A stretch of 63,207 nucleotides of DNA, from NCBI GenBank assembly GCA_016184305.1, contig JACPCX010000177.1, positions 1 through 63,207 on the forward strand, read 5' to 3'. The position numbers were made by a program, and so were the translations under genes. Below the pieces are notes generated by a model that did not search any database, was not told where the DNA came from, and saw only the letters and a list, made by a program, of their open reading frames with translations. Below are positions 1 to 63,207 of the stretch, piece by piece. This DNA is from Candidatus Rokuibacteriota bacterium. Lineage in GTDB: Bacteria; Methylomirabilota; Methylomirabilia; Rokubacteriales; CSP1-6. How positions within the stretch are numbered: the first letter of the stretch is position 1; every line of letters starts with the position of its first letter.

Positions 1-217
1 CGCGTCGACCTCATCGCCGTTGTCCTGGCGGCCGCGGACGAGGAGGACCGACACCGGGGGCTCCTGGCCACTGCCTCCTCCACACTGCCGAGCAATAGCC
101 GGTCCAGCCCAGCCGGGCGTCCCGGATGCGAGCGTCCGCCTCGTCCAATGCCTCCTGGCCGGCCTCCCGCGACCACGTGCCCCACACGGGGCTTCCCCCT
201 GCCGCTCCCTTCTGAGC

Positions 218-1243
218 TCAATGGCCTCGTCGAGCGCCGCCGGGGACGTCCGACTGCCGTCCGCCGCCGCCAGAACGCGCTTGCGCATGCCGCTTCCCCT
301 GGGCGGGCCCGGCGCGCCCGGTCCTGGCCTTGCGCGGGGCGGCCGACGCGGGTGTGCGTGCCCAGCGCTTCAGCCGCTCGACCGGCCATGTATTGATCAC
401 GTGTGCTGCCTCCACCCAGGCGCGCCGCACCGCCATGTCGCGCAGGCGGATGTTGTGGGCCTTGGACCCGCTGAAGTACTGGAGGGCGGCGCCGAAGCTC
501 TCGGGCGCGACGACCCGGAGGTCCACCTGAATCCCCTCCCGGTGACGGATCGACGCCTTGGTCTCCCCCTTCTCCAGCACCTCGGCGACCTGGGGCAGCG
601 CCACGAAGGCCTCCATCACCTCTCGGGGTGATGTGGAGGTGGCGAGGATGTCGATGTCGCCCACCGTCTCCTTGCCGCGGCGGACGGAGCCGGCGGGACT
701 GACCTCCTTCACGCCGCGGACGCGACCGAGGGCCTGCACGAGCTCCTCGGCAAGCGGCAGCGCCTGGCCGAGCCCCATCCGCCCCTGTCCCTACCGGATC
801 GTCCGGATCGCCTTGAGCAGGTTCTGTTCGGTCTTGACCTGGATGCCGGGGAGGCCGCGCAGCTTGCCGGCGCCGGCCTGCTCTTCGAGCTGAGCGACGC
901 TGGTGATCTTGCACTTCTCGTAGAGGAGGCGGGCGGTCTTGGGGCCCACGCCCGGAACGCCCATGAGCTCGACGACAGCGGGCGGCACCTCCCGGCGAAG
1001 CGAGTCGAGATCGTGGATCCGCCCGGTCTGGAGATACTCCTGGATCTTCCCGGCGAGGTCGCGGCCCACCCCCGGAATCTCCTCGAGCCGCTCCTTGGCG
1101 GCGAGGGTTTCGACCTCCTGGGTGAGGGTGTCCAGGTTCTGGGCGGCACGCCGGTAGGCGCGGACCCGGAACGGGTTCGCTCCCTTGACCTCCAGGAGAT
1201 CGGCCATCAGGTCGAAGCAGCGAGCGATTTCGAAGTTCTTCAC
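218..1243 (-). pseudogene. polX: DNA polymerase X / PHP 3'-5' exonuclease (PolX), disrupted
   Basis: VKNFEIARCFDLMADLLEVKGANPFRVRAYRRAA, AGSVRRGKETVGDIDIL, QVDLRVV and GSKAHN are PolX motifs. There is an in-frame TAG at 791-793. After DMAVRR the protein jumps to the PHP C-terminus (AWVEAAHVINTW), so an internal deletion is present. Confidence 0.85.
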
Positions 1244-1319
1244 CCCGCCCTCGCCGCTGACGGCTGGCGCGCCGCCAGGTACTCGACCATCTCTTCGCTC
1301 GTCGGCTTTCACGAGGCTC

Positions 1320-1730
1320 AACTGGGCAGCACGATCTCGAACCGCTCCCACGGCATGGCCGTCCACGTCTCGGTCTGCCCGTGCTCGACGGTCTCGACCG
1401 TGCCGCCCGAGGCGACGACCCGCTCCGTCAGGACCTCGCCCAGCTCCACCACCCTGGTCTCTTTCCCGCAGAGCCGGCAGCTCCAGCCGAACCCTCTCAG
1501 CAGTACACCGCATCCCGTGCACAGCCGGCCGGGCTCACTTTGGCCATCTCTCCCGGAGCCACCGCCTCGCGCAGGACGCTGTATACCACTCGAACTGCAC
1601 GCTCCCCCCCGGCCGCATGCGTCCCTAGGCCCGCTCCGACGTGCTGCACGAACGTGTCCAGGTCCATCAGCAGCGCACCGGGCGGCTCGTCCCGGAGCCT
1701 GGCCTTGAGGGCGCCAGGGAGCTGGGTCAT
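1320..1730 (-). pseudogene. Fused remnants: DUF2267-like fragment followed by an eRF1/baeRF-like C-terminal fragment
   Basis: TQLPGALKARL..DLDTFVQHV..AVRVVYSVLREAVAPGEM resembles DUF2267. In another frame, WSCRLCGKETRVVELGEVLTERVVASGGTVETV resembles the eRF1 domain-3 end. There are no clean starts. Confidence 0.4.
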
Positions 1731-2000
1731 GAACCGGAGCGATGAAATCGCCGGCGCTGTAGATGATGGGCGCCTCCAGTGGATGCCGAGACCTCGGAAC
1801 CCGCGTTCGGGTCGTGAATCACCCCGGCGTATAGCGCGCCCGACCTCAGGATCCCGATGGAGACGGCCAAGCACGGGATCCCGAGAGCGTAGTAGTTCGT
1901 CCCGTCGAGATCCAGCCCTCACGATGCCTCCTGTTCCTGCCCTGGCGTTCCGTGGCGGAGGGTCACGGGCAGGGAGGCTGAGGGGGTGCACGCACCCCCG

Positions 2001-2230
2001 TCAGCGCGCCGCTCGGTCCAGCCGCTCCGTGGCAGGCCCGAGTGGGATGCGGGACATCACGCATTCCGGGAGCGGAACGTGCTCGACACAGTGGTGGCAG
2101 TAGAAGTCCAGCTCGAGGCCGGCGCGGCGTCCCTGGAACTCGAGTGGGTGGCGGCACCAGGCGTGGAAGAGCCGCCCGTCGGCGCTGCGGAACACGGTGA
2201 CGATGGGAGGGACAACCGGGCCGTGCGCCA
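2001..2230 (-). CDS. Small hypothetical protein with possible metal-binding motif (HxWC..CHHC)
   Basis: ORF 2001..2393 has plausible composition (FHAWCRHPLEF..FYCHHCVEH). The start is uncertain. Confidence 0.45.
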
Positions 2231-2389
2231 CTCTCCGCTCCGGGCGCAGGCTCTCGATGCGTGAAGCGCGGGGATGCTCGCGCTGGCCTCCATGGAAGCC
2301 GGTGTCCCCCCGAGATCTCGATCTCCTGGTCGGAGCGCTGATCATGGCCCGTCCTCCCTTCCCTGGCTCCACCTCTCCTAACCCTCCCG

Positions 2390-2953
2390 TCAACCCTCCC
2401 GCCGCTTCCAGCGCTCCGGCCTCGACACGATGCCCTCGTCCATGATCTGCACCATGGCCTTGAAGAGGTCGTCACCGGTCAGCATGCCGAACAGCTTTCC
2501 CCTGTCAACCACCGGTAGCGCCCCGATCTTCTGCTCGTGCATGATCCGGGCGGCCTGGCGGATCTCCGTGTCCGGCCGCACCGTGATCACCCCCCACGTC
2601 ATGACCTCCTTGACGGTGAGGACGTTGAACGCGCGGGCGAGGTTGCCCAGCTGTTCCTGGATCGACGGCTCCAGGATCACCTGCCGGAGGTCCCGGTCGC
2701 TCACGATCCCGACGAGGCGGCTTGCTGCGTCGAGCACGGGGAGGTGGCGCACCTTGCGCGTGCGCATCAGCTTCCAGGCGACGCCCACCGTCGCGTCCTG
2801 GCGCACGGTCAGGGCGGGCCGCGTCATCACGTCTCTCACGCTCAAGGTCTTCTCCGGCCAGGTGGCGGCTTCCAGCTCGGCCAGCTCCCTCCCCGGGCGT
2901 TTGGGCCTCCGGGTCCGCATTTCTCGCGTCACTACTCTCGCTGGATGGTGCAT
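2390..2953 (-). CDS. CBS domain pair protein (AcuB-like)
   Basis: VRDVMTRP..VRHLPVLD..GIVSDRD and VKEVMTWGVITV..KIGALPVV. GGAG lies upstream of the ATG. Confidence 0.9.
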   Translation of the reverse strand: MHHPARVVTREMRTRRPKRPGRELAELEAATWPEKTLSVRDVMTRPALTVRQDATVGVAWKLMRTRKVRHLPVLDAASRLVGIVSDRDLRQVILEPSIQEQLGNLARAFNVLTVKEVMTWGVITVRPDTEIRQAARIMHEQKIGALPVVDRGKLFGMLTGDDLFKAMVQIMDEGIVSRPERWKRREG

Positions 2954-2995
2954 GGCTCCTCCTTCGGAGGGCATTCGTCAACCTATTGAACGACG

Positions 2996-3012
2996 AGCAA
3001 TGACGGTGCCAA
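2996..3012 (-). promoter_or_regulatory. sigma54 (-24/-12) promoter for the CBS gene
   Basis: Minus strand reads TTGGCACCGTCATTGCT (GG-N10-GC, near consensus). Confidence 0.8.
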
Positions 3013-3074
3013 GCGGCCCTGTCGGGCAACCCGCCGATTGTGCGCCGCAGCGAATGACGCGGCGACCGTGCGGA

Positions 3075-3112
3075 TGTGTCATCCCCTCCCCACTTGGGGC
3101 GTGCCATCCCCA
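3075..3112. promoter_or_regulatory. Tandem candidate enhancer sites TG(G/T)G-N9-CCCC
   Basis: TGTGTCATCCCCTCCCCA and TGGGGCGTGCCATCCCCA lie between two divergent sigma54 promoters. Similar pairs occur at 53890 and 57140. Confidence 0.45.
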
Positions 3113-3199
3113 TGTCCGTCTACTGCCCTCCGGGGCCCGAAGTCGAAAAATGCGCGGAGCCAGAGGACGTTGGCCGGCTCCGGGGATCCGGTGCCTCGC

Positions 3200-3215
3200 T
3201 GGCAGCCCGGTTGCA
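3200..3215 (+). promoter_or_regulatory. sigma54 promoter for the M50 protease gene
   Basis: TGGCAGCCCGGTTGCA (GG-N10-GC). Confidence 0.75.
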
Positions 3216-3279
3216 CTGCAGAGCCTGGATGTCGCAGGGGCGGATCGGCGCGATGGTTACCACGGGGGGAGAGAGGGAT

Positions 3280-4410
3280 GTGAGCACGCGTGCCGCCGGA
3301 GGCCGGGTGAGGCTCGGGTCGGTCTGGGGCATCCCCATCGGCCTCCATCCGAGCTGGTTCTTCGTCTTCGCCCTGGTCACGTGGTCCCTGGCGGCGGGGT
3401 ACTTCCCCCAAGAGTACCCCGGGTGGCCCGTCCTCCAATACTGGCTCGTCGGCGCGGCCACGGCCCTGCTGTTCTTCTGTTGCATCCTCGTCCACGAGCT
3501 GGGACACTCCCGTGTCTCGATTCAGAGCGGGATCGCGATCCGCGGGATCACCCTCTTCATCTTCGGGGGCGTCGCGCAGATCGCACGAGAGCCCGCCTCG
3601 CCCCGGGTCGAGCTCAAGATCGCCGTGGCGGGACCCCTCACGAGCCTCGCGCTGGCGGCCGGCTTCGCCGGTGCCTGGCTTGTCGTCCGCGGGGCGGCCG
3701 TTCTCGAGGCGCCCGTGATCTGGCTCGCGCGGATCAACCTGATGGTGGCGATCTTCAACCTCATTCCTGGATTCCCACTTGACGGGGGACGGGTCTTCCG
3801 GGCCCTGGTCTGGCTCTGGACGGGAAACTTCGCCCAGGCGACGTGGGCCGCCTCCCTGGCCGGTCAGGTCTTCGCGGTGGGCTTCATCGGTCTGGGCGTC
3901 CTCACGGCGCTGGGAGGGAACGCGCTCGGCGGCGTGTGGATGATTCTCATCGGCTGGTTTCTCCAGAGCGCGGCGGCGGCCATCCAGGCGCAGGCCGGAC
4001 TGGTCGAGCTGCTACGCGGAGCCACGGTGACCCAGGCGATGGATCCGGACTGCCCTCGCGTGCCGCGAACGATCACCCTGGCCCGGCTGGTCCATGACGA
4101 GGTGCTCGGCCGGGGCCGGCGCTGCTTCTTCGTGACCGAGGACGGCCACCTGCACGGCCTGCTCACGCTTCACGAGTTGAAAACGGTCCCGCGGGAGCGG
4201 TGGGAGCGGGTCACGGCGGCAGAGGTCATGACCCCGACCGAGCGGCTCGTCACCGTCACACCCGAGCAGGATCTCTTCGCCGCCCTGCAGAAGATGGACG
4301 ATGCCCGCGTGAGCCAGATGCCGGTCGTGGCCGGCGGCAGGCTCCTGGGAACCGTCAGCCGAGAGCAGGTGCTCCATTATGTGCGCGTCCGCGCCGAGCT
4401 GGGGACATAG
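3280..4410 (+). CDS. Site-2 protease (peptidase M50) with C-terminal CBS pair
   Basis: HELGH zinc motif, AVAGP, NLIPGFPLDGGR, followed by two CBS domains. GTG start after a purine-rich RBS. Confidence 0.92.
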   Translation: MSTRAAGGRVRLGSVWGIPIGLHPSWFFVFALVTWSLAAGYFPQEYPGWPVLQYWLVGAATALLFFCCILVHELGHSRVSIQSGIAIRGITLFIFGGVAQIAREPASPRVELKIAVAGPLTSLALAAGFAGAWLVVRGAAVLEAPVIWLARINLMVAIFNLIPGFPLDGGRVFRALVWLWTGNFAQATWAASLAGQVFAVGFIGLGVLTALGGNALGGVWMILIGWFLQSAAAAIQAQAGLVELLRGATVTQAMDPDCPRVPRTITLARLVHDEVLGRGRRCFFVTEDGHLHGLLTLHELKTVPRERWERVTAAEVMTPTERLVTVTPEQDLFAALQKMDDARVSQMPVVAGGRLLGTVSREQVLHYVRVRAELGT

Positions 4411-4466
4411 CGGCGTCGCCGCGGCCCGAGCGAGTGCGCCTCCGAGCCGTGGGAGTCCGTCGGGGG

Positions 4467-4785
4467 TTACCAGGGAAAATCCGGGTCGTCCTCGATCTTC
4501 TGCTCCCTCCGGAGCGCGGCGAGCACGTCGCGTCCCGTGAGGATGCGGACCAGGTTGCTGTCCCCGACGACGGGCAGACTTCCGATGCGCCGCTGGAACA
4601 TGGTGAGGCCGGCCTGGGCGAGCGTCGCCTCGGGCTGGATAGTCGCCACCGACCACGTCATTACGTCCCGGACCCGCCGGGCCTTGAGCATCTGGGGCGC
4701 CGCCCCGACGTGCCCGGCGAGCGCGGGGACGAAGACGGCGTGCTCGATGTCCCGATCGGTGAGGCTCCCGAGGAGGCGCCCGGCC
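4467..4785 (-). pseudogene. 5'-truncated CBS domain protein
   Basis: GRLLGSLTDRDIE..VRDVMTWSVATI..RIGSLPVV. Most of the first CBS domain is missing. Confidence 0.65.
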
Positions 4786-4949
4786 CATAGGAAACATTAC
4801 CGCCAGTTCGCATCACGCTCCCCCATGCAGCGGGCATCCAGGACCCCCTGAAAGGCCCCGGCGTCGTCGAGCCGCCGGCCCCGGACCCGCTTCCTGGAGC
4901 CGAGACCGCCCGGCTCTGATCCGGCTCCTGCGGCGATCCTGCTCCCGGG

Positions 4950-5180
4950 GTCGGCGTTGCGCCCTTCGCGCGCGAAGCTCCGGCGCCAGGGCGACGGATA
5001 GACCTCCGCCACCACCGACCGCCCGACCGGGATGTCCCAGCCGTCGAAGGGCCAGAAATGGACCCGGTCACCCGCCTGCTGGCAGACGTAGGCGCAGCCA
5101 CGGCAGGCCGGCGTGGGTGGACTTGGCCACCGAGCCCTGCACGTCGAAATGGCAGACTGACTTGGCCGCGCCAGCCCGTA
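4950..5180 (-). pseudogene. Frameshifted fragment of a conserved hypothetical protein
   Basis: SVCHFDVQGSVAKSTHAGLPWL in one frame continues as GDRVHFWPFDGWDIPVGRSVVAEVYPS in another. Confidence 0.55.
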
Positions 5181-5293
5181 CCCGCAAGATCGAACACTTC
5201 GGGGGCTCGGAGTATGCGCACCTGGCGCGCGGTTGTCCCGAGTGGGGCGCCGTCGCCCCACGGCTCTCCCTGCGGCCCCTGAGGGATTCGATC

Positions 5294-5307
5294 ATGGCCT
5301 GCATCGT
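5294..5307. promoter_or_regulatory. Degenerate Crp/Fnr-type box (possible autoregulation)
   Basis: ATGGCCTGCATCGT, 12/14 identical to the box at 10759. Confidence 0.45.
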
Positions 5308-5366
5308 GTAATCGATGGGGATGACATAAGAAAGGACGCCGCCGCCCCTGTGTTATCCTGGCGCCG

Positions 5367-6068
5367 ATGTCCGCCCGCGAGGTGCAGTCGTTCCTGAAGC
5401 ACAGTCCCGTCTTTGCCTCGCTCCCGGCGCGAGAGATCGAGACCCTCAGCGCCGTCGTCTCCGAGGACAGCTTCCGCGCCCGCGACTACGTCTTCATGGA
5501 GGGCGACCCGTCCCTGTCGCTGTGCATCGTCAAGTCCGGGCGGGTCAAGATCGTCAGGCACTCGCGATCCGGCAAGGACGTGGTGCTGGAGCTGCTCGGG
5601 CCGGGAGAGCTCTTCGGCGGCGTCGCGGTGATCGAGAAGCGCCCGTACCCGGCCAGCGCCCAGGCCACCGAGCCCAGCGTGATCCTCAAGCTCCCCGCCG
5701 ACGCCGTCATCGGTCTCTCCGAGCGGTACCCGACGGTGATCAAGGAGATGGCCCTCATGATCGGCCGCCGGCTCCGGGACGCGCATGACTCGGTGAAGTC
5801 ACTCGCCGTGGACCCCGTGGAGGCGCGCCTCGCCGCGACGCTCATCCGGCTGGGAGAGCGCGAGGGGACCAGGAGCCGGCAGGGGCTCACGCTCCCCTTC
5901 CATCTGACCCGACAGGGGCTGGCCGACATGACGGGCACCACGGTCGAGACGACCATCCGGGTCTTGAGCCGTTGGTCGAAGGACGGGCTGATCCTCGACG
6001 ACGGGGGCCGGCTCATCCTCACCGATCTCGAATCACTCCGCGCCCTCGCCCAGGGCGAGGAAGCGTAG
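5367..6068 (+). CDS. Crp/Fnr family regulator (DNR/HcpR/NnrR-like, no FNR Cys cluster)
   Basis: cNMP-binding fold (FMEGD..SGRVKI..GPGELFG..YPASAQA) and HTH with TVETTIRVLS (E-x3-R). Confidence 0.93.
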   Translation: MSAREVQSFLKHSPVFASLPAREIETLSAVVSEDSFRARDYVFMEGDPSLSLCIVKSGRVKIVRHSRSGKDVVLELLGPGELFGGVAVIEKRPYPASAQATEPSVILKLPADAVIGLSERYPTVIKEMALMIGRRLRDAHDSVKSLAVDPVEARLAATLIRLGEREGTRSRQGLTLPFHLTRQGLADMTGTTVETTIRVLSRWSKDGLILDDGGRLILTDLESLRALAQGEEA

Positions 6069-6094
6069 CCCACGTCCCCTCGGCCGGATATCCC

Positions 6095-6538
6095 GTGCCC
6101 CCGCTCATCCGCCGCTACATCAAGACGAGCTTCCTCTTCCTCCTGACCGGCCTGCTCCTCGGCGGCTATATCCTCGTGGGCGAGTTCGCCGTCGGCGCCT
6201 ATCCCCCGCGGCTCATGATCACCGCGCATGCGCATCTGCTCCTCGTGGGCTTCATGCTCATGATCGTCATGGGCGTCGCGACGTGGATGTTCCCGCGCCC
6301 GGGCCGCGACGACACGCATTACCGACCAGAGCTGGCGGAGGCCGTCTACTGGCTCATGACGTCGGGGACCGCGCTGCGCGCCGTCGCCGAGGTGTGGGGC
6401 GGCTTCTCGCCCGCGCCATTCCTCCGGCTCGCCATCGCCCTCGGCGGTCTCGCCCAGCTCGCCGGAGCCGCGCTCTTCGTCCTGAACATGTGGTGGCGCG
6501 TCCGGATGCCCACCGTCGCTCCCCCGCCCTCACGGTAA
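6095..6538 (+). CDS. Four-helix membrane protein with HxH motif (COX1-like fragment family)
   Basis: YIKTSFLFLL..TAHAHLLLVGFMLMIVMGVATWMFPRP. Confidence 0.75.
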   Translation: MPPLIRRYIKTSFLFLLTGLLLGGYILVGEFAVGAYPPRLMITAHAHLLLVGFMLMIVMGVATWMFPRPGRDDTHYRPELAEAVYWLMTSGTALRAVAEVWGGFSPAPFLRLAIALGGLAQLAGAALFVLNMWWRVRMPTVAPPPSR

Positions 6539-6622
6539 CCGCAGTACCGCTCGCGCGGACCCCCCGGCTACCGGTGGAGTCCGTGCCGCGGTGGCGTCCC
6601 GGCTTGTACCCCCCTTCACCAC

Positions 6623-6640
6623 CTATGACAAAGGTCATAG
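6623..6640. promoter_or_regulatory. Crp/Fnr-type palindromic operator
   Basis: Perfect palindrome CTATGAC-AAAG-GTCATAG (TGA-N6-TCA), about 50 bp upstream of the DUF542 gene. Confidence 0.75.
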
Positions 6641-6689
6641 AGAGGGCCCAAGACCTCCGGTAGCCTGACAGGCAAGGAGGAGACAGACC

Positions 6690-6941
6690 ATGACGCACTC
6701 TTGCGGTTGCCATTCCGCCGGTTCCCCGGAGATCTCGAAGGCGCTGCCGGCCTTCACCGCCGAGCAGACGGTGGAGGCGGTGTCGCGCCTCTCCCCAGGC
6801 GCGCTCGACGTGATGAAGGGCATGGGCATCAATCACTGCTGCGGCGGCCACCTCACGCTGCGCGAGGCCGCAGCCTCGGCGGGACTCGCGCTGGAGGCGC
6901 TGATCGAGGCCCTGCAGCGGACGGAGGGCGCGACGGCATGA
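6690..6941 (+). CDS. DUF542 (ScdA_N / RIC N-terminal) domain protein
   Basis: MGINHCCGGHLTLREAA, matching the RIC/YtfE DxCCGG motif. Strong RBS AAGGAGG. Confidence 0.85.
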   Translation: MTHSCGCHSAGSPEISKALPAFTAEQTVEAVSRLSPGALDVMKGMGINHCCGGHLTLREAAASAGLALEALIEALQRTEGATA

Positions 6942-7822
6942 TCTCGGCCGATTTCACCCTCGCCCGCCTCCTGGACGAGCACCCCGAGCTCGTGGAGGTG
7001 CTCGCGGATCTCAATCCGCACTTCAAGCATCTCCGCAATCAGCTGCTGCGCAAGGTGATGGCGCCGCGGGTCACCGTGGCGCAGGCCGCGCGCATCGCCG
7101 GCGTGCCGGAGGAGCAGATGCTGGAGGCGCTGAGGCGCGCGCTGGGCGAGCCGGCGGCCCCGGCCCCTTCCCCCGCCCTCTCCCCGCAGAGCACAGTTGG
7201 CTGCCCCGCGCCCTCCCTCTGCGAGGAAGAGGGCGGGAGCGGGCACGAGGGGAGAGGCGCCGAGGAGGGTGGATCGGCCATACCCGCGGCGCTGGCCGCC
7301 GTGCCCGCCTCGCGCCAGGTGCACATCGACGTCCGCCAGGACATCGCGCGCGGCCAGGAGCCCTTTGCCCGCATCATGGGCGCCGTCAAGGGGCTCGGCG
7401 AGGGCGACGTACTCGTGCTCCGCGCGCCTTTCGAGCCCGTCCCGCTCTACGACGTGCTCGGCAAGCGCGGCCTCGCCCACTGGTCCGAGCCCCTCGGCGC
7501 GGCCGACTGGCGGGTGTGGTTCTACCGGGAGGCTGCCGTGGCCGGCGCGGCAGACGCAGCCGCGCCATCAGCGCCGTCCGCCCCGGCGCCGAGCGTCATC
7601 GTGCGCATCGACGTCCGGGGACTCGAGCCGCCGCAGCCGATGGTGCGCGTGCTCGAGCAGCTGGACGGGCTCGGGGCCGGCCAGGGGCTCGAGGTGATCC
7701 ACGACCGGCGCCCGCTCTTCCTCTACCCACAGCTCGACGAGCGCGGCTTTGCGCATGACACCGACGAGCCCGAGGCCGGCGTGGTCCGTATCCTGATCCG
7801 GCGGAAGAGCGCCACGGGATGA
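6938..7822 (+). CDS. DUF1858 + tandem DUF2249 (TusA/SirA-like) domain protein
   Basis: LLDEHPELVEVL..TVAQAARIAGV, DVRQDIARGQEPFARIM..APFEPVPLY, and DVRGLEPPQPM..HDRRPLFLYPQL. Confidence 0.85.
   Translation: MISADFTLARLLDEHPELVEVLADLNPHFKHLRNQLLRKVMAPRVTVAQAARIAGVPEEQMLEALRRALGEPAAPAPSPALSPQSTVGCPAPSLCEEEGGSGHEGRGAEEGGSAIPAALAAVPASRQVHIDVRQDIARGQEPFARIMGAVKGLGEGDVLVLRAPFEPVPLYDVLGKRGLAHWSEPLGAADWRVWFYREAAVAGAADAAAPSAPSAPAPSVIVRIDVRGLEPPQPMVRVLEQLDGLGAGQGLEVIHDRRPLFLYPQLDERGFAHDTDEPEAGVVRILIRRKSATG
7175..7258. repeat. Palindromic REP-like element embedded in frame in the DUF2249 gene linker
   Basis: CCTCTCCCC (7177-7185) pairs with GGGGAGAGG (7249-7257), with a nested CCCTCT/AGAGGG stem. Confidence 0.55.
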
Positions 7823-9123
7823 CCCCGCCCCGCCCGGGTGGCGGCGTCCCGTCGGTCACACTGCCCCTTCGTTACATGGTCGCCGCGGCCATCGCCTTCG
7901 TCCTGGCGGCGGCAGGCACCGTGTGGCTTGCCTCCGAGCTGGCGGGCCACTACTACCAGCCCCGCGTCGTGGCGCTCACCCACACGGTGACCCTCGGCTG
8001 GATCACGCTCACGATCATGGGGGCAAGCTATCAGCTCGTCCCCATCGTCCTCGAGCGGCCGGTCTGGAGCGAAAGGCTCGCGCGCTGGCAGTTCCTGATC
8101 CTGGCGGGCGGGATCGCGGGCATGATCGCGCACTTGTACCTCGGCACCTGGCCGGGGCTCGGGCTGGCGGCGGGCGTCGTCGCCCTCGGCGCCACGCTCC
8201 ATCTGATCAACGCCCTGGCGAGCCTCCGGGGCGTCAGGACCTGGAGCTTCACCTCGCGGCTCCTGGCGGTGGCGCTCTCGGGCCTGGCCCTGACCGTCCT
8301 CTTTGGCCTCGCCCTGGCGGCGGACCGCCTCTGGAAGTTCCTGCCGGGAGAGTTCTTCCCCACGCTGCACGCCCACTTCCACCTGGCGCTCCTCGGCTGG
8401 GTGGCGCCGATGGTGATGGGCGTGGCGGCGCGCGTGTATCCCATGTTCCTCCTCGCCCGCGATCCGGAAGGGTGGCCCGGGGCGCTGCAGCTCTGGGGCC
8501 TCGCGCTCGGCAGCCCCGTCGTGGCGCTCGGGCTCCTCGCGGTGCCCATCCTCGTCCTCCCCGGGGCGCTGGCCGTCGGGGCCGCCGTCGCCGGACACCT
8601 CGCGTGGGTCTCCGAGATGGCCGCCAGCCGCAAGCGGCCGGCGCTGGACTGGGGGCTCCGCCTCGCGCTCACCGGCACGGCATTCCTCATCCCGGCGGGC
8701 CTCATGGGCCTCGGCTTCGCCGCGGACATGCTTGGCGGACCCCGGATGGGGCTCGCCTACGGCGTGCTCGCCCTCGGCGGCTGGGTCTCCCTCACCATCG
8801 TCGGCATGCTGTTCAAGATCGTGCCCTTCCTCGTCTGGTATCGCGCGTACAGCCCCAAGGCGGGGAAGGCGCCGGTGCCGACCCTCGCCCAGCTGTCGTG
8901 GCCGAGGGCCGAGGCCTGCACCTATGGGCTCCTCACCGTGGGCGTGAGCGCGCTCGCGCTCGCCGTGGGTGTGGGCGATCCCCTCTGGATCGGCGGCGCA
9001 GGCGCCATCGTCGTGCTCGGGGCGCTTGCCTTCGCGGTCTCGCTGGCGCGCGTGCTGACACATCTGGCGCCCACCCCGGGACGCCACCTTCCTGCCAGCA
9101 CGCTCAGCGTGCACACGCGATGA
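7819..9123 (+). CDS. Polytopic membrane protein with conserved His (COX1-/NnrS-like), DUF2249-associated
   Basis: About 12 hydrophobic segments; LTHTVTLGW, LHAHFHLALLGW, GMLFKIVPFLVW. Confidence 0.8.
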   Translation: MTPPRPGGGVPSVTLPLRYMVAAAIAFVLAAAGTVWLASELAGHYYQPRVVALTHTVTLGWITLTIMGASYQLVPIVLERPVWSERLARWQFLILAGGIAGMIAHLYLGTWPGLGLAAGVVALGATLHLINALASLRGVRTWSFTSRLLAVALSGLALTVLFGLALAADRLWKFLPGEFFPTLHAHFHLALLGWVAPMVMGVAARVYPMFLLARDPEGWPGALQLWGLALGSPVVALGLLAVPILVLPGALAVGAAVAGHLAWVSEMAASRKRPALDWGLRLALTGTAFLIPAGLMGLGFAADMLGGPRMGLAYGVLALGGWVSLTIVGMLFKIVPFLVWYRAYSPKAGKAPVPTLAQLSWPRAEACTYGLLTVGVSALALAVGVGDPLWIGGAGAIVVLGALAFAVSLARVLTHLAPTPGRHLPASTLSVHTR

Positions 9124-10559
9124 GCCTCTTCGACCGCGCGCCCTTCATCGTGATCTGGGAGACGACCCGCGCCTGCGCGCTGTCCTGCGTGCATTGTCGC
9201 GCCGAGGCGATCTCCCGCCGCGATCCTGGCGAGCTCACCACCGAGGAAGGGAAGCGGCTGCTGGACCGCGTCGCGGCCTTCGGCGATCCCGCGCCGATCC
9301 TCGTGCTGACCGGGGGGGATCCGCTCCGCCGCCCCGACATCACCGAGCTCGTGTCCCATGGCACGGCGCGCGGCATCAGCATGTCGCTCACACCCAGCGG
9401 CACCGCCGCCGTCACCGAGCCGCGGCTCCGCGCCCTGCGCGATGCCGGGCTGGCCCGGCTCGCGGTGAGCCTCGATGGCGCCACGGCGGAGGCTCACGAC
9501 GCCTTCCGCCGGGTCCGCGGCTCCCACCGCTACACCATGCGCATCATCGAGCACGCGCGGGCGCTCTCGCTGCCGCTCCAGATCAACACGACCGTCTGCA
9601 AGCAGACGCTGCGCGATCTGCCGGCGCTCGCGCGGCAGATGGAGGAGTACGGCGTCGTCCTCTGGGCCCTCTTCTTCCTGATCCCCGTGGGACGGGCCGT
9701 GGCGGATCAGGGGCTGCCCGCGGAGGAGATCGAGCGGGTGCTCGAGTGGGCGGCCGATCTCGCCACGCGGGCCCCGTTCGGCGTCAAGACCACCGAGGCG
9801 CCCCACTACCACCGCGTGCTCGCTCAGCGGGGCCAGTCGAGCCGGCCGGCGAGCATCGGGGCCGACGCCGCTCCCGGCCGCCCCGTGGCGGCCGCCCCCG
9901 GCCTCATCGGACGCGCCGGCCGCGCCGTCACGGACGGCAACGGCTTCGTCTTCGTCGATCACGTGGGCCGGATCTGCCCCAGCGGCTTCCTCCCCATGCC
10001 GGCGGGCAATGTCAGGACCGACGACCTGGTCGCCGTGTACCGCGAGCACCCGCTCTTCACGTCCCTGCGCGATCCCGCCCGGCTCGGCGGCCGCTGCGGC
10101 CGCTGCGAGTACCGCGATGGCTGCGGCGGAAGCCGGGCGCGCGCGTGGGCCGCGTCGAAGGACCCGCTCGCCGAGGACCCCGGCTGCGCCCATGTGCCGG
10201 GGCGCGCGCGTCCCGGGTCTGCGTGTGCCGCGACGGCCGCCCCCGTGATCGCGGGAGGATCGGATGCGCGTCCCGAGGTCACCGGAGAGCAGGTGACGCA
10301 GGCGCTCCGGACGGTGTTCGATCCAGAGCTCGGGATGTCCATCGTCGAGCTCGGCCTTGTCTACGGCATCGCCATCGACAACGGCGCAGTCAGGATCACG
10401 ATGACGCTGACGACGCCGGGCTGCCCGATCCAACACGTCATGCTTCAGTGGGTCCGGGAAGCCCTGATGCCAGTCCCCGGGGTGGAGCAGGTCGAGGTGG
10501 CCATCACCTTCGACCCGCCGTGGACGCCGGAGCGCATCATGCTCCCCTCGTCCCGCTGA
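9120..10559 (+). CDS. Radical SAM/SPASM protein (TIGR04053 / AhbD-NirJ-like) fused to C-terminal DUF59 (SufT/PaaD-like)
   Basis: WETTRACALSCVHCRA, LTGGDPL, SPASM CGRCEYRDGCGGSRARA..DPGC, then DPELGMSIVELGLVY..TTPGCP..FDPPW. Confidence 0.9.
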   Translation: MSLFDRAPFIVIWETTRACALSCVHCRAEAISRRDPGELTTEEGKRLLDRVAAFGDPAPILVLTGGDPLRRPDITELVSHGTARGISMSLTPSGTAAVTEPRLRALRDAGLARLAVSLDGATAEAHDAFRRVRGSHRYTMRIIEHARALSLPLQINTTVCKQTLRDLPALARQMEEYGVVLWALFFLIPVGRAVADQGLPAEEIERVLEWAADLATRAPFGVKTTEAPHYHRVLAQRGQSSRPASIGADAAPGRPVAAAPGLIGRAGRAVTDGNGFVFVDHVGRICPSGFLPMPAGNVRTDDLVAVYREHPLFTSLRDPARLGGRCGRCEYRDGCGGSRARAWAASKDPLAEDPGCAHVPGRARPGSACAATAAPVIAGGSDARPEVTGEQVTQALRTVFDPELGMSIVELGLVYGIAIDNGAVRITMTLTTPGCPIQHVMLQWVREALMPVPGVEQVEVAITFDPPWTPERIMLPSSR

Positions 10560-10757
10560 CCCGACTCCACCGCCCCACACAGCCCGGGGGCACCCGGCCC
10601 ATTGACAGCGTCCCGGGCGCCTGTCGTCCGCGTCCGCCTCCGGGACCTGGCCGAGCTCCGCGTCAAGAACTCCGGCGCCGGACGGCCGCGACCCAGCTCG
10701 GCCCGGGCCGGAGGGGAACCGGCGGCGGCCCCTCCCGCGCAGGCGGATTCTTCTCCG

Positions 10758-10773
10758 TATGACCTGCATCATA
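10758..10773. promoter_or_regulatory. Crp/Fnr-type operator upstream of the HCO/eNOR operon
   Basis: TATGA-CCTGCA-TCATA, same arms as the 6623 box. Confidence 0.7.
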
Positions 10774-10848
10774 GGGTGCGGTTCCGCCCGCATTCTACCG
10801 TCTGGTCATCACGCGGGGTGCTTCACCCACTCACACGGAGGGCGAGGA

Positions 10849-11019
10849 ATGGCGGACAAGGGCGGCGCGCGCGGCAAGGATCCGGAGGAGAAAGTCCCAC
10901 TGGCCCAGGCGTTCTTCGACAACATCTTCCTGCTGCTCGTGCTGGGGATCGTGGTCCCCACCGTCTTCTACACGATCTGGGGTCTCTTCGAGATCGCCAG
11001 CATCCCGCTCGCGAAATAG
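10849..11019 (+). CDS. Small single-TM subunit of the heme-copper enzyme (subunit IIa-like)
   Basis: FFDNIFLLLVLGIVVPTVFYTIWGLFEIASIPLAK, immediately upstream of subunit II, with RBS. Confidence 0.8.
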   Translation: MADKGGARGKDPEEKVPLAQAFFDNIFLLLVLGIVVPTVFYTIWGLFEIASIPLAK

Positions 11020-11029
11020 GAGGACCGCC

Positions 11030-11557
11030 ATGAGCCTGCAGACTCTCCAGGGCGTCTGGTGGAAGAAGGTCGACGCGAGCGAGAAGATGTGGATCGGCAT
11101 CGCGCTGGTCTGGTGCCTGATCCTCTTCGCCATGATGCCGCTCTGGCATCTCAAGGGCGGGCAGAACCCCTCCTTCGAGACCTACCGGACCAGCCCCGAG
11201 CAGTTCCTGAAGAAGGTCGAGGCCTTCGTGGAAAAGGGGCCCAAGGCGGGTGAGGAGAAGGGCCTTCCGGTGATCGCCCCCGATCCGAAGACCGAGGTCT
11301 TCATGCTGGGGCGCCTCTGGCAGTGGTACCCGGCGCTCAAGCTGAAGAAGGGCGAGACCTACCGCCTGCACCTCTCCTCCATGGATCTGGTCCACGGCTT
11401 CTCCCTCTTCCCCCTCAACCTGAACTTCATGGTTCTTCCGGGCTACGAGTACGTCCTGACCATCACGCCGACCACCACGGGCGAGGTCTTCGTGGTCTGC
11501 AACGAGTTCTGCGGGATCGGGCACCACCAGATGGTGGGCAAGATCACGGTCGAGTAG
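11030..11557 (+). CDS. Heme-copper oxidase/eNOR subunit II (CuA)
   Basis: One TM helix, DLVHGF and CNEFCGIGHHQM CuA ligands. Confidence 0.93.
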   Translation: MSLQTLQGVWWKKVDASEKMWIGIALVWCLILFAMMPLWHLKGGQNPSFETYRTSPEQFLKKVEAFVEKGPKAGEEKGLPVIAPDPKTEVFMLGRLWQWYPALKLKKGETYRLHLSSMDLVHGFSLFPLNLNFMVLPGYEYVLTITPTTTGEVFVVCNEFCGIGHHQMVGKITVE

Positions 11558-11568
11558 AGGAGACAAGC

Positions 11569-13236
11569 ATGGAAGCCGTCTACAGAACCTGCGCGCAGAC
11601 CGGTCTCAAGGTCCACAACCACGCCGAGCGCCTCATCAGGGCGAACGCCGTGGCCGGCGTCGTCTCGATTCTCTTCGGCGGCATCGCGGCCATCCTGGTG
11701 CTGCTCACACGGTGGCCGGCAGTGCACCTGCTGGATCCCACCAGCTTCTACCGGGCGCTGACCTTCCACGGCATCAACATGCTCATCTTCTGGATCATCT
11801 TCTTCGAGGTCGCCGTCCTGTACTTCGCGGGCCCCATCGTGCTGGGCTCGCGCCTGGCCTGGCCCAGGATCGGGTGGGTCTCCTTCGTCCTCATGGTGGC
11901 GGGTACGCTCCTCATCAACATCGCCATCCTGCAGGGCAAGGCCGACGTGATGTTCACCTCCTACGCTCCGATGCAGGCCGCGTCCCACTTCTATCTCGGC
12001 TGGATCCTCTTCGCCGTGGGCGCGCTGGTCGCGGTCTGCAACTTCTTCGCGAGCCTCGTGGTGGCCAAGGCCGAGCGCACCTACACCGGCTCCATCCCGC
12101 TCGTCACCTTCGGGGCGGCCACCGCCGGCATCATCGCGGTCGTCACGCTGGCCCACGGTGCCATCATCTACATCCCCACCTGGCTCTGGTCGCTGGGGAT
12201 CATCGAGAAGATCGACCCGGGAATCTACCGCCTGATCTGGTGGGGCCTCGGCCACTCCTCGCAGCAGATCAACGTGACCGCCATGGTCAGCATCTGGTAC
12301 CTCCTGGCCACGCTCACCGTCGGCGCGACGCCCATCAACGAGAAGGTGTGCCGCTCGGCCTTCCTCCTCTACATCCTCTTCATCAACCTGGCCTCGGCCC
12401 ACCACCTGCTCGTGGACCCGCAGCTGTCCCCCGCGTGGAAGATCTGGAACACCAGCTACGGCATGTACCTGGCGGTGCTGGCCAGCATGATCCACGGCAT
12501 GACGGTGCCCGCCTCGGTGGAGGTGGCGCAGCGGAAGAAGGGCCTCACCAAGGGGCTCTTCGAGTGGCTCGCCAAGGCGCCCTGGGGCAATCCGGGCTTC
12601 GCGGCGCTCGCGCTGTCGCTCTCCCTCTTCGGCTTCATCGGCGGCATCACCGGCGTCACCTTCGGCGCCGAGCAGATCAACATCATCTCCCACAACACGC
12701 TCCGGATCACCGGCCACTTCCACGCCACCGTGGTGGCGGGCACGACGATCGCCTTCATGGGGCTCACCTACTACGTGGTGCCGCTCATCTTCCGGCGCCA
12801 TCTGATCTCCACGAAGCTCGCCACGGCGCAGATTTACCTCTTCGGCATCGGCATGACGATCTTCATCGGCGGCATGACGACGGCCGGCTCCTACGCCATC
12901 CCGCGGCGCCACTGGGACGTGCAGTTCGCCACGTCGCTCTTCCAGCCGCCGGTGGAGGCCGCAGCGTTCGCCTTCCTGGGCATCATGGGCGTGGGCGGAC
13001 TCTTCGCGCTCGCGGGCGGCGCTCTCTACGTGCTGATCACGGTGGGCTCGGTGCTCTTCGGGCGCCGCGTGCCTGACACCCCCGGCGCGGTCCCGCTGGC
13101 CGCCATGCCCCAGGACAAGGGGCAGCACGTGCCGATCAAGGGCACCACGGTCCTGGTCCTTGTCTTTCTCGCATCCTTCATCATCTACTACTTCCTCAAC
13201 TGGAAGTGGCTGGCCGCCATCTGGATCGTGAAGTGA
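11569..13236 (+). CDS. Heme-copper superfamily subunit I, eNOR-type nitric oxide reductase
   Basis: All six His present (LTFHG, GLGHSSQQ, SAHHL, TGHFHA). The HPEVY Tyr position is Gln. Confidence 0.85.
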   Translation: MEAVYRTCAQTGLKVHNHAERLIRANAVAGVVSILFGGIAAILVLLTRWPAVHLLDPTSFYRALTFHGINMLIFWIIFFEVAVLYFAGPIVLGSRLAWPRIGWVSFVLMVAGTLLINIAILQGKADVMFTSYAPMQAASHFYLGWILFAVGALVAVCNFFASLVVAKAERTYTGSIPLVTFGAATAGIIAVVTLAHGAIIYIPTWLWSLGIIEKIDPGIYRLIWWGLGHSSQQINVTAMVSIWYLLATLTVGATPINEKVCRSAFLLYILFINLASAHHLLVDPQLSPAWKIWNTSYGMYLAVLASMIHGMTVPASVEVAQRKKGLTKGLFEWLAKAPWGNPGFAALALSLSLFGFIGGITGVTFGAEQINIISHNTLRITGHFHATVVAGTTIAFMGLTYYVVPLIFRRHLISTKLATAQIYLFGIGMTIFIGGMTTAGSYAIPRRHWDVQFATSLFQPPVEAAAFAFLGIMGVGGLFALAGGALYVLITVGSVLFGRRVPDTPGAVPLAAMPQDKGQHVPIKGTTVLVLVFLASFIIYYFLNWKWLAAIWIVK

Positions 13237-13243
13237 GGCGGTC

Positions 13244-14668
13244 ATGCGCACATCGGGCCATCGCATCCCCTCTCCCTCCCTCGGGGGGGAGAGGGAGATC
13301 AGCTCGCTCACGGTCGTGCCGGCCGCCACCCGGCGGCTCCTGATCGGGTGGCTCTCGCTCGCGCTGGCGTCGTTGGTGGTGGCCGGCATCTTCGCCGCGA
13401 TCGCCGCCTTCGCGCGCACGCCGGTCGTCCACACCCTCTTCTCCCCCAACGCGTTCCGGCTGGCGCTGACCTCGCACGTCACCTTCGCCTTCACCGTCTG
13501 GTTCGTCACCTTCGCGGGCGTGCTCTGGATCTACGTGGCCTGGCGGTCCAACTACCCCCTGGGCGTCGGCGCCTCCTGGGCCGCGCTGTCCCTGGCCGCG
13601 CTGGGCTCGGCGGCCATGGCGGTGCCGGCCTTCCTGGCCTCGGGCCAGCCCTACCTCAACGACTATCTCCCCGTGATCGACCAGCCGTTTTTCTGGGCAG
13701 GCCTGGTCCTGGTGGCGGCGGGCTTGAGCCTGGAGGCCGCGGCCTATCTGGCCGCCGCACTCCAGGGCGAGCGCCGGGCGCGGCGCCAGGGCGCGGCAGC
13801 CGGCTCGCCCGAGGGGCTCGCCATGGCGGCGGGCGCCGTCGCCATGCTGCTCGCCGTCGCGGCCACCGTGCTCGCCTTCTGGCGCCTCGATCCGGCCCTG
13901 CCCTTCGGCTACTCGCTCCGCGCCCTCGTCTGGGGCGGCGGGCACATCCTCCAGTACCTGCATGTGACCGGCATGGCCACGGGGTGGATCGTCGCCATCT
14001 CGGTGGCCCTGGTCACCGTGTTTCCCGCGCGCCGCGTCCTCCGGATACTCCTCTGGGTGCTCCTGCCCTTCATGGCGGCGGCCACCGCCTCGTACCTGGT
14101 GTGGCGGCCCGAGGAGCTCCTCATCAACCACCTGATCACGATCCTCACCTTCGGCGGCCTCGGCGCCGCCGGGGTGCCCGTGTTCTTCATGGCGGCGAGC
14201 GCCGTGGTGGCGGCGGGGCGCCCGCTGCCGTGGGCGAGCCCGCTCTTCGGCGGCACCGTCGTCTCCTTCGCGCTCTACGCCATCGGCGGCGTCATGGGGC
14301 TCATCGGCTTCACCCAGGACACGCGAGTGCCGGCCCATTACCACGGCATGGTCGGCGCCGTGACGCTCGCCTACATGGGGCTCACGCCCATGCTGCTCGA
14401 GATCTGCGGCCGCCGCCCGTGGAGCGCGAGGCTCACCCGGTGGCAGCCCTATCTCTACGGCATCGGGCTCCTCGGCATCATGATCGGCATGCACTGGGCC
14501 GGCGGGCACGGCGCCCCGCGAAAGACCTTCGGCTTCACCTGGGCCACTGCGCAGGCCATCCTGGGGATGAACATCATGGGGGCCGGCTCCGTACTCGCGA
14601 TCCTGGGCGGGCTCGCCTTCGTGCTCAACATGGGAATCCCGCTCGTCACGCGGAGGCGCCAATGCTGA
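13244..14668 (+). CDS. Degenerate heme-copper subunit I paralog (COX1 fold)
   Basis: About 12 TM; LTSHVTF, WGGGHILQ, VPAHYHG, GAPRK. The HH pair is absent. Confidence 0.75.
   Translation: MRTSGHRIPSPSLGGEREISSLTVVPAATRRLLIGWLSLALASLVVAGIFAAIAAFARTPVVHTLFSPNAFRLALTSHVTFAFTVWFVTFAGVLWIYVAWRSNYPLGVGASWAALSLAALGSAAMAVPAFLASGQPYLNDYLPVIDQPFFWAGLVLVAAGLSLEAAAYLAAALQGERRARRQGAAAGSPEGLAMAAGAVAMLLAVAATVLAFWRLDPALPFGYSLRALVWGGGHILQYLHVTGMATGWIVAISVALVTVFPARRVLRILLWVLLPFMAAATASYLVWRPEELLINHLITILTFGGLGAAGVPVFFMAASAVVAAGRPLPWASPLFGGTVVSFALYAIGGVMGLIGFTQDTRVPAHYHGMVGAVTLAYMGLTPMLLEICGRRPWSARLTRWQPYLYGIGLLGIMIGMHWAGGHGAPRKTFGFTWATAQAILGMNIMGAGSVLAILGGLAFVLNMGIPLVTRRRQC
13268..13295. repeat. CCCTCTCCC..GGGAGAGGG palindrome at the 5' end of the paralog gene
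   Basis: CCCTCTCCC-N10-GGGAGAGGG, same family as the 7175 element. Confidence 0.55.
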
Positions 14669-15531
14669 TCGCCGCCTACGTCGAGTCGCTCAAGCTGCGC
14701 GTCGGCACCTTCATCGGCATGGCGGCGGTCCTCGGTTACATCGCCACGGCCCCCGCGGGTCTGGCGCTGCCGTCGCTGGCAATCCTCTTCGCCGTCACCG
14801 TCATGGCGGCGGGCGGCGCGGGCGCGCTGAACCATTTCCTCGACCGGGACCTCGACGCCCGGATGCCCCGCACCGCCAGGCGTCCCCTGCCCTCGGGGCG
14901 CATCCGCCACCCCTGGCACGTGGTGGCGCTGGGGCTGGGGCTCGTGATGCTCGCGGTGAGCCTGGCCCTGTGGCAGCTGAACCGGCTGGTCGCTCTTCAC
15001 GTGTTCCTCGGGGCCTTCACCTACGTGGTCGTCTACACGATCTGGCTCAAGCGGCGCTCCTGGCTCAACGTGGTGATCGGCGGACTGGCCGGCTCCTTCG
15101 CCGTGCTGGCGGGCGGCGCGCTGGCCCGCCCCGAGCTCTGCCTGCCGCCGGTCATCTTCGCCGCCGTGCTCTTCTTCTGGAGCCCGTCGCATTTCTGGTC
15201 TCTCGCCATCGCCTACAAGACCGAGTATGCGGGAGCCCTGATCCCCATGCTCCCCGCGGTCAAGGGAGAGGCCCGCACCGCCCGGAGCATCCTTCTCAAC
15301 ACGGTGGGGCTCCTGGCCTCGAGCCTCCTGCCCTTCGCCCTCGGCATGCTCGGCTGGGTCTACCTCGTCCTCGGCGTGCTGCTCGGTGGAGGACTCCTCC
15401 TGACTCGCAACCTGCAGCTCGCGCGCCGGCCGGGGGACCGAAGGCTCGCGCTCACCAACTTTCACGCCTCGAACCTCTTCCTCCTGCTCCTGTTCCTGGC
15501 CGTGGTCATCGACGTCGTGGCTCGACGCTAA
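14662..15531 (+). CDS. ctaB: Protoheme IX farnesyltransferase (heme O synthase)
   Basis: NHFLDRDLDARMPRTARRPLPSG, YTIWLKRRS, FWSPSHFWSLAI..EY..IPMLP. Confidence 0.93.
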   Translation: MLIAAYVESLKLRVGTFIGMAAVLGYIATAPAGLALPSLAILFAVTVMAAGGAGALNHFLDRDLDARMPRTARRPLPSGRIRHPWHVVALGLGLVMLAVSLALWQLNRLVALHVFLGAFTYVVVYTIWLKRRSWLNVVIGGLAGSFAVLAGGALARPELCLPPVIFAAVLFFWSPSHFWSLAIAYKTEYAGALIPMLPAVKGEARTARSILLNTVGLLASSLLPFALGMLGWVYLVLGVLLGGGLLLTRNLQLARRPGDRRLALTNFHASNLFLLLLFLAVVIDVVARR

Positions 15532-15684
15532 GCCTGCGCGCGCACCGGGCCAGCGGGGCCTGGCGAGGCGCCGGGCCGCCTGGAGGCGGGCTTCCTGCCG
15601 ATCACATACGCTCATGCGGCTGGCAGGCCCACTTCCTGCTAAGGTAGGGGCCGACCCGAGACAGCTGGGAGGGCAAGCCGAAGC

Positions 15685-17208
15685 GTGCGCGCGGGAATCG
15701 GCCGGCAGATCAACATCGCCATCGGGGCGGGCTTCGCCCTCGTCCTCGTGGTGGGCGGAATCTCCGTGCTGCTGGCCTGGACCATCTCCGCGGGAGTTGA
15801 GGAGGGGCGGCACCGGCGGTTCGAGGTCGATGCCATCAACCGGATCCACAGCACCGTTCACCACTTCGTCGCTCACCTCCACCTGGCGCTCCTGGGCACT
15901 GCAGCGCCCGGGCACCCGTCCCCCGCGGAGATCCTCGACGAGCTGAAGCGGCGGATCGCCGCATACCATGCCTTCGAGCGGACCCAGGGGAGCGATGAGT
16001 CACGCCAGGAGCTGGGTCGCCTCTCGGAGCTGCAGGCCCTGGTGGCCCAGCTCGAGGTCGCCTCCCGAGCGGTGCTCGGGGCCCTTGGCCGAGGTCAGCC
16101 ACCCACCGCCGCCGAGGTGGTGGCCATCAACGAGCTGGCCCATGAGCGGGTCGCGGGAATCGTCCAGGAGCTGCACACCGTACACGAGCGGAAGCTCGAG
16201 CGCGCCATCGACGGAACCCAGCGGCGGATGTTCCTGATCTCGAGCTTGTACGTGACGTTCGCGGTGGGCGGCGCATCGCTGCTCCTCCTCGGCAACCGGT
16301 TCCTGTCCCGGCGCCTCGTCTCGCCCATCGGCCGTCTCGCCCAGGCTGCCCTGCGCATCGCCGGTGGCGACCTCGCCCAGCGCGTTCCCGTCCGATCCGG
16401 GGACGAGGTGGGGCGGCTCTCCCGGGCGTTCAACGTCATGACCGAGCGCCTGGAGGCGCACGAGGCCGAGCGGCTGAACTTTCAGGCGGAGCTCGAGCGG
16501 CAGGTCAAGGAGCGAACGCGCGAGCTCGAGGACACCGCAGCAAGGCTCCAGGCCACGCAGGCCGAGCTCATCCGGTCCGAGCGGATCGCCGTGACGGGCC
16601 AGATCGCGGCCGGGGTCACGCACGAGATCCGCACCCCCCTCAACTCCCTCGCGATCAACGTCCAGCTGCTCCGCCGGGAGCTCTCGGCCGAGGCCGCCCC
16701 GGCGTCGCTGCGCGAGGCCCTCGGCACCTTCGCCATGGTGGAGTACGAGATCACGCGGATCAACCGGATCCTGGAGGAGTTCGTCAGGTTCGCGCGTCTC
16801 CCGGCGCCGCGGTTCGAGACCGTCGAGATCGGCGCCCTCCTGCAGGAGATCCTTGGGCTGCTGGGCCCCCAGGCGGCCAGGGCCGGCGTGCGCCTCGAGG
16901 CCCGGCGGCTCTCGCCGGGGGCCGCCGTGAGAGGGGATCCGGATCAGCTGCGCGAGGTCTTCCTCAACCTGGGCCAGAACGCGCTGCAGGCCATGCCGAA
17001 CGGGGGCGCGCTCGGCCTGGAGGTGACCCGGGAGGCGATCTTCGTTCCCTTCGTCAGCAGCAAGGCCGACGGTCTCGGCCTCGGGCTTCCCATCGTCAAG
17101 CGGATCGTCGAGGAGCACGGGGGAAGCGTGTCGTGCCAGAACCGTGTCGGGGGCGGGGCCAGCTTCCTCGTCCGGCTTCGCGCCGCCGGGCCCTCCACCG
17201 GGGGGTGA
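15685..17208 (+). CDS. HAMP sensor histidine kinase; ATPase domain lacks the G1 box
   Basis: 2 TM, HAMP, HEIRTPLN, N box LNLGQNALQAM, then directly IFVPF and GLGLGL. Confidence 0.8.
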   Translation: MRAGIGRQINIAIGAGFALVLVVGGISVLLAWTISAGVEEGRHRRFEVDAINRIHSTVHHFVAHLHLALLGTAAPGHPSPAEILDELKRRIAAYHAFERTQGSDESRQELGRLSELQALVAQLEVASRAVLGALGRGQPPTAAEVVAINELAHERVAGIVQELHTVHERKLERAIDGTQRRMFLISSLYVTFAVGGASLLLLGNRFLSRRLVSPIGRLAQAALRIAGGDLAQRVPVRSGDEVGRLSRAFNVMTERLEAHEAERLNFQAELERQVKERTRELEDTAARLQATQAELIRSERIAVTGQIAAGVTHEIRTPLNSLAINVQLLRRELSAEAAPASLREALGTFAMVEYEITRINRILEEFVRFARLPAPRFETVEIGALLQEILGLLGPQAARAGVRLEARRLSPGAAVRGDPDQLREVFLNLGQNALQAMPNGGALGLEVTREAIFVPFVSSKADGLGLGLPIVKRIVEEHGGSVSCQNRVGGGASFLVRLRAAGPSTGG

Positions 17209-17211
17209 GCG

Positions 17212-18561
17212 GTGGAACACCTCATCCTCCTGGCCGAGGACGATTCCCACACGCGCGAGGGCCTGCGCCGGGCCATGACGCGGGCCGGGTACCGGACGCT
17301 GACGGCAGCTGACGGGGGGGCGGCCCTCGCCATCCTGAAGTCGGAAGCCGTCGATGTTCTCCTCTCCGACCTGAAGATGCCGGGCGTGGACGGCATGGCC
17401 CTGCTCGACCGGGTCCGGGCCGATTTTCCGGAAACGGCCGTGATCATCCTCACGGGCTTCGCCACCGTCGGCCTCGCCGTCGAGGCGATGAAGAAAGGCG
17501 CCTACGACTTCCTCACCAAGCCCATCGATCTCGGCAAGCTCGAGCTTCTGCTGGGGCACGCCCTGGAGGCCCGGAGACTCACCCGGGAGAACCGCGAGCT
17601 CAGGCTCCGCCTGCGCGAGACCGCCGGGCTCAAGCCGCTCCTGGGTCGCTCCGCCGCCATGCAGCGCCTCCGGGAGACGATCGAGCTGGTGGCCGCCACC
17701 GATGCGGCGGTCCTGGTCCTCGGGGAAAGCGGCACGGGGAAGGAGCTGGCGGCGCATGCCATTCACTACGGCGGGGCGCGGGCCGAGCGCCCCTTCGTCA
17801 AGGTGAGCTGCGCCGCGCTTCCCGACGGGCTGCTCGAGTCGGAGCTGCTCGGTCACGAGCGCGGGGCCTTCACCGGCGCCCGGGACCGACGCAAGGGCCG
17901 GTTCGAGCTGGCCCACGGGGGCACGCTGTTCCTGGACGAGGTGGGAGACATGAGCCCCCAGACCCAGGCGAAGCTCCTCCGCGTCCTCCAGGAGCGGGAG
18001 TTCGAGCGGGTGGGCGGGACGGACACGATCCGCGTGGACGTCCGGCTCATCACCGCCACCAACCGCGACCTCGAGGGCCTCGTGGCCGAGGGCGCGTTCC
18101 GCGAAGATCTCTACTACCGGCTGAATGTCGTTCCCCTCCGGATGCCGCCCTTGCGCGAGCGCGTCGAGGACATCCCGGCCCTGACGGCGCATTTCCTCGG
18201 CGCCTGCGCCGAGCGGTGGGGCAAGCCCATCCCGGAACCGACCCCCGAGGCCCTGGCGCTCCTCTGCCGCTACTCCTGGCCCGGCAATGTCCGCGAGCTG
18301 CAGCACGTCGTGGAGTCCATGCTCGTGTTCTCGCGGGGCGGCCCGATTGCGGCCGAGGACCTCCCTCCTGCCATTCGGGGCGACGAGAGGACTCCCGATC
18401 CGGCAGAGCGCCACTCCGGAGCCACGCTCCGGAACCTTGAGCGCCAGGCTGTCGCCCGGACGCTTCTCGCCACCGGCGGGAACCGGCGCAAGGCGGCCGA
18501 GATCCTGGGGATCGGGCTCAAGACCCTCTATCGGAAGATCCAGGAGTTCCATCTCCGGTAG
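17212..18561 (+). CDS. sigma54-dependent response regulator (NtrC/AtoC family)
   Basis: REC (EDD, SDLKMP), GESGTGKE, GAFTGA, LDEV, Fis HTH. Confidence 0.95.
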   Translation: MEHLILLAEDDSHTREGLRRAMTRAGYRTLTAADGGAALAILKSEAVDVLLSDLKMPGVDGMALLDRVRADFPETAVIILTGFATVGLAVEAMKKGAYDFLTKPIDLGKLELLLGHALEARRLTRENRELRLRLRETAGLKPLLGRSAAMQRLRETIELVAATDAAVLVLGESGTGKELAAHAIHYGGARAERPFVKVSCAALPDGLLESELLGHERGAFTGARDRRKGRFELAHGGTLFLDEVGDMSPQTQAKLLRVLQEREFERVGGTDTIRVDVRLITATNRDLEGLVAEGAFREDLYYRLNVVPLRMPPLRERVEDIPALTAHFLGACAERWGKPIPEPTPEALALLCRYSWPGNVRELQHVVESMLVFSRGGPIAAEDLPPAIRGDERTPDPAERHSGATLRNLERQAVARTLLATGGNRRKAAEILGIGLKTLYRKIQEFHLR

Positions 18562-18619
18562 AAGTCTCCGAAGCTGCCTCCTGTCTCCTCCCGCCCGCGG
18601 CCGCGTGGCCGGTAGCCCT

Positions 18620-18664
18620 TGTCATCTTGACCGCAACGGACTGGCCCGGCGAGTCGTTTTGACA
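18620..18664. promoter_or_regulatory. Paired bEBP enhancer sites
   Basis: TGTCATCTTGAC and GTCGTTTTGACA, about 3 helical turns apart, 100-140 bp upstream of the sigma54 promoter. Confidence 0.55.
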
Positions 18665-18763
18665 AACCCGGCTGCCGCGGCTCCCCCCCGGACATTCGCT
18701 CTCTGCCGCCCAGGGCCCCGTGCTTGAAGCGGTTCTGGCGCCGGAGCCTCGTGTCGCCTCACG

Positions 18764-18779
18764 TGGCACCCCCTGTGCT
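18764..18779 (+). promoter_or_regulatory. sigma54 promoter
   Basis: TGGCACCCCCTGTGCT (GG-N10-GC). Confidence 0.65.
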
Positions 18780-18797
18780 GGTGGGACTGGCACTGCG

Positions 18798-19178
18798 ATG
18801 AGACAGCCGGAGTCGATCCTGGTCGTGTCGCCAGATGCCACCAGCCTGCAGGGGCTGACGCGAGTGCTCCTGCAGGGGGGGCTGCCGGTGACCGCGGCCC
18901 TGGGGTGGGCCGAGGGGGAGTCCCGGCTCCAGCGAGTTCCCGTCTCTCTGCTCGTCGCGGACATCGAGGAGGTGGGCCCTGAGGAGCTGATCCTGCTCCG
19001 CCGCCTGCGGGCCGGGTTTCCTCACGTGGGGATCATCGCGCTGGTCTCCCTCTCCACCTCGGAGGCCCGGGCGGCCAAGGCCGAAGGCCTCGTGCTGGCC
19101 ATCCTCGACAAGCCCATCGCTCTCGCCCAACTGGAGGAGGCCGTGAGCTCGGCCCTCTCCCGCAAGGCCTTGCGGTGA
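18798..19178 (+). CDS. Atypical single-domain receiver protein
   Basis: ILVVSPD..LLVADIE..LDKP. The first acidic pair is degenerate. Confidence 0.6.
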   Translation: MRQPESILVVSPDATSLQGLTRVLLQGGLPVTAALGWAEGESRLQRVPVSLLVADIEEVGPEELILLRRLRAGFPHVGIIALVSLSTSEARAAKAEGLVLAILDKPIALAQLEEAVSSALSRKALR

Positions 19179-19327
19179 ACATCATCCTGGCCTCGCCCTG
19201 GCGGCGACGCTCCTGCTGGCCTGGGGCCGGGGATTCATGATCGAGCCCGTGGTGAAGGAGCATGAGGGTGCCGCGGGGGTACGGAGGAGCGACGGGGAGC
19301 ACACCACCGAGAAAAGGGGGACGAACG

Positions 19328-20089
19328 ATGAAGGACGCATTAGTAGGCATTTGGACCTGTATCTGGCTGCTGGCGACCGGACTTGCCCTCACCGGCACCG
19401 TCATGGCACAGACCGCATCGCCGAGCAGCGTGGCCATCGGCGGGCAGCTCTACGATAAGTGGTGGAAGGCGGTACCCGGCGTGAAGCCGCCCGACGGCAA
19501 CCATCCCCTGTGGGCATCGCAATCCACGAACAAGCGGAAGGGGCTGGACACGTGGCGGTGCAAAGAGTGCCACGGGTGGGATTACAGGGGGAAGGATGGT
19601 GCCTACGGCTCTGGCTCCCACAAGACAGGCTTCCCAACGGTCATGGGCGCGCAGACCATGAGCGTGGCCCAGCTCAAAGCCATCCTGAAGGGCTCCACCA
19701 GTGGCAAGCACGATTTCTCTCCATTCCTGGATGACACCGCCCTGACCAACCTCGCGGCCTTCCTGAAGCATGGGCTGGTGGATCTGCCCGGGGCCATTGA
19801 CGCCAAGGCGAAGAAGCCCGCGAAGGCGGACATGGCCCGCGGCAAGCAGTTGGCCGTCGTCTGCACCGTCTGCCACGGTCCCGAGGGGAAGACACTGAAC
19901 TTCGGGAAGCCGGGCGAACCTGAGTACGTCGGGACGGTGGCCAAAGAGAATCCCTGGGAGTTCTTGCACAAGGTCCGCGTCGGCCAGCCGGGCTCGGAGC
20001 CTGCCATGCCCACGGGAGTGGAGCTCGGGTGGAGTCTGCAAGATGTCCTCGACGTCTTGGCCTATTCCCAGACCCTCCCTGACAAGTGA
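19328..20089 (+). CDS. Periplasmic diheme cytochrome c
   Basis: Signal peptide, CKECH and CTVCH, distal Met (PAMP). Confidence 0.9.
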   Translation: MKDALVGIWTCIWLLATGLALTGTVMAQTASPSSVAIGGQLYDKWWKAVPGVKPPDGNHPLWASQSTNKRKGLDTWRCKECHGWDYRGKDGAYGSGSHKTGFPTVMGAQTMSVAQLKAILKGSTSGKHDFSPFLDDTALTNLAAFLKHGLVDLPGAIDAKAKKPAKADMARGKQLAVVCTVCHGPEGKTLNFGKPGEPEYVGTVAKENPWEFLHKVRVGQPGSEPAMPTGVELGWSLQDVLDVLAYSQTLPDK

Positions 20090-20325
20090 GACAAGGAGAA
20101 CGGTCTCCCCTGAGGCGAGCAGCGATGCCGACCTCAGCCGAAGGGGCGAGCCGAGCCCTCGGATGGTGGAGAGGCAAACAGGCACACACTCTGGCGCGCG
20201 GCTTAGAGCAATCGGGCTCTTGTTGCTCTCTTGTCGCCGGGGGCGGCCTTCGCTGGCCGTCCGCCGGACACCGAGGAGACGGGCACGGTGGAGACTGAAA
20301 TGAACCCCCGGTGGGGAGGAGCGCC

Positions 20326-21165
20326 ATGCTGACCTGGACGGGGCGAGCCGTCGTGGTGGGTCTCACCCTTCTCGCCCTGGGCGCCCCTCCCTCCCCCCCC
20401 GCAGCTGCGGGGGAGGAAGAGACGGAGGCGGTGAGCCTGCCCGCGACCCTGATCACCGAGGGCGCCGTGCCCGGCACCGAGGTGGAGGGAAGCTTCACCA
20501 TGTCGAAGGCCGAGACGGAGTGGGGGTACGTCTTCGGCCTAAGCAGTCTCCAGTATGCGCCCGTGCCGTCCTTCGGCGTCAAGCTGGTGCTTCCGGTGGT
20601 CGTCCGCGACCCAGTGGGCTCCGAGCCCACCGAGGCCGGCATGGGCGATGTGGGCCTCATGCTTAAATACGCCCCCGTGCTGCTGCCCGCCAAGCAGTTC
20701 GCCCTTGCCGGAGGTCTGGCCCTGACCTTGCCCACGGGGAGCGAACGGCGGGAGCTGGGCGGGCAATTCGCCGTGGCGCCCTTCCTCGCCGCGGGCAAGG
20801 GGCTAGGCGCCTGGAGCCTCCAGGCGGATGTCGCCTATCGCTGGCAGCTCAACGACCCGCGGGAGCTCGAGCCCGAGGAGGAGGGGGGCGAGCCGGTGAG
20901 GCCTCACAAGGAGCATGGCGTCACGGCCAACCTTACCGTGACCTATTCGCCCCTGAAGTGGCTGGCCGCGCTGCTCGAGCTGAACAGCGTGACGGTGCTC
21001 CACCGGGGCGAGCCTCTGACAGAGCGGGTGCAACTCTACCTGACCCCCGGAGTGAGCGTGGAGCCGGCCGCGGGGTGGAATCTCCGGGCCGGGGTCCACC
21101 TCCCGGTGACGAGCGCCAGGGAGGTCGACTGGAGCCTCATCGTCATCCTCACCCGAGGCTTCTAG
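20326..21165 (+). CDS. Outer-membrane beta-barrel / MetA-phenol-degradation-like transporter family
   Basis: Signal peptide, GMGDVGLMLKY, LTLPTG, alternating beta strands, C-terminal Phe. Confidence 0.7.
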   Translation: MLTWTGRAVVVGLTLLALGAPPSPPAAAGEEETEAVSLPATLITEGAVPGTEVEGSFTMSKAETEWGYVFGLSSLQYAPVPSFGVKLVLPVVVRDPVGSEPTEAGMGDVGLMLKYAPVLLPAKQFALAGGLALTLPTGSERRELGGQFAVAPFLAAGKGLGAWSLQADVAYRWQLNDPRELEPEEEGGEPVRPHKEHGVTANLTVTYSPLKWLAALLELNSVTVLHRGEPLTERVQLYLTPGVSVEPAAGWNLRAGVHLPVTSAREVDWSLIVILTRGF

Positions 21166-21172
21166 CCGCGCC

Positions 21173-21200
21173 CATCACGCGCCGCGCGCGGCGCGTGATG
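21173..21200. repeat. Perfect 28-bp palindrome after the barrel gene
   Basis: CATCACGCGCCGCGCGCGGCGCGTGATG is its own reverse complement. No U-tract follows. Confidence 0.8.
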
Positions 21201-21524
21201 CTGGCGCTCATCGCGGCTGCGCTCTTCCAGCTCCGGGCCGGGCTGATGCTCGCCGTCCGGGAGTGGGTGAGACACGGTGACGACACGTGGTCACGCTCGG
21301 TGACGCGAGCGTCCTCATCCTGCGCGATAGGCAGAAGACAGGCCGGCTCCGCCATGCCCCCGAGAGCGGCCCTTTCGAGCTCAACCGGGACGAGGCCGCC
21401 AGGCGCCCGCGCTTCACGTTCAGCCCCGGAGTCAAGCCCGTGATCCGCCTTGCGTGGGGCCGTCGGGCGCCGCCTTGCTCCTGGGCCTTTTCTTGAGCGG
21501 CCTGGGTGGCGGGGCAGCAGCCTG

Positions 21525-23090
21525 CTACGAGGGGCCCGGCACCGCCTCGGCCGCGGGCAGAAGCCCCGCGGCGGGTAGCTCCCGGAGCTCCAGGATCAGC
21601 GCATCGAGGCGAGCCGCCGTGTGGCGGGAGTACTCGTACAGGTGCTTGTGCATCAGCGCGAGCGTGACGGCGTCCCGGATGGCGCGGGGGCGCCGGAGGG
21701 CCGTCTCCAGGACCATGGAGAGCGTCAGCCAGGCGCGGCGCGGCGAGGCGTTGAGCACGCAGGCCCAGACGATGCGGAGCAGCAGCGTGAGATCGCCGGG
21801 CGTGGTCGCGAGCCGGGATGTGCGGAGCGCCCCCCGCCCCAGGATCAGCGCCATGGCGCGCCTGCGGTAGTTCCCGTAGTCGTAGAGCCGCTCCAGCAGC
21901 CTCCGGTAGCCCTCGTAGAGCTCCAGGCGTGACATGCCCTTGGGGATGATGTTGGTGAAGACGAACTGGTCCCCCACCGACTCGGCGATGAGCCGGCCGG
22001 CCGCCTTGAGCCGATCGTAGAGCGGCGTCTTGGGCACGGCATTGAGCATCCCGGTCATGGAGATGGGGATGCGGGCGGCCTGGATGAAGCGGAACTGCTC
22101 CTCGAAGATCTCCGGGTCGTCGCTGTCGAATCCCACGATCATCCCGGCCATGACCTCGATGCCGGCGGCCTGGATGCGGTGGACCGAGGTGAGGATGTCC
22201 TCCCGCATGTTCTGCGTCTTCCCGGTGGACTCGAGACTGGCTCTCCGCGGCGACTCGATGCCCACGAAGATGGTCGAGAAGTCGGCCCGCCTCATGAGCG
22301 CCAAGAGCTCGTCGTCCTGGGCCACGTTGAGGGACACCTCGGTCATGAACTCCACGGGGTAGCCGTTGGCCTCCTGCCACGTGGCCAGCGCCAGCAGCAG
22401 CTTCTTGGCTTCCTTCTTGTTGCCGATGAAGTTGTCGTCCACCACGAAGATGTTCCGCACGCCGAGCCGGTGGATTTCCTCCACCTCGGCCATGACCTGC
22501 TCCACCGACTTGGTGCGCGGGCGGCGGCCGTACATGACGATGATATCGCAGAAGTCGCAGTTGAAGGGGCAGCCGCGGGCGAACTGGATGGCCATGCTGC
22601 GGTAGCGCCCGATCTTGAGGAGGTCGAAGCGCGGCAGCGGCGAGTCCAGCATGCTGGGCTTCTCCTCCTGCCGGTACTCCGCCTGCCACGCGCCGGCCTC
22701 ATACTCCCGGATGAATTGCGGCCAGGTGTACTCGGCCTCGTCCACGAAGAGCACGTCCACGCGCCCGCGCAGCTCGTCGGGGCAGAGCGAGGCGAAGGGG
22801 CCGCCCGCCACCACGAACTTCCCGCGCCGGCGAAGCTCCTCGATGATCTCGAACATCCGCGTCTTGTGGACCACGTAGCCCGTGACGCCCACGATGTCGG
22901 CGTCGGTGTCGAAGTCTATGGACTCGACGTTCTCGTCGCAGAGGACGATCTCATGCCCCGCGGGCGTGAGCGCCGCCACCGTGGGGAGCGAGAGGTTGGG
23001 GAAGGCGCAGCGCTTGCCGAGGCTCGGCAGGATGCGGTCGAAGGTCCAGAAGGACTCGGGATTCCTTGGCGCGATCAGGTAGATCTTCAC
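21525..23090 (-). CDS. B12-binding radical SAM protein (class B, DUF4070; HpnP-related family)
   Basis: RGCPFNCDFC, VDDNFIGN, GIES, N-terminal cobalamin-binding domain. Confidence 0.9.
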   Translation of the reverse strand: MKIYLIAPRNPESFWTFDRILPSLGKRCAFPNLSLPTVAALTPAGHEIVLCDENVESIDFDTDADIVGVTGYVVHKTRMFEIIEELRRRGKFVVAGGPFASLCPDELRGRVDVLFVDEAEYTWPQFIREYEAGAWQAEYRQEEKPSMLDSPLPRFDLLKIGRYRSMAIQFARGCPFNCDFCDIIVMYGRRPRTKSVEQVMAEVEEIHRLGVRNIFVVDDNFIGNKKEAKKLLLALATWQEANGYPVEFMTEVSLNVAQDDELLALMRRADFSTIFVGIESPRRASLESTGKTQNMREDILTSVHRIQAAGIEVMAGMIVGFDSDDPEIFEEQFRFIQAARIPISMTGMLNAVPKTPLYDRLKAAGRLIAESVGDQFVFTNIIPKGMSRLELYEGYRRLLERLYDYGNYRRRAMALILGRGALRTSRLATTPGDLTLLLRIVWACVLNASPRRAWLTLSMVLETALRRPRAIRDAVTLALMHKHLYEYSRHTAARLDALILELRELPAAGLLPAAEAVPGPS

Positions 23091-23310
23091 GTGGGTGTCT
23101 GAACCCCCGCGGCGCTGGGAGAGAGGCCAGAGCCGCTGAGGTCCCGGGGATCATACCCGACCCCCCGCCCCGGCGCAACCAATTCCCTTATCCCCCCGGG
23201 CCGCGGGCGAGGGATGACAGCGACTCAGATCGCGTGAAGAAAGTCGCGCCGTCCGAGGTTCCGGCGGGGGCGGGCGGGCAACAGCCCGGGTGCCCGCCCC
23301 CGGGGTGAAG

Positions 23311-23324
23311 ATGATCTGGGTCAT
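23311..23324. promoter_or_regulatory. Crp/Fnr-type operator in the divergent region before SCO
   Basis: ATGA-TCTGGG-TCAT. Confidence 0.6.
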
Positions 23325-23441
23325 AACGCCCGGCGCACCGACGCCGTCACACTGATCCATGGAGGGCTTCGGTCACGCGACGGACAGGGAAGCGATGATG
23401 AGTCTACCGGTGAGGAGGCCCCGAGGGGTCATGTTGATCTC

Positions 23442-24326
23442 ATGGTGAGCGCGCTGTTCTCCCACCGGCTCTTCGCGCCGTCGCTGGTCCTGGGCATCTT
23501 CGGCCTCGGGGCGCTGACGGTGGCCTTCCTCCTCTTCGGTCCGGGCATGGCGCCGTGGGCCGACACGCTCCTCACCGCCTGCTTCGGCTGGAACGCCGAG
23601 ACCCGCCACTATCGCCTCGACTCCCTCATCCTGACGCTGCTGCAGCCGCCGCTCTTCGTCGCGGTCGTCTCCTTCTTCTACCCGGACGAGCTGCGGGCAT
23701 TCCTCCGGTCCCACGCCGGACGCGTCCTCGCGGGCACCACGCCGGCGCTGTTCCTCGCGCTCGCCGCCTCGCTCCTGGCCACCAGCGAGATCTCGGCCTC
23801 GGGTGTGGCGCCGGCCCCGGCGGGGCTGGCAGCGCCGCTGCGCCAGGGCGGCCCGGCCCCCGCGTTCTCGCTGACCGACCATCGGGGGCGCACGGTGTCG
23901 CTCGGGAGCTTCAAGGGCCGCCCCGTGGCCATGACGTTCGTCTACGCGAACTGCCACGCCACCTGCCCGATCCTCATCCAGAGACTCAAGGCCATCGAGG
24001 CAAGAACGGCGCCCGGCGCGGCCGCCTTCGTGGCCGTGAGCCTGGACCCGGAGCGCGACACTCCAGGTGCCCTTGCCCACGCGGCCCACCAGTGGGAAGT
24101 CGGGGAGCGGTGGCACCTGCTCAGCGGCCCCACCGAGGCCGTGCGCGCTGTCCTCCGCGCCTACGGCGTCCAGTGGGCGCCGCTCCCCGAGGGCGAGATC
24201 GCCCACGACAATCTCGTGCTCCTCATCGACGCGCGGGGACGGCTGGCATTCACGTATCGCGGGCTCGCGCACCCGGAGGACCGCCAGGTGGCCGACCTTG
24301 CTCGGCTCGCGAGAGAGCAGGGCTAG
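23442..24326 (+). CDS. SCO1/SenC copper chaperone with N-terminal membrane domain
   Basis: YANCHATCP (CxxxC), SLDPERDT, IAH. Confidence 0.9.
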   Translation: MVSALFSHRLFAPSLVLGIFGLGALTVAFLLFGPGMAPWADTLLTACFGWNAETRHYRLDSLILTLLQPPLFVAVVSFFYPDELRAFLRSHAGRVLAGTTPALFLALAASLLATSEISASGVAPAPAGLAAPLRQGGPAPAFSLTDHRGRTVSLGSFKGRPVAMTFVYANCHATCPILIQRLKAIEARTAPGAAAFVAVSLDPERDTPGALAHAAHQWEVGERWHLLSGPTEAVRAVLRAYGVQWAPLPEGEIAHDNLVLLIDARGRLAFTYRGLAHPEDRQVADLARLAREQG

Positions 24327-24330
24327 GCCC

Positions 24331-26010
24331 ATGTACTCTCCCGGGTCGCGAGAGCCCGCCGCGGCGGGCCCCGCCGAGGGTGCGCCCACGCCGCCGCCGC
24401 GCCCGGCGCCCCGGGCGGTCCCCTTCACCATCTTTCCCGCTCCCAGCCGGCCCACGGAACCTCTCCACCGCCGCGGGCTCGCCGCGGTGGGTATGGCCTA
24501 TCAGTGGGTTGAGGTGCTGCTCGACCGCCTGGTCTCGGCGCCGCTGAACCCGCTCTATCACAGCGGGACCATCGCGGTGTTCTCGCTGGCGGTGGCGCTC
24601 GTGACCGGCATCTATCTCTTCCTCTTTTATCGGGTCGGCACGGATGCCGCGCATCAGTCCATCGAGGGCATCATGGCGCACCCCCTGGGGATCGGGTCGC
24701 TGATGCGCTCGCTCCACCGTTATTCCTCGGATGCGGCCATGCTGGCCGCGGCGCTCCACGGCCTCAAGATGTTCCTCACCGACCGGTTCTGGGGCGCGCG
24801 GTGGATCGGCTGGGTCACGGGGCTCACCCTGCTGGCGCTCGTCTGGGTCACGGGCGCCACGGGCTACTGGCTCGTGTGGGACACGCAGGCCCAGGTGCTC
24901 TCCGTGACCTCGGCGAAGCTCCTCGACGTGCTGCCGGTCTTCGGCGAGCCGCTGATCCGCACCTTCCTCGATGCGGGCCGCATCCAGAACTTCCTCTTCT
25001 TCGTTGTCCTCTTCATCCACATCACCATCCCGATCCTGCTCGGGGTGGCCTACTGGATGCACGTCATGCGCCTCTCGCGCGCGCGCTTCATGCCGCCGCG
25101 CGTGGTCCTGTGGGTGACGGGGGCCGCGCTCGTGATCGCCAGCGTGCTCCGGCCGGGGCTCTCGGGCCCGCCCGCCGATCTCGGGCGGTTGCCCGGCATC
25201 GTCCCGCTGGACTGGTTCTACTTCTTCTATTTCCCGCTGACGCGGCTCGATCCGCTCTGGGGCTGGGGCATCGTCGGCGTCGGGAGCGTCGTCACGCTCG
25301 CCGTGCCCTGGGTGCTGCGCGGGGCCGCGCCGCCGCGGGCGAAGGTGGAGAACCCCGCCTGCACGGGCTGCACCCGCTGCTGGAAGGACTGCCCCTACGA
25401 GGCCATCATCATGGTCCCGCGTCCGGCCGACGGCAGCCGCTACAAGCAGATGGCGGTGGTGAACCCCGCCAAGTGCGTGGGCTGCGGCATCTGCGTGGGC
25501 GCCTGCGACTCCGCCGGCATCCTCCTCGGCGACCAGCCCGTGAGCCTGCTGGGCCAGGCCGTGGCGAGCCGGCTGCGCAGCGTGGCCGCGGCCTCGGGCG
25601 GCCAGGCCCCGGTGCTCGTCTACACCTGCCGGCTCATGCGCGGGCTCCAGGGCCGGCTCAGGGCCGACGGGACCCTCGAGGGACTCCCGGGCGTCACGGT
25701 CATGGGCCTCCCCTGCGTGGGCACGCTCCACCCGGACATGATCACCAAGTCCCTCGAGGCCGGCGCCCGCGGCATCTTCGTGGCCGGCTGCGTCCCCGAG
25801 GACTGCCCGTACCGCGAGGGCAGCCTCTGGCTCGCCGAGCGCCTCCAGGGGCAGCGTCTGCCCTCCCTCAAGACGTTGCCCGAGGGCCGCCTGCGGGTGC
25901 GCTGGTACTCCCCCGTGGAGGTGGGACGCTTCCTCGCCGAGCTCCGCGCCTTCCAGCGCCAGCTTCCCGCCGGAGCGGGGACGCCGCGGACCGAGGCGGT
26001 CCAGGCATGA
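24331..26010 (+). CDS. Cytochrome b (N-terminal) + 2x[4Fe-4S] + MvhD/FlpD [2Fe-2S] fusion
   Basis: RSLHRYSSD..ALH, FIHITIP..WMH, CTGCTRCWKDCP, CVGCGICVGAC, PCVG..GC.PEDCPYREG. Confidence 0.85.
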   Translation: MYSPGSREPAAAGPAEGAPTPPPRPAPRAVPFTIFPAPSRPTEPLHRRGLAAVGMAYQWVEVLLDRLVSAPLNPLYHSGTIAVFSLAVALVTGIYLFLFYRVGTDAAHQSIEGIMAHPLGIGSLMRSLHRYSSDAAMLAAALHGLKMFLTDRFWGARWIGWVTGLTLLALVWVTGATGYWLVWDTQAQVLSVTSAKLLDVLPVFGEPLIRTFLDAGRIQNFLFFVVLFIHITIPILLGVAYWMHVMRLSRARFMPPRVVLWVTGAALVIASVLRPGLSGPPADLGRLPGIVPLDWFYFFYFPLTRLDPLWGWGIVGVGSVVTLAVPWVLRGAAPPRAKVENPACTGCTRCWKDCPYEAIIMVPRPADGSRYKQMAVVNPAKCVGCGICVGACDSAGILLGDQPVSLLGQAVASRLRSVAAASGGQAPVLVYTCRLMRGLQGRLRADGTLEGLPGVTVMGLPCVGTLHPDMITKSLEAGARGIFVAGCVPEDCPYREGSLWLAERLQGQRLPSLKTLPEGRLRVRWYSPVEVGRFLAELRAFQRQLPAGAGTPRTEAVQA

Positions 26011-26552
26011 CCGGGCCCGTCTTCGAGCCCCGCCGCCCGCCCCTGGCCTGTCTCGCGGGCTTCGCGCTCCTGCTCACCGCCGTCTCCTGGGGGCTCGGCG
26101 CCTTCGCCGCCTTCCCCTGGGCCGCCTCCGACCCGCAGAGCGCGGTGGTCCGCGTGGCCGTCAAGCACGTCGCCTCCTTCGAGCACGAGGCCGCCGCGCG
26201 GTCGAAGGAGGAGATCGAGAAGCTCCCCCGCCACATGCGCCCGCAGAGCCCCGAGGGCTCGCGAACCGGCCGCCGCGTCCGGAGCCTGCTCAGCCTGGCG
26301 GTGGACGGCCAGCCGCAGCTCCGGAAGAGCTATTCGCCGGGCGGCCTCCGCGGCGACGGCCCCACCTTCGCCTACGAGGAGGTCTCCGTGGCTCCCGGCC
26401 GCCGCCGGCTCCAGGTCACCCTCGCCGACGGCCACGCCGACCGGGACCAGGAGCGGCCGCGCCGCTGGACGCTCGAGCAGGACGTGGAGATCAAGCCGGG
26501 GCAGGCGCTGCTGATCGAGTTCTCCGAGGACGCCGGGCTCACGCTCCGGTAA
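26007..26552 (+). CDS. Membrane-anchored hypothetical protein
   Basis: Overlaps the previous stop (ATGA). N-terminal hydrophobic helix, LPRHMR motif. Confidence 0.7.
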   Translation: MTGPVFEPRRPPLACLAGFALLLTAVSWGLGAFAAFPWAASDPQSAVVRVAVKHVASFEHEAAARSKEEIEKLPRHMRPQSPEGSRTGRRVRSLLSLAVDGQPQLRKSYSPGGLRGDGPTFAYEEVSVAPGRRRLQVTLADGHADRDQERPRRWTLEQDVEIKPGQALLIEFSEDAGLTLR

Positions 26553-26629
26553 CCTCCACTGCGCGCTGGCGTCGCGTCCCCTCAGTGGTCTAGAATCCTC
26601 TACATCCCGTCCTTCTACAACGAGGCCGC

Positions 26630-26922
26630 CCTGATCCGCGACATGGGGATCACGGTCTTCCTCATCGAGCATGACATGAAGGTGATCATGGACGAGCCCT
26701 CGATGGGGCTGTCGCCGCTGTACGCGGACCGGATCTTCGATATCATCCAGGAGCTCAATCGCCAGGGCATCGCCATCCTGCTGGTGGAGCAGAACGCCAA
26801 CATGGCCCTCGGCATCGCGCAGCGCGGCTACGTGCTGCAGACCGGGCGCGTGGTGCTGGCCGACACGGCGGTGAACCTGGGTCAACCACCCCACGATGCG
26901 CAAGGCATACCTCGAGCTGTGA
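26630..26922 (+). pseudogene. Collapsed livG/livF-type ABC ATPase remnant
   Basis: LivG-type LIEHDMKVIM is fused to LivF-type DEPSMGL..LVEQNANMAL..YVLQTG. The end MRKAYLEL* is in a shifted frame. Confidence 0.75.
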
Positions 26923-26936
26923 CCACAGGAGGCCCC

Positions 26937-27860
26937 ATGAACAAGATCGAGCGAGTCCGCGCAGCCCTGGCCGGCACGCCGCTGGACCATCCCCCCTTCA
27001 CCATCTGGTATCACTTCGGCAATCAGCACGCGCCGGCCGAGCGCGCGGCCCAGGTGCACCTCGAGCTCTTCGAGCATTACGATCTGGACCTGCTGAAGGT
27101 CATGAACGACTACGACTACCCCATGCCGCAGGGGATGGAGGTCATGGCGACCCCCGCCGACCTCGGGAGGCTCGCCCCCTTCGATCCGCTGGAGACCCCG
27201 CTGGGCACCCAGCTCCGCGCCATCGAGCAGATCGCCCGGGCGCTCGCGGGCAAGGCGCTCTTCGTGGACACGCTCTTCAACGCCTGGAACACGCTCCGGC
27301 GCAACCTGGTCAAGGAGGCCATGCCGGCCCTCATGAGCGAGCATCCGAAAGCACTGGACGAAGCGCTCCGCGTGGTGAATGACAACCTCATCCGCTACGC
27401 GCGCGCCACCCTCGAGCGGGGCGCCGCCGGGATCTTCTTCTCGGTGCCGGCCGCGCCCGACAGCGTCACGCGCCAGCAGTTCGAGCGGTTCATGCGCCCC
27501 TTCGACCTCGAGCTGCTCGAGGCCGTTCGGGGGCTCGGCGAGTGCCATGTCCTGCACGCCCACGGCGAGGCGCTCTACCTCGACCGGCTCCTCGACTATC
27601 CCGTGCACGCGCTGTCCTGGTCCGACCTCCACGGCGGGCCCACCATCGCCGACGCCCGGAAGCGCACGCCGCTCACGCTCATGACGGGCCTGGACCATGT
27701 GGGCTTCCCCTACGTCTCGGCCGGGGTGATCCGCGAGCAAGTGCGGCGCGCCCGCGCCGAGGCGGGCCCCACCGGGTTCATCGTGGCCCCGGGCTGTGCC
27801 GTGCCGACGTACAGCTTCCCCCCGCTGATCGCCGCCGCCCGCGACGCCGCGCGGGGGTGA
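26937..27860 (+). CDS. Uroporphyrinogen decarboxylase (URO-D/MtaA-like) family protein
   Basis: ERVRAAL..WYHF..DLLKVM, GAAGIFF, LHAHG, IVAPGC. RBS AGGAGG. Confidence 0.85.
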   Translation: MNKIERVRAALAGTPLDHPPFTIWYHFGNQHAPAERAAQVHLELFEHYDLDLLKVMNDYDYPMPQGMEVMATPADLGRLAPFDPLETPLGTQLRAIEQIARALAGKALFVDTLFNAWNTLRRNLVKEAMPALMSEHPKALDEALRVVNDNLIRYARATLERGAAGIFFSVPAAPDSVTRQQFERFMRPFDLELLEAVRGLGECHVLHAHGEALYLDRLLDYPVHALSWSDLHGGPTIADARKRTPLTLMTGLDHVGFPYVSAGVIREQVRRARAEAGPTGFIVAPGCAVPTYSFPPLIAAARDAARG

Positions 27861-28096
27861 CGGACGCGGGTCCGCTCCTCGCCGCCCTGGATGTCGGCAC
27901 GGGATCTCTCCGGGCGCTTGTCGTCGACGGCGACGGCCGGGTCATGGCCTCGGCCGCCCGGCCCGTGGACATCCACCGGGGCGAGGGCGCCAGGGTTCGA
28001 GGGGGCGACTACGACATCCTGGCGGGACGGCGACGGGATCTCTACCTGGCCTTGCGCGATCAGTTCGGCCGGGCCGCCGCCCCGCCGGATTCCTGA
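27857..28096 (+). pseudogene. FGGY carbohydrate kinase remnant (probably internal deletion)
   Basis: AALDVGTGSLRALVVD N-terminus joined to a short C-terminal-like tail; only about 79 aa. Confidence 0.7.
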
Positions 28097-28854
28097 GCGC
28101 CGGCTGGAGACCAGACGAACACGGCCGCGGTCTTCCTGAACGGGGCGATCAATTCCCTTCCGTTATTTACGAGCCGCTCCTTGAGGAATCGGGCGAGGTA
28201 GGCTCGGGGCCCTGGACCCTCGAGCCCCATGTAGGTCATCCAGAAGTCACACGCCTCGTCCAGGTCCATGAACGGCTGATCCGAGCAGTACTCGACGAGG
28301 GTGACCCGGGGCTCCATGCCGAGAGCGCGCAGGCCCGCGAGCGTCTCGTCGGCGTGGCTCCGGTGCTCGTAGGGCCGGCCCAGGAGAGCCGGGTACAACT
28401 CCCTGTAGAAGAACTTGTCCTGGTCCTCCGGGCGGGGCGCGTCCCGGATCAGCAACACCAGCCGGCGCGCCAGCCGCTTCGCGTCGGCCAGGAAGGGCGA
28501 GTCCGCGTTCAGGAGCCCGCCCACGTGGGCACAGACGACGAGGTCATGCGGCTCCACGGAAACCTCGCCCCATGCCGCCTCGATCACCGTCACCCTGCCG
28601 AGCCCGGCCAGGGCGGCGGCCTCCCGGAGCGCTCCAGCCATGGCCGCCGAGGGCTCCACCGCCGTGACCCGGCCCATTCGCCGCGCCAGCGGCAGCGCCA
28701 GCGCCCCGCAGCCGGCTCCCACGTCGAGGGCGCTCTTGCACTCATCGAGCGCTGGCCCGATGACGGCCAGCACCCTGGACGCGAAGTCGCTCCGCGCCAG
28801 GGCGCGCGCGTACCAGGCCGCCGTCCGCTCCGTCCAGAACTCGGAGTGCGGCAT
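28060..28854 (-). CDS. Class I SAM-dependent methyltransferase
   Basis: ALDVGAGCG, VTAVEPS, HDLVVCAH. Confidence 0.85.
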   Translation of the reverse strand: MPHSEFWTERTAAWYARALARSDFASRVLAVIGPALDECKSALDVGAGCGALALPLARRMGRVTAVEPSAAMAGALREAAALAGLGRVTVIEAAWGEVSVEPHDLVVCAHVGGLLNADSPFLADAKRLARRLVLLIRDAPRPEDQDKFFYRELYPALLGRPYEHRSHADETLAGLRALGMEPRVTLVEYCSDQPFMDLDEACDFWMTYMGLEGPGPRAYLARFLKERLVNNGRELIAPFRKTAAVFVWSPAGAQESGGAAARPN

Positions 28855-28892
28855 GCCGCGACCGCCGCGCCTGAGGGCAAGGCTCAACGAGC

Positions 28893-29417
28893 TTAGCCGA
28901 GCCCCGCGATCAGCCGCTCCACCGCCGCCTCCGCCCAGGCGATGGAGGCCGTCTTGCCCTGCTCGGCCTCCACGGCCGCGAACTCGCGGGACAGGGCCCG
29001 GACGGCCTGATCGTCCAGCACCGCATCGGCCAGCGGGAAGAGGATCCCGTTCTCCTTGTCGATGTGTTGCCTCAGGAGCTCCACGTACTGCCTGGCCTTG
29101 GCGGCCCGATGGGAGGGCTCGCCCGCGGCCATGGCGGCGACCAGGGCGCGGCCCTGCGCGTGCTCCTCGAGCATCACGGCGATGGGCCCGCCTTCGTGCG
29201 GGACCCCGTGCTTGACCATGGCCGGGAACAGCAGCTGCTCCTCCTTGGCGTGGTGATTGCGGTCGGCGAAGGCGCGCAGCCACTCGACCAGCTCCTCCCA
29301 CCAGCCGGCCGGCAGCCCCCCGCTCCCCTTGAGCCGGTCGGCGCCGCGCTCCAGAGTATCCAGCGCGCGCAGGATCACGCGGTGCTCCTCGATCAGGACC
29401 TGCGTCGGTGACTTCAT
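28893..29417 (-). CDS. Hemerythrin-like (HHE) domain protein
   Basis: EEH, NHHAKEE, EEH, HIDKEN..LFP. Confidence 0.9.
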   Translation of the reverse strand: MKSPTQVLIEEHRVILRALDTLERGADRLKGSGGLPAGWWEELVEWLRAFADRNHHAKEEQLLFPAMVKHGVPHEGGPIAVMLEEHAQGRALVAAMAAGEPSHRAAKARQYVELLRQHIDKENGILFPLADAVLDDQAVRALSREFAAVEAEQGKTASIAWAEAAVERLIAGLG

Positions 29418-29434
29418 GCGTTGCTCCCCTCCCG

Positions 29435-30286
29435 TCATATCTTGAACAGCTCCCGCGCGTTGTCGCGGATCAGCTTCTGCCGGGCTTCCGGCCTGAGGCC
29501 GAGTCCGTCCACCTGGTCGAGGCTCTCCTTCCACGACAACCCGTTGGTGCCCCACACCGCCCGGTCCATGCCCATGCGGCTGTTGATGAAGTTGAGGATC
29601 TCGGGCTTCAGGTACTTCGGCATCCAGGCGTCCACGCCGAACCACACATTGTCCCACTTGTAGCAGACGCTGATCAGCTCCTCCACCCAGGGCCAGCCCG
29701 TGTGCGCGCCGAGGATGCGCAGCGTCGGGAAGTCGCAGGCGATCTGGTCGAGATACATCGGCCGCGCGTGCTCGCTCGGCATGGATTCGAGCACGTGCCC
29801 CACCTGCATGGAAACCGGCACGTCCAGCTCGACGCACTTGGAGTAGAGCGGGTACATCTTCCGGTCGTGCAGCGGGATGTCGAAGCCGTAGATGTGGACG
29901 TAGACGCCCTTGAAGTTGTGCTTCCTCACGGCCAGCTCGATCTCGGCCAGGCTCTCCTTGATGCGGAAGGGGTTGTAGCCCGCCAGCCCCACGAAGCGGT
30001 CGGGGTACTTCTCCGTGTACTGCGTCACCTCCTCGAGCGTGGTGTCCATGTACATCCACTTGTTCCAGTACGACCACATCTTGGTCTGGGTGATGAAGAC
30101 CTTCTCCACCCTCGCCTCGTCCATCTTCGCGAGCATCGTCGGGATGGACTCGAACTGGGGCAGGCTGCCGATGGCGCGCTCCATGCGGCAGATGAGCTCC
30201 CCCTTCTTCGCGTCCGTCCACTTGGCGATGAACTCCGGCGTCGCCACGTAGTACATGATGTCGATGGCCTGCGGTCTGTCGCTCAT
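29435..30286 (-). CDS. Amidohydrolase_2 family protein, atypical metal ligands
   Basis: YPDRFVGLA, FKGV, ELDVPV, GAHTGWPW, WGTN. IDIMY in place of IDxHxH. Confidence 0.85.
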   Translation of the reverse strand: MSDRPQAIDIMYYVATPEFIAKWTDAKKGELICRMERAIGSLPQFESIPTMLAKMDEARVEKVFITQTKMWSYWNKWMYMDTTLEEVTQYTEKYPDRFVGLAGYNPFRIKESLAEIELAVRKHNFKGVYVHIYGFDIPLHDRKMYPLYSKCVELDVPVSMQVGHVLESMPSEHARPMYLDQIACDFPTLRILGAHTGWPWVEELISVCYKWDNVWFGVDAWMPKYLKPEILNFINSRMGMDRAVWGTNGLSWKESLDQVDGLGLRPEARQKLIRDNARELFKI

Positions 30287-30353
30287 CACAGTCTCCTTTT
30301 CTCGGTTCGGCGTGATTCCATCAGGAGCGCGGCCCGCGCTCGCGTGTGACGCC

Positions 30354-30533
30354 TCAGGAGCCGCCCGCGCGGCCGCGGCGGATGGCGCCAATCAGCAGCA
30401 GCGCCACGCCGACCAGCAAGGGGATCCAGTACCCCGGCACCTGGAAAGCTCGGACCAGCACGATGCCGCCGCCGATCACGGTCACGATCAGCCCGGCCAT
30501 CATCATGCCCTTCCCCGAATGTCCGCATTTCAT
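30354..30533 (-). CDS. Small 2-TM membrane protein (59 aa, not in the ORF track)
   Basis: MKCGHSGKGMMMAGLIVTVIGGGIVLVRAFQVPGYWIPLLVGVALLLIGAIRR.. with an upstream GGGGG RBS. Confidence 0.6.
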   Translation of the reverse strand: MKCGHSGKGMMMAGLIVTVIGGGIVLVRAFQVPGYWIPLLVGVALLLIGAIRRGRAGGS

Positions 30534-30557
30534 GTCCAGCCCCCCTTTCGCACAGCC

Positions 30558-31331
30558 TCACACCATGGTCAGACCGCCGCTCACGCTGAGCGTCTGGCCG
30601 GTGATGAAGCCCGCGGCAGGGGAGGCCAGGAAGGCCACGGCGCCCGCGATGTCCTCGGGCTGGCCCACACGGCCCAGCGGGATGGCGCGGGTGACCGCCG
30701 CGATGACCCTGGCCGTCTTCTCCGATTGCTGCCGGATCCCCTCGAGCAGCGGCGTTTCCGTGAGCCCGGGGCACACCACGTTCACGGTGATCTGGTGGCG
30801 CGCCATCTCCCGGGCCAGCGTCTTGGAGAAGGCGATGATGGCCCCCTTGGTGCCGGCGTACACGCTCTCCCCCGTGGAGCCCACGCGCCCGGCGTCGGAG
30901 GCGATGCTGATGACGCGGCCCGACCCGCGCTTGACCATGTGCGGGAGCGCGGCCTTGCAGACGTACAGCACGCTCTTGAAGTTGATGGCGATGATCTTGT
31001 CCCAGGTCTCCTCCGCGGTGTCGAGGAACATCTCCATCTTGTCCCAGCCGGCGTTGTTCACCACGATGTCGAGCTGGCCGAACTGCGCCACCACCTGCGC
31101 GACGGCGCCCTCCACCTCCGGGCGCTTCGTGAGGTCCACGCCGACCGCCAGCCCCTTCGTCCCCCACGCCTCGACCTCCCGGCGCACGCCCTCGGCGCTC
31201 TCCGCCAGGATGTCGAGCGCCGCCACCTGGGCCCCCTCCTGGGCCAGCGCGAGCGCGATGGCCCGGCCGATGCCCCTGCCCGCGCCCGTCACGAGCGCCG
31301 TCTTCCCCCTGAGCGTCGTGCTGCCGTTCAT
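30558..31331 (-). CDS. badH: SDR, 2-hydroxycyclohexanecarboxyl-CoA dehydrogenase-like
   Basis: [35 protein letters not shown]. Confidence 0.7.
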
Positions 31332-31347
31332 GCGCGTCTCTCCTCTC

Positions 31348-32124
31348 TCACCTGTTCTTCCACACGGGTTTCCGCTTCTCGACGAAGGCCCGCAGCCCTT
31401 CCTCCGCGTCTTCCGTCCTCATGAGCTCGCCGTGGTACAGCTCATCGAGCGTCGAGAGCCCCTGCTCGAAGTCCACGCCGAGGGCCTCCTTCACCGCGCG
31501 CTTCGTGTAGCGCAGCACCGCCGCGCTCTGGGAGGTGACGCGCGCCAGCTCCTCGCCGACGGCGGCCGCCAGGGCCTCCGGCGCCACCACGCGGTCGACG
31601 AGGCCGATCCGCAGCGCTTCGCCGGCCGTGATGATCTCACCCGAGAGCAGAAGCCGGAGGGTGCGGCTGAGCCCCACGCGCTTCGGGTAGTGCACCGCCG
31701 CGATGGGCGGGAAGACGCCCACCTTGATCTCGGGCTGGCCGAAGGTGGCATTGTCCGTGGCGACCACCACGTCGCAGAAGGTCGCCAGCTCAGCCCCCCC
31801 GCCCAGCGCCGCGCCCTGCACCGCCGCCACCGTGAGGCAGTCCACGGCGTGGAGCCGCCGGAACACCCCGTGGAACGCGTCGATCATGAGCCTGGCGCGC
31901 TCCCCGATGTGATCCTCGACGCTGACCCCTGCCGAGAAGGCCTTGCCTTCCGCGGCGAAGACGAGCGCCTTGACACCGGACCGCTCGCCGGCCGCCTCGA
32001 TGCTCTGCGCCAGCTCCTCGATCATGTCGATGGTGAGGATGTTCAGCGGGGGGCGGGCGAGCGTGATCCGGACGACCTCGCCCTCGTCCGCGTATCGGAT
32101 GAACCGGCCGTCGCTCATCGGCAT
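31348..32124 (-). CDS. dch: Enoyl-CoA hydratase, cyclohexa-1,5-dienecarbonyl-CoA hydratase-like
   Basis: [37 protein letters not shown], in a BCR context. Confidence 0.7.
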
Positions 32125-32136
32125 GTCCTCCCTGCG

Positions 32137-33432
32137 TCACTTCCGCAAGTCGAGCACGCGCTGGGCCTTGCCCGCGCTCCGCTCGATGGTCTTCGGCGGC
32201 ACGACGGTGACTTCCACCGTCACGCCGATCATCTCGTAGATCTTCCGGCGCGCCACGGCGCCCAGCGCGGCCAGCGCCTCCTTGCCCGCCTCGGCCACGT
32301 TGCTGCGCGCCTCCACCCGGACCTCGAGCGTGTCCAGCGCGGTGTCGCGCCTGAGCACGAGCAGGTAATGCGGCTCGAGATCCGGCACCTGCAGGAGCGC
32401 GTGCTCGATCTGCGAGGGGTAGACGTTCACGCCCCGGAGGATCAGCATGTCGTCCGTGCGCCCCGTGATCCGCCCGATGCGCGAGAGCGTGCGGCCGCAG
32501 CGGCACGGCTCGGTGATGAGCGTCGTGAGGTCCCGCGTCCGGTAGCGGAGCAGCGGGAGGGCCTCCTTGGTGAGCGTGGTGAAGACCAGCTCTCCGGTCA
32601 CGCCGGGCGGCACCGGCTCGAAGGTCACCGGATCCAGCACCTCCGGCAGGAAGTGATCCTCGGCCACGTGCATGCCCTGCTTCTCCGGGCACTCCACGGA
32701 GACGCCTGGTCCGATCACCTCCGACAGGCCGTAGATGTTCAGCGCCAGGATGTTGAGGCGCGCCTCGAGGGCGTCCCGCATCCCCTCGCTCCAGGGCTCG
32801 GCTCCGAAGAAGCCCACCCGGAGCTTGAGGTCGTTGGGCGCGACCCCGGCCTCTTCCAGCGCCTCCGCCAGGTACAGCCCGTAGGAGGGCGTGCAGCAGA
32901 GCACCGTGCTCCCGAAGTCCTTGAGGGCCATCAGCTGGCGGTCGGTGAAACCGCCGGAGATCGGGATCACCGCGGCGCCCACCCGCTCTCCGCCATAGTG
33001 GAAGCCGAGTCCGCCGGTGAAGAGGCCGTAGCCGTAGGCGTTGTGAAGCACGTCGCTCCGCCCGACCCCGCCCATCATGAGGGTCCGCGCCATCACCTCG
33101 CTCCAGGTATCCATGTCCCCCCGGGTGTAGGCCACGACGGTGGGCTTGCCGGTGGTGCCGGAGGAGGCGTGGATGCGGACGATCTCCTCCATGGGCACCG
33201 CCAGGAGCCCGAACGGATAGGTGTCGCGGAAATCGGTCTTGACGGTGAACGGAAGGTGGCGCAGATCGGCCAGCGACCGCATATCCCCCGCCGTCACTCC
33301 CGCCGCGCGGAGGCGCTCGCGGTACAGCGGCACGCGCTCGGCGGCCCGCGCGATCTGCCGCTTGAGCCGCGCGACCTGGACGCGCGTGAGCTCCTCGCGG
33401 GGCATCCGCTCGACGGCACTCGGATCAGTCAT
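32137..33432 (-). CDS. paaK: Phenylacetate-CoA ligase (PaaK/PadJ)
   Basis: RIHASSGTTGKPT, YGYGLFTGGLG, GAEPW, YGLSE, RYRTRD, GRTDDM. Confidence 0.93.
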   Translation of the reverse strand: MTDPSAVERMPREELTRVQVARLKRQIARAAERVPLYRERLRAAGVTAGDMRSLADLRHLPFTVKTDFRDTYPFGLLAVPMEEIVRIHASSGTTGKPTVVAYTRGDMDTWSEVMARTLMMGGVGRSDVLHNAYGYGLFTGGLGFHYGGERVGAAVIPISGGFTDRQLMALKDFGSTVLCCTPSYGLYLAEALEEAGVAPNDLKLRVGFFGAEPWSEGMRDALEARLNILALNIYGLSEVIGPGVSVECPEKQGMHVAEDHFLPEVLDPVTFEPVPPGVTGELVFTTLTKEALPLLRYRTRDLTTLITEPCRCGRTLSRIGRITGRTDDMLILRGVNVYPSQIEHALLQVPDLEPHYLLVLRRDTALDTLEVRVEARSNVAEAGKEALAALGAVARRKIYEMIGVTVEVTVVPPKTIERSAGKAQRVLDLRK

Positions 33433-34316
33433 ACCCGTGACTCCTCCCTGACAGGCTCGCGCCCGTGGGCGCGGCGTCCGACGCGTTCCTGGAGCGCCTC
33501 CCAGCGCAGATCCACGTCGGCCTGGATCGCGGCGACATCCGCGTCCGACAGATGCGCGAAGCGCGCCTGCGGCCGCAGGTACTCGGCGACGGGGAGCCCG
33601 GCGGGCTCATGCGTGATCCGGTAGCGCGTCCCGTCCTCGATCTCGTAGAGCGGCACGGCGCGCGACTCCACGCCGAGACGCAAGACCCGCAGAGACGCGT
33701 CGTCGGCGATCCCCCAGCCGGGCACACAGGGGCAGGTGATGAGCAGGAACCGCGTGCCCCTCATCTCGCTCGCACGCTGGACCTTGGCCACGAGGTCGTC
33801 CGGATGCGCCGGGGAGGCCGTCGCCGCATAGGGGATGCGGTGGGCGGCGATGATCTCCATGATCTCCTTCTTGCGCGTGCGCTTGCCGCCGGGCGTGGAG
33901 GCCGTGCGCGCCCCCCACGGCGTGGCGGAGGACTTCTGGTTGCCGGTGTTCTGATAGGCCTCGTTGTCGAAGCAGACGTAGATGAAGTCCTCGTTGCGCT
34001 CGGCGGCCCCGGAGAGAGCCTGCAGCCCGATGTCGTAGGTTCCGCCGTCGCCCGCCAGGCAGACCACCGTCGCCCGCTCGCCGCGTGCGCGATAGGCACG
34101 GGCCAGGCCCGAGGCGGCCGCGGCCGTGGTCTCGAAGGCCGTGTGGAACACCGGCACGGTCACCGAGGAGAGCGGCATGGGCCCCATCATGATCGCGACG
34201 CACGAGGGGGCGACGACGACCACGGCGTCAGGGGGCACCGACCGGAGGACGAAGCGGACGGCGAGCGCCACCGCGCACCCCGGACAGGAGGCATGGCCGG
34301 ACAGGAAGCGGTCCAT
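33429..34316 (-). CDS. padI: 2-oxoacid:acceptor oxidoreductase beta (TPP) subunit, phenylglyoxylate dehydrogenase PadI-like
   Basis: GHASCPGC, GDGGTYDIG, DNEAYQNTG. Confidence 0.8.
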   Translation of the reverse strand: MDRFLSGHASCPGCAVALAVRFVLRSVPPDAVVVVAPSCVAIMMGPMPLSSVTVPVFHTAFETTAAAASGLARAYRARGERATVVCLAGDGGTYDIGLQALSGAAERNEDFIYVCFDNEAYQNTGNQKSSATPWGARTASTPGGKRTRKKEIMEIIAAHRIPYAATASPAHPDDLVAKVQRASEMRGTRFLLITCPCVPGWGIADDASLRVLRLGVESRAVPLYEIEDGTRYRITHEPAGLPVAEYLRPQARFAHLSDADVAAIQADVDLRWEALQERVGRRAHGREPVREESRV

Positions 34317-35500
34317 CAGAGCCCCTCCGCCTGTATCGGCTCCGGGTTCATCCCCTCGCGCCCGAGCGCATCACGCGCGATCTGCATCATCCGCTCGGGC
34401 GAGACGTTCACGCCCCCGAGTCCGGCGATGTAGGAGAGCACGGGCGTGGCCCCCTGCCCGAAAGCCGAGAGCGCCGCGCGCACCTCCTGGCAGAAGATGC
34501 CCCCGCTCCCGATGGAGCAGTTGCGGTCCACGACCGCGACCCTGCCGGCCCCCGCCAGCGCCGTGGCGATCTCGGCGGCCGGGAAAGGGCGGAAGAGGCG
34601 CAGCCTGAGGAGCCCAGCGGGAACTCCTGCCTCGCGCAGCCGGTCCACGGCTTCGCGCGCCGTGCCGGCCATGCCGCCCGCCGCCACCAGGACCACCCGG
34701 GCATCCTCGGTGCGGTAGCTCTCGGTGGCCCCGTAACCGCGGCCGGTCAGTTCGCCGTAGTGCCGTCCGGCCTCCGCCACGGCGCCGAGCGCCTGTCCCA
34801 TGGCCTCCTGCATGGCGAGCCGGTTGGCACGCCATTGCGCCGGCGTCGTGGTGTTCCCCACGCTCAGCGGGCGGGCGGGATCGAGGCGCCGCGCGGGCTC
34901 GAAGGGCGGAAGGAAGCGGGCCACCACCTCCTCGCCCGGCACCTCCACCGGCTCCAGCGTGTGCGAGATGTACATGGCCTCGATGACCACCATGGCGGGC
35001 AGCAGCACCGACTCGCCGACCCGGTAGGCCTGCAAGACCGTGTCCAGCGCCTCCTGGCCCGACTCGCAATAGAACTGCATCCAGCCCGTGTCGCGCTGCG
35101 AGAGGCTGTCGGTCTGATCCGCCCAGAAGCCCCAGGGCAACGCGAGGGTCCGGTTGACGTTCACCATGACCACCGGCGTCCGCGCGCCGGCCGCGAAGTG
35201 GAGCATCTCGTGCATGAGGGCGATGCCCTGGGAAGAGGTCGCCGTGAAGACGCGCGCCCCCGCCAGCGAGGCCGCGATGCAGGCAGCCATGGCGGAGTGC
35301 TCGCTCTCGACGGTGATCATCTCGCCCGTGAGCTCTCCCGTCTGGGCGAACTCGAGGAGCTTCTCGAGCACCGGCGTCTGGGGCGTGATGGGGTAAACCG
35401 GGATGACCTGAGGCTTCGCGCGGAGCGCGCCGTAAGCCACGGCGTGGTTGCCCGTGAGCAGCATCCGCCGCTGTCCCGCAACCGTCTCGACGCCCGTCAT
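34316..35500 (-). CDS. padG: 2-oxoacid:acceptor oxidoreductase alpha subunit (PadG-like)
   Basis: YPITPQT, VESEHSAM, TATSSQG, RDTGW. Confidence 0.8.
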   Translation of the reverse strand: MTGVETVAGQRRMLLTGNHAVAYGALRAKPQVIPVYPITPQTPVLEKLLEFAQTGELTGEMITVESEHSAMAACIAASLAGARVFTATSSQGIALMHEMLHFAAGARTPVVMVNVNRTLALPWGFWADQTDSLSQRDTGWMQFYCESGQEALDTVLQAYRVGESVLLPAMVVIEAMYISHTLEPVEVPGEEVVARFLPPFEPARRLDPARPLSVGNTTTPAQWRANRLAMQEAMGQALGAVAEAGRHYGELTGRGYGATESYRTEDARVVLVAAGGMAGTAREAVDRLREAGVPAGLLRLRLFRPFPAAEIATALAGAGRVAVVDRNCSIGSGGIFCQEVRAALSAFGQGATPVLSYIAGLGGVNVSPERMMQIARDALGREGMNPEPIQAEGL

Positions 35501-37179
35501 CGCTCGCTCACCATCTGCAGCGCCCCGCGCGGGCACTCGTGCACGCAGAGGCCGCACCCCTTGCAGTGGTCGCTGGAGATCCGGTAGCCGCCGTCGACTC
35601 TCCGGCTCACCGCCATGTCGGGGCAGTAGAGGAGGCAGTTGTCACAGTCCACGCAGTGGCCGCAGGCGAAGCAGCGCGCCGTCTCGGCGCGGGCCGCGGC
35701 GGCATCGAGTCCCTCCACCACCTCGGCGAAGGAGCCGATCCGCCCGCCAGCCGGCCGCTCGGGCCGCTCGGCGCGCTCCCCCCGCGGGAAATAGTCGAGA
35801 TTGACCTCCGAGAAGGCGACGATATGTCCCGGCATCGCCACGGCCCCCGGATGAGGCGCAGGCTGCGCCTCTGCCGCGCCCGAGAGGAGCTCGTGGATCT
35901 GACGCGCGGCTCGTGTCCCCGCCCCAATGGCATGCGTCACGGTCCGCTGGCTGGAGGCCGCATCGCCCCCGGCGAACACCCGCTGCGCCGGCGTGCTCCC
36001 GTCTGCCGCGGCCTCGACGAGCCCCCGCCGGCCGCGGAGCGCCGCGGGAAGCCCCGAGAGGTCGGTCCCCTGCCCGATGGCGAGCAGCACGCTGTCCGCG
36101 GGGATCACCTCGGGGGGCCCCGGCAGAAAGACGGGACGGATCGCGCCGTCCCGGCCGCGCTCGAGCCTGGCCGGCGCGACGGCCACGCCGGTGACCCGGC
36201 CTCCCAGTTCCACGAGCCGCGCCACGCCGTGCCCATTCCTGATCTCGATGCCCTCGCCGAGGGCCTGGCTCACCTCCTCGGCGAGCGCCGGCATCTCCTC
36301 CCGCGCCTCGAGGGCGACCACGGTCACCGAGGGGACTCCCAGGCGTCGGGCCGAGCGGACCACATCCATGGCAGTGCTGCCGCCGCCCACCACCACGAGG
36401 CGCCGCCCCAGGGCTCTGCGCGTCCCGGAGGCGAGATCGCGGAGGAAGGCGAGCCCGCTGCCGACGCCCTGCGCCTGCTCGCCGCCGAGCCCGAGGCCCA
36501 GCGGCAAAGAGGCGCCCGTGGCGAGGAACACCGCATCGTGAGCCGCCACCGTCTCCCACGAGAGATTGGCGCCGAGGCGCTGGCCCGTGAGGACCTCCAC
36601 GCCGGGGCCGAGGCTCAGCTCGATCTCCCGCGCGAGCACCGCCCGCGGCAGCCGGTACTCGGGGATGCCGTAGCGCAGGAGGCCGCCGAGCTCCGCCTCG
36701 GCCTCGTAGAGGCGCAACCGGTAGCCCCGGCGCGAAAGGTGGTAGGCGCAGGCCAGTCCGGCGGGGCCGCCGCCCACCACCGCCACCCGCTCCGGCCTCG
36801 GGAGCTCCGGCCGGGCGAGGTTGCCATGCCGAAGCCCCCAGTCACCCACGAAGCGCTCGAGGGCGTTGATGGCCACAGCGCCGTCGTGCTGGCCGCGATT
36901 GCAGGCCGACTCGCACGGATGCGCGCAGAGGCGCCCCATGATGGCCGGGAACGGGTTCTCCTCGCGGATCAGGGCCCAGGCAGCCGCCAGGTCCCCGCGG
37001 CGCGCCAGCTCGATCCAGCGCGCGACAGGCTCGCCGGCGGGGCAGGCCGCGCGGCAGGGCGCCGTCGCCTCCACGTACACCGGCCGCCTGGTGCGCCAGC
37101 CGCCGGTCTTGACCTCGAGCGTGGTCCGGCCGGGCTCCGTCCAGCACAGGGGACGCGCGGCGCCGAGCTCCCGGGCCAT
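35497..37179 (-). CDS. GltD/DsrL-like FAD-NAD(P)H oxidoreductase with C-terminal 2x[4Fe-4S] (delta-like) domain
   Basis: CRAACP..CAHPCESAC, GGGPAG, YGIP, GGGSTAMD, CVDCDNCLLYCP, CKGCGLCVHECP. Confidence 0.88.
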   Translation of the reverse strand: MARELGAARPLCWTEPGRTTLEVKTGGWRTRRPVYVEATAPCRAACPAGEPVARWIELARRGDLAAAWALIREENPFPAIMGRLCAHPCESACNRGQHDGAVAINALERFVGDWGLRHGNLARPELPRPERVAVVGGGPAGLACAYHLSRRGYRLRLYEAEAELGGLLRYGIPEYRLPRAVLAREIELSLGPGVEVLTGQRLGANLSWETVAAHDAVFLATGASLPLGLGLGGEQAQGVGSGLAFLRDLASGTRRALGRRLVVVGGGSTAMDVVRSARRLGVPSVTVVALEAREEMPALAEEVSQALGEGIEIRNGHGVARLVELGGRVTGVAVAPARLERGRDGAIRPVFLPGPPEVIPADSVLLAIGQGTDLSGLPAALRGRRGLVEAAADGSTPAQRVFAGGDAASSQRTVTHAIGAGTRAARQIHELLSGAAEAQPAPHPGAVAMPGHIVAFSEVNLDYFPRGERAERPERPAGGRIGSFAEVVEGLDAAAARAETARCFACGHCVDCDNCLLYCPDMAVSRRVDGGYRISSDHCKGCGLCVHECPRGALQMVSER

Positions 37180-37183
37180 CGGG

Positions 37184-37723
37184 CTAACCCGGACCCGCCG
37201 CCGCGTGGTAGCCGGCGGAGCAGGCTTCGAGGTTCTCCCGGTTGCGGGCCGGGCTGCCCTCCTCCACCGCGGCCTGCATGTCCTCGAGGGAGACGAGCCC
37301 CGTCGCGCGCGCGAAGACCCCGAGCAGAACGGTGGAGACGATGGGGCCGAGCCCGGCCCGCCCGGCAATCCCCGTCGCGTCCGCCGCGACGAGCCTGACC
37401 CCCGGCGGCAGCGCGCCTTCGAGAGGGGCTCCGCTGTTGACAACGACGGTCCCTCCCGGCTCGATGTCGGCCACGATGGCACCGCCATCCAGCATGGTGG
37501 GGTCGAGGACGATGGCGTAGCGGGGGCGCTCGATGTCGCAGCGCAGCCGGATGGGCTTGTCGTCGGCCCGGACGAAGGCGGTGACGGGCGCGCCCCGCCG
37601 CTCTCCGCCATAGGCGGCGAAGGCCTGGACATGCCGGCCCGACCGGAAGAAGGCCCCGGCCAGGATCTGGCATCCGACCTGGGCCCCCTGGCCGCCCCGT
37701 CCGTGAATCCTGACCTCGAGCAT
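37184..37723 (-). CDS. padE: 2-oxoacid:acceptor oxidoreductase gamma subunit (PadE-like)
   Basis: EVRIHGRGGQG, YGGERRGAPV. Confidence 0.82.
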   Translation of the reverse strand: MLEVRIHGRGGQGAQVGCQILAGAFFRSGRHVQAFAAYGGERRGAPVTAFVRADDKPIRLRCDIERPRYAIVLDPTMLDGGAIVADIEPGGTVVVNSGAPLEGALPPGVRLVAADATGIAGRAGLGPIVSTVLLGVFARATGLVSLEDMQAAVEEGSPARNRENLEACSAGYHAAAGPG

Positions 37724-37772
37724 GCTTGCCTGCACTCCCGGCGCCCCCCGAGGGCGGCGCGAATGAGCTAGG

Positions 37773-38225
37773 TCAGGGGCTGACGTCGCGCTCCATCTGG
37801 ATCATCGGCCCGTGGTGGAAGCCCTGGCGCAGGAAGAACTCACGCACGTCGGCCTGGGTCAGGTCGATGAGGGTGGCCACCTTCTGGATGGCCCGGAGCT
37901 GCTCGGCGCTCCGCACGAACCTGTCGATGAGCGCATGCGCGATCCCGCGCCCCCGGTAGGGCGGGTCCACGCCGATCAGGTCCACCCACGCCGTGGGCCG
38001 GGACATGCCGAACTCGGACTCGGCCACCCAGCCGAACAGGAAGCCCGCCATCCGCCCGTCGGTCTCTGCCACCAGGGACATCCACGGGGGCCGGAGGGCG
38101 GCCATCTCGAGCCGTCGATCCCAGTACTCCTTGCGGGTCTGGCTCGACAGCTTCTCGTCGATCCGCATGAGGGCAGGCAGATCGGAGGGCTCGATCGCAC
38201 GAACGCTGACGTCGCCTCGGCTCAT
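37773..38225 (-). CDS. GNAT acetyltransferase (BadL-like by context)
   Basis: IGVDPPYRGRGIA, FFLRQGF. Confidence 0.85.
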   Translation of the reverse strand: MSRGDVSVRAIEPSDLPALMRIDEKLSSQTRKEYWDRRLEMAALRPPWMSLVAETDGRMAGFLFGWVAESEFGMSRPTAWVDLIGVDPPYRGRGIAHALIDRFVRSAEQLRAIQKVATLIDLTQADVREFFLRQGFHHGPMIQMERDVSP

Positions 38226-38236
38226 GGCACTCTCCT

Positions 38237-39037
38237 TCAGGCGGCAGTGGCCATGGACATTTTCCGGAGACGCTGGAGCCCCAGCAGGGCCGCACCCAGC
38301 GCCGCCGTGAGGTGCGGGTTCTCGGGCACGTGGACCGGCACGCCCAGCTTCTCGCGCAGCGCCGCCACCATGCCCTCCTGGAGCGCCACGCCGCCGATGA
38401 GGGTGACGTCGCCGTCGAGCCCCACGCGCGTGAGCATCGACAGGGCTCGGTCCGCCAGCGAGTTGTGGATCCCGCGCAGGATGTTCTCCACCGACACGCC
38501 TTCGGAGATGTGGTTGATGATCTCCGACTCGGCCAGCACCGCGCAGACGCTGGAGATGGCCTGGGGCTTGCCCGCCCTGAGGGACATCGGCCCGATGTCC
38601 GCCACGGTGACCTCGAGGTACTTGGCCGCACGCTCGAGGAAGCCCCCGGACCCCGCGGCGCACTTCTCGTTCATGTGGAACTCCTTCACCTTCCCGCCCT
38701 CCCGCAGCTTGATCGCGCGCGAGCACTGCGCCCCGATGTCCAGCACGTATCGCGTGCTGGGGACCACGGTCGCGGCCCCCCGCGCCCCGCAGGTCAGGTC
38801 CGTGATCTGGATGTCCCGGAAGGACACCGCGTACCGGCCCAGCCCCGTGGTGGCGACGTAGGCCACCTCCTCGCTCGCCAGCCCCCCCTCGGCCTGGGCC
38901 GCGTCCAGCACCTCGCGCGCGACCTTCTCGAAGTCCGCCTTGGTCCGGATGGCGGCGCGGCCGCGCAACTGGCCGTCACCATCCACGATGACGCACTTCG
39001 TCGTTCCCGATCCGATGTCGATCCCGGCCACGAGCAT
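38237..39037 (-). CDS. Benzoyl-CoA reductase ATPase/activator subunit (BcrD/BzdP-like)
   Basis: GIDIGS, ATTGLGR, LDIGAQ, MNEKCAAGSG, SSVCAVLAESE. Confidence 0.85.
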   Translation of the reverse strand: MLVAGIDIGSGTTKCVIVDGDGQLRGRAAIRTKADFEKVAREVLDAAQAEGGLASEEVAYVATTGLGRYAVSFRDIQITDLTCGARGAATVVPSTRYVLDIGAQCSRAIKLREGGKVKEFHMNEKCAAGSGGFLERAAKYLEVTVADIGPMSLRAGKPQAISSVCAVLAESEIINHISEGVSVENILRGIHNSLADRALSMLTRVGLDGDVTLIGGVALQEGMVAALREKLGVPVHVPENPHLTAALGAALLGLQRLRKMSMATAA

Positions 39038-39039
39038 GG

Positions 39040-39849
39040 CTACGCCCTCCCCGCGGTTTCCGTTGCGGCGATCTCGGCACGCTCCAGCGCGAAGAGCGCG
39101 GCCCCCAGGGCCCCCATGAAGTGCCCCTGCTCGTGGACGTTTATCGAGCGGCCCAGCACTGCCTCGAGCCCCTTCACCATGCCGATATTTCGCGAGACCC
39201 CGCCCGTGAAGGTGATCTCCTCCTCCACACCCACGCGGCGCACCAGCGCCATGGTCCGCGTGGCGATGGCCTTGTGGACGCCGCCCAGGATGTCCTCCAC
39301 CGTCTTCCGCTGGGCGAGGTAGGACATGATGTCCGACTCGACGAACACCGTGCAGACCGACGTCAGCCGCACGGGGTTCTTGGCCCGGAGCGAGATCGGG
39401 CCGATCTCGTCGAGCCCCATGCCGGTCACCTCGGCCGCCGCCGACAGGAAGCGCCCCGTTCCGGCGGCGCACTTGTCGTTCATGGAAAAGTCCATGACCG
39501 AGCCGTCGGGGCCGACCTTGATCGCCTTCGTGTCCTGGCCGCCCATGTCGATCACGGTGCGCGTGCGCGGGAAGATCGAGTGCGCCCCGCGGGCGTGGCA
39601 GGTGATCTCGGTAATCTGGGCGTCGCCGAAGGTGACCTTGTACCGGCCGTACCCCGTGCCGACGACGTACCCCACGGCCTCGCGGGGCAGCCCCGCCGCC
39701 TTGCAGGCCTCGACGAAGGCGTTCTCGCCGGCCCTGGTCACGTTCGCTCCGGTGGGGATCAACGATCGGGCCACGATGGACCGGGACTCATCCAGAATCA
39801 CCGCCTTCGTCTGGGTCGAGCCGACATCGACTCCCGCGCCGAAAATCAT
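39040..39849 (-). CDS. Benzoyl-CoA reductase ATPase/activator subunit (BzdQ/BcrA-like, short form)
   Basis: [45 protein letters not shown]. Confidence 0.88.
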
Positions 39850-40724
39850 GAAGTCCTCCTCCGAAGCGTGAGATTCGCCAGCGTGATCGGCCGGAGCTGG
39901 CCGGCCGTCAGGATCAGCTCGGACTTGGCGTAGACCTGGCTGGCGATCATCAGGATCGCGGCCAGCCCGACAGCGGCCGGCCCCGTGGACGGGACGGTCA
40001 GCGCCAGCGTGCCGAGCAGGAGCGGCGCCAGGTAGCCCGCCGCGAGAATGAAGGCGCCCGCCCGCCCCCCCCTGAGCTCGGCCGTGGAGCGGACGAACGC
40101 GGGGCCCCCGGGCCAGGCGACGAAGCCGCGCCACACCAGCAGACCCGCCACCACCGCCACCAGCGTGGCGAACAGAAAGGCGCCGTCCGGCGACCGGCCA
40201 GCTCCCGCCTCCACCAGGATCAGCAGGCCCGCCCCCGAGATGATGGCCGACAGCAGAAAGACCAGCGGCATCAGCGGGACGTCCCACGCGGCGATGCCAC
40301 GGGCGTGCCGAAGGATGAACCCTTGGGCCAGGCAGAGCCCGATGGCGGCCGCCGCCGCCGGGTAGCGATGCCATGCGAACGGGAAGATGACCTCGGCCGA
40401 GGCCAGCGCCATGAAGATACCGCCCACCCACAGCTCCCGCGACATCCACGAGGTTCGGAGGCGGCTGAGAACACGCGGGCCGCGCAACGGGCGCCCGGCC
40501 TCGGTGGCCACGGCGATGAACCCCGCCAGGACCAGGGCCGGCCCGAGCCAGGAGGCCACCTTGAGGACTCCGGGGCCACCCAGCCAGACTTCCACGAGGG
40601 CCGCCAAGTAGAGGCCGGCGCCGAGACCCCCGAGGGCGAAGTTGATGACCGCAGGCTTGCCCCAGAGCGTCTGGGGCGTGGCGGGGATCAGCTCCACGGT
40701 GCGCGCAGTCGAGACCGTGCTCAT
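39846..40724 (-). CDS. padD: NrfD/DmsC-type membrane anchor (PadD-like)
   Basis: [25 protein letters not shown], about 8 TM. Confidence 0.8.
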
Positions 40725-40727
40725 GGC

Positions 40728-41363
40728 TCACTCCACCACGTAGAAGACGGACGGCTCGGTGCCGCACTCGGGCAGGAGCGGCTGCGCCTTCGTCTTGGCC
40801 CGCAGCCTGGCCACGGGGCTCTTGGGATCGTCCAGGTCGCCGAACGTGATCACGTTGGCGATGCAGGCGACGGCGCACATGGGCGTGGCCTCCTGGTCGA
40901 TCCCCGGCGTGAGCCCCTGCGCCCGCCCGCCATCCACCCGCTCCTTGCAGAAGTTGCACTTGGTCATGACGCCGACCCGCTCGGGCTGGGCCGTCGCCCG
41001 CTCCGGCGGCGTGAGGGCGTCGAAGTAGCCACGCGCCTCATGGATGAGGTGCCGCGCGTGGTAGGGGCAGGCCACGGCGCAGTAGCCGCAGCCGACGCAG
41101 GCCCCGTACTCCACCCAGACAATGCCGTCCTCGCGCTGGCGCGAGGCGCCCGTGGGGCACACGGGCACGCATGGCGGGTCGGCGCAGTGCATGCACTGCA
41201 TGGGAAGGAAGAGCCGCCTCACGTCCGGATACTCGCCGACCTCGCAGTCGGCGACGAAGCGCCACACCTGGCCGGCCGGCAGGCCGTGCTCCTGCATGCA
41301 GGCGATCGTGCAGGTCTGGCAACCCACGCAGCGTCTGACGTCGATCACCATGCCCCAGCGCAT
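40728..41363 (-). CDS. padC: 4x[4Fe-4S] electron-transfer subunit (PadC-like)
   Basis: [44 protein letters not shown]. Confidence 0.85.
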
Positions 41364-44098
41364 CACGCCCTCCTTACCGTTACGGGCACCAGGTCGGCCC
41401 CGCTGCCCGTGGCGTCGGTGAGCGCGAGGTCCATGCTTTCCACCTGATTGAGGTTCGGCATGCCGAGGTCGCGGGCGAAGGGCGTGGCCCAGTGTCCGAA
41501 CTGCTGCAGGATCACGACGACATCTGGCCGGACGCCTTCCCGCAGGATCGCGAGCCCCTGGGTCTTGCCGGTGGGCGACTCGACATCCACCAGGTCGCCG
41601 TTCGCGATGCCAAGCCGCGTCGCCGCTCCCCGGTTCAGCATGACGCCGAAGTGGCCCTTCACGTGCCGCGCCACGTCGGCCAGGATCGGGAGCGAGACGT
41701 TGGCGCCCCAGGAGTACTGCATGCTCCGGCTCGTCAGGAGCCAGAAGGGGAAGTCCGCGGCGCTCTTCCCACGCAACACCGCCGTCTGCTGCCAGATGCC
41801 GGGGAAGTCCTTCCACTTGGGCAGCGGCTGGTACTCGTCGAGCTGCACGTCCCACCACTTGATGCCTCGCTCGTGCAGCCGCGCCGACAGCTCCTCGCCG
41901 ATGCGCTTGATGCGCTCCTGGTAGGGCATCTCGTAGCGCAGCCCCTGGGCCAACATGGTCGTGTGCAGGAAGTACTGCCGCATGGAGAACGGCACGAAGA
42001 AGGCGCCGTTGCGCTTGAACCAATCCAGGTCCAGCTCCACCCGGCCGTCCGTGAGGGCGCCTGTCGCCGCGCGGCATACCCGGTCCCAGATCTCGGTGGC
42101 GGCGGGCCTGTCACCGGGTTTGAACGAGTGGTCGTACCCCTTGTCGCGCAGCGGGATCGTCGTCCCCGCCCCGCGGTTCACCGCCTCGAGATAGCCGTCC
42201 AGGATGCCGACACGGTCAGCCAGCTCGGTGGCCACGTCCGTCAGATCGCGCGTGTCGAATGGCGTGGCGGCCACCGGCTGGCGGAGGGCCCAGCCCAAGT
42301 GGTGCCAGTACTGCTCCTGGTACTTGGTGCCGCCGATGCGGTAGAGCTGCAGCGACTCGATGTCGCTGGCGTCCGGGAGGAGCAGGTCCGCGTACCAGTT
42401 GGTCTCGTCCTGCGTATAGGCGAAGGCCGCCACGAACGGGAAGCGCTCCAGCTCGCGCTCGATGCGGCCGGTTTCCCAGCTCGACACCGCGGGATTGGTC
42501 CGGTAGATGATCCACACCTCCGGCAGCGTGGGCGCCGGCCAGCGCTCGGGTGCGGCGTCCTTGTCGAGAAAGAGCCACGGCAGGTGCGCGGGGCCCAGTG
42601 CCGGCGACCAGGGCGAGTTGTTCGCCAGCGGGACCAGCGTCCGGTAGGCGTTCCGGATATGCGGCGAGCCCTTCCAGCCCTCGCGGGTCGTGGCGTTGGT
42701 CGACTGCTCCATGAAGCCGTCGGGCCCCGGCCGAACGGAGTCGTGGCGATTCTGGGCGGGGCGGTTGAGCCGCACCGCCGTGCCCAGGATCCCGCCGGGC
42801 ACCTCGAGGGCGCCCACGAGAGCCGCCAGCAGGGTGCGAGCCCAGCAGGCCTCGTAGGCGCCCCAGCCGTTCGAGACGGTCTTGCCGAGCAGGATGGCCA
42901 CGGGGCGGTGCGGGTACGTGACGCCCTCGATCTCGATGGTGGCGCCCACGTGGGCGTGGCGCAGGTAGGCCGCCGCCAGGCGGCGGATCGTCTCCGCGGG
43001 CACATCCGCGATCTCCGCGGCCCACTCGGGCGTGTACGGCGTGACGTGCTCGATCAGCAGCCCGAAAGCCGGCCGCACCCGCTGGCTGACGCTGATGACG
43101 GCCTCGTCCGCCCCCACCTCGACGCCGGCCGCCAGGTACTCGCCCTCCATCGCCGGGCGCCTGCACCGCGGGTCGTCGAAGGGCACGGTGCGCTCCCGGT
43201 CCAGGTCCCACACGAGCGGCTTCCTCGTGGCCGGGTCCCTGAGGAAGTACCCTCCCGGCCCCACGAGGTAGGGCGAGCTCGTCATGTTCGTGAGGAACGG
43301 CACGTCGCAGACGCTCCGCCAGTCGTGTTCTACCAGGATCGCGTGCAGGAGGGCGAAGAGCACGGCGGCATCGGTTTTCGGCCGGATGGGCACCCACTCG
43401 ACAGCGCCCGCCCCCGTGATGCTCAGGTGCGGCTCCAGCTGCACCCACTGCAGCCCCCGTACCCGCGCCTCGGAGTGCCGGTAGACGCCGGTGACGCCGC
43501 CCGAGGCATCCCCGTTGTTGCCGAAGGACAGCACGAAGTCGCAGCGGGGCACGTCCGCGGCCACGATGAAGGCGCGGTGCCAGAACTCGCCGTACAGGTG
43601 CTCGGAGTGATAGCACTTGACGCCCTGGCCGCTGCCGATCCCCTGGTCCACCGGTCCCCAGGCGGAGAGGAATGCGGCCATCGTGCCGAGGAAGGCCGGC
43701 GCGATGCCACCCGCCCCGAAGGTCACCGCCAGCCGCGGGTAGCCCGCCTCATCCACGAGCCCCTTGGCGCGCAGCGCCGAGAGCCGCCCCCCGAGCATGT
43801 CGAACGCCTCGTCCCAGGAGATAGGCTCCCACCCCGGGTCCTCGCTCCGCCCCTTGCGGGGATTGGTGCGGCGCATGGGCGTGCGGATCCGGCCTGGGTT
43901 GTAGAGCTTCTGGATGAGCCCGTAGGCGCGGACACAGACCTTCCCGCACGCCGGGTGCTGCTCGGCGAAGTCGCTGTTGGGCTCGACGCCGATGGCGACG
44001 CCGTCCTTGACGATCACCTTCAGGAGATCAGGGCCCGCCACGCACTGGTAGCAGTAGACCGGGACCTTCTCGATCGTCGCTCCGTTGGTCGCTGCCAT
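41363..44098 (-). CDS. padB: Molybdopterin oxidoreductase, phenylacetyl-CoA:acceptor oxidoreductase large subunit
   Basis: YCYQCVAGPDLLKV, CVRAYGLIQKLYNP, KCYHSEHLYGEFWHR. No Tat signal. pad gene context. Confidence 0.85.
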   Translation of the reverse strand: MAATNGATIEKVPVYCYQCVAGPDLLKVIVKDGVAIGVEPNSDFAEQHPACGKVCVRAYGLIQKLYNPGRIRTPMRRTNPRKGRSEDPGWEPISWDEAFDMLGGRLSALRAKGLVDEAGYPRLAVTFGAGGIAPAFLGTMAAFLSAWGPVDQGIGSGQGVKCYHSEHLYGEFWHRAFIVAADVPRCDFVLSFGNNGDASGGVTGVYRHSEARVRGLQWVQLEPHLSITGAGAVEWVPIRPKTDAAVLFALLHAILVEHDWRSVCDVPFLTNMTSSPYLVGPGGYFLRDPATRKPLVWDLDRERTVPFDDPRCRRPAMEGEYLAAGVEVGADEAVISVSQRVRPAFGLLIEHVTPYTPEWAAEIADVPAETIRRLAAAYLRHAHVGATIEIEGVTYPHRPVAILLGKTVSNGWGAYEACWARTLLAALVGALEVPGGILGTAVRLNRPAQNRHDSVRPGPDGFMEQSTNATTREGWKGSPHIRNAYRTLVPLANNSPWSPALGPAHLPWLFLDKDAAPERWPAPTLPEVWIIYRTNPAVSSWETGRIERELERFPFVAAFAYTQDETNWYADLLLPDASDIESLQLYRIGGTKYQEQYWHHLGWALRQPVAATPFDTRDLTDVATELADRVGILDGYLEAVNRGAGTTIPLRDKGYDHSFKPGDRPAATEIWDRVCRAATGALTDGRVELDLDWFKRNGAFFVPFSMRQYFLHTTMLAQGLRYEMPYQERIKRIGEELSARLHERGIKWWDVQLDEYQPLPKWKDFPGIWQQTAVLRGKSAADFPFWLLTSRSMQYSWGANVSLPILADVARHVKGHFGVMLNRGAATRLGIANGDLVDVESPTGKTQGLAILREGVRPDVVVILQQFGHWATPFARDLGMPNLNQVESMDLALTDATGSGADLVPVTVRRA

Positions 44099-44130
44099 GG
44101 GTGGCTTCTCCTTACCGCATCAATACCGCA

Positions 44131-45399
44131 TCAATGGGCGGCGGCGACGAGCTTCTTGTGCTCCAGCGACTCGAAGAACGCGTCGATACGGTTCCTGATC
44201 TGCGCCTCGGCGTAGTAACGCGGATCCTCGAGATCGGACTCGACCATCAGGGTGGGCACACCCAGGTCCCGCGTGAAGTACTCCCGCATATCCCCCTGCC
44301 CCGCCGAGAAGAGCCGGCAGGACTTGATGGAGTGGATGACGAGGGCGTCGGCCTTCCACTCCTCCACGTAACGCTTGATCTGGGCGTAGCGCGTCACGAT
44401 CGAGCGGTTCGTGAGGTTCTCGCGGAGCATCTGCTCGGCGATGGACTCCAGCGGCCGCCTGGGGTCGTGCCGGAAGCCGAATTCCCAGATGCCGCCCACC
44501 GTGGAGTACGTGGAGGCCACCCCGACGGCCCCCCACTTGGAGAACAGGTTGCGGAAGCTCTTGTAGAAGGGGTACGGCGGAGGCCCCTCCACCACCGTGC
44601 GGAAGCGCTCCTCCGACAGGGGCCCGAGCCCCTGCGCCACCAGCCCCTCGAACTCCTTCACGGCCGTGTCGAAGAAGTCCGCGGCCTCGCGGGTCCCGCG
44701 GAGCACATTGATGGGCCCCATCATGTTGATCGCGTCGAAGTAGGCGTCGAAGGGCGCCGGGTGATGCTTGCAGAGCTCCTTGGCGCGGGCGTAGCCCTCT
44801 TCCGCCCGCGCGGCGTGGGCCAGGATCTCGCGCAGCTCGTCGATGTCGAACTTCTTCCCCGACACGCTCTCGCAGAGCGCGATGAGCTCCTTGAGCTGCG
44901 CGGTGACGTAGCGGATGTCCTGCTCGGTGGGCTCCGCCGTGCGGGCGAAGGGGACATCCAGCATGAAGAGCTTGGACCCGCTGATGTCGGCCAGGTGCTC
45001 GAACCACTTCACGTAGACGTTGCAGCCGACGTAGTTGCACACGGTGATCGTCGGGAACGGGATCGGCTTGCCCGGCCCCATGCCGCCGTCGAGGAACAGG
45101 CCGATGTCGGCCTTGACGTAGGCGCAGTTGTCGCTGGAGTAGCCGGCCTGCTCGGCCTTGAGGATCAGCGGCAGCGACTTCTTGCGGATGGCGGCCTGGA
45201 GCGCCGTGACCTCGGGGAACATCGGCAGCACGTGGCAGGCGCGGAGCAGCTCCACGCAGTTCCCGGAGATCATCAGCGCGCCGGTGGGCACCCCCTCGGC
45301 CTCCGCCCGCCCCAGCTCCTCCATCCACGCGGACATGAGCTGACGCGACACCGCGTGGACCTGCCCCTGGTACTGCCGTTCCGTCACTTGCGCCGGCAT
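44131..45399 (-). CDS. Benzoyl-CoA reductase / 2-hydroxyacyl-CoA dehydratase family subunit (BcrB/BzdO-like)
   Basis: FPEVTA, DNCAYVKADIG, GCNVYVKWFE, IKSCR, ESDLEDPRY. Confidence 0.88.
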   Translation of the reverse strand: MPAQVTERQYQGQVHAVSRQLMSAWMEELGRAEAEGVPTGALMISGNCVELLRACHVLPMFPEVTALQAAIRKKSLPLILKAEQAGYSSDNCAYVKADIGLFLDGGMGPGKPIPFPTITVCNYVGCNVYVKWFEHLADISGSKLFMLDVPFARTAEPTEQDIRYVTAQLKELIALCESVSGKKFDIDELREILAHAARAEEGYARAKELCKHHPAPFDAYFDAINMMGPINVLRGTREAADFFDTAVKEFEGLVAQGLGPLSEERFRTVVEGPPPYPFYKSFRNLFSKWGAVGVASTYSTVGGIWEFGFRHDPRRPLESIAEQMLRENLTNRSIVTRYAQIKRYVEEWKADALVIHSIKSCRLFSAGQGDMREYFTRDLGVPTLMVESDLEDPRYYAEAQIRNRIDAFFESLEHKKLVAAAH

Positions 45400-45429
45400 C
45401 GTTTGGCCTCCCTGGGTCGCCGCGTCAGG

Positions 45430-45497
45430 CCGGGCTCGCTCCGCTCGCCAACCTCTTCCATATTTCGCTCGCCTCGCCTTCGGCTGCGGCTCGCCAA
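45430..45497. repeat. Intergenic GCTCGC-rich REP-like element
   Basis: Repeated GCTCGC/CCTCGC units. Similar GGCGAGC(CGAGCC) motifs occur at about 20114-20160 and 47582-47642. Confidence 0.4.
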
Positions 45498-46652
45498 TCA
45501 ATCGAACATCATGGATTCGACGAAGGTCTCGATCTCGTTGCGGGTGCGCTCGAAGGTCCACATCTTCTCCTCGAACTCCACGAGCATGTGGGGGATCCCC
45601 GCAAGCTCCAGCCCCTGCCTCATCAGCACGTAGTCGAAGAGCGCCGGCTCGCAGAACTTGGCCGGCATGAAGATCACGGCCTGCGCATTCGCCCGGCGTA
45701 CCTTCTCGATGAGCCCGACGGAGCGATGCTCCCGGCCCTCGTGCCGCGTCGAGGAGGGCACCGCCTGGTTCACGTAGGCCGCCCCCAGCCGATCGTAGGG
45801 ATCGCCCTCGCCCGCCACGTCGCCGGTTATCCAGCGCCAGCCGAGCAGCAGGTCGTCCTCGACCACGTAGCAGCCCGCGTCCTCCAGGACCTCGAGAAGC
45901 CCGATGGGGGGCTGCTCGCAGAAGGCGCCCTCGATCACGACCCGCAGCCGGTCCCGGGGCCGGGCACTGCGCCGCGGCAGCTCCGCCAGCAGCGTGTCGA
46001 GCGAGGGTATAGCCTCCTCGGGCGGCACGAGGGTCGCGGCGCGGAGCACCACGTACAGATCCACGGTGGACAGCTTCTGAGGCTCCGCGATCCGGAAGGC
46101 GTAGAACGCCCGCAGCCGCGCCCTGAGGGCATTGTAGACGTCGATGCTCTTGCCGAGGGCCATCGGCGTGACGCCGAGCCCGAGGGCCTTCTCGGCCGCT
46201 GCGGCCAGCCGGCGCAGCTCGCTGGCGCAGTAGACCGCCACGGACGCGGAGGTGGAGTTTTGCGGCAGGTGCAGGTACTCCACGAACACGTCCTGGAAGT
46301 TCCGCTGGTAGATGCTGCTGAGGTTGCGGGCCACGTCGCAGATGTTCGAGTAGACGAAGCCGTCCACCCCCTTGACCAGCCCCTGAAAGCCCAGCTCGAG
46401 CGTGGACTTCGCGATGGAGCAGACGAAGGACTGGAAGCGCGCGTCCGCGTGGGTCAGCTCCACCGAGGTGCCGCCGCCGAGGAGTGACAGCGGGAGCATC
46501 CCCGCCGCGTGGATGACCTCGGCCGGCGCCCACACGGGGTAGACCGCGACGACCTTCCCGCCCGGGTGCTGGCTTTTCCACTGCTCGGCCACGGCGCCCA
46601 GCGGCTGGGTCACGAGATCACGGCAACGCTCGATGATCGCCTCGGCGGTCAT
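45498..46652 (-). CDS. Benzoyl-CoA reductase / 2-hydroxyacyl-CoA dehydratase family subunit (BcrC/BzdN-like)
   Basis: PAEVIHAAG, QSFVCSI, ICDVARNL, GAFCEQPP, KFCEPAL. Confidence 0.88.
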   Translation of the reverse strand: MTAEAIIERCRDLVTQPLGAVAEQWKSQHPGGKVVAVYPVWAPAEVIHAAGMLPLSLLGGGTSVELTHADARFQSFVCSIAKSTLELGFQGLVKGVDGFVYSNICDVARNLSSIYQRNFQDVFVEYLHLPQNSTSASVAVYCASELRRLAAAAEKALGLGVTPMALGKSIDVYNALRARLRAFYAFRIAEPQKLSTVDLYVVLRAATLVPPEEAIPSLDTLLAELPRRSARPRDRLRVVIEGAFCEQPPIGLLEVLEDAGCYVVEDDLLLGWRWITGDVAGEGDPYDRLGAAYVNQAVPSSTRHEGREHRSVGLIEKVRRANAQAVIFMPAKFCEPALFDYVLMRQGLELAGIPHMLVEFEEKMWTFERTRNEIETFVESMMFD

Positions 46653-47275
46653 GCTGGCCTCCTCAGGCCGCTCTCGCTCTCGGGAGCCCCCTCCCGGTCC
46701 GCGGAACGCTCAAGAAATCCGTACAGGAACAGTCCCCCGACCTGGGCCGCGAGGGTCCGCGCGTCTTCGGCGGAGCGCAGGAAAGGCCGGGTGGCGATGC
46801 CGTTGAGCATGCCGAGCAGCAGGTTCGTGGCAGACAGGAGCTCGTCGCCGGAGCGGCCATACGGATCCAGCTCGCGCAGGACACCCAGCCCCCGGAGCAG
46901 ATACGACTGCCGCTTCGTGGCGATCTCCGAGCGCTGCGGCTCGGGCAGCAGATCGTAGTCCCGGTTGATGATCTTGAGCGCCTGCGCGTGGTGGAAGCCG
47001 AAGCCGAGGTGGGTCTGGAGCAGTGCGAGAAGCCGCCCCTCCGGGCTGCGCGCCTCGACCAGCGCAGCGTCGAGACTCGCGATCAGGCGGTCGAGAGAGC
47101 GGTCGAGCACCATGAACAGGAGCTCGTCCTTGCCGCCGACATAGTGATAGAGCCCGGCCAGCGACAGCCCGGCGGCGCGCGCGATCTCCCTGATCGACGC
47201 CTGGTGGAATCCGCGGCGCGCGATCACATCGGCCGCCCCTTTCAGGATCCCCTCGTACCGCTCCCCGATCGCCAT
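46649..47275 (-). CDS. TetR/AcrR family regulator heading the aromatic gene run
   Basis: RGFHQASIREIARAAGLSLAGLYHY..KDELL. GGAGG RBS before the ATG at 47275. Confidence 0.92.
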   Translation of the reverse strand: MAIGERYEGILKGAADVIARRGFHQASIREIARAAGLSLAGLYHYVGGKDELLFMVLDRSLDRLIASLDAALVEARSPEGRLLALLQTHLGFGFHHAQALKIINRDYDLLPEPQRSEIATKRQSYLLRGLGVLRELDPYGRSGDELLSATNLLLGMLNGIATRPFLRSAEDARTLAAQVGGLFLYGFLERSADREGAPESESGLRRPA

Positions 47276-47376
47276 TCCGAACCTCCACCCGGTCAGTGTC
47301 CCGTTCAACTGTTCGGTTGGCGCTTATAGTAGGGCGTTCTTGCGGAGGCTGAAATGCTGAGCCTGCCTCATTTATC

Positions 47377-47392
47377 TAGTGCGTTTGCACTA
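47377..47392. promoter_or_regulatory. Palindromic operator upstream of the aromatic gene run
   Basis: TAGTGC-GTTT-GCACTA in an AT-rich patch. Confidence 0.55.
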
Positions 47393-47495
47393 TTTAGTCA
47401 TGTCTTGGAGGGCCCGTGGAGTCTCGGATACTGACGAAAGGCTCGACGTTCAGGTCAGGAGAGAAGGGCTGACCAAACTTCCGCAGTTGGGCTAA

Positions 47496-47702
47496 CAGCG
47501 TGCTGAAAAACTCGCAGGCGGCTCAAAAAGGTCCAGATGCGAGGCGGGGCCAGACGGCCGCACGCGAGGCGCACTCCGCTTGGCGAGCCGAGCCGGAGGT
47601 GAGGTGAGCGGATCCGAAGATCCGGGCGAGCGTGAGCGAGCCACGTCGAGCTTGCGGCCGAGGGCGCCGTACCTCCGCAGATGGGCCTTTTTCAGCGGCC
47701 TG
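47496..47702. mobile_element. MITE-like non-autonomous element with terminal inverted repeats
   Basis: Left CAGCGTGCTGAAAAA and inner CAGGCGGCTCAAAAAGGTCCAGATGCG both match the reverse complement of the right end, CAGGCCGCTGAAAAAGGCCCATCTGCG. Flanked by CTAA / CTAG. Confidence 0.65.
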
Positions 47703-48338
47703 CTAGAGGAGCCGCCGATGGTTGGCATACGCCACGGCCTCGAGGCGGCTGTGTACACCCATCTTCCCGAAGATGTTCTGGACGTGATTCCTCACCGTGG
47801 CGGGGCTCACGTGCAGGCGCTCCGCCAGAATCTTGGTCCGGGCGCCGCCGGCCAGGAGCCGCAGGATCTCGAGCTCCCGGCGCGTGAGCGGGACCGCGGC
47901 CTGGTCGCCGTCCACCGGCGCCGACAGCCGCTCGTGGACCAGGGCCAGGAGCTCCTTGGAGGCGGTGACGTCGCGGAACATGTGGATCACCATGCCATAG
48001 GGCACGCGGTCCCCGGGCATGACCAGCACGCTGATGTTGAGCCACACGGGGCGCCCCGCCTTCGTCCGGGTCCGCATGTCGAAGTTCTGGATCGACTCCC
48101 CGAGCTTCACGAGCGTCATGACGTGACAGCCCTGGTAGCAGAGCCGGTTGCCCTTGTCGTCCTGCCCGACGAAGACGTCACAGCAGAGGCGCCCGATCGC
48201 CTCCCGAGTCGAGTACCCGAGAATCCTCTCGGCGGCGCGGTTCCAGAGAACGACGCGCCCGTCGCCCCCGATGGCGAAGGCTCCGTCGCCGGCCCGCGCC
48301 AGCGCCTGATCGAGGTCGGTCGGCTCATGATCACGCAT
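47703..48338 (-). CDS. PAS + LuxR HTH regulator
   Basis: WNRAAERILGY..CCDVF..CYQGCH and LTRRELEIL..SPATVRNHVQNI. Confidence 0.92.
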   Translation of the reverse strand: MRDHEPTDLDQALARAGDGAFAIGGDGRVVLWNRAAERILGYSTREAIGRLCCDVFVGQDDKGNRLCYQGCHVMTLVKLGESIQNFDMRTRTKAGRPVWLNISVLVMPGDRVPYGMVIHMFRDVTASKELLALVHERLSAPVDGDQAAVPLTRRELEILRLLAGGARTKILAERLHVSPATVRNHVQNIFGKMGVHSRLEAVAYANHRRLL

Positions 48339-48371
48339 GCTGTGCTCCCTTCCGTCTCCCGTCCGCGTCGG

Positions 48372-48743
48372 TCAAAGCGGCGGGGACCCGAGGACCCGGC
48401 TCACCACCTGGGCCAGGCCCGAGGCGGAGAACGGCTTGACGACAAATGCCGATGCCCCGGCGGCCATCGCCGCCTGCCGGCTCTCGGCCGACGGAAAGCC
48501 CGTGATGACGATGGCCGGGGCCGGTACGGGCGCCGTCCGGGCGGCGCGCACCACATCCAGCCCGTCCCCGTCGGGCAGCCTCAGATCGGAGACGACCAGA
48601 GCCACAGGCTCCGATCCAAGGAGAAAGAGCCCCTGACACCTCGAGTCAGCACAGACCACCCGGTACCCCTGACGCCTCAGGAGGCGCTCGTAGGTTACAC
48701 GCAAATCCGCCTCGTCGTCCACGACCAGGACGAGGTGCGGCAT
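48372..48743 (-). CDS. Single-domain response regulator
   Basis: VVDDE, SDLRLPD, ITG, KPF. Confidence 0.9.
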   Translation of the reverse strand: MPHLVLVVDDEADLRVTYERLLRRQGYRVVCADSRCQGLFLLGSEPVALVVSDLRLPDGDGLDVVRAARTAPVPAPAIVITGFPSAESRQAAMAAGASAFVVKPFSASGLAQVVSRVLGSPPL

Positions 48744-48766
48744 GCCCTCCCCTCGACCCGCCGGCC

Positions 48767-49195
48767 TCAGCCCTTGACTCCCGCCCTCTGCTCGGCGCTC
48801 TTGACGAAGGCGCGGAGGATGTCCGTCTCGGTCAGGATCCCTATGACCCGCTCCCCGTCCACCACGGGGAGGGCCCCGATCTTGTGTTCCAGCATGAGCC
48901 GGGCGGCGTCCTGTACCTCGCGGTCAGGTCCCACGGTGATCACCGTCCTCGACATGACCTTGCCCACCGTCAGCTTCGCCAGCAGGTAGTTCACCTCCCA
49001 GACGGAGAGGCTCGTCGCCTGCGACGGCAGGTTGAGGCGGATGTCCCGGTCCGTCACGATACCCGCGAGCCGGGTCCCCTCGGTGACCAGCAGGTGGCGG
49101 ATCCGCTCCTTCAGCATCAGCTGCCGCGCCTCGAACACCGGTACGTCCGGTTTCACGGTGATCGGCTCGCCCGTCATCAGCTCTCTGATTCGCAT
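48767..49195 (-). CDS. CBS domain pair protein (AcuB-like)
   Basis: IRHLLV..GIVTDRD..KIGALPVV..TETD. Confidence 0.92.
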   Translation of the reverse strand: MRIRELMTGEPITVKPDVPVFEARQLMLKERIRHLLVTEGTRLAGIVTDRDIRLNLPSQATSLSVWEVNYLLAKLTVGKVMSRTVITVGPDREVQDAARLMLEHKIGALPVVDGERVIGILTETDILRAFVKSAEQRAGVKG

Positions 49196-50334
49196 CACAT
49201 CCTCCTCTCGGCGTGAGAGATGGACACCGCCGGCCTCGCGACCAATCGGCGGATCAACAGCAGCACTTCCTCCACGGTGGTCCAGAGCCCCTGCACGTGG
49301 GTGTGCAGCGTGAGATCGGGCTGGAGAGACTCCTCGTAGTCGAGCACGAGCTCGGCCGCCCGAGCGGCCGCGGGCGGCTCGGCACGGGCGGGCCGCGCGA
49401 AGCGGAGATCCCAGCGCGCGGCCCGCTCCCGCTCCACGCAGGTTTCCACGGGGCAGAGGAGCTGCACCTCGGCGAAGTTCGGAATGAGCCGCCGCGCCAG
49501 GTCGCGCCACGCGCGCCGCGGGGCGCCCGCGTCCACGATGACGCAGACGCCGGCCTCGGTGAGCACCTTGGCGGCGCAGACCAGCGTGCGGTGGATGATG
49601 TCCAGGGCGGCGGCCGGGGCGAGGGCGGCGGGGAGGACTTCCTCGCACACCTCCTCGGCGGTGATGACCCTCGCGGACAGCCCCCGCGCGGCCAGGGAGT
49701 CCCTGACCGCGCGCGCAAGCGTCGTCTTCCCGCTGCCCGGCCGGCCGGTGATCCAGAGCGCCCAGCCCGGGCTGGCGGGTTCCGGTCGCGGCGGAGCGGC
49801 GGGCCCCAGCGCCCGCGCCAGCGCCACGACGCGCAGGGCTGCCGCCGCCGTGTCCTGGACGTCGGTCCGCACCACGATCTCGGGGGACAGGGCCGGCTCG
49901 TAAGGGACATCGGCGCCGGGCACCGTGGCCCCGGGCTGCCCCGCGCGCGCATAGATGCCTGGCGGGGCGTGGCCCCCCGTCCGGCGGGCCTCACGCTCCC
50001 GGCATAGCTCCAGCGGACAGGAGATCTGCACCTCGGCGAAGCGCGGGATCCTCGCGCGCGCCAGGTCACGCCACGCCCGGCGATGCGCCGTGGCGTCCAC
50101 GATGACCGGGACGCCCTGCTCCGTGAGCTCCGCCGCCATGAGCACCAGCGCGCGGTACACGGCATCACGCTCCGCGTCACTGTAGGTCGGCGACGGTGTC
50201 AGCACCTTCCGGATTGCATCCAGCTCCAGCACGCTCACCGGCTCTCCGAGCGCGCGCAGCGCCGTGGCCGCCGCGCGGGCCAGAGCCGACTTGCCGCTGC
50301 CGGGAAGCCCCGTGATCCACATCGCCCAGCTCAC
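49195..50334 (-). CDS. Tandem adenylyl-sulfate-kinase-like (two P-loop domains) protein
   Basis: WITGLPGSGKS..IVDATAHRRAWR..VPYE, repeated as WITGRPGSGKT..IVDAGAPRRAWR..LDYE. Confidence 0.85.
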   Translation of the reverse strand: MSWAMWITGLPGSGKSALARAAATALRALGEPVSVLELDAIRKVLTPSPTYSDAERDAVYRALVLMAAELTEQGVPVIVDATAHRRAWRDLARARIPRFAEVQISCPLELCREREARRTGGHAPPGIYARAGQPGATVPGADVPYEPALSPEIVVRTDVQDTAAAALRVVALARALGPAAPPRPEPASPGWALWITGRPGSGKTTLARAVRDSLAARGLSARVITAEEVCEEVLPAALAPAAALDIIHRTLVCAAKVLTEAGVCVIVDAGAPRRAWRDLARRLIPNFAEVQLLCPVETCVERERAARWDLRFARPARAEPPAAARAAELVLDYEESLQPDLTLHTHVQGLWTTVEEVLLLIRRLVARPAVSISHAERRM

Positions 50335-51455
50335 GGCGCCGCTCCCAGGAGCGTCGGGATCCGGGCCGCATCGACGGGCCCGCCCTCCATCATGAGGCGC
50401 GCGAAGCGCAGGAGCGCAGTCCGGGTCTCGGCGGGCAGCACCGGGTACCACCGCGGGTGCGCGATCACGAGCGCGCGGAAGGCGAAGAACGGCGGCAGGA
50501 TCTCGCCCAGCTCAGCGTCGCCGCTCTCCTCGAGATACGTGTCCACGAACGTCCTGAAGAGCCCGAGGAATGGCTCCGCCACGCCCGCCCCGCCCAGGAC
50601 CGCGCTCCGCCTCAAGCCGAAGAAGAGGTAGTTCACGGCGAGCGCCGCCACGTCGTCGGCCGGCTCGCCCCACTCGCCGCGGCTCCGATCCAGCACCGAG
50701 AAGTCGGTGCCCTCGCGGAAGAGCAGGTTCCACGGATGGAAATCCCCGTGGACCCAGGAGAGGCGGTGGGCGCGACTGCGGAGCCTCCAGCGCCAGGACA
50801 CGGCCGCGCGCTCCAGGGCCTCGCAGGCCTCAGGCGGCAGGAGCGGGAAGGGGTGGGGATAGCTGTCGAGGATGCCCATGAGGCATTCGCCGTGGCCCAC
50901 GAGCTCGCGGATGCGCCGCTCGTAGAGCGTGGGCTCGCTGCGCTTGGCGGCGTGGGTGCCGGCGAGGAACCGGGCGAGTTCCCGCGCGCGCTCCACGTCG
51001 AGCGGCCGGGCCGGCGCCTTCAGCAAGCGCTCCAGGTCCAGCCAGTACGGCGCCCCGTCGGCCTTCTCGACAAGCTGGAAGAACTCGACGGCGTCCCCAG
51101 CCGAGACGAGCTCCCCCGACGCCCTGACGAGCCCCACGTCCACGCTCCTCACGTGGCGGGGAAAGCCGTTGTAGGCGGTGTGGCCGTATACCGCCTGCCA
51201 GACGCGGTCGGCGGGGTAGTCGTGGCCGAAGCCCTGAACGGGGCGCGTGCGCGCCACGACGAACAGGCGCGGCGCGCCGTCGATCCTGCACTCCACCTCG
51301 AACGGCACGCCGTAGCCGAAGCCCTTGGGATCCCCCGAGTCGGCATCCGCGGCCTTGAGCGGCCGCAGGGCGAGCACCTCGACGGGTCGGCCGAAGACCC
51401 CCGACAGATAGCGCGCGAGCCCCTCCGCGCCGATTGTGCCCGCCGGGCTACCCAC
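50331..51455 (-). CDS. APH/choline-kinase-like phosphotransferase
   Basis: VHGDFHPWN, LDRSRGEWGEPADD. Confidence 0.88.
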   Translation of the reverse strand: MGSPAGTIGAEGLARYLSGVFGRPVEVLALRPLKAADADSGDPKGFGYGVPFEVECRIDGAPRLFVVARTRPVQGFGHDYPADRVWQAVYGHTAYNGFPRHVRSVDVGLVRASGELVSAGDAVEFFQLVEKADGAPYWLDLERLLKAPARPLDVERARELARFLAGTHAAKRSEPTLYERRIRELVGHGECLMGILDSYPHPFPLLPPEACEALERAAVSWRWRLRSRAHRLSWVHGDFHPWNLLFREGTDFSVLDRSRGEWGEPADDVAALAVNYLFFGLRRSAVLGGAGVAEPFLGLFRTFVDTYLEESGDAELGEILPPFFAFRALVIAHPRWYPVLPAETRTALLRFARLMMEGGPVDAARIPTLLGAAP

Positions 51456-51490
51456 CGAGCGCGTCGGGCCGGGTCGCGGCGAATCCAGGA

Positions 51491-51506
51491 AGCCGCGCCC
51501 ATGCCA
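51491..51506 (-). promoter_or_regulatory. Candidate sigma54 promoter for the kinase genes
   Basis: TGGCATGGGCGCGGCT (GG-N10-GC, weak -12). Confidence 0.5.
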
Positions 51507-51534
51507 CCCGGACCACGTCGCGCCTCATGCCCCC

Positions 51535-51981
51535 CTACTTCCCTCGTATCGTGAGCACCGGGCAGCCCGCCATCGCGATCACGCGCTCGGCGACGCTGCC
51601 GAGGAAGAACCGTGCGAGCCCCGTGCGCCCATGCGTCCCCATCACCACGAGGTCCACGCGCTTGGCCTTCGCCGCGCGCACGATGCGATCGTACGGGACG
51701 CCCTCGAGCAGGAGCCCCTTCGCCCGCGCCCCGGCCTTCTTGGCCTTGGTCACCAGCGCATCCAGATGCTTCTGGCCCGCCGCGCGCGCAGAGGCCTCGA
51801 TCTCCTGGTACACCTTCGGCGAGATGTACCCGTCGCCGACCATCGGAATGGCCGGCGTCAGCACGTGGGCCACCAGGAGCTCTGCGCGGTCGGCCCTGGC
51901 CATCTCCACGGCCCTGGCGAACGCGCTCCCCGACGCCTTGGAGAAATCCGTGGGATGCATGATGCGGCGAAGCTTGCCCAT
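51535..51981 (-). CDS. Universal stress protein
   Basis: HPTDFS, DLVVMGTHGRTG..LGSVAERV..CPVL. Confidence 0.95.
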   Translation of the reverse strand: MGKLRRIMHPTDFSKASGSAFARAVEMARADRAELLVAHVLTPAIPMVGDGYISPKVYQEIEASARAAGQKHLDALVTKAKKAGARAKGLLLEGVPYDRIVRAAKAKRVDLVVMGTHGRTGLARFFLGSVAERVIAMAGCPVLTIRGK

Positions 51982-52003
51982 CGAGCGACTCCTCTCTGAT
52001 GCC

Positions 52004-52810
52004 CTACTCGAGGATCCGGATCTCCTCGCTGAGGGCGATGTGGCGCTGCCCGTGCGAGTCGTCTACCAGGAGGTGGCCGTCGCCGTCAACACCGAGGGCG
52101 CGCCCCTCGAACCCCCCGCCCTCTCCCCGGACCTCGATGCGCCGGCCCGTGAGAATGTCGCGCTCCCGCCAGGCCGCCAGGATCGGCTCGGGCCCGCCGG
52201 CCTTGTAGCGCCGCGCCCAACCGTCCAGGTGCGTCAGGTACGAGGCGGCCAGCGCGTTGCGGTCGACCTCCTGACCGAGAACCGCCGCCAGAGACGTGGC
52301 ATTCACCCCCGCCGGCCCCAGCGCCGCGCGCAGCGCGGACAGCGGGACATTGACGTTGATGCCGATGCCGAGGATCAGGAACTCGATCTCATCGCCGCGG
52401 GTCGCGCACTCCACCAGCGACCCGGCCACCTTCTTGCGGTCCACCAGCAGGTCGTTGGGCCACTTGATGGCCGGGCTCGGCCCCAGCTCCTTCACCGCAT
52501 CCGCCGCCGCCAGCGAGGCGATGAACGAGAAGCACGGCGCCTGCCTGGGCGCGAAGTGCGGGCGGAAGAGCACCGAGGCGTAGAGGTTGACCCCGCTGGG
52601 GGAGAACCACTCGCGGCCGAGGCGGCCTCGGCCCGCCCGCTGCGACTCGGCCAGGACCACGGTGCCCTCCACGGCTCCCTCGCGCGCCAGGCTCCGGAGC
52701 GCGACGTTCGTGGACTGCACCTCGCCGAACACGTAGAGCTGCCGTCCCACCGTGGACGCCCCGAGCCCTCGCCGGATCCCTTCAACCGACAGGAGATCCG
52801 TCGCGATCAT
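52004..52810 (-). CDS. birA: Biotin-[acetyl-CoA carboxylase] ligase (no HTH)
   Basis: STN, QRAGRGRLGREW, IKWPND, KKVAG, GIGINVN. Confidence 0.9.
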   Translation of the reverse strand: MIATDLLSVEGIRRGLGASTVGRQLYVFGEVQSTNVALRSLAREGAVEGTVVLAESQRAGRGRLGREWFSPSGVNLYASVLFRPHFAPRQAPCFSFIASLAAADAVKELGPSPAIKWPNDLLVDRKKVAGSLVECATRGDEIEFLILGIGINVNVPLSALRAALGPAGVNATSLAAVLGQEVDRNALAASYLTHLDGWARRYKAGGPEPILAAWRERDILTGRRIEVRGEGGGFEGRALGVDGDGHLLVDDSHGQRHIALSEEIRILE

Positions 52811-53283
52811 CGCGCAACCTCCCTGGCGGCACGGCTCGCCACCTCCGCCTCCGTCATCCGCATGAGCAACACCGGCAGCTGGGCGTGACGCAGCACGGCC
52901 TCCGCCACCGAGCCGAACACCAGGCGGCCCAGCCCGCTGCGGCCGTGAGTCGTCATCGCGACGAGGTCGGCGCCGATCTCGCGGGCGCAGGCGACGATCT
53001 CTGCTGCCGGATCGCCTCGACGCACGTGGGTCTGAGCCCGGACCGCCTTCGCGCGCAGCTCCGCGGCCAGAGGCGCCAGGTACTCCTCGGCATCCAGCCG
53101 CCTGGCCTCCACGTCCTCCACGACCACGTGGCGCGAGCCCTCGATGACCTGGGGCGGCACAGGCTGGAGGACGCGCAGCAGCGCGACCTCCATGTCGAGC
53201 GGACCCGCGATCTCCAGCACGAAGGGGAGGATCGCCTCGGCCACCGGCGAGCCATCGAGCGGGACGACAGCGAGCCTATACAC
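52807..53283 (-). CDS. Universal stress protein
   Basis: VPLDGS, MTTHGRSGLGRLVFGSVAE. Confidence 0.93.
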   Translation of the reverse strand: MYRLAVVPLDGSPVAEAILPFVLEIAGPLDMEVALLRVLQPVPPQVIEGSRHVVVEDVEARRLDAEEYLAPLAAELRAKAVRAQTHVRRGDPAAEIVACAREIGADLVAMTTHGRSGLGRLVFGSVAEAVLRHAQLPVLLMRMTEAEVASRAAREVAR

Positions 53284-53767
53284 GGCCCACCTCCCGGCTC
53301 GGCCGAGCCTGCCCCGCACCCTTCGGGGCCTCGAGCGGAGCCCCGGGCGCCCGCAGCAGCAGGATGGGCGTGGTCGTGCCGCGAAGCACCGACTCCGCCA
53401 CGCTGCCGAGGATCAGTCGACCGAGTCCGCTGCGGCCATGCGTGGTCATCACGATGAGGTCCCCCTTCTGCAGCCGGGCGGCCTCGATGATGGCCGTGGC
53501 AGGGGACCCGTACCACACGGAGGTCTCCACCCCCTTGATCCCCTCCTCACCGAGCCGCGCCGCCACGGCCGTGAGGTACTCCTCTGCTTCGCGCACGACG
53601 GCGACCTGGGCATCGGTAGGATCTGCCCCGGGTAGGGTGTGGGCCTCGGCCGCTCTCAGGAGCACGAGAGCGGCTCCGCTCTCCCGGGCCAGCCCCGCCG
53701 CGGTCTGGATCGCCCCTTCCGCCAGCAATGACCCGTCGAGTGGAACCAGAATGCGTTCGGGTTTCAT
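53276..53767 (-). CDS. Universal stress protein
   Basis: ILVPLDGS, MTTHGRSGLGRLILGSVAE. Confidence 0.93.
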   Translation of the reverse strand: MKPERILVPLDGSLLAEGAIQTAAGLARESGAALVLLRAAEAHTLPGADPTDAQVAVVREAEEYLTAVAARLGEEGIKGVETSVWYGSPATAIIEAARLQKGDLIVMTTHGRSGLGRLILGSVAESVLRGTTTPILLLRAPGAPLEAPKGAGQARPSREVGRV

Positions 53768-53819
53768 GAGCGCCTCCTCGTGTCGCCGGCCTTGGCCCTG
53801 CTCTTCAGGCCACTCAGCT

Positions 53820-53835
53820 AGCAACCGAGGTGCCA
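53820..53835 (-). promoter_or_regulatory. sigma54 promoter for the USP operon
   Basis: TGGCACCTCGGTTGCT, consensus-like. Confidence 0.85.
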
Positions 53836-53889
53836 GCGCCTGAACCTCAATAAACACGGGGTGTTGCGTGAAGAGGAGGACAGGCCCGG

Positions 53890-53926
53890 TGGGACCCAGC
53901 TTCCCCGGTGGGACACGACCGCCCCG
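53890..53926. promoter_or_regulatory. Tandem candidate enhancer sites
   Basis: TGGGACCCAGCTTCCCCG and TGGGACACGACCGCCCCG, 19-bp period. Confidence 0.5.
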
Positions 53927-53973
53927 GGAAGGCGATCGGTGGCGAGGGTGCAACGAGGGCCCGGGACGTGTCG

Positions 53974-55380
53974 CTACTTGATCTGGTACTTGCCGATGAG
54001 GCGGTGGAACGTCTTCCGGTCGATGCCCGCGGCCTTGGCCGCCGCCGAGATGTTCCCGCCGTGGCGCTCGAGCAGATCGCGCAGGTAGGAGCCCTCGAGC
54101 ACATGCATCCAGCGCTCCTTGGCCTCCTTGAGCGGCAGGTCGGCCCCGGACGTCAGGGGCTCGGAGGCCCCCCCCCCCACCGCGCGGCCCGGCTGGGCCT
54201 CCTGGCGCCTCCCGGCGGAGAGGATGTGCTCCGGAAGATCAAGCGTCGTGATCCGCTCTCCGTCGGCCAGCGCGCAGGCCCGCTCGATGATGTTCTGTAG
54301 CTCCCGCACGTTGCCCGGCCACGCGTAGGCCTCGAGGACAGCCAGGGTGTCAGCGTCGAAGCCCGAGAACCGCCCCTGCCCGTACTTCTTGAGGAAGGCG
54401 TGGGCGAGAAGCTTGAGGTCCCCCAGCCGGTCGCGCAGGGGAGGGAGCCGGATCTCGATGACGTTGACCCGGTAGTACAGCTCCTCACGGAACTGCCCTT
54501 TCGCCACCGCTTCGCGGAGATCCCGGTTGGTGGCCGAGACGAGCCGGACGTCCACGTCCATCACCGATGTCCCGCCCACGCGCCGGATCTGGCGCTCCTG
54601 CAGCGCGCGGAGCAGCTTGACCTGGAGCCCCAGCGGCAGTTCGGCGATCTCGTCGAGAAAGAGCGTGCCGCCGTCGGCCGTCTCCATGAGACCGAACTTC
54701 GTCCTGATGGCCCCGGTGAAGGCCCCCTTCTCGTGGCCGAACAGCTCGGATTCCAGCAGATTCTCCGGCAAGGAAGCACAGTCGACGGGAATGAAGGGGT
54801 GGCTCGCCCTGGGGCTATTGGCGTGCACAGCCCGGGCCACCAGCTCCTTGCCCGTGCCTGACTCGCCCATGACGAGGATGTTGGCCTCCGACCGGGCTGC
54901 CTTCTTGATCAGCTCGAACACCTGGACCATCAATGGGCTCCGCCCCACCAGGTTCTCGAGCCCGAAGGCCTCCTGCAGCTGCTCCCGCAGGTTCCGGTTC
55001 TCCTCGTGCAGGAGACGCTGCTTGAGGGCCCGCTCCACCGTCACGGTCAGCTGGTCCACCGAGAAGTTCTTGGGGAGGTAGTCGAAGGCGCCTTCCTTGA
55101 TGGCTTCCACAGCAGACTCGATGGTGGCGAAGGCCGTGATCATGATGACGGGCAGCGTGGGGTCCAGCTCCCGGGCCCGGCGCAGCACCTCGAGCCCGTC
55201 CATGCCGGGCATCTTCACATCCGTCAGCAGCACATCGGGGCGCTCCGTCTCCACCAGCGCGAGCCCTTCCTTCGGGTCCGTGGCGGTGAGGCACTTGAGC
55301 CCCGCCCGGCGAAGGATGCGCATGCAGTTCTCGACCATGTCCGGCTCGTCGTCCAGGATCAGGACACGTCGGGCGCTCAT
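53974..55380 (-). CDS. sigma54-dependent response regulator
   Basis: REC, GESGTGKE, GAFTGA, Fis HTH. Confidence 0.95.
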   Translation of the reverse strand: MSARRVLILDDEPDMVENCMRILRRAGLKCLTATDPKEGLALVETERPDVLLTDVKMPGMDGLEVLRRARELDPTLPVIMITAFATIESAVEAIKEGAFDYLPKNFSVDQLTVTVERALKQRLLHEENRNLREQLQEAFGLENLVGRSPLMVQVFELIKKAARSEANILVMGESGTGKELVARAVHANSPRASHPFIPVDCASLPENLLESELFGHEKGAFTGAIRTKFGLMETADGGTLFLDEIAELPLGLQVKLLRALQERQIRRVGGTSVMDVDVRLVSATNRDLREAVAKGQFREELYYRVNVIEIRLPPLRDRLGDLKLLAHAFLKKYGQGRFSGFDADTLAVLEAYAWPGNVRELQNIIERACALADGERITTLDLPEHILSAGRRQEAQPGRAVGGGASEPLTSGADLPLKEAKERWMHVLEGSYLRDLLERHGGNISAAAKAAGIDRKTFHRLIGKYQIK

Positions 55381-57017
55381 CCCCGGCTCCCCACGGCGAC
55401 TCCCGGAAACGTGATGACGAACGTGGTGCCCTTGCCCGGGTGGGACTCCACGTCGAGCGTGCCCCCGTGATCGCGCACGATCCCATGCGAGATGGACAGG
55501 CCGAGCCCGGTGCCATTGCGCTTCGTGGTGAAGAACGGGTCGAAGATCCGCGGGATGGTCTCCGGCGGAATGCCGGGGCCCGTGTCGCGCACCACGACCC
55601 GCACCGCCCCGGGGCGGCCGGGCACCGAGGAGGTCTCGATCACGATCTCTCCCCCCGCCTCGAGGGCGTCCCGGGCATTGGTCACCAGGTTCAGCACCAC
55701 CTGTTGCAGCGCGTTGCCGTCCCCGGACACCAGCGGTAGTCCGGGCGTGAGATTCCGCTTGAGCGTGATGCCGCCCTTCGAGATCTGTCTGTCCACCAGG
55801 AGCAAGGTTTCCTCCACCACTTGGTTGACGTCCACCGGGGCCTGCTCCCCGGGCGAGTGCCGGGCGAAGGACAGGAGGCCCTGCGCAATGCGGGCCACCC
55901 GCTGGGCGTTCCGATGCAGGACTTCCAGGTCATCGCGCACCTCGTCGGGCAGCGGCCGCGACTCGGCGTCGAGCCGCATGAGCTCGATGCGCGAGGAGAT
56001 GATGCCGATCGGGTTGTTGAGCTCGTGGGCGAGCCCCGCCGCCAGCATGCCCAGCGCCGCCAGCTTCTCGGCCTGGCGGGCCGAGCGCTCGAAGGCAACG
56101 CGGTCGCTGATGTCCTCCATGAGAAGCACGGCGCCCGCGGGCCGGCCGCCCTGACGCAGAAGGCTTCCCTTCACGTTGACGATGGCGCGGCCTCCCTGGA
56201 GCGTGTGGTATTCGAGCGCCTCGAGCGTGATCTCCTCGACCTCGCCCCGCAGCAGGCGCCCGAGATCCCGGCCCAGGAGCCCGAGCGGCACGCCCGGGAA
56301 GAGCTCGTCGTACCGCCTCCCGACGACGTCGGCCTCGGCGATGCCGTGGCGCGCTTCCATGGTCCCGTTCCAGGCCAGCACCCGCCCGGTCTGGTCCAGC
56401 GCCACCAGCCCCTCGCGCAGGCTTTCGACGACGCTCCGGATGAAGCGCTCGCGCGCGCGCGCCTGGGAGGTGAGCACGGCCACCTTGAGCCGCTCGGCCT
56501 CCTCGATCTGGGCCAAGATCCCGACGCCGATGGCCGTGCCGAGGAGCATGGTCAGCCGGATCGCCATGTTGGCCCACTCGATCTCGTTGATGGTCGGCCA
56601 TACCACGGCGAGATAGGCAAGGCCCGAACCCACGGCCACCGTGATGCCCCGCGTCGTCCCGTAGTAGTAGGACTGGACGCCGGCGATGAGCAGCAGCGAG
56701 AGAAAGAGCGTGCTGCCTGCCCCGGCCAGCCCGATGAGGGTGAGCGCGAAGCCCAGATCCGCCAGGAGCACGGCGACGTTCAGCCGCAGCAGCAGCCCAG
56801 GCTTGAACCACAGCCCGAGGTCCAGCGTCATGCTGTAGGCGAGGAAGGCCCCGACGGTGGCGACCAGGCTCCCCCACCCCGGGTGCGACCGCGGGGTGAG
56901 CAGGACCCACGTGATGCCGGCGATCACCGCGAGGGCCCGCAGCAACGGCAGCGCCAGCACGCGCGGGCCGCCCACGTGCCGCCCCAGCCGCTCCAGGAGC
57001 TCGCCCCATCTGTTCAT
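55377..57017 (-). CDS. Membrane PAS sensor histidine kinase
   Basis: About 5 TM, PAS, HELNNP, N box, DTGPGI, DPFFTTK, GTGLGL. Confidence 0.93.
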   Translation of the reverse strand: MNRWGELLERLGRHVGGPRVLALPLLRALAVIAGITWVLLTPRSHPGWGSLVATVGAFLAYSMTLDLGLWFKPGLLLRLNVAVLLADLGFALTLIGLAGAGSTLFLSLLLIAGVQSYYYGTTRGITVAVGSGLAYLAVVWPTINEIEWANMAIRLTMLLGTAIGVGILAQIEEAERLKVAVLTSQARARERFIRSVVESLREGLVALDQTGRVLAWNGTMEARHGIAEADVVGRRYDELFPGVPLGLLGRDLGRLLRGEVEEITLEALEYHTLQGGRAIVNVKGSLLRQGGRPAGAVLLMEDISDRVAFERSARQAEKLAALGMLAAGLAHELNNPIGIISSRIELMRLDAESRPLPDEVRDDLEVLHRNAQRVARIAQGLLSFARHSPGEQAPVDVNQVVEETLLLVDRQISKGGITLKRNLTPGLPLVSGDGNALQQVVLNLVTNARDALEAGGEIVIETSSVPGRPGAVRVVVRDTGPGIPPETIPRIFDPFFTTKRNGTGLGLSISHGIVRDHGGTLDVESHPGKGTTFVITFPGVAVGSRG

Positions 57018-57180
57018 CAGCCACAATTATACGGCCTGATGCCCCGGCGCCGGCGCCTCCCCGCCCCCGCCTCTCACGAGAGTTCCCTTCACCTGCCGGA
57101 CCAGGGACGGGAGCGAGACGAGCGAAAGGAGGGGTGACGTGGGACAGGAGCAGCCCTGTGTCATGCCCCCCCCTGAAACC

Positions 57181-58323
57181 TCAGTCCTCCACGTAGACTC
57201 CGTTGTGGCCGACGTTGTGGGCCGCCTTGGAGGTCGGGAAGTAGGTGAGCCCGTGGGGACCGGGATCGGTACGGATCGAACGGATCACTTCGCCGGTCGT
57301 CGTGTCGATGACGGCCACCTCGCCGTGGTACCGGCCGGTGATCCAGAACTGCTTGCCGTCCGGCGAGAGCTGCCCCATGTCCGGGCTGCCGCCGATCTTC
57401 CACTCCCGGACCACCTTCCTCGACGCGACGTCGATGATCGAAATGGATCCGCCCAGACGGTTGCTCACGTAGAGCGACTTCCGATCGTGGCTCATGAGGA
57501 TGCCGTGGGTGCCCTTGCCCGTGGGGATGAACGCGATCTGCTTCCACAGCTCCGGGTCGATCACGTGGACGCCGTTCTTCTTCTGGTTCGCGACGTACAT
57601 GAGATGGCTCCCGGGCACCCGCACGACGTCGATCGGCAGCCCGCCCACCTTCATCGTCGCCACCACTTCGAGCCTGGCGAGATCGACCTTCACGAGCCAT
57701 CCCGAGTACTCCGTGCTGGCCACGAGATAGCTCCCGTCCCGCGAGAAGGCCAGATGATCCACGCCGGGCTGCGGAATCGGCACGCTCTTCACCAGCGTCC
57801 ACGTCTTCGGATCGCGGAAATCGAGTCGCAGGTAGCGCTCCGCCACCACTATCGCGTACTTGCCGTCCGGGGTGAAGTAAAGGTTATACGGATCGAGCAC
57901 CGGGATCTCGCCCACGACCTTCGCGGTCGATGGATCGATGACCGTCAGAGAATTGCCCTTCGTGTTGTTGACGTAGAGCCGGGTCAGGTCCCACGACGGG
58001 GTGACGTGATGGGGCTCCTTGCCGGTCGGATAGGTTCCGATGATCTGATAGGTCTTCGGATCGATCACGTGCACGGTGTTCGCGATCGTGTTCGGCACAT
58101 AGACCCGCTCCGGATAATGCCCCAGGGCGCTCTTGCCGATCGCGTGCGGGTTCGCCACGGCCGGCAGGGTCACCGGGCCCTTCTCCGCCTCGACCGCGGG
58201 GGGCGGGCCCGCATCACGCCCGTGGCCGTGGGAGTCCGTCTCGGCTCCCTGAGCCACGGAGCTCAGGCTGAGGAGAAAGAACACCAGGAATCCCCTACGC
58301 GCGACCCGGCGTGCACGCCTCAT
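57181..58323 (-). CDS. Secreted YncE/YVTN beta-propeller protein
   Basis: Signal peptide and repeated YVxN..VID / PHH / PHG blades. Confidence 0.88.
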   Translation of the reverse strand: MRRARRVARRGFLVFFLLSLSSVAQGAETDSHGHGRDAGPPPAVEAEKGPVTLPAVANPHAIGKSALGHYPERVYVPNTIANTVHVIDPKTYQIIGTYPTGKEPHHVTPSWDLTRLYVNNTKGNSLTVIDPSTAKVVGEIPVLDPYNLYFTPDGKYAIVVAERYLRLDFRDPKTWTLVKSVPIPQPGVDHLAFSRDGSYLVASTEYSGWLVKVDLARLEVVATMKVGGLPIDVVRVPGSHLMYVANQKKNGVHVIDPELWKQIAFIPTGKGTHGILMSHDRKSLYVSNRLGGSISIIDVASRKVVREWKIGGSPDMGQLSPDGKQFWITGRYHGEVAVIDTTTGEVIRSIRTDPGPHGLTYFPTSKAAHNVGHNGVYVED

Positions 58324-58889
58324 GGAACCTCTCCCTGTGCGAGTGTGTGCTGCACGCGCCCCGCCCGAGGGGGCCGCATCAAGACATGCACCCTGGTACC
58401 CCACACGGCGATCGTACCCGCGCCTCGCCGACCATTGCCAGGAGCTCGGTGAGCGCAGCCAACGCTGACGGCGTCCTCGCGGCGGCCGGCCCCCCGCCGT
58501 GCCGCCTCGCCCTGATCGCCCCCGCCCTGTGACCCCCTCGCCCGGCCATCCGTCCCCCCCACTCGGGCGGGCGCCCCGAGGGGACGCGCCGCGCTCCGCC
58601 AGCGCGCCCGACCGCCGAGGGATCTGCCCGTGGCCCAGCGAGGCGCTCCCTGTCGTCGATGATGAGGATCGTGTCGCGGTCCGTCATAGCGCGCCCAGAC
58701 ATGGCGCGGGGCGCCGACGGGTCTCTCCCCCGCTTGCGGCGCCCCGCGGTCCTGCTGTCTCATGGTGGAGGGTAAGGGATTCGTAGCGTCCGACCCTCCA
58801 AGTTCCCGTGATTTATCGACCCCTTCCCCGCCCCAAGCGGCACCAAGCGGCATCCCGCGTCCACCGGCGTCCACGGCTCAGCATCCTAC

Positions 58890-59400
58890 TACACCATCGC
58901 CCGACAGGCCGCCTTCCGCGTCCGAGCCCCGTCCCGATGAACCCCGCGAGCAGAAGCGGGAGGAGAGGCGCCCCGACCCAACCAAGAGGTCGGACCCGGC
59001 TGATGGGCCGTAAAGCGGCGCAATGGAGCCGCCAGGAGCCGTTTCTGCGCGAGCGCCGCAGTACGCCGACTGCCGCACAGTTCCTCACGCACCATGCTGC
59101 CGCCCACCTCACGGCGCTCGTGCGGCGGCGGCACATCCAGCGCCACCCAGCAGAGGCGGTAGAGGTCCTCGCCCAGCGTGCCTCGCTCGACGGCGCCCTC
59201 GAGGTCTCGGCGGCTCGCCACGATGCGCCGCCTGTCGAGGTTGATACGGCGGGAAGCGCCCACACCACGGCCTTCGCCCTCCTGGAGGCATCGGAGGGGC
59301 GTCCCCTCGGCGTCCGGGCCAAGCAGAGGACCTCGGCTATCTGCCCGACGATCTCAAGCCCGCGGCACGAATCGCAAAGTAAAGGCCTCGCGGATGAGGG
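58890..59400 (-). pseudogene. Degenerate sigma54 activator AAA+ fragment
   Basis: GASRRINLD..RIVAS.RDLEGAVERG...EDLYRL..LDVPP. Frameshifted. Confidence 0.55.
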
Positions 59401-59505
59401 CGGAGCTGCTCACCCGGCAGTGGGCGCACGTCGACATCGGGGCCGGCTGGAGGCGCCCCTGCAGGCCGAGCGGGGCGTGACGCGGGTGGCAGTGCCGCTG
59501 AGAAG

Positions 59506-59778
59506 CGGCAAAGTCACGGCACGGTTTCCGGGCGGCGACATGCCGCTCGAGGGCGTCAGCGTCGCGGAACTCAGCGAAAGGATGGCGAGGGAAATGGTGG
59601 GCTGGGACGGGATTGAACCGCCGACACCAGGATTTTCAGTCGGCCCCGGGGAGGAGGACCATGCACCACCATCGTCGCCTATCGATGAGAATCAAGCGGA
59701 TAGCGAGCCCTGAGCGCCGCGTACCCGCGCGATTGCCGCGTATGGTAGCCGATGCTTTCGGCAAAGTTCCGGCAAAGT
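59506..59778. repeat. CGGCAAAGT direct repeats on both sides of the tRNA fragment (arm-type integrase sites?)
   Basis: CGGCAAAGT at 59506, CGGCACGGT at 59517, CGGCAAAGT at 59759 and 59770. 11-bp period within each pair. Confidence 0.6.
59595..59641 (-). other. 3' part of tRNA-Phe(GAA): att-like site, not an intact tRNA
   Basis: GACTGAAAATCCTGGTGTCGGCGGTTCAATCCCGTCCCAGCCCACCA has the anticodon loop, T arm and CCA. There is no D arm or 5' acceptor strand upstream. Confidence 0.85.
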
Positions 59779-59939
59779 CAACGGGCTCCCGGCCGCGGTG
59801 CTCGCGCTCCGAGCAGACCAAGAAACAGGGTAGCGCGCGGAGCGGAAGGTCCAGAGCCTGACCACCATGACCACGGTCCGGTTATCGCACCGCACTGGCT
59901 CCCTATGGGCGACCCTCGGTGGCTCTGCTTGGGCGACCG

Positions 59940-60100
59940 TTGACAATCATCGACGGGGAGACGGTCATCACGGGTTCGTTCAACTTCACGACGGCGGCTG
60001 AGCGGCAGAACGCGGAGGACCTGCTCGTGATCCACGACACGGCGCTGGCCGCCCGGTCACCGAGAACTGGCGCGCTCACGGCGCGCACTCGGTGCGGTAC
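59940..60100 (+). pseudogene. Phospholipase D-family (Nuc-like) C-terminal fragment
   Basis: IIDGETVITGSFNFTTAAERQNAEDLLVI. The HxK part is missing. Confidence 0.7.
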
Positions 60101-60263
60101 GTGGGGCGGTAGGCCACCGAACGCAGTCAACACCAATGCCATGCGAAGCTACGCGGCCCACCCCCTGGCCCCCTCGGGCCCCGAAAGCTTGACAGAAGGG
60201 GCCAGACTCGGACGCTGGCCGCCCCAGGAGACCCAGGAGCCGCTGCCACAGCTTGCGGAAGCT

Positions 60264-61493
60264 TCAATGGCCCCTTGAACGTGAGCCCGGGGGCTCACTG
60301 CGCGCTGCGATGACCAGGAACCCGTCCGGGGCGAGACTGGTCGCCAGCATCACTTCGTTGATGTCGCGATGCTCCGACCATGCGCTCAGCCGCTGATGCT
60401 CGGGACCGAGCCACGACGACACGATCGCGGCCCGGAGGCCGACGTACGAGGCCAGCGCGTGCACCCGCGCGCGCAAGTCGTCGCCGCCGAAGGCGCGCCG
60501 ACGGCCATCGTCCGTGTCCTTCTCGAGCCCTTCGACGGCAGCAAGGCCGATGGCCAGACCGAGCTCGCGGAACGCGAGGCGCCGCGACTCCGGCTGTCGC
60601 CGGTCTCCGCGCTGTGAGTAATGGGCCAGGCCGTCGTGGGCGGCCTCGAGCAAGCGCTCGAGGAGCATCCCGTCCTCGAACGCGCCTCGCGCCATGAGCT
60701 GCCCGACTCGATAGGCATCCGCCAGGAGACCGCCCAGGCCGAGGGGATCATCCGTCCGGAGATCGGTGCCGTCGGTCATCGTGGCGAAGTCCGCTACCGC
60801 GCGCTGGAGGTCCGGCCCCTGCGCCGCGGCCGACATGAGAGCGGCGGTCGTCTCGAGCTGGACGCACGTGATGAGGCCGTCCAGCGGGTCGTGGTGGCCC
60901 ATCGAGGCGACGAGCGGCCGGGACAGATCCGTGCTCATCTTCCACACCATGCGGCGGCCGGCTCGCCCGCCGCCCGCGCGGGCGAACGCGGCGTGGGCCG
61001 CCTCCCCGAGCTCTCGCGCCCAGAGATTGAATCGCCGATCCCCGGTCGCGGCCGAGACCTGGTCGAGGGCGTGCATCCATTTGGTCAGGTAGTGAAAATA
61101 CTGGCCGTCCCGGTCCCACTCGAGCCCCTGGTCGAACGGCTCCCCGGGACCTCGCTCCGGCAGGGCCTTGCCGATGCGCAGACCGCCACGGGTCGGATGG
61201 GCCTCGCCCTCCCGCTCGCCCAGCCCGCTGATCCAGCCGGCGCGCGTGTCATCGGCCCGATATCGCCCAAGCACGTGATGCACCTGGTCGACCAGCCGGA
61301 GCGCGAGGTCCGCGTAAGACCGCTCGCCCGTCAGGCGCGCGAGCCCGAGGAAGTTACAGACGGCGAAGGCGTCCGTCCACAGGTACCGCTGCGTGGGCCG
61401 GTCCGACGTGAGCCCGGTCCGCTCCGCGAAGCGCCGCATGAGCAGGGTCGCCTTCTCGATGGCCTTCCCGATGGCCTCCTCGTGCGACGGCAT
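60264..61493 (-). CDS. Conserved hypothetical protein (RYLWTDAF / DGQYFHYLTKWM motifs)
   Basis: 409-aa ORF with strongly protein-like conserved motifs (HHDPLDG, RLAFRELG, HRDINEVM). Confidence 0.85.
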   Translation of the reverse strand: MPSHEEAIGKAIEKATLLMRRFAERTGLTSDRPTQRYLWTDAFAVCNFLGLARLTGERSYADLALRLVDQVHHVLGRYRADDTRAGWISGLGEREGEAHPTRGGLRIGKALPERGPGEPFDQGLEWDRDGQYFHYLTKWMHALDQVSAATGDRRFNLWARELGEAAHAAFARAGGGRAGRRMVWKMSTDLSRPLVASMGHHDPLDGLITCVQLETTAALMSAAAQGPDLQRAVADFATMTDGTDLRTDDPLGLGGLLADAYRVGQLMARGAFEDGMLLERLLEAAHDGLAHYSQRGDRRQPESRRLAFRELGLAIGLAAVEGLEKDTDDGRRRAFGGDDLRARVHALASYVGLRAAIVSSWLGPEHQRLSAWSEHRDINEVMLATSLAPDGFLVIAARSEPPGSRSRGH

Positions 61494-61526
61494 CGTGCGC
61501 GCGTCGGCGTCGCCTCGGCCTCCCCG

Positions 61527-62477
61527 CTACGAGCCCGCGGGTGCCGGGTGCGCCGCATCCAGGGCTTGAAGCTCTTGCGGCGTCAGCGTGAGCGAGAGCG
61601 CGACGGCGTTTTCCTTGACGTGGGCGACCGACCCGGATTCCGGTATCGCCATGACATTGCCCCCGCGGATGGTCCAGGCCAGCGTGACCGCGGCGGTCGA
61701 GCAACCACGCGCGGCGGCAATGCGCGCGAGCGTGGGATCACGCAGCAATGCGGCGCCTGACCCGCCCAGCGGCGAATAGGCCATGACCGGCATGCCGTGG
61801 CGCTCGCACCATGGCAAGAGATCGCGCTCGATGCCTCGAGTGTCGAGGCTATACCGGACCTGGTTCGTCGCGCAGCGGTCGCCGTTCGGCACACGGAAGA
61901 GCTCTTCCATGTCGCGGACCGTGAAGTTGGACACGCCCCAGGCGCGAATCTTCCCCTTCGCCCGCAGGCTTTCGAACGCCGCGACAATGCTGGAAAGACT
62001 CAGGGATCTTTCCGGCCAGTGCTGAAGGTAGAGATCGAGATGATCCGTGCCGAGACGGGCAAGGCTCGCCTCGCACGCGCGCGCGATGCCGTCTCCCGCC
62101 AGATGAGTCCTCCAGACCTTCGAGACCAGGAAGGCACGATCGCGCTGACCGGCGATCGCACGGCCGACAAGATCCTCCGATCCGTAGATCTCCGCCGTGT
62201 CGATCACGGTCATCCCGAGCGACAGGCCGGCGCGCAGCGCTTCTTCCTCGGCGGCCTGAGGATGTCTTCCCTTTCCAAGGCGCGCCGACCCCTGGCCGAG
62301 CGCAGGGACGATCGTGCCATCGCGGAACTTGACCGTCCGGCCGGTGCTCGGAGCGGCGCCAGGGGCGACAGTTTGCGCCGCCGCGCCCGATGACGCGGCA
62401 AGGATCGCGCCGGCGGAGCATAGGGACGTTGCGCAGAGTCTCGTGAATTCGCGCCGGTTCAGCCGCCTGCGGTTCAT
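61527..62477 (-). CDS. Aldo/keto reductase with Tat-like N-terminus
   Basis: IDTAEIYG, VSKV, DLYLQHW, WGVSNF, AYSPLG. N-terminal NRREF followed by a hydrophobic stretch. Confidence 0.9.
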   Translation of the reverse strand: MNRRRLNRREFTRLCATSLCSAGAILAASSGAAAQTVAPGAAPSTGRTVKFRDGTIVPALGQGSARLGKGRHPQAAEEEALRAGLSLGMTVIDTAEIYGSEDLVGRAIAGQRDRAFLVSKVWRTHLAGDGIARACEASLARLGTDHLDLYLQHWPERSLSLSSIVAAFESLRAKGKIRAWGVSNFTVRDMEELFRVPNGDRCATNQVRYSLDTRGIERDLLPWCERHGMPVMAYSPLGGSGAALLRDPTLARIAAARGCSTAAVTLAWTIRGGNVMAIPESGSVAHVKENAVALSLTLTPQELQALDAAHPAPAGS

Positions 62478-62629
62478 GTCTTTCGCCTCCTGGCCGGGCA
62501 TAGTATCGAAGCGCCTAGTCAACATCAACGCCCTCCGCGCCCTCGCTCCCCCGCCCCTGCGCTCCGTTCCCGGGCCGTCAGGCCCCCAGCCCCGCACGCC
62601 GCCCCCCCGCTGGAGCCGCTGGAGCCGCA

Positions 62630-62940
62630 GGCACAGCCTCGACCTCGACGCGCGGCTCGTGGTGCTCTCGGCCTGCGAGACCGGCCTCGGCCGACTCTCC
62701 CGGGGCGACGACCTGGTGGGGCTGCAGCGCGCCATTCTCTACGCTGGCACCCCGGCGGTGATCACCACGCTCTGGAAGGTGGACGACCGCGCGAGCTTCG
62801 CCCTGATGGAGCAGTTCTACGACGAGCTCCAGCGGCGCGGGCCCGCCCGCGCTCTCCGCGAGGCCGGCCGCGCCACGCTGGCGCAGCACCCGCATCCCTT
62901 CGCCTGGGCCGGCTACGTCCTCACCGGCCTCCCCGACTGA
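62630..62940 (+). pseudogene. CHAT (caspase-like) domain C-terminal fragment
   Basis: LVVLSACETGLG, LWKVDD, HPFAWAGYVLTG. The N-terminal part with the catalytic His is absent. Confidence 0.75.
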
Positions 62941-63096
62941 CTCCCGCGGGCCCCACCGGCGCGCTCCCGGCCGCCCGCCGCCGGCCCCGCTCCCGCTGCC
63001 CTTGACGACGTCCCCGTGGCCATCGCACCATCACGGCGGGGTCGGTCAGACCCGCGCAGGCGCCGGATCACACAGCACCAGACGCGGAGGTTCCCG

Positions 63097-63207
63097 ATGG
63101 ACTTCAGCTTCACTGACGAGCAGGAGCTCTTTCGCAAGACGGTGCGGCAGTTCAGCGAGCGCGAGGTGCGACCGCAGTACGCGGATCGCGAGCGACCGGA
63201 CTATGAT
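63097..63207 (+). CDS. Acyl-CoA dehydrogenase, 5' end (runs off the window)
   Basis: MDFSFTDEQELFRKTVRQFSEREVRP, with GGAGG RBS. Confidence 0.85.
   Translation, partial: MDFSFTDEQELFRKTVRQFSEREVRPQYADRERPDYD

Follow-up and report, generated by a model that had tools for sequence, protein, structure and literature searches.

The window analysed here, a stretch of 63,207 nucleotides from an uncultured soil and groundwater bacterium of the Rokubacteria/Methylomirabilota, carries genes resembling those for anaerobic phenylacetate oxidation (pad), interleaved with genes resembling those for a class I benzoyl-CoA reductase (bcr). This raises the question of whether the two gene sets form one catabolic system, and on which substrate it may act.

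Organization of the gene cluster

Third-position GC content and Pfam/NCBIfam scans delineate a run of 20 genes (28060-47308), all located on the negative strand (Table 1), with intergenic gaps of -61 to +98 nt and overlaps at six of the 19 junctions, confirming the order of mostly abutting or overlapping genes proposed in an earlier sequence-only reading. Three terminator-like sites were found in the run where 4.2 were expected, which is no excess over chance. The run would form one catabolic cluster, probably a single operon read as one transcript. RNA-library contigs from four studies lie on 29-30 of 30 bins, although these contigs are short, are mostly 90-95% alike and hence from relatives, and may include DNA carry-over.

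The stop of the tetR gene overlaps the start of the bcrC-like gene by 4 nt, and a tetR gene keeps this position in the Rokubacteria-type loci. No NCBIfam equivalog model was passed by the TetR protein, which matches the solved MbdR with only 24 bits; a TetR-family aryl-CoA-sensing repressor is also described for the mbd cluster in PMC4424350. The 59-aa membrane ORF, absent from the list of the sequence-only reading, shares 81% identity with an ORF at the equivalent site in locus L008. Weak relatives of the GNAT protein (29-36% identity, tblastn) adjoin padB in many proteobacterial loci, and in SAR324 (L042) a GNAT gene separates bcrD from padB. Several Rokubacteria-type loci likewise have hemerythrin genes, as do the clusters of Anaerolineae (L043) and Rhodospirillaceae (L057), while copies of the methyltransferase (60-63% identity) occur in L004 and L025.

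Table 1. Features of the pad-bcr gene run, from the regulator to the last gene (positions in the window)
Feature	Coordinates	Strand	Supporting match
TetR-family regulator	46649..47308	-	Pfam TetR_N 48 bits; TetR_C_24
Aryl-CoA reductase subunit, BcrC/MbdN-like, 384 aa	45498..46652	-	HGD-D 223 bits
Aryl-CoA reductase subunit, BcrB/MbdO-like, 422 aa	44131..45399	-	HGD-D 210 bits
PadB-type molybdopterin subunit, 911 aa	41363..44098	-	Pfam Molybdopterin, Molydop_binding
PadC-type four-cluster ferredoxin subunit, 212 aa, 18 Cys	40728..41366	-	Fer4_11 and related
PadD-type membrane anchor, 292 aa	39846..40724	-	DmsC 33 bits; NrfD 31 bits
Reductase ATPase subunit 1, MbdQ/BcrA-like, 269 aa	39040..39849	-	BcrAD_BadFG 221 bits
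Reductase ATPase subunit 2, BcrD-like, 266 aa	38237..39037	-	BcrAD_BadFG 193 bits
GNAT acetyltransferase-fold protein, 150 aa	37773..38225	-	Acetyltransf_1 51 bits
2-oxoacid:acceptor oxidoreductase gamma subunit	37184..37735	-	POR 119 bits
GltD-like NAD(P)/FAD subunit fused to PorD-type 2x[4Fe-4S] domain, 560 aa	35497..37179	-	Pyr_redox_2, Fer4_20, Fer4
2-oxoacid oxidoreductase alpha subunit	34316..35557	-	POR_N 217 bits; PFOR_II 98 bits
2-oxoacid oxidoreductase beta (ThDP) subunit, 295 aa	33429..34316	-	TPP_enzyme_C
PaaK-type arylacetate-CoA ligase, 431 aa	32137..33432	-	TIGR02155 best match, full length
Crotonase-family hydratase, weakly Dch-like	31348..32124	-	ECH_1 174 bits
SDR dehydrogenase, BadH-like	30558..31331	-	TIGR03206 (BadH) best match by ~75 bits
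Small hydrophobic membrane ORF, 59 aa	30354..30533	-	GC3 0.88
Amidohydro_2 TIM-barrel protein, 284 aa	29435..30289	-	PF04909 109 bits
Hemerythrin-domain protein, 174 aa	28893..29417	-	PF01814 86 bits
SAM-methyltransferase-domain protein	28060..28887	-	Methyltransf_25/11

PadBCD and the CoA ligase

The translated PadB product shares 57.2% amino acid identity over 906 aa with the PadB of a canonical cluster (L061), which speaks against a place outside the Pad clade; PadB proteins whose genes neighbour canonical PadEGI (L061) or bona fide BcrCBAD (L057, L042) are 55-58% identical to it. The L061 oxidoreductase passes the equivalog cut-offs (score/cut-off: PadE 327/300; PadG 760/700; PadI 836/700). 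Residues Cys16, 19, 55 and 162 of PadB are invariant in 8/8 aligned homologs, and no twin-arginine signal was found in the window protein. The PadC-type subunit is DsrO/TtrB/DmsB-like, scoring below all of these cut-offs, and its gene follows padB in most of the 72 loci, while the PadD-type anchor contains several hydrophobic segments in Kyte-Doolittle analysis. Overall, the Mo enzyme is a good ortholog of PadBCD. The PaaK-type ligase scores 563.6 against TIGR02155, below its cut-off of 646.3, and the genome yielded no PaaA above cut-off.

Canonical pad clusters of denitrifying Betaproteobacteria and Sedimenticola comprise padJ, padBCD and padEFGHI, as described in PMC4453571. They have in common with the window a PaaK/PadJ-type ligase, a three-subunit Mo/FeS/membrane-anchor enzyme and a 2-oxoacid oxidoreductase that includes an additional GltD-like subunit, and the order padBCD, oxidoreductase, ligase is retained. 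The window differs in that its oxidoreductase subunits belong to another lineage (only 36-40% identical to those of L061), the GltD-like subunit carries the delta ferredoxin as a fusion, the reductase genes are interleaved, a GNAT gene is inserted and the regulator is of the TetR type, whereas that of L061 is BzdR-like.

2-Oxoacid oxidoreductase

The genes earlier read as padE, padG and padI show a Pad-like architecture, but their products score closer to Por/Vor proteins than to PadEGI. Gamma subunit scores are 154 for PorC (cut-off: 270) and 143 for PadE (cut-off: 300), while the alpha subunit, whose true start could be more internal given the -61 nt overlap, scores 419 for PorA_Arch (cut-off: 550) as against 269.5 for PadG (cut-off: 700). 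The beta subunit scores 326 for VorB/PorB (cut-off: 405) as against 221 for PadI (cut-off: 700), matches only positions 150-435 of the PadI profile and lacks the PadI N-terminal ferredoxin domain. The GltD-like fusion passes NF009410 (549; cut-off: 516), with a 68-bit PorD match at its C-terminus. We interpret the complex as an oxidoreductase of Pad-like architecture which is not a PadEGI ortholog.

An oxidoreductase of this type adjoins padBCD and paaK in Burkholderiales (L045/L048), the alpha subunit being 55-57% identical. Orthologs (at least 68% identity) are present in nine of 151 genomes of the phylum, all nine of which carry the pad-bcr module. The oxidoreductase is, however, missing from 25 of the 34 module genomes and from nine of the ten Rokubacteria-type loci whose downstream sequence extends to 9 kb or more, so that the proposed phenylglyoxylate decarboxylation is not encoded in this manner throughout.

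Aryl-CoA reductase

As in BcrCBAD/BadDEFG (TIGR02263, 02260, 02259, 02261), two HGD-D subunits and two different BcrAD_BadFG ATPases are encoded. The BcrCBAD models are the best NCBIfam matches for three of the four subunits, the exception being ATPase 1, for which a generic activase domain model scores higher, and all four remain below the equivalog cut-offs. The BcrC-like subunit scores 300 for BcrC (cut-off: 421), 183 for HadC and 90 for BzdN, and against PDB entries 257 (MbdN), 161 (HadC-type) and 90 bits (BzdN). Corresponding values for the BcrB-like subunit are 321 for BcrB (cut-off: 487), 167 for HadB and 110 for BzdO, and 256 (MbdO), 146 (HadB) and 108 bits (BzdO). ATPase 1 matches MbdQ with 349.5 bits, HadI with 231 and HgdC with 203, while the BcrA model, which spans 432 positions in contrast to its 269 aa, is matched in the C-terminal part only (191; cut-off: 578); ATPase 2 scores 194.5 for BcrD (cut-off: 313).

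Among solved structures, those of MbdONQP (9g87, 9gai and related entries) come closest to the three subunits compared (with MbdO, MbdN and MbdQ), and MbdQ and ATPase 1 are of equal length. The substrate of MbdONQP is 3-methylbenzoyl-CoA, not benzoyl-CoA. An orthologous relationship with Mbd was rejected, as the window protein scores 256 bits with MbdO while other representatives score 288 and 345 bits. In the tree of BcrB-type proteins the window falls in a clade of its own (support: 100/99), outside both the HadB-like (100/100) and bona fide BcrB (100/100) clades, with the deep branches weakly supported (81-87). Models, PDB matches and tree group the HGD-D subunits with aryl-CoA reductases rather than dehydratases. 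The split benzoyl-CoA reductase proposed earlier thus stands as a split aryl-CoA reductase, but not as a BcrCBAD ortholog: within the class I aryl-CoA reductases, the four genes form a clade of their own with good support. Relative to Thauera-type bcrCBAD, they are divided by padBCD into CB and AD pairs.

Lower pathway and respiration

Next to the ligase gene come those for a crotonase and a BadH-like SDR, for which the earlier readings as dch and badH-like fall below cut-off: the crotonase scores 172 for the dienoyl-CoA hydratase model (cut-off: 292.5), barely above generic enoyl-CoA hydratases, and the SDR 319.6 for BadH (cut-off: 431). Both types are shared with the Dch-Had-Oah (Thauera) and BadK-BadH-BadI (Rhodopseudomonas) pathways, the window order corresponding to hydration and oxidation. 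The 88.8%-complete genome yielded no Had, Oah or BadI above cut-off; a MenB/BadI-like crotonase encoded on a different contig gave an ambiguous score (252; cut-off: 468). The Amidohydro_2 protein has no NCBIfam match, and its best PDB match is the uncharacterised BB4693 (76 bits). Its orthologs (82-98% identity) are present in 21/151 genomes of the phylum, 19 of these having BcrB as well as PadB, and its slot is occupied in the related Anaerolineae cluster by a second, Oah/BadI/MenB-like crotonase. This module-specific and highly conserved protein is the candidate for ring opening.

Coupling of aromatic degradation to NO or nitrate, also suggested in the sequence-only reading, finds no support. 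The genome encodes an aa3 oxidase and yielded neither NarG nor NirK above cut-off, and the nearby oxidase-family genes sit on the opposite strand, 13 kb or more from the run, the one compared being closest to ba3-type O2 reductases.

Conservation of pad-bcr linkage

BcrB and PadB occur together in 34 of the 151 sampled genomes of the phylum (about a quarter) and are linked in 32 of these, immediately adjacent in 28 and within 1.1-2.2 kb in four. Each of the 14 Rokubacteria-type loci with sufficient flank has the complete set of four bcr genes, split in 13 and contiguous in one. Bona fide BcrCBAD, with all scanned subunits above cut-off, adjoins padBCD in SAR324 (L042) and Rhodospirillaceae (L057) MAGs, while pad and bcr lie within 13 kb in a Burkholderiales MAG (L045/G002). 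A single run in Anaerolineae (L043) encodes a PaaX-family regulator, PaaK, PadBCD, the reductase, an SDR and two crotonases; directly after padBCD, at the place of the window's oxidoreductase, lie genes for 2-oxoacid dehydrogenase E1 alpha/beta. The linkage, spanning four phyla, is conserved and no one-off; of the interleaving previously considered unusual, only the split order is restricted to Rokubacteria.

Proposed pathway and alternatives

We propose, with a probability of about 0.65, that the run encodes the breakdown of phenylacetate, or of a closely related arylacetate, without oxygen and via ring reduction. The earlier suggestion of a compact pathway from phenylacetate to a dearomatised CoA ester in an unexpected lineage is supported in the form of an arylacetate pathway. 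The CoA thioester would be formed by PaaK, and its alpha-carbon oxidized to phenylglyoxylate by the cytoplasm-facing, membrane-anchored PadBCD, with electrons passing to the quinone pool. Phenylglyoxylate would be decarboxylated to benzoyl-CoA by the four-subunit oxidoreductase with its GltD-like NAD(P) subunit, and the ring reduced by the four-subunit, ATP-driven class I reductase of the Rokubacteria-type clade. The crotonase, the BadH-like SDR and probably the Amidohydro_2 protein may then hydrate, oxidize and open the ring. The pathway-specific equivalogs (BcrC, BcrB, BcrD, BcrA, PaaK, PadG, PadI, PadE, Dch, BadH) all score below their curated cut-offs.

It is conceivable, if rather unlikely, that the substrate of the ligase and PadBCD is a heteroaromatic or substituted arylacetate (for example, 4-hydroxyphenylacetate, a methyl-phenylacetate or indoleacetate) and that of the reductase the matching substituted aryl-CoA, with which the PaaK score (564/646), the reductase placement outside the bona fide BcrB clade, its closest solved relative being a 3-methylbenzoyl-CoA reductase and the non-canonical lower-pathway enzymes would agree. 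Against this stand the PadB identity to proteins beside canonical PadEGI or bona fide BcrCBAD, the lack of a window Mbd ortholog and the regulator of the related Anaerolineae cluster, PaaX being described in PMC4424350 as a sensor of phenylacetyl-CoA.

The oxidoreductase may instead be the electron-donor system of the reductase, drawing on a common 2-oxoacid or on NAD(P)H to regenerate low-potential ferredoxin, a role that we consider improbable as a replacement for phenylglyoxylate oxidation. KorAB-type and NADPH:ferredoxin systems regenerate low-potential ferredoxin for known class I reductases, and the higher scores for pyruvate/2-oxoisovalerate models, the fused ferredoxin domain in a run with no separate ferredoxin gene, and the patchy distribution expected of an exchangeable accessory fit this role. 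However, Burkholderiales padBCD/paaK loci carry the oxidoreductase with no reductase in the fetched flank (L048) or with reductase genes only 13 kb away (L045/G002), the subunit set mirrors PadEFGHI, and Anaerolineae place another 2-oxoacid-decarboxylating enzyme straight after padBCD. The two roles are compatible, and the enzyme could also feed electrons to the reductase. It is very improbable that the products of the HGD-D/ATPase genes are a 2-hydroxyacyl-CoA dehydratase and its activators, or that pad and bcr are unrelated neighbours: relatives are named 2-hydroxyacyl-CoA dehydratase by NCBI and the HadB/HadC model scores are significant (167 and 183 bits), but BcrB/BcrC models and solved MbdO/MbdN score ~100-150 bits higher, the tree excludes the BcrB-like protein from the HadB-like clade, and the window encodes two different ATPases while known dehydratases have one activator gene. 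The interleaving with 4-nt overlaps and the linkage in 32/34 genomes and four phyla further argue against chance adjacency. If the cluster does serve arylacetate degradation through ring reduction, its Rokubacteria-type reductase would represent a branch of ring-reducing enzyme not classified before.

Gene order and transcription signals

As the G+C content of the window is ~70%, third-position GC was used to distinguish genes from shadow ORFs, after which Pfam and NCBIfam scans were applied. These analyses confirmed the gene order proposed in the sequence-only reading, in the form of a single run on the minus strand, and added one small hydrophobic ORF to it (see the table of features). Between neighbouring genes of the run the widest gap is 98 nt and the longest overlap 61 nt, with six of the junctions overlapping. 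Terminator-like sites are no more frequent in the run than expected by chance (three versus 4.2 expected), no Rfam families are found between positions 27500 and 48000, and no sigma-70-like promoter sites were detected (0 versus 1.0 expected) in a scan that is uninformative for this phylum. It is plausible that the whole run constitutes one operon. The TetR regulator encoded at its start bears no specific resemblance to MbdR (24 bits).

With ≥90% likeness as the threshold, contigs of four metatranscriptomic libraries, representing four studies, cover 29 to 30 of the 30 bins into which the run was divided. These contigs are short and most are 90-95% alike, and so derive from relatives. The RNA runs match small shares of the stretch (0.05-0.11 of the words sampled). 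Low-depth bins carry no meaning and DNA carry-over is possible. The contigs are compatible with expression of the run.

Features of the window and of related genomes and loci, with coordinates
Sequence	Coordinates	Strand	Feature	Remarks
Window	5972-6538, 7819-9123, 11323-13236, 13244-14668	+	COX1-family ORFs	Preceded by a Crp/Fnr-type regulator; stretch 5367-14668
Window	6701-7822	+	DUF1858/DUF2249/TusA-domain protein	Among the COX1-family ORFs
Window	23442-24326		SCO1/SenC gene	Adjoins the cytochrome b fusion ORF
Window	24067-26010	+	647-aa ORF fusing cytochrome b, 2x[4Fe-4S] and an FlpD/HdrA2-like C-terminus	Unusual fusion; start uncertain
Window	47308-28060	-	Gene run (coordinates of the whole run), first part	TetR, two HGD-D genes, molybdopterin subunit, four-cluster ferredoxin, DmsC/NrfD-like anchor, two BcrAD_BadFG ATPases
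Window		-	Gene run, continued	GNAT, POR gamma, fusion of GltD-like protein and PorD-type ferredoxin, POR alpha, POR beta, PaaK
Window		-	Gene run, last part	Crotonase, SDR, Amidohydro_2 protein, hemerythrin, methyltransferase
Window	29435-30289	-	Amidohydro_2 protein	
Window	30354-30533	-	Hydrophobic 59-aa ORF	GC3 0.88; counterpart at the same place in locus L008, 81% identical
Window	57181-58404	-	YNCE-type beta-propeller	Below cut-off to lactonase-type NosZ (118/700 bits) and hydrazine synthase beta (95/560 bits)
G000:C51 (window's genome)	30835-31849		Second HGD-D-family locus	
G119:C9	9817-11076		Second BcrB copy	
L024	13370-19976		Genes downstream of the contiguous-type cluster	
L043 (Anaerolineae)	717-22240		Pathway genes	
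L057 (Rhodospirillaceae MAG)	14164-22384		BcrCBAD and flanking genes	

The PadBCD molybdenum enzyme

[quoted passage not shown] The predicted PadB shares 57.2% amino acid identity over 906 aligned residues with PadB of L061, a Rhodocyclaceae MAG locus, which places it with the Pad enzymes, as the sequence-only reading had proposed, on the basis of pairwise comparison. L061 harbors a canonical pad cluster (profile score/curated cut-off in bits: PadE, 327/300; PadG, 760/700; PadI, 836/700), as well as a BzdR-like regulator and PaaY. The window protein shares 55-76% identity with a further seven homologues, which represent four phyla, and 271 of the 911 alignment columns are invariant, including Cys16, Cys19, Cys55 and Cys162. 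No PadB-specific model was found among the NCBIfam matches, and the next-best named Mo families in NCBIfam and the PDB, ArrA (135 bits) and PhsA (132 bits), match only the first ~260 residues. The window enzyme is thus named here as a predicted PadBCD orthologue. By eye, a twin-arginine motif is absent before the first Cys motif in the N-termini of the eight aligned PadB homologues (the surplus N-terminal residues in the L061 row being an artefact of ORF extension), consistent with orientation of the active site towards the cytoplasm, the compartment that contains CoA thioesters.

A separate clade of predicted aryl-CoA reductases

The four predicted reductase subunits score below the cut-offs of the BcrCBAD equivalogs (BcrC, 300/421; BcrB, 321/487; BcrA, 191/578; BcrD, 194/313), which are passed by the positive control loci L057 and L042. 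Nevertheless, the Thauera-type BcrC and BcrB are the best models for the two HGD-D subunits, which fall further below the cut-offs of the 2-hydroxyisocaproyl-CoA dehydratase (HadC, 183/700; HadB, 167/750) and below those of the Bzd-type models (BzdN, 90; BzdO, 110 bits). Their best matches among solved structures in the PDB, together with that of the first ATPase, belong to 3-methylbenzoyl-CoA reductase (MbdO, 256; MbdN, 257; MbdQ, 349 bits), with MbdQ and the first ATPase of the run being of equal length (269 aa). PDB dehydratase chains score lower (HadB, 146; HadC-type, 161; HadI, 231 bits), and BzdO and BzdN score 108 and 90 bits, respectively.

An exhaustive search among 1.84 billion representatives returned 196 proteins at E ≤1e-30. 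The first 50 of the 98 full-length matches were labelled with NCBIfam, with BcrB being the top model for 11 (two above cut-off) and HadB-like models for 29, while ten had no match at 1e-60. A maximum-likelihood tree of 31 rows was constructed from all 11 BcrB-labelled, five of the ten unlabelled and ten of the 29 HadB-like proteins, the window protein and four locus proteins. The window protein forms one clade with those of L024 and the database representative P0124 (support 100/99). This clade lies outside the HadB-like clade (100/100), and is likewise excluded from the bona fide BcrB clade (100/100), which holds the L057 and L042 proteins; deeper branches are supported at only 81-87. Two database representatives in the tree, P0134 and P0135, score 288 and 345 bits to MbdO, and neither of them is thus MbdO itself.

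The position of the BcrB-like protein in the tree thus argues against clustering of the HGD-D subunits with the dehydratases. Known dehydratases have a single activator gene. Membership of the 2-hydroxyacyl-CoA dehydratases (Had/Hgd/Fld/Lcd) is contradicted by the scores, the clade and the two distinct ATPase genes, while the presence of two HGD-D subunits and two different BcrAD_BadFG ATPases, closer to reductases than to dehydratases, agrees with a class I (ATP-dependent) aryl-CoA reductase in the broad sense. The enzyme is a predicted class I aryl-CoA reductase of a clade of its own and should not be filed as BcrCBAD. Alongside the Bcr and Bzd/Mbd types, it may constitute a third branch within the class I aryl-CoA reductases, subject to the placement of MbdO. 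Automated annotation of these genes is unreliable, as shown by the conflicting names that they receive (JGI: benzoyl-CoA reductase subunit C; NCBI: 2-hydroxyacyl-CoA dehydratase). The window's genome has a second HGD-D-family locus, to which the BcrC model aligns as two neighbouring segments (73 and 86 bits), and which may represent a pair of genes, a single gene with a frameshift or a distant paralogue.

Conservation of the pad-bcr linkage

The assembly containing the window is 3.2 Mb in size, comprises 239 contigs and is 88.8% complete. When the Mo subunit was queried against species-representative genomes, at least 604 stretches encoding relatives were obtained, of which 72 loci were kept, and 19 window proteins were mapped onto these; three loci lacking a full PadB match were left out of the counts. 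Among the matches listed, the closest relatives of the Mo subunit derive from Candidatus Rokubacteria / Methylomirabilota MAGs, with the L001 protein sharing 95% identity. Fourteen of the thirty Rokubacteria-type loci (PadB ≥72% identical) have at least 3 kb upstream and at least 3.5 kb downstream of padB, and all fourteen contain the four reductase genes. The split order bcrCB-padBCD-bcrAD is found in 13/14, while L024 shows the order bcrCBAD-hemerythrin-padBCD, which is shared by the truncated locus L027. Where at least 2.6 kb is available upstream, bcrB is located there in 22/23 loci, the exception being L028. Among the 18 loci with PadB 55-62% identical and enough flank, mostly from Proteobacteria, 14 have no reductase gene and two (L042 and L057) have all four. 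The split order is a lineage trait, and the pad-bcr linkage is conserved.

In an evenly drawn sample of 151 genomes of the phylum, in which close relatives do not count as independent and the MAGs are incomplete, a Rokubacteria-type BcrB is present in 41 genomes and PadB (≥60% identity) in 37, while two further PadB matches (34-36% identity) were set aside as other Mo enzymes. Both proteins, together considered the module, occur in 34 genomes, their genes being immediately adjacent in 28, 1.1-2.2 kb apart in four and on different contigs in two; seven genomes have BcrB only and three PadB only. In family f9, four of the seven sampled genomes (G053, G056, G058 and G093) have a BcrB sharing 71-75% identity with that of the window, with PadB not found with the window query, indicating that the reductase clade also exists apart from the pad module. 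In the same-genus genome G119, one BcrB gene adjoins padB and a further copy, sharing 80% identity, is located on a different contig.

Linkage extends to reductases of the established type. Genes passing the BcrCBAD cut-offs adjoin padBCD in L042 (SAR324) and L057 (Rhodospirillaceae; for example 711/421, 852/487, 712/578 and 432/313). In the Burkholderiales genome G002, a bcrCBAD set that shares 64-73% identity with its L057 counterpart (BcrB of G002, 774/487) is located 13 kb from padBCD-paaK. A BcrB-family gene is also present in all five further PadB-bearing genomes tested, scoring above cut-off in two. The sequence-only reading had noted separate pad and bcr clusters in Thauera, Aromatoleum and Rhodopseudomonas. 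Such separation is described for Sedimenticola (PMC4453571), and the linkage in Rokubacteria, SAR324, Rhodospirillaceae and Burkholderiales indicates that it is not universal. The bona fide BcrCBAD genes of L057 are flanked by genes for an Rrf2 regulator, GNAT, hemerythrin and a flavin amine oxidase, which hints at entry of an amine, e.g. of the phenylethylamine type, into the pathway. Downstream of the contiguous-type cluster of L024, a BadH-like SDR (320/431), a second SDR, an acyl-CoA dehydrogenase fragment resembling cyclohexane-1-carbonyl-CoA dehydrogenase, an MmdA-like carboxyltransferase and a methylmalonyl-CoA-mutase-like pair are encoded.

Ligase and oxidoreductase

The ligase of the run has the phenylacetate-CoA ligase PaaK (TIGR02155) as its top model with a full-length match, but does not reach the cut-off (563.6/646.3). 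In the window's genome no PaaA epoxidase subunit scores above cut-off (best: 121/280), suggesting that the ligase probably feeds the Pad route. The Anaerolineae locus L043 contains, in order, genes for a PaaX-family regulator, two crotonases, the four reductase subunits, an SDR, hemerythrin, PadBCD, the alpha and beta subunits of a 2-oxoacid dehydrogenase E1, an ABC transporter and PaaK, and thus shows the pathway in a third arrangement. PaaX and PaaR are described as recognising phenylacetyl-CoA (PMC4424350).

The alpha, beta, gamma and delta functions of a POR-type 2-oxoacid oxidoreductase (OFOR) and a GltD-like flavoprotein are all encoded in four genes, the delta-type ferredoxin domain being fused to the GltD-like protein in a product that passes NF009410 (549/516). 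The equivalog cut-offs of PadEFGHI, the NADH-dependent phenylglyoxylate dehydrogenase, are not reached (PadE, 143/300; PadG, 269.5/700; PadI, 221/700) and Por/Vor models score higher; the subunit logic is shared with PadEFGHI, but identity to the L061 subunits is no higher than 36-40%. The same OFOR type (44-57% identity) is located upstream of padBCD-paaK in the Burkholderiales loci L045 and L048. Orthologues with at least 68% identity occur in nine of the 151 phylum genomes, all of them carriers of the module, and 25 of the 34 module genomes thus lack it. We read this enzyme as a putative alternative phenylglyoxylate-type oxidoreductase that would be dispensable or replaceable, and which may in addition be a source of low-potential electrons for the reductase.

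Lower pathway

The crotonase encoded in the run is marginally Dch-like (172/292.5) and the SDR clearly BadH-like (320/431), both below cut-off. Across the 88.8% complete genome, no Oah (best: 111/464), Had (140/339) or BadI (252/468) homologue scores above cut-off, and the best BadI-like gene is ambiguous, scoring equally as MenB. The Amidohydro_2 protein occupies the slot in which the Anaerolineae have an Oah/BadI/MenB-like crotonase. It has no NCBIfam match, and among the solved structures of the PDB a clear relationship is seen only with a Bordetella protein that is itself uncharacterised (76 bits). Its relatives are numerous and without names, the best 120 being 77-89% identical. Orthologues (82-98% identity) are present in 21 of the 151 phylum genomes. 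BcrB and PadB occur together in 19 of these, while of the other two one has PadB without BcrB and one, 79% complete, lacks both; in nine of the 21 the gene is on the contig of the module. C-C hydrolases exist in the amidohydrolase superfamily, such as LigY. We infer ring opening as a candidate role for this protein. Its Pfam match spans residues 84-283 only and, by eye, its N-terminal strand reads IDIMYY as compared to the HxH metal motif of many members.

Respiration and neighbouring genes

Coupling of the run to NO or nitrate respiration, proposed on the basis of an adjacent NO-respiration locus, is unsupported and should be dropped. The oxidase-family ORFs are located at 5.9-14.7 kb on the opposite strand, with two-component regulators, a radical SAM gene and others in between. 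At E ≤1e-8 none of the four COX1-family ORFs matches any NCBIfam model, oxidase and NOR equivalogs included, beyond a weak CtaD match (73/671), and two match parts of the COX1 profile only. The closest PDB relatives of the largest protein (637 aa) are ba3-type cytochrome c oxidases (146 bits), with no NOR chains among its matches at E ≤1e-5. These genes may nonetheless include an NO-reducing member of the oxidase superfamily. Genome-wide, neither NarG (97/1084) nor NirK (85/296) is found above cut-off, while an aa3-type CtaD is (733/671). Facultative anaerobes are the typical hosts of class I reductases, and hemerythrin genes recur in pad/bcr clusters of three phyla. A cytochrome b fusion ORF with an adjoining SCO1/SenC gene, and a YNCE-type beta-propeller gene, are also found in the window (see the table of features).

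Implications for Rokubacteria

No published treatment of a pad/bcr cluster in Rokubacteria or Methylomirabilota was found in a literature search at the level of listings and abstracts. A preprint describes benzoyl-CoA pathway genes, automatically annotated, in MAGs recovered from soil that represent many phyla, Methylomirabilota among them (10.1101/2025.11.25.690425). We regard the catabolic module encoded by the run as genuine, conserved and widespread, and as a variant of the anaerobic phenylacetate/benzoyl-CoA pathway already known. Its predicted novelties are the unclassified reductase clade, the alternative oxidoreductase and a non-canonical lower pathway. A further-reaching and speculative reading, to which we give a probability of roughly one in five, is that Rokubacteria and some other uncultured soil and groundwater lineages share a distinct arylacetate mineralisation module, in which the new aryl-CoA reductase clade would be transcriptionally fused with PadBCD, ring opening would be performed by the Amidohydro_2 metal-hydrolase fold and not by a crotonase-type Oah/BadI, and the hosts would respire O2 with hemerythrin as O2 sensor or buffer for the oxygen-labile reductase. 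Given hosts that respire O2 and lack nitrate reductase, the pathway would on this reading run under micro-oxic or fluctuating conditions.

Soils and aquifers harbor abundant, uncultured Rokubacteria, of whose carbon sources little is known. The presence of the module in about a quarter of the sampled phylum genomes would make them candidate consumers, independent of oxygenases, of the phenylacetate-type products that arise from phenylalanine and from the turnover of plant material or lignin. For enzymology, the module would add an alternative phenylglyoxylate-type oxidoreductase and a candidate non-crotonase ring-opening hydrolase.
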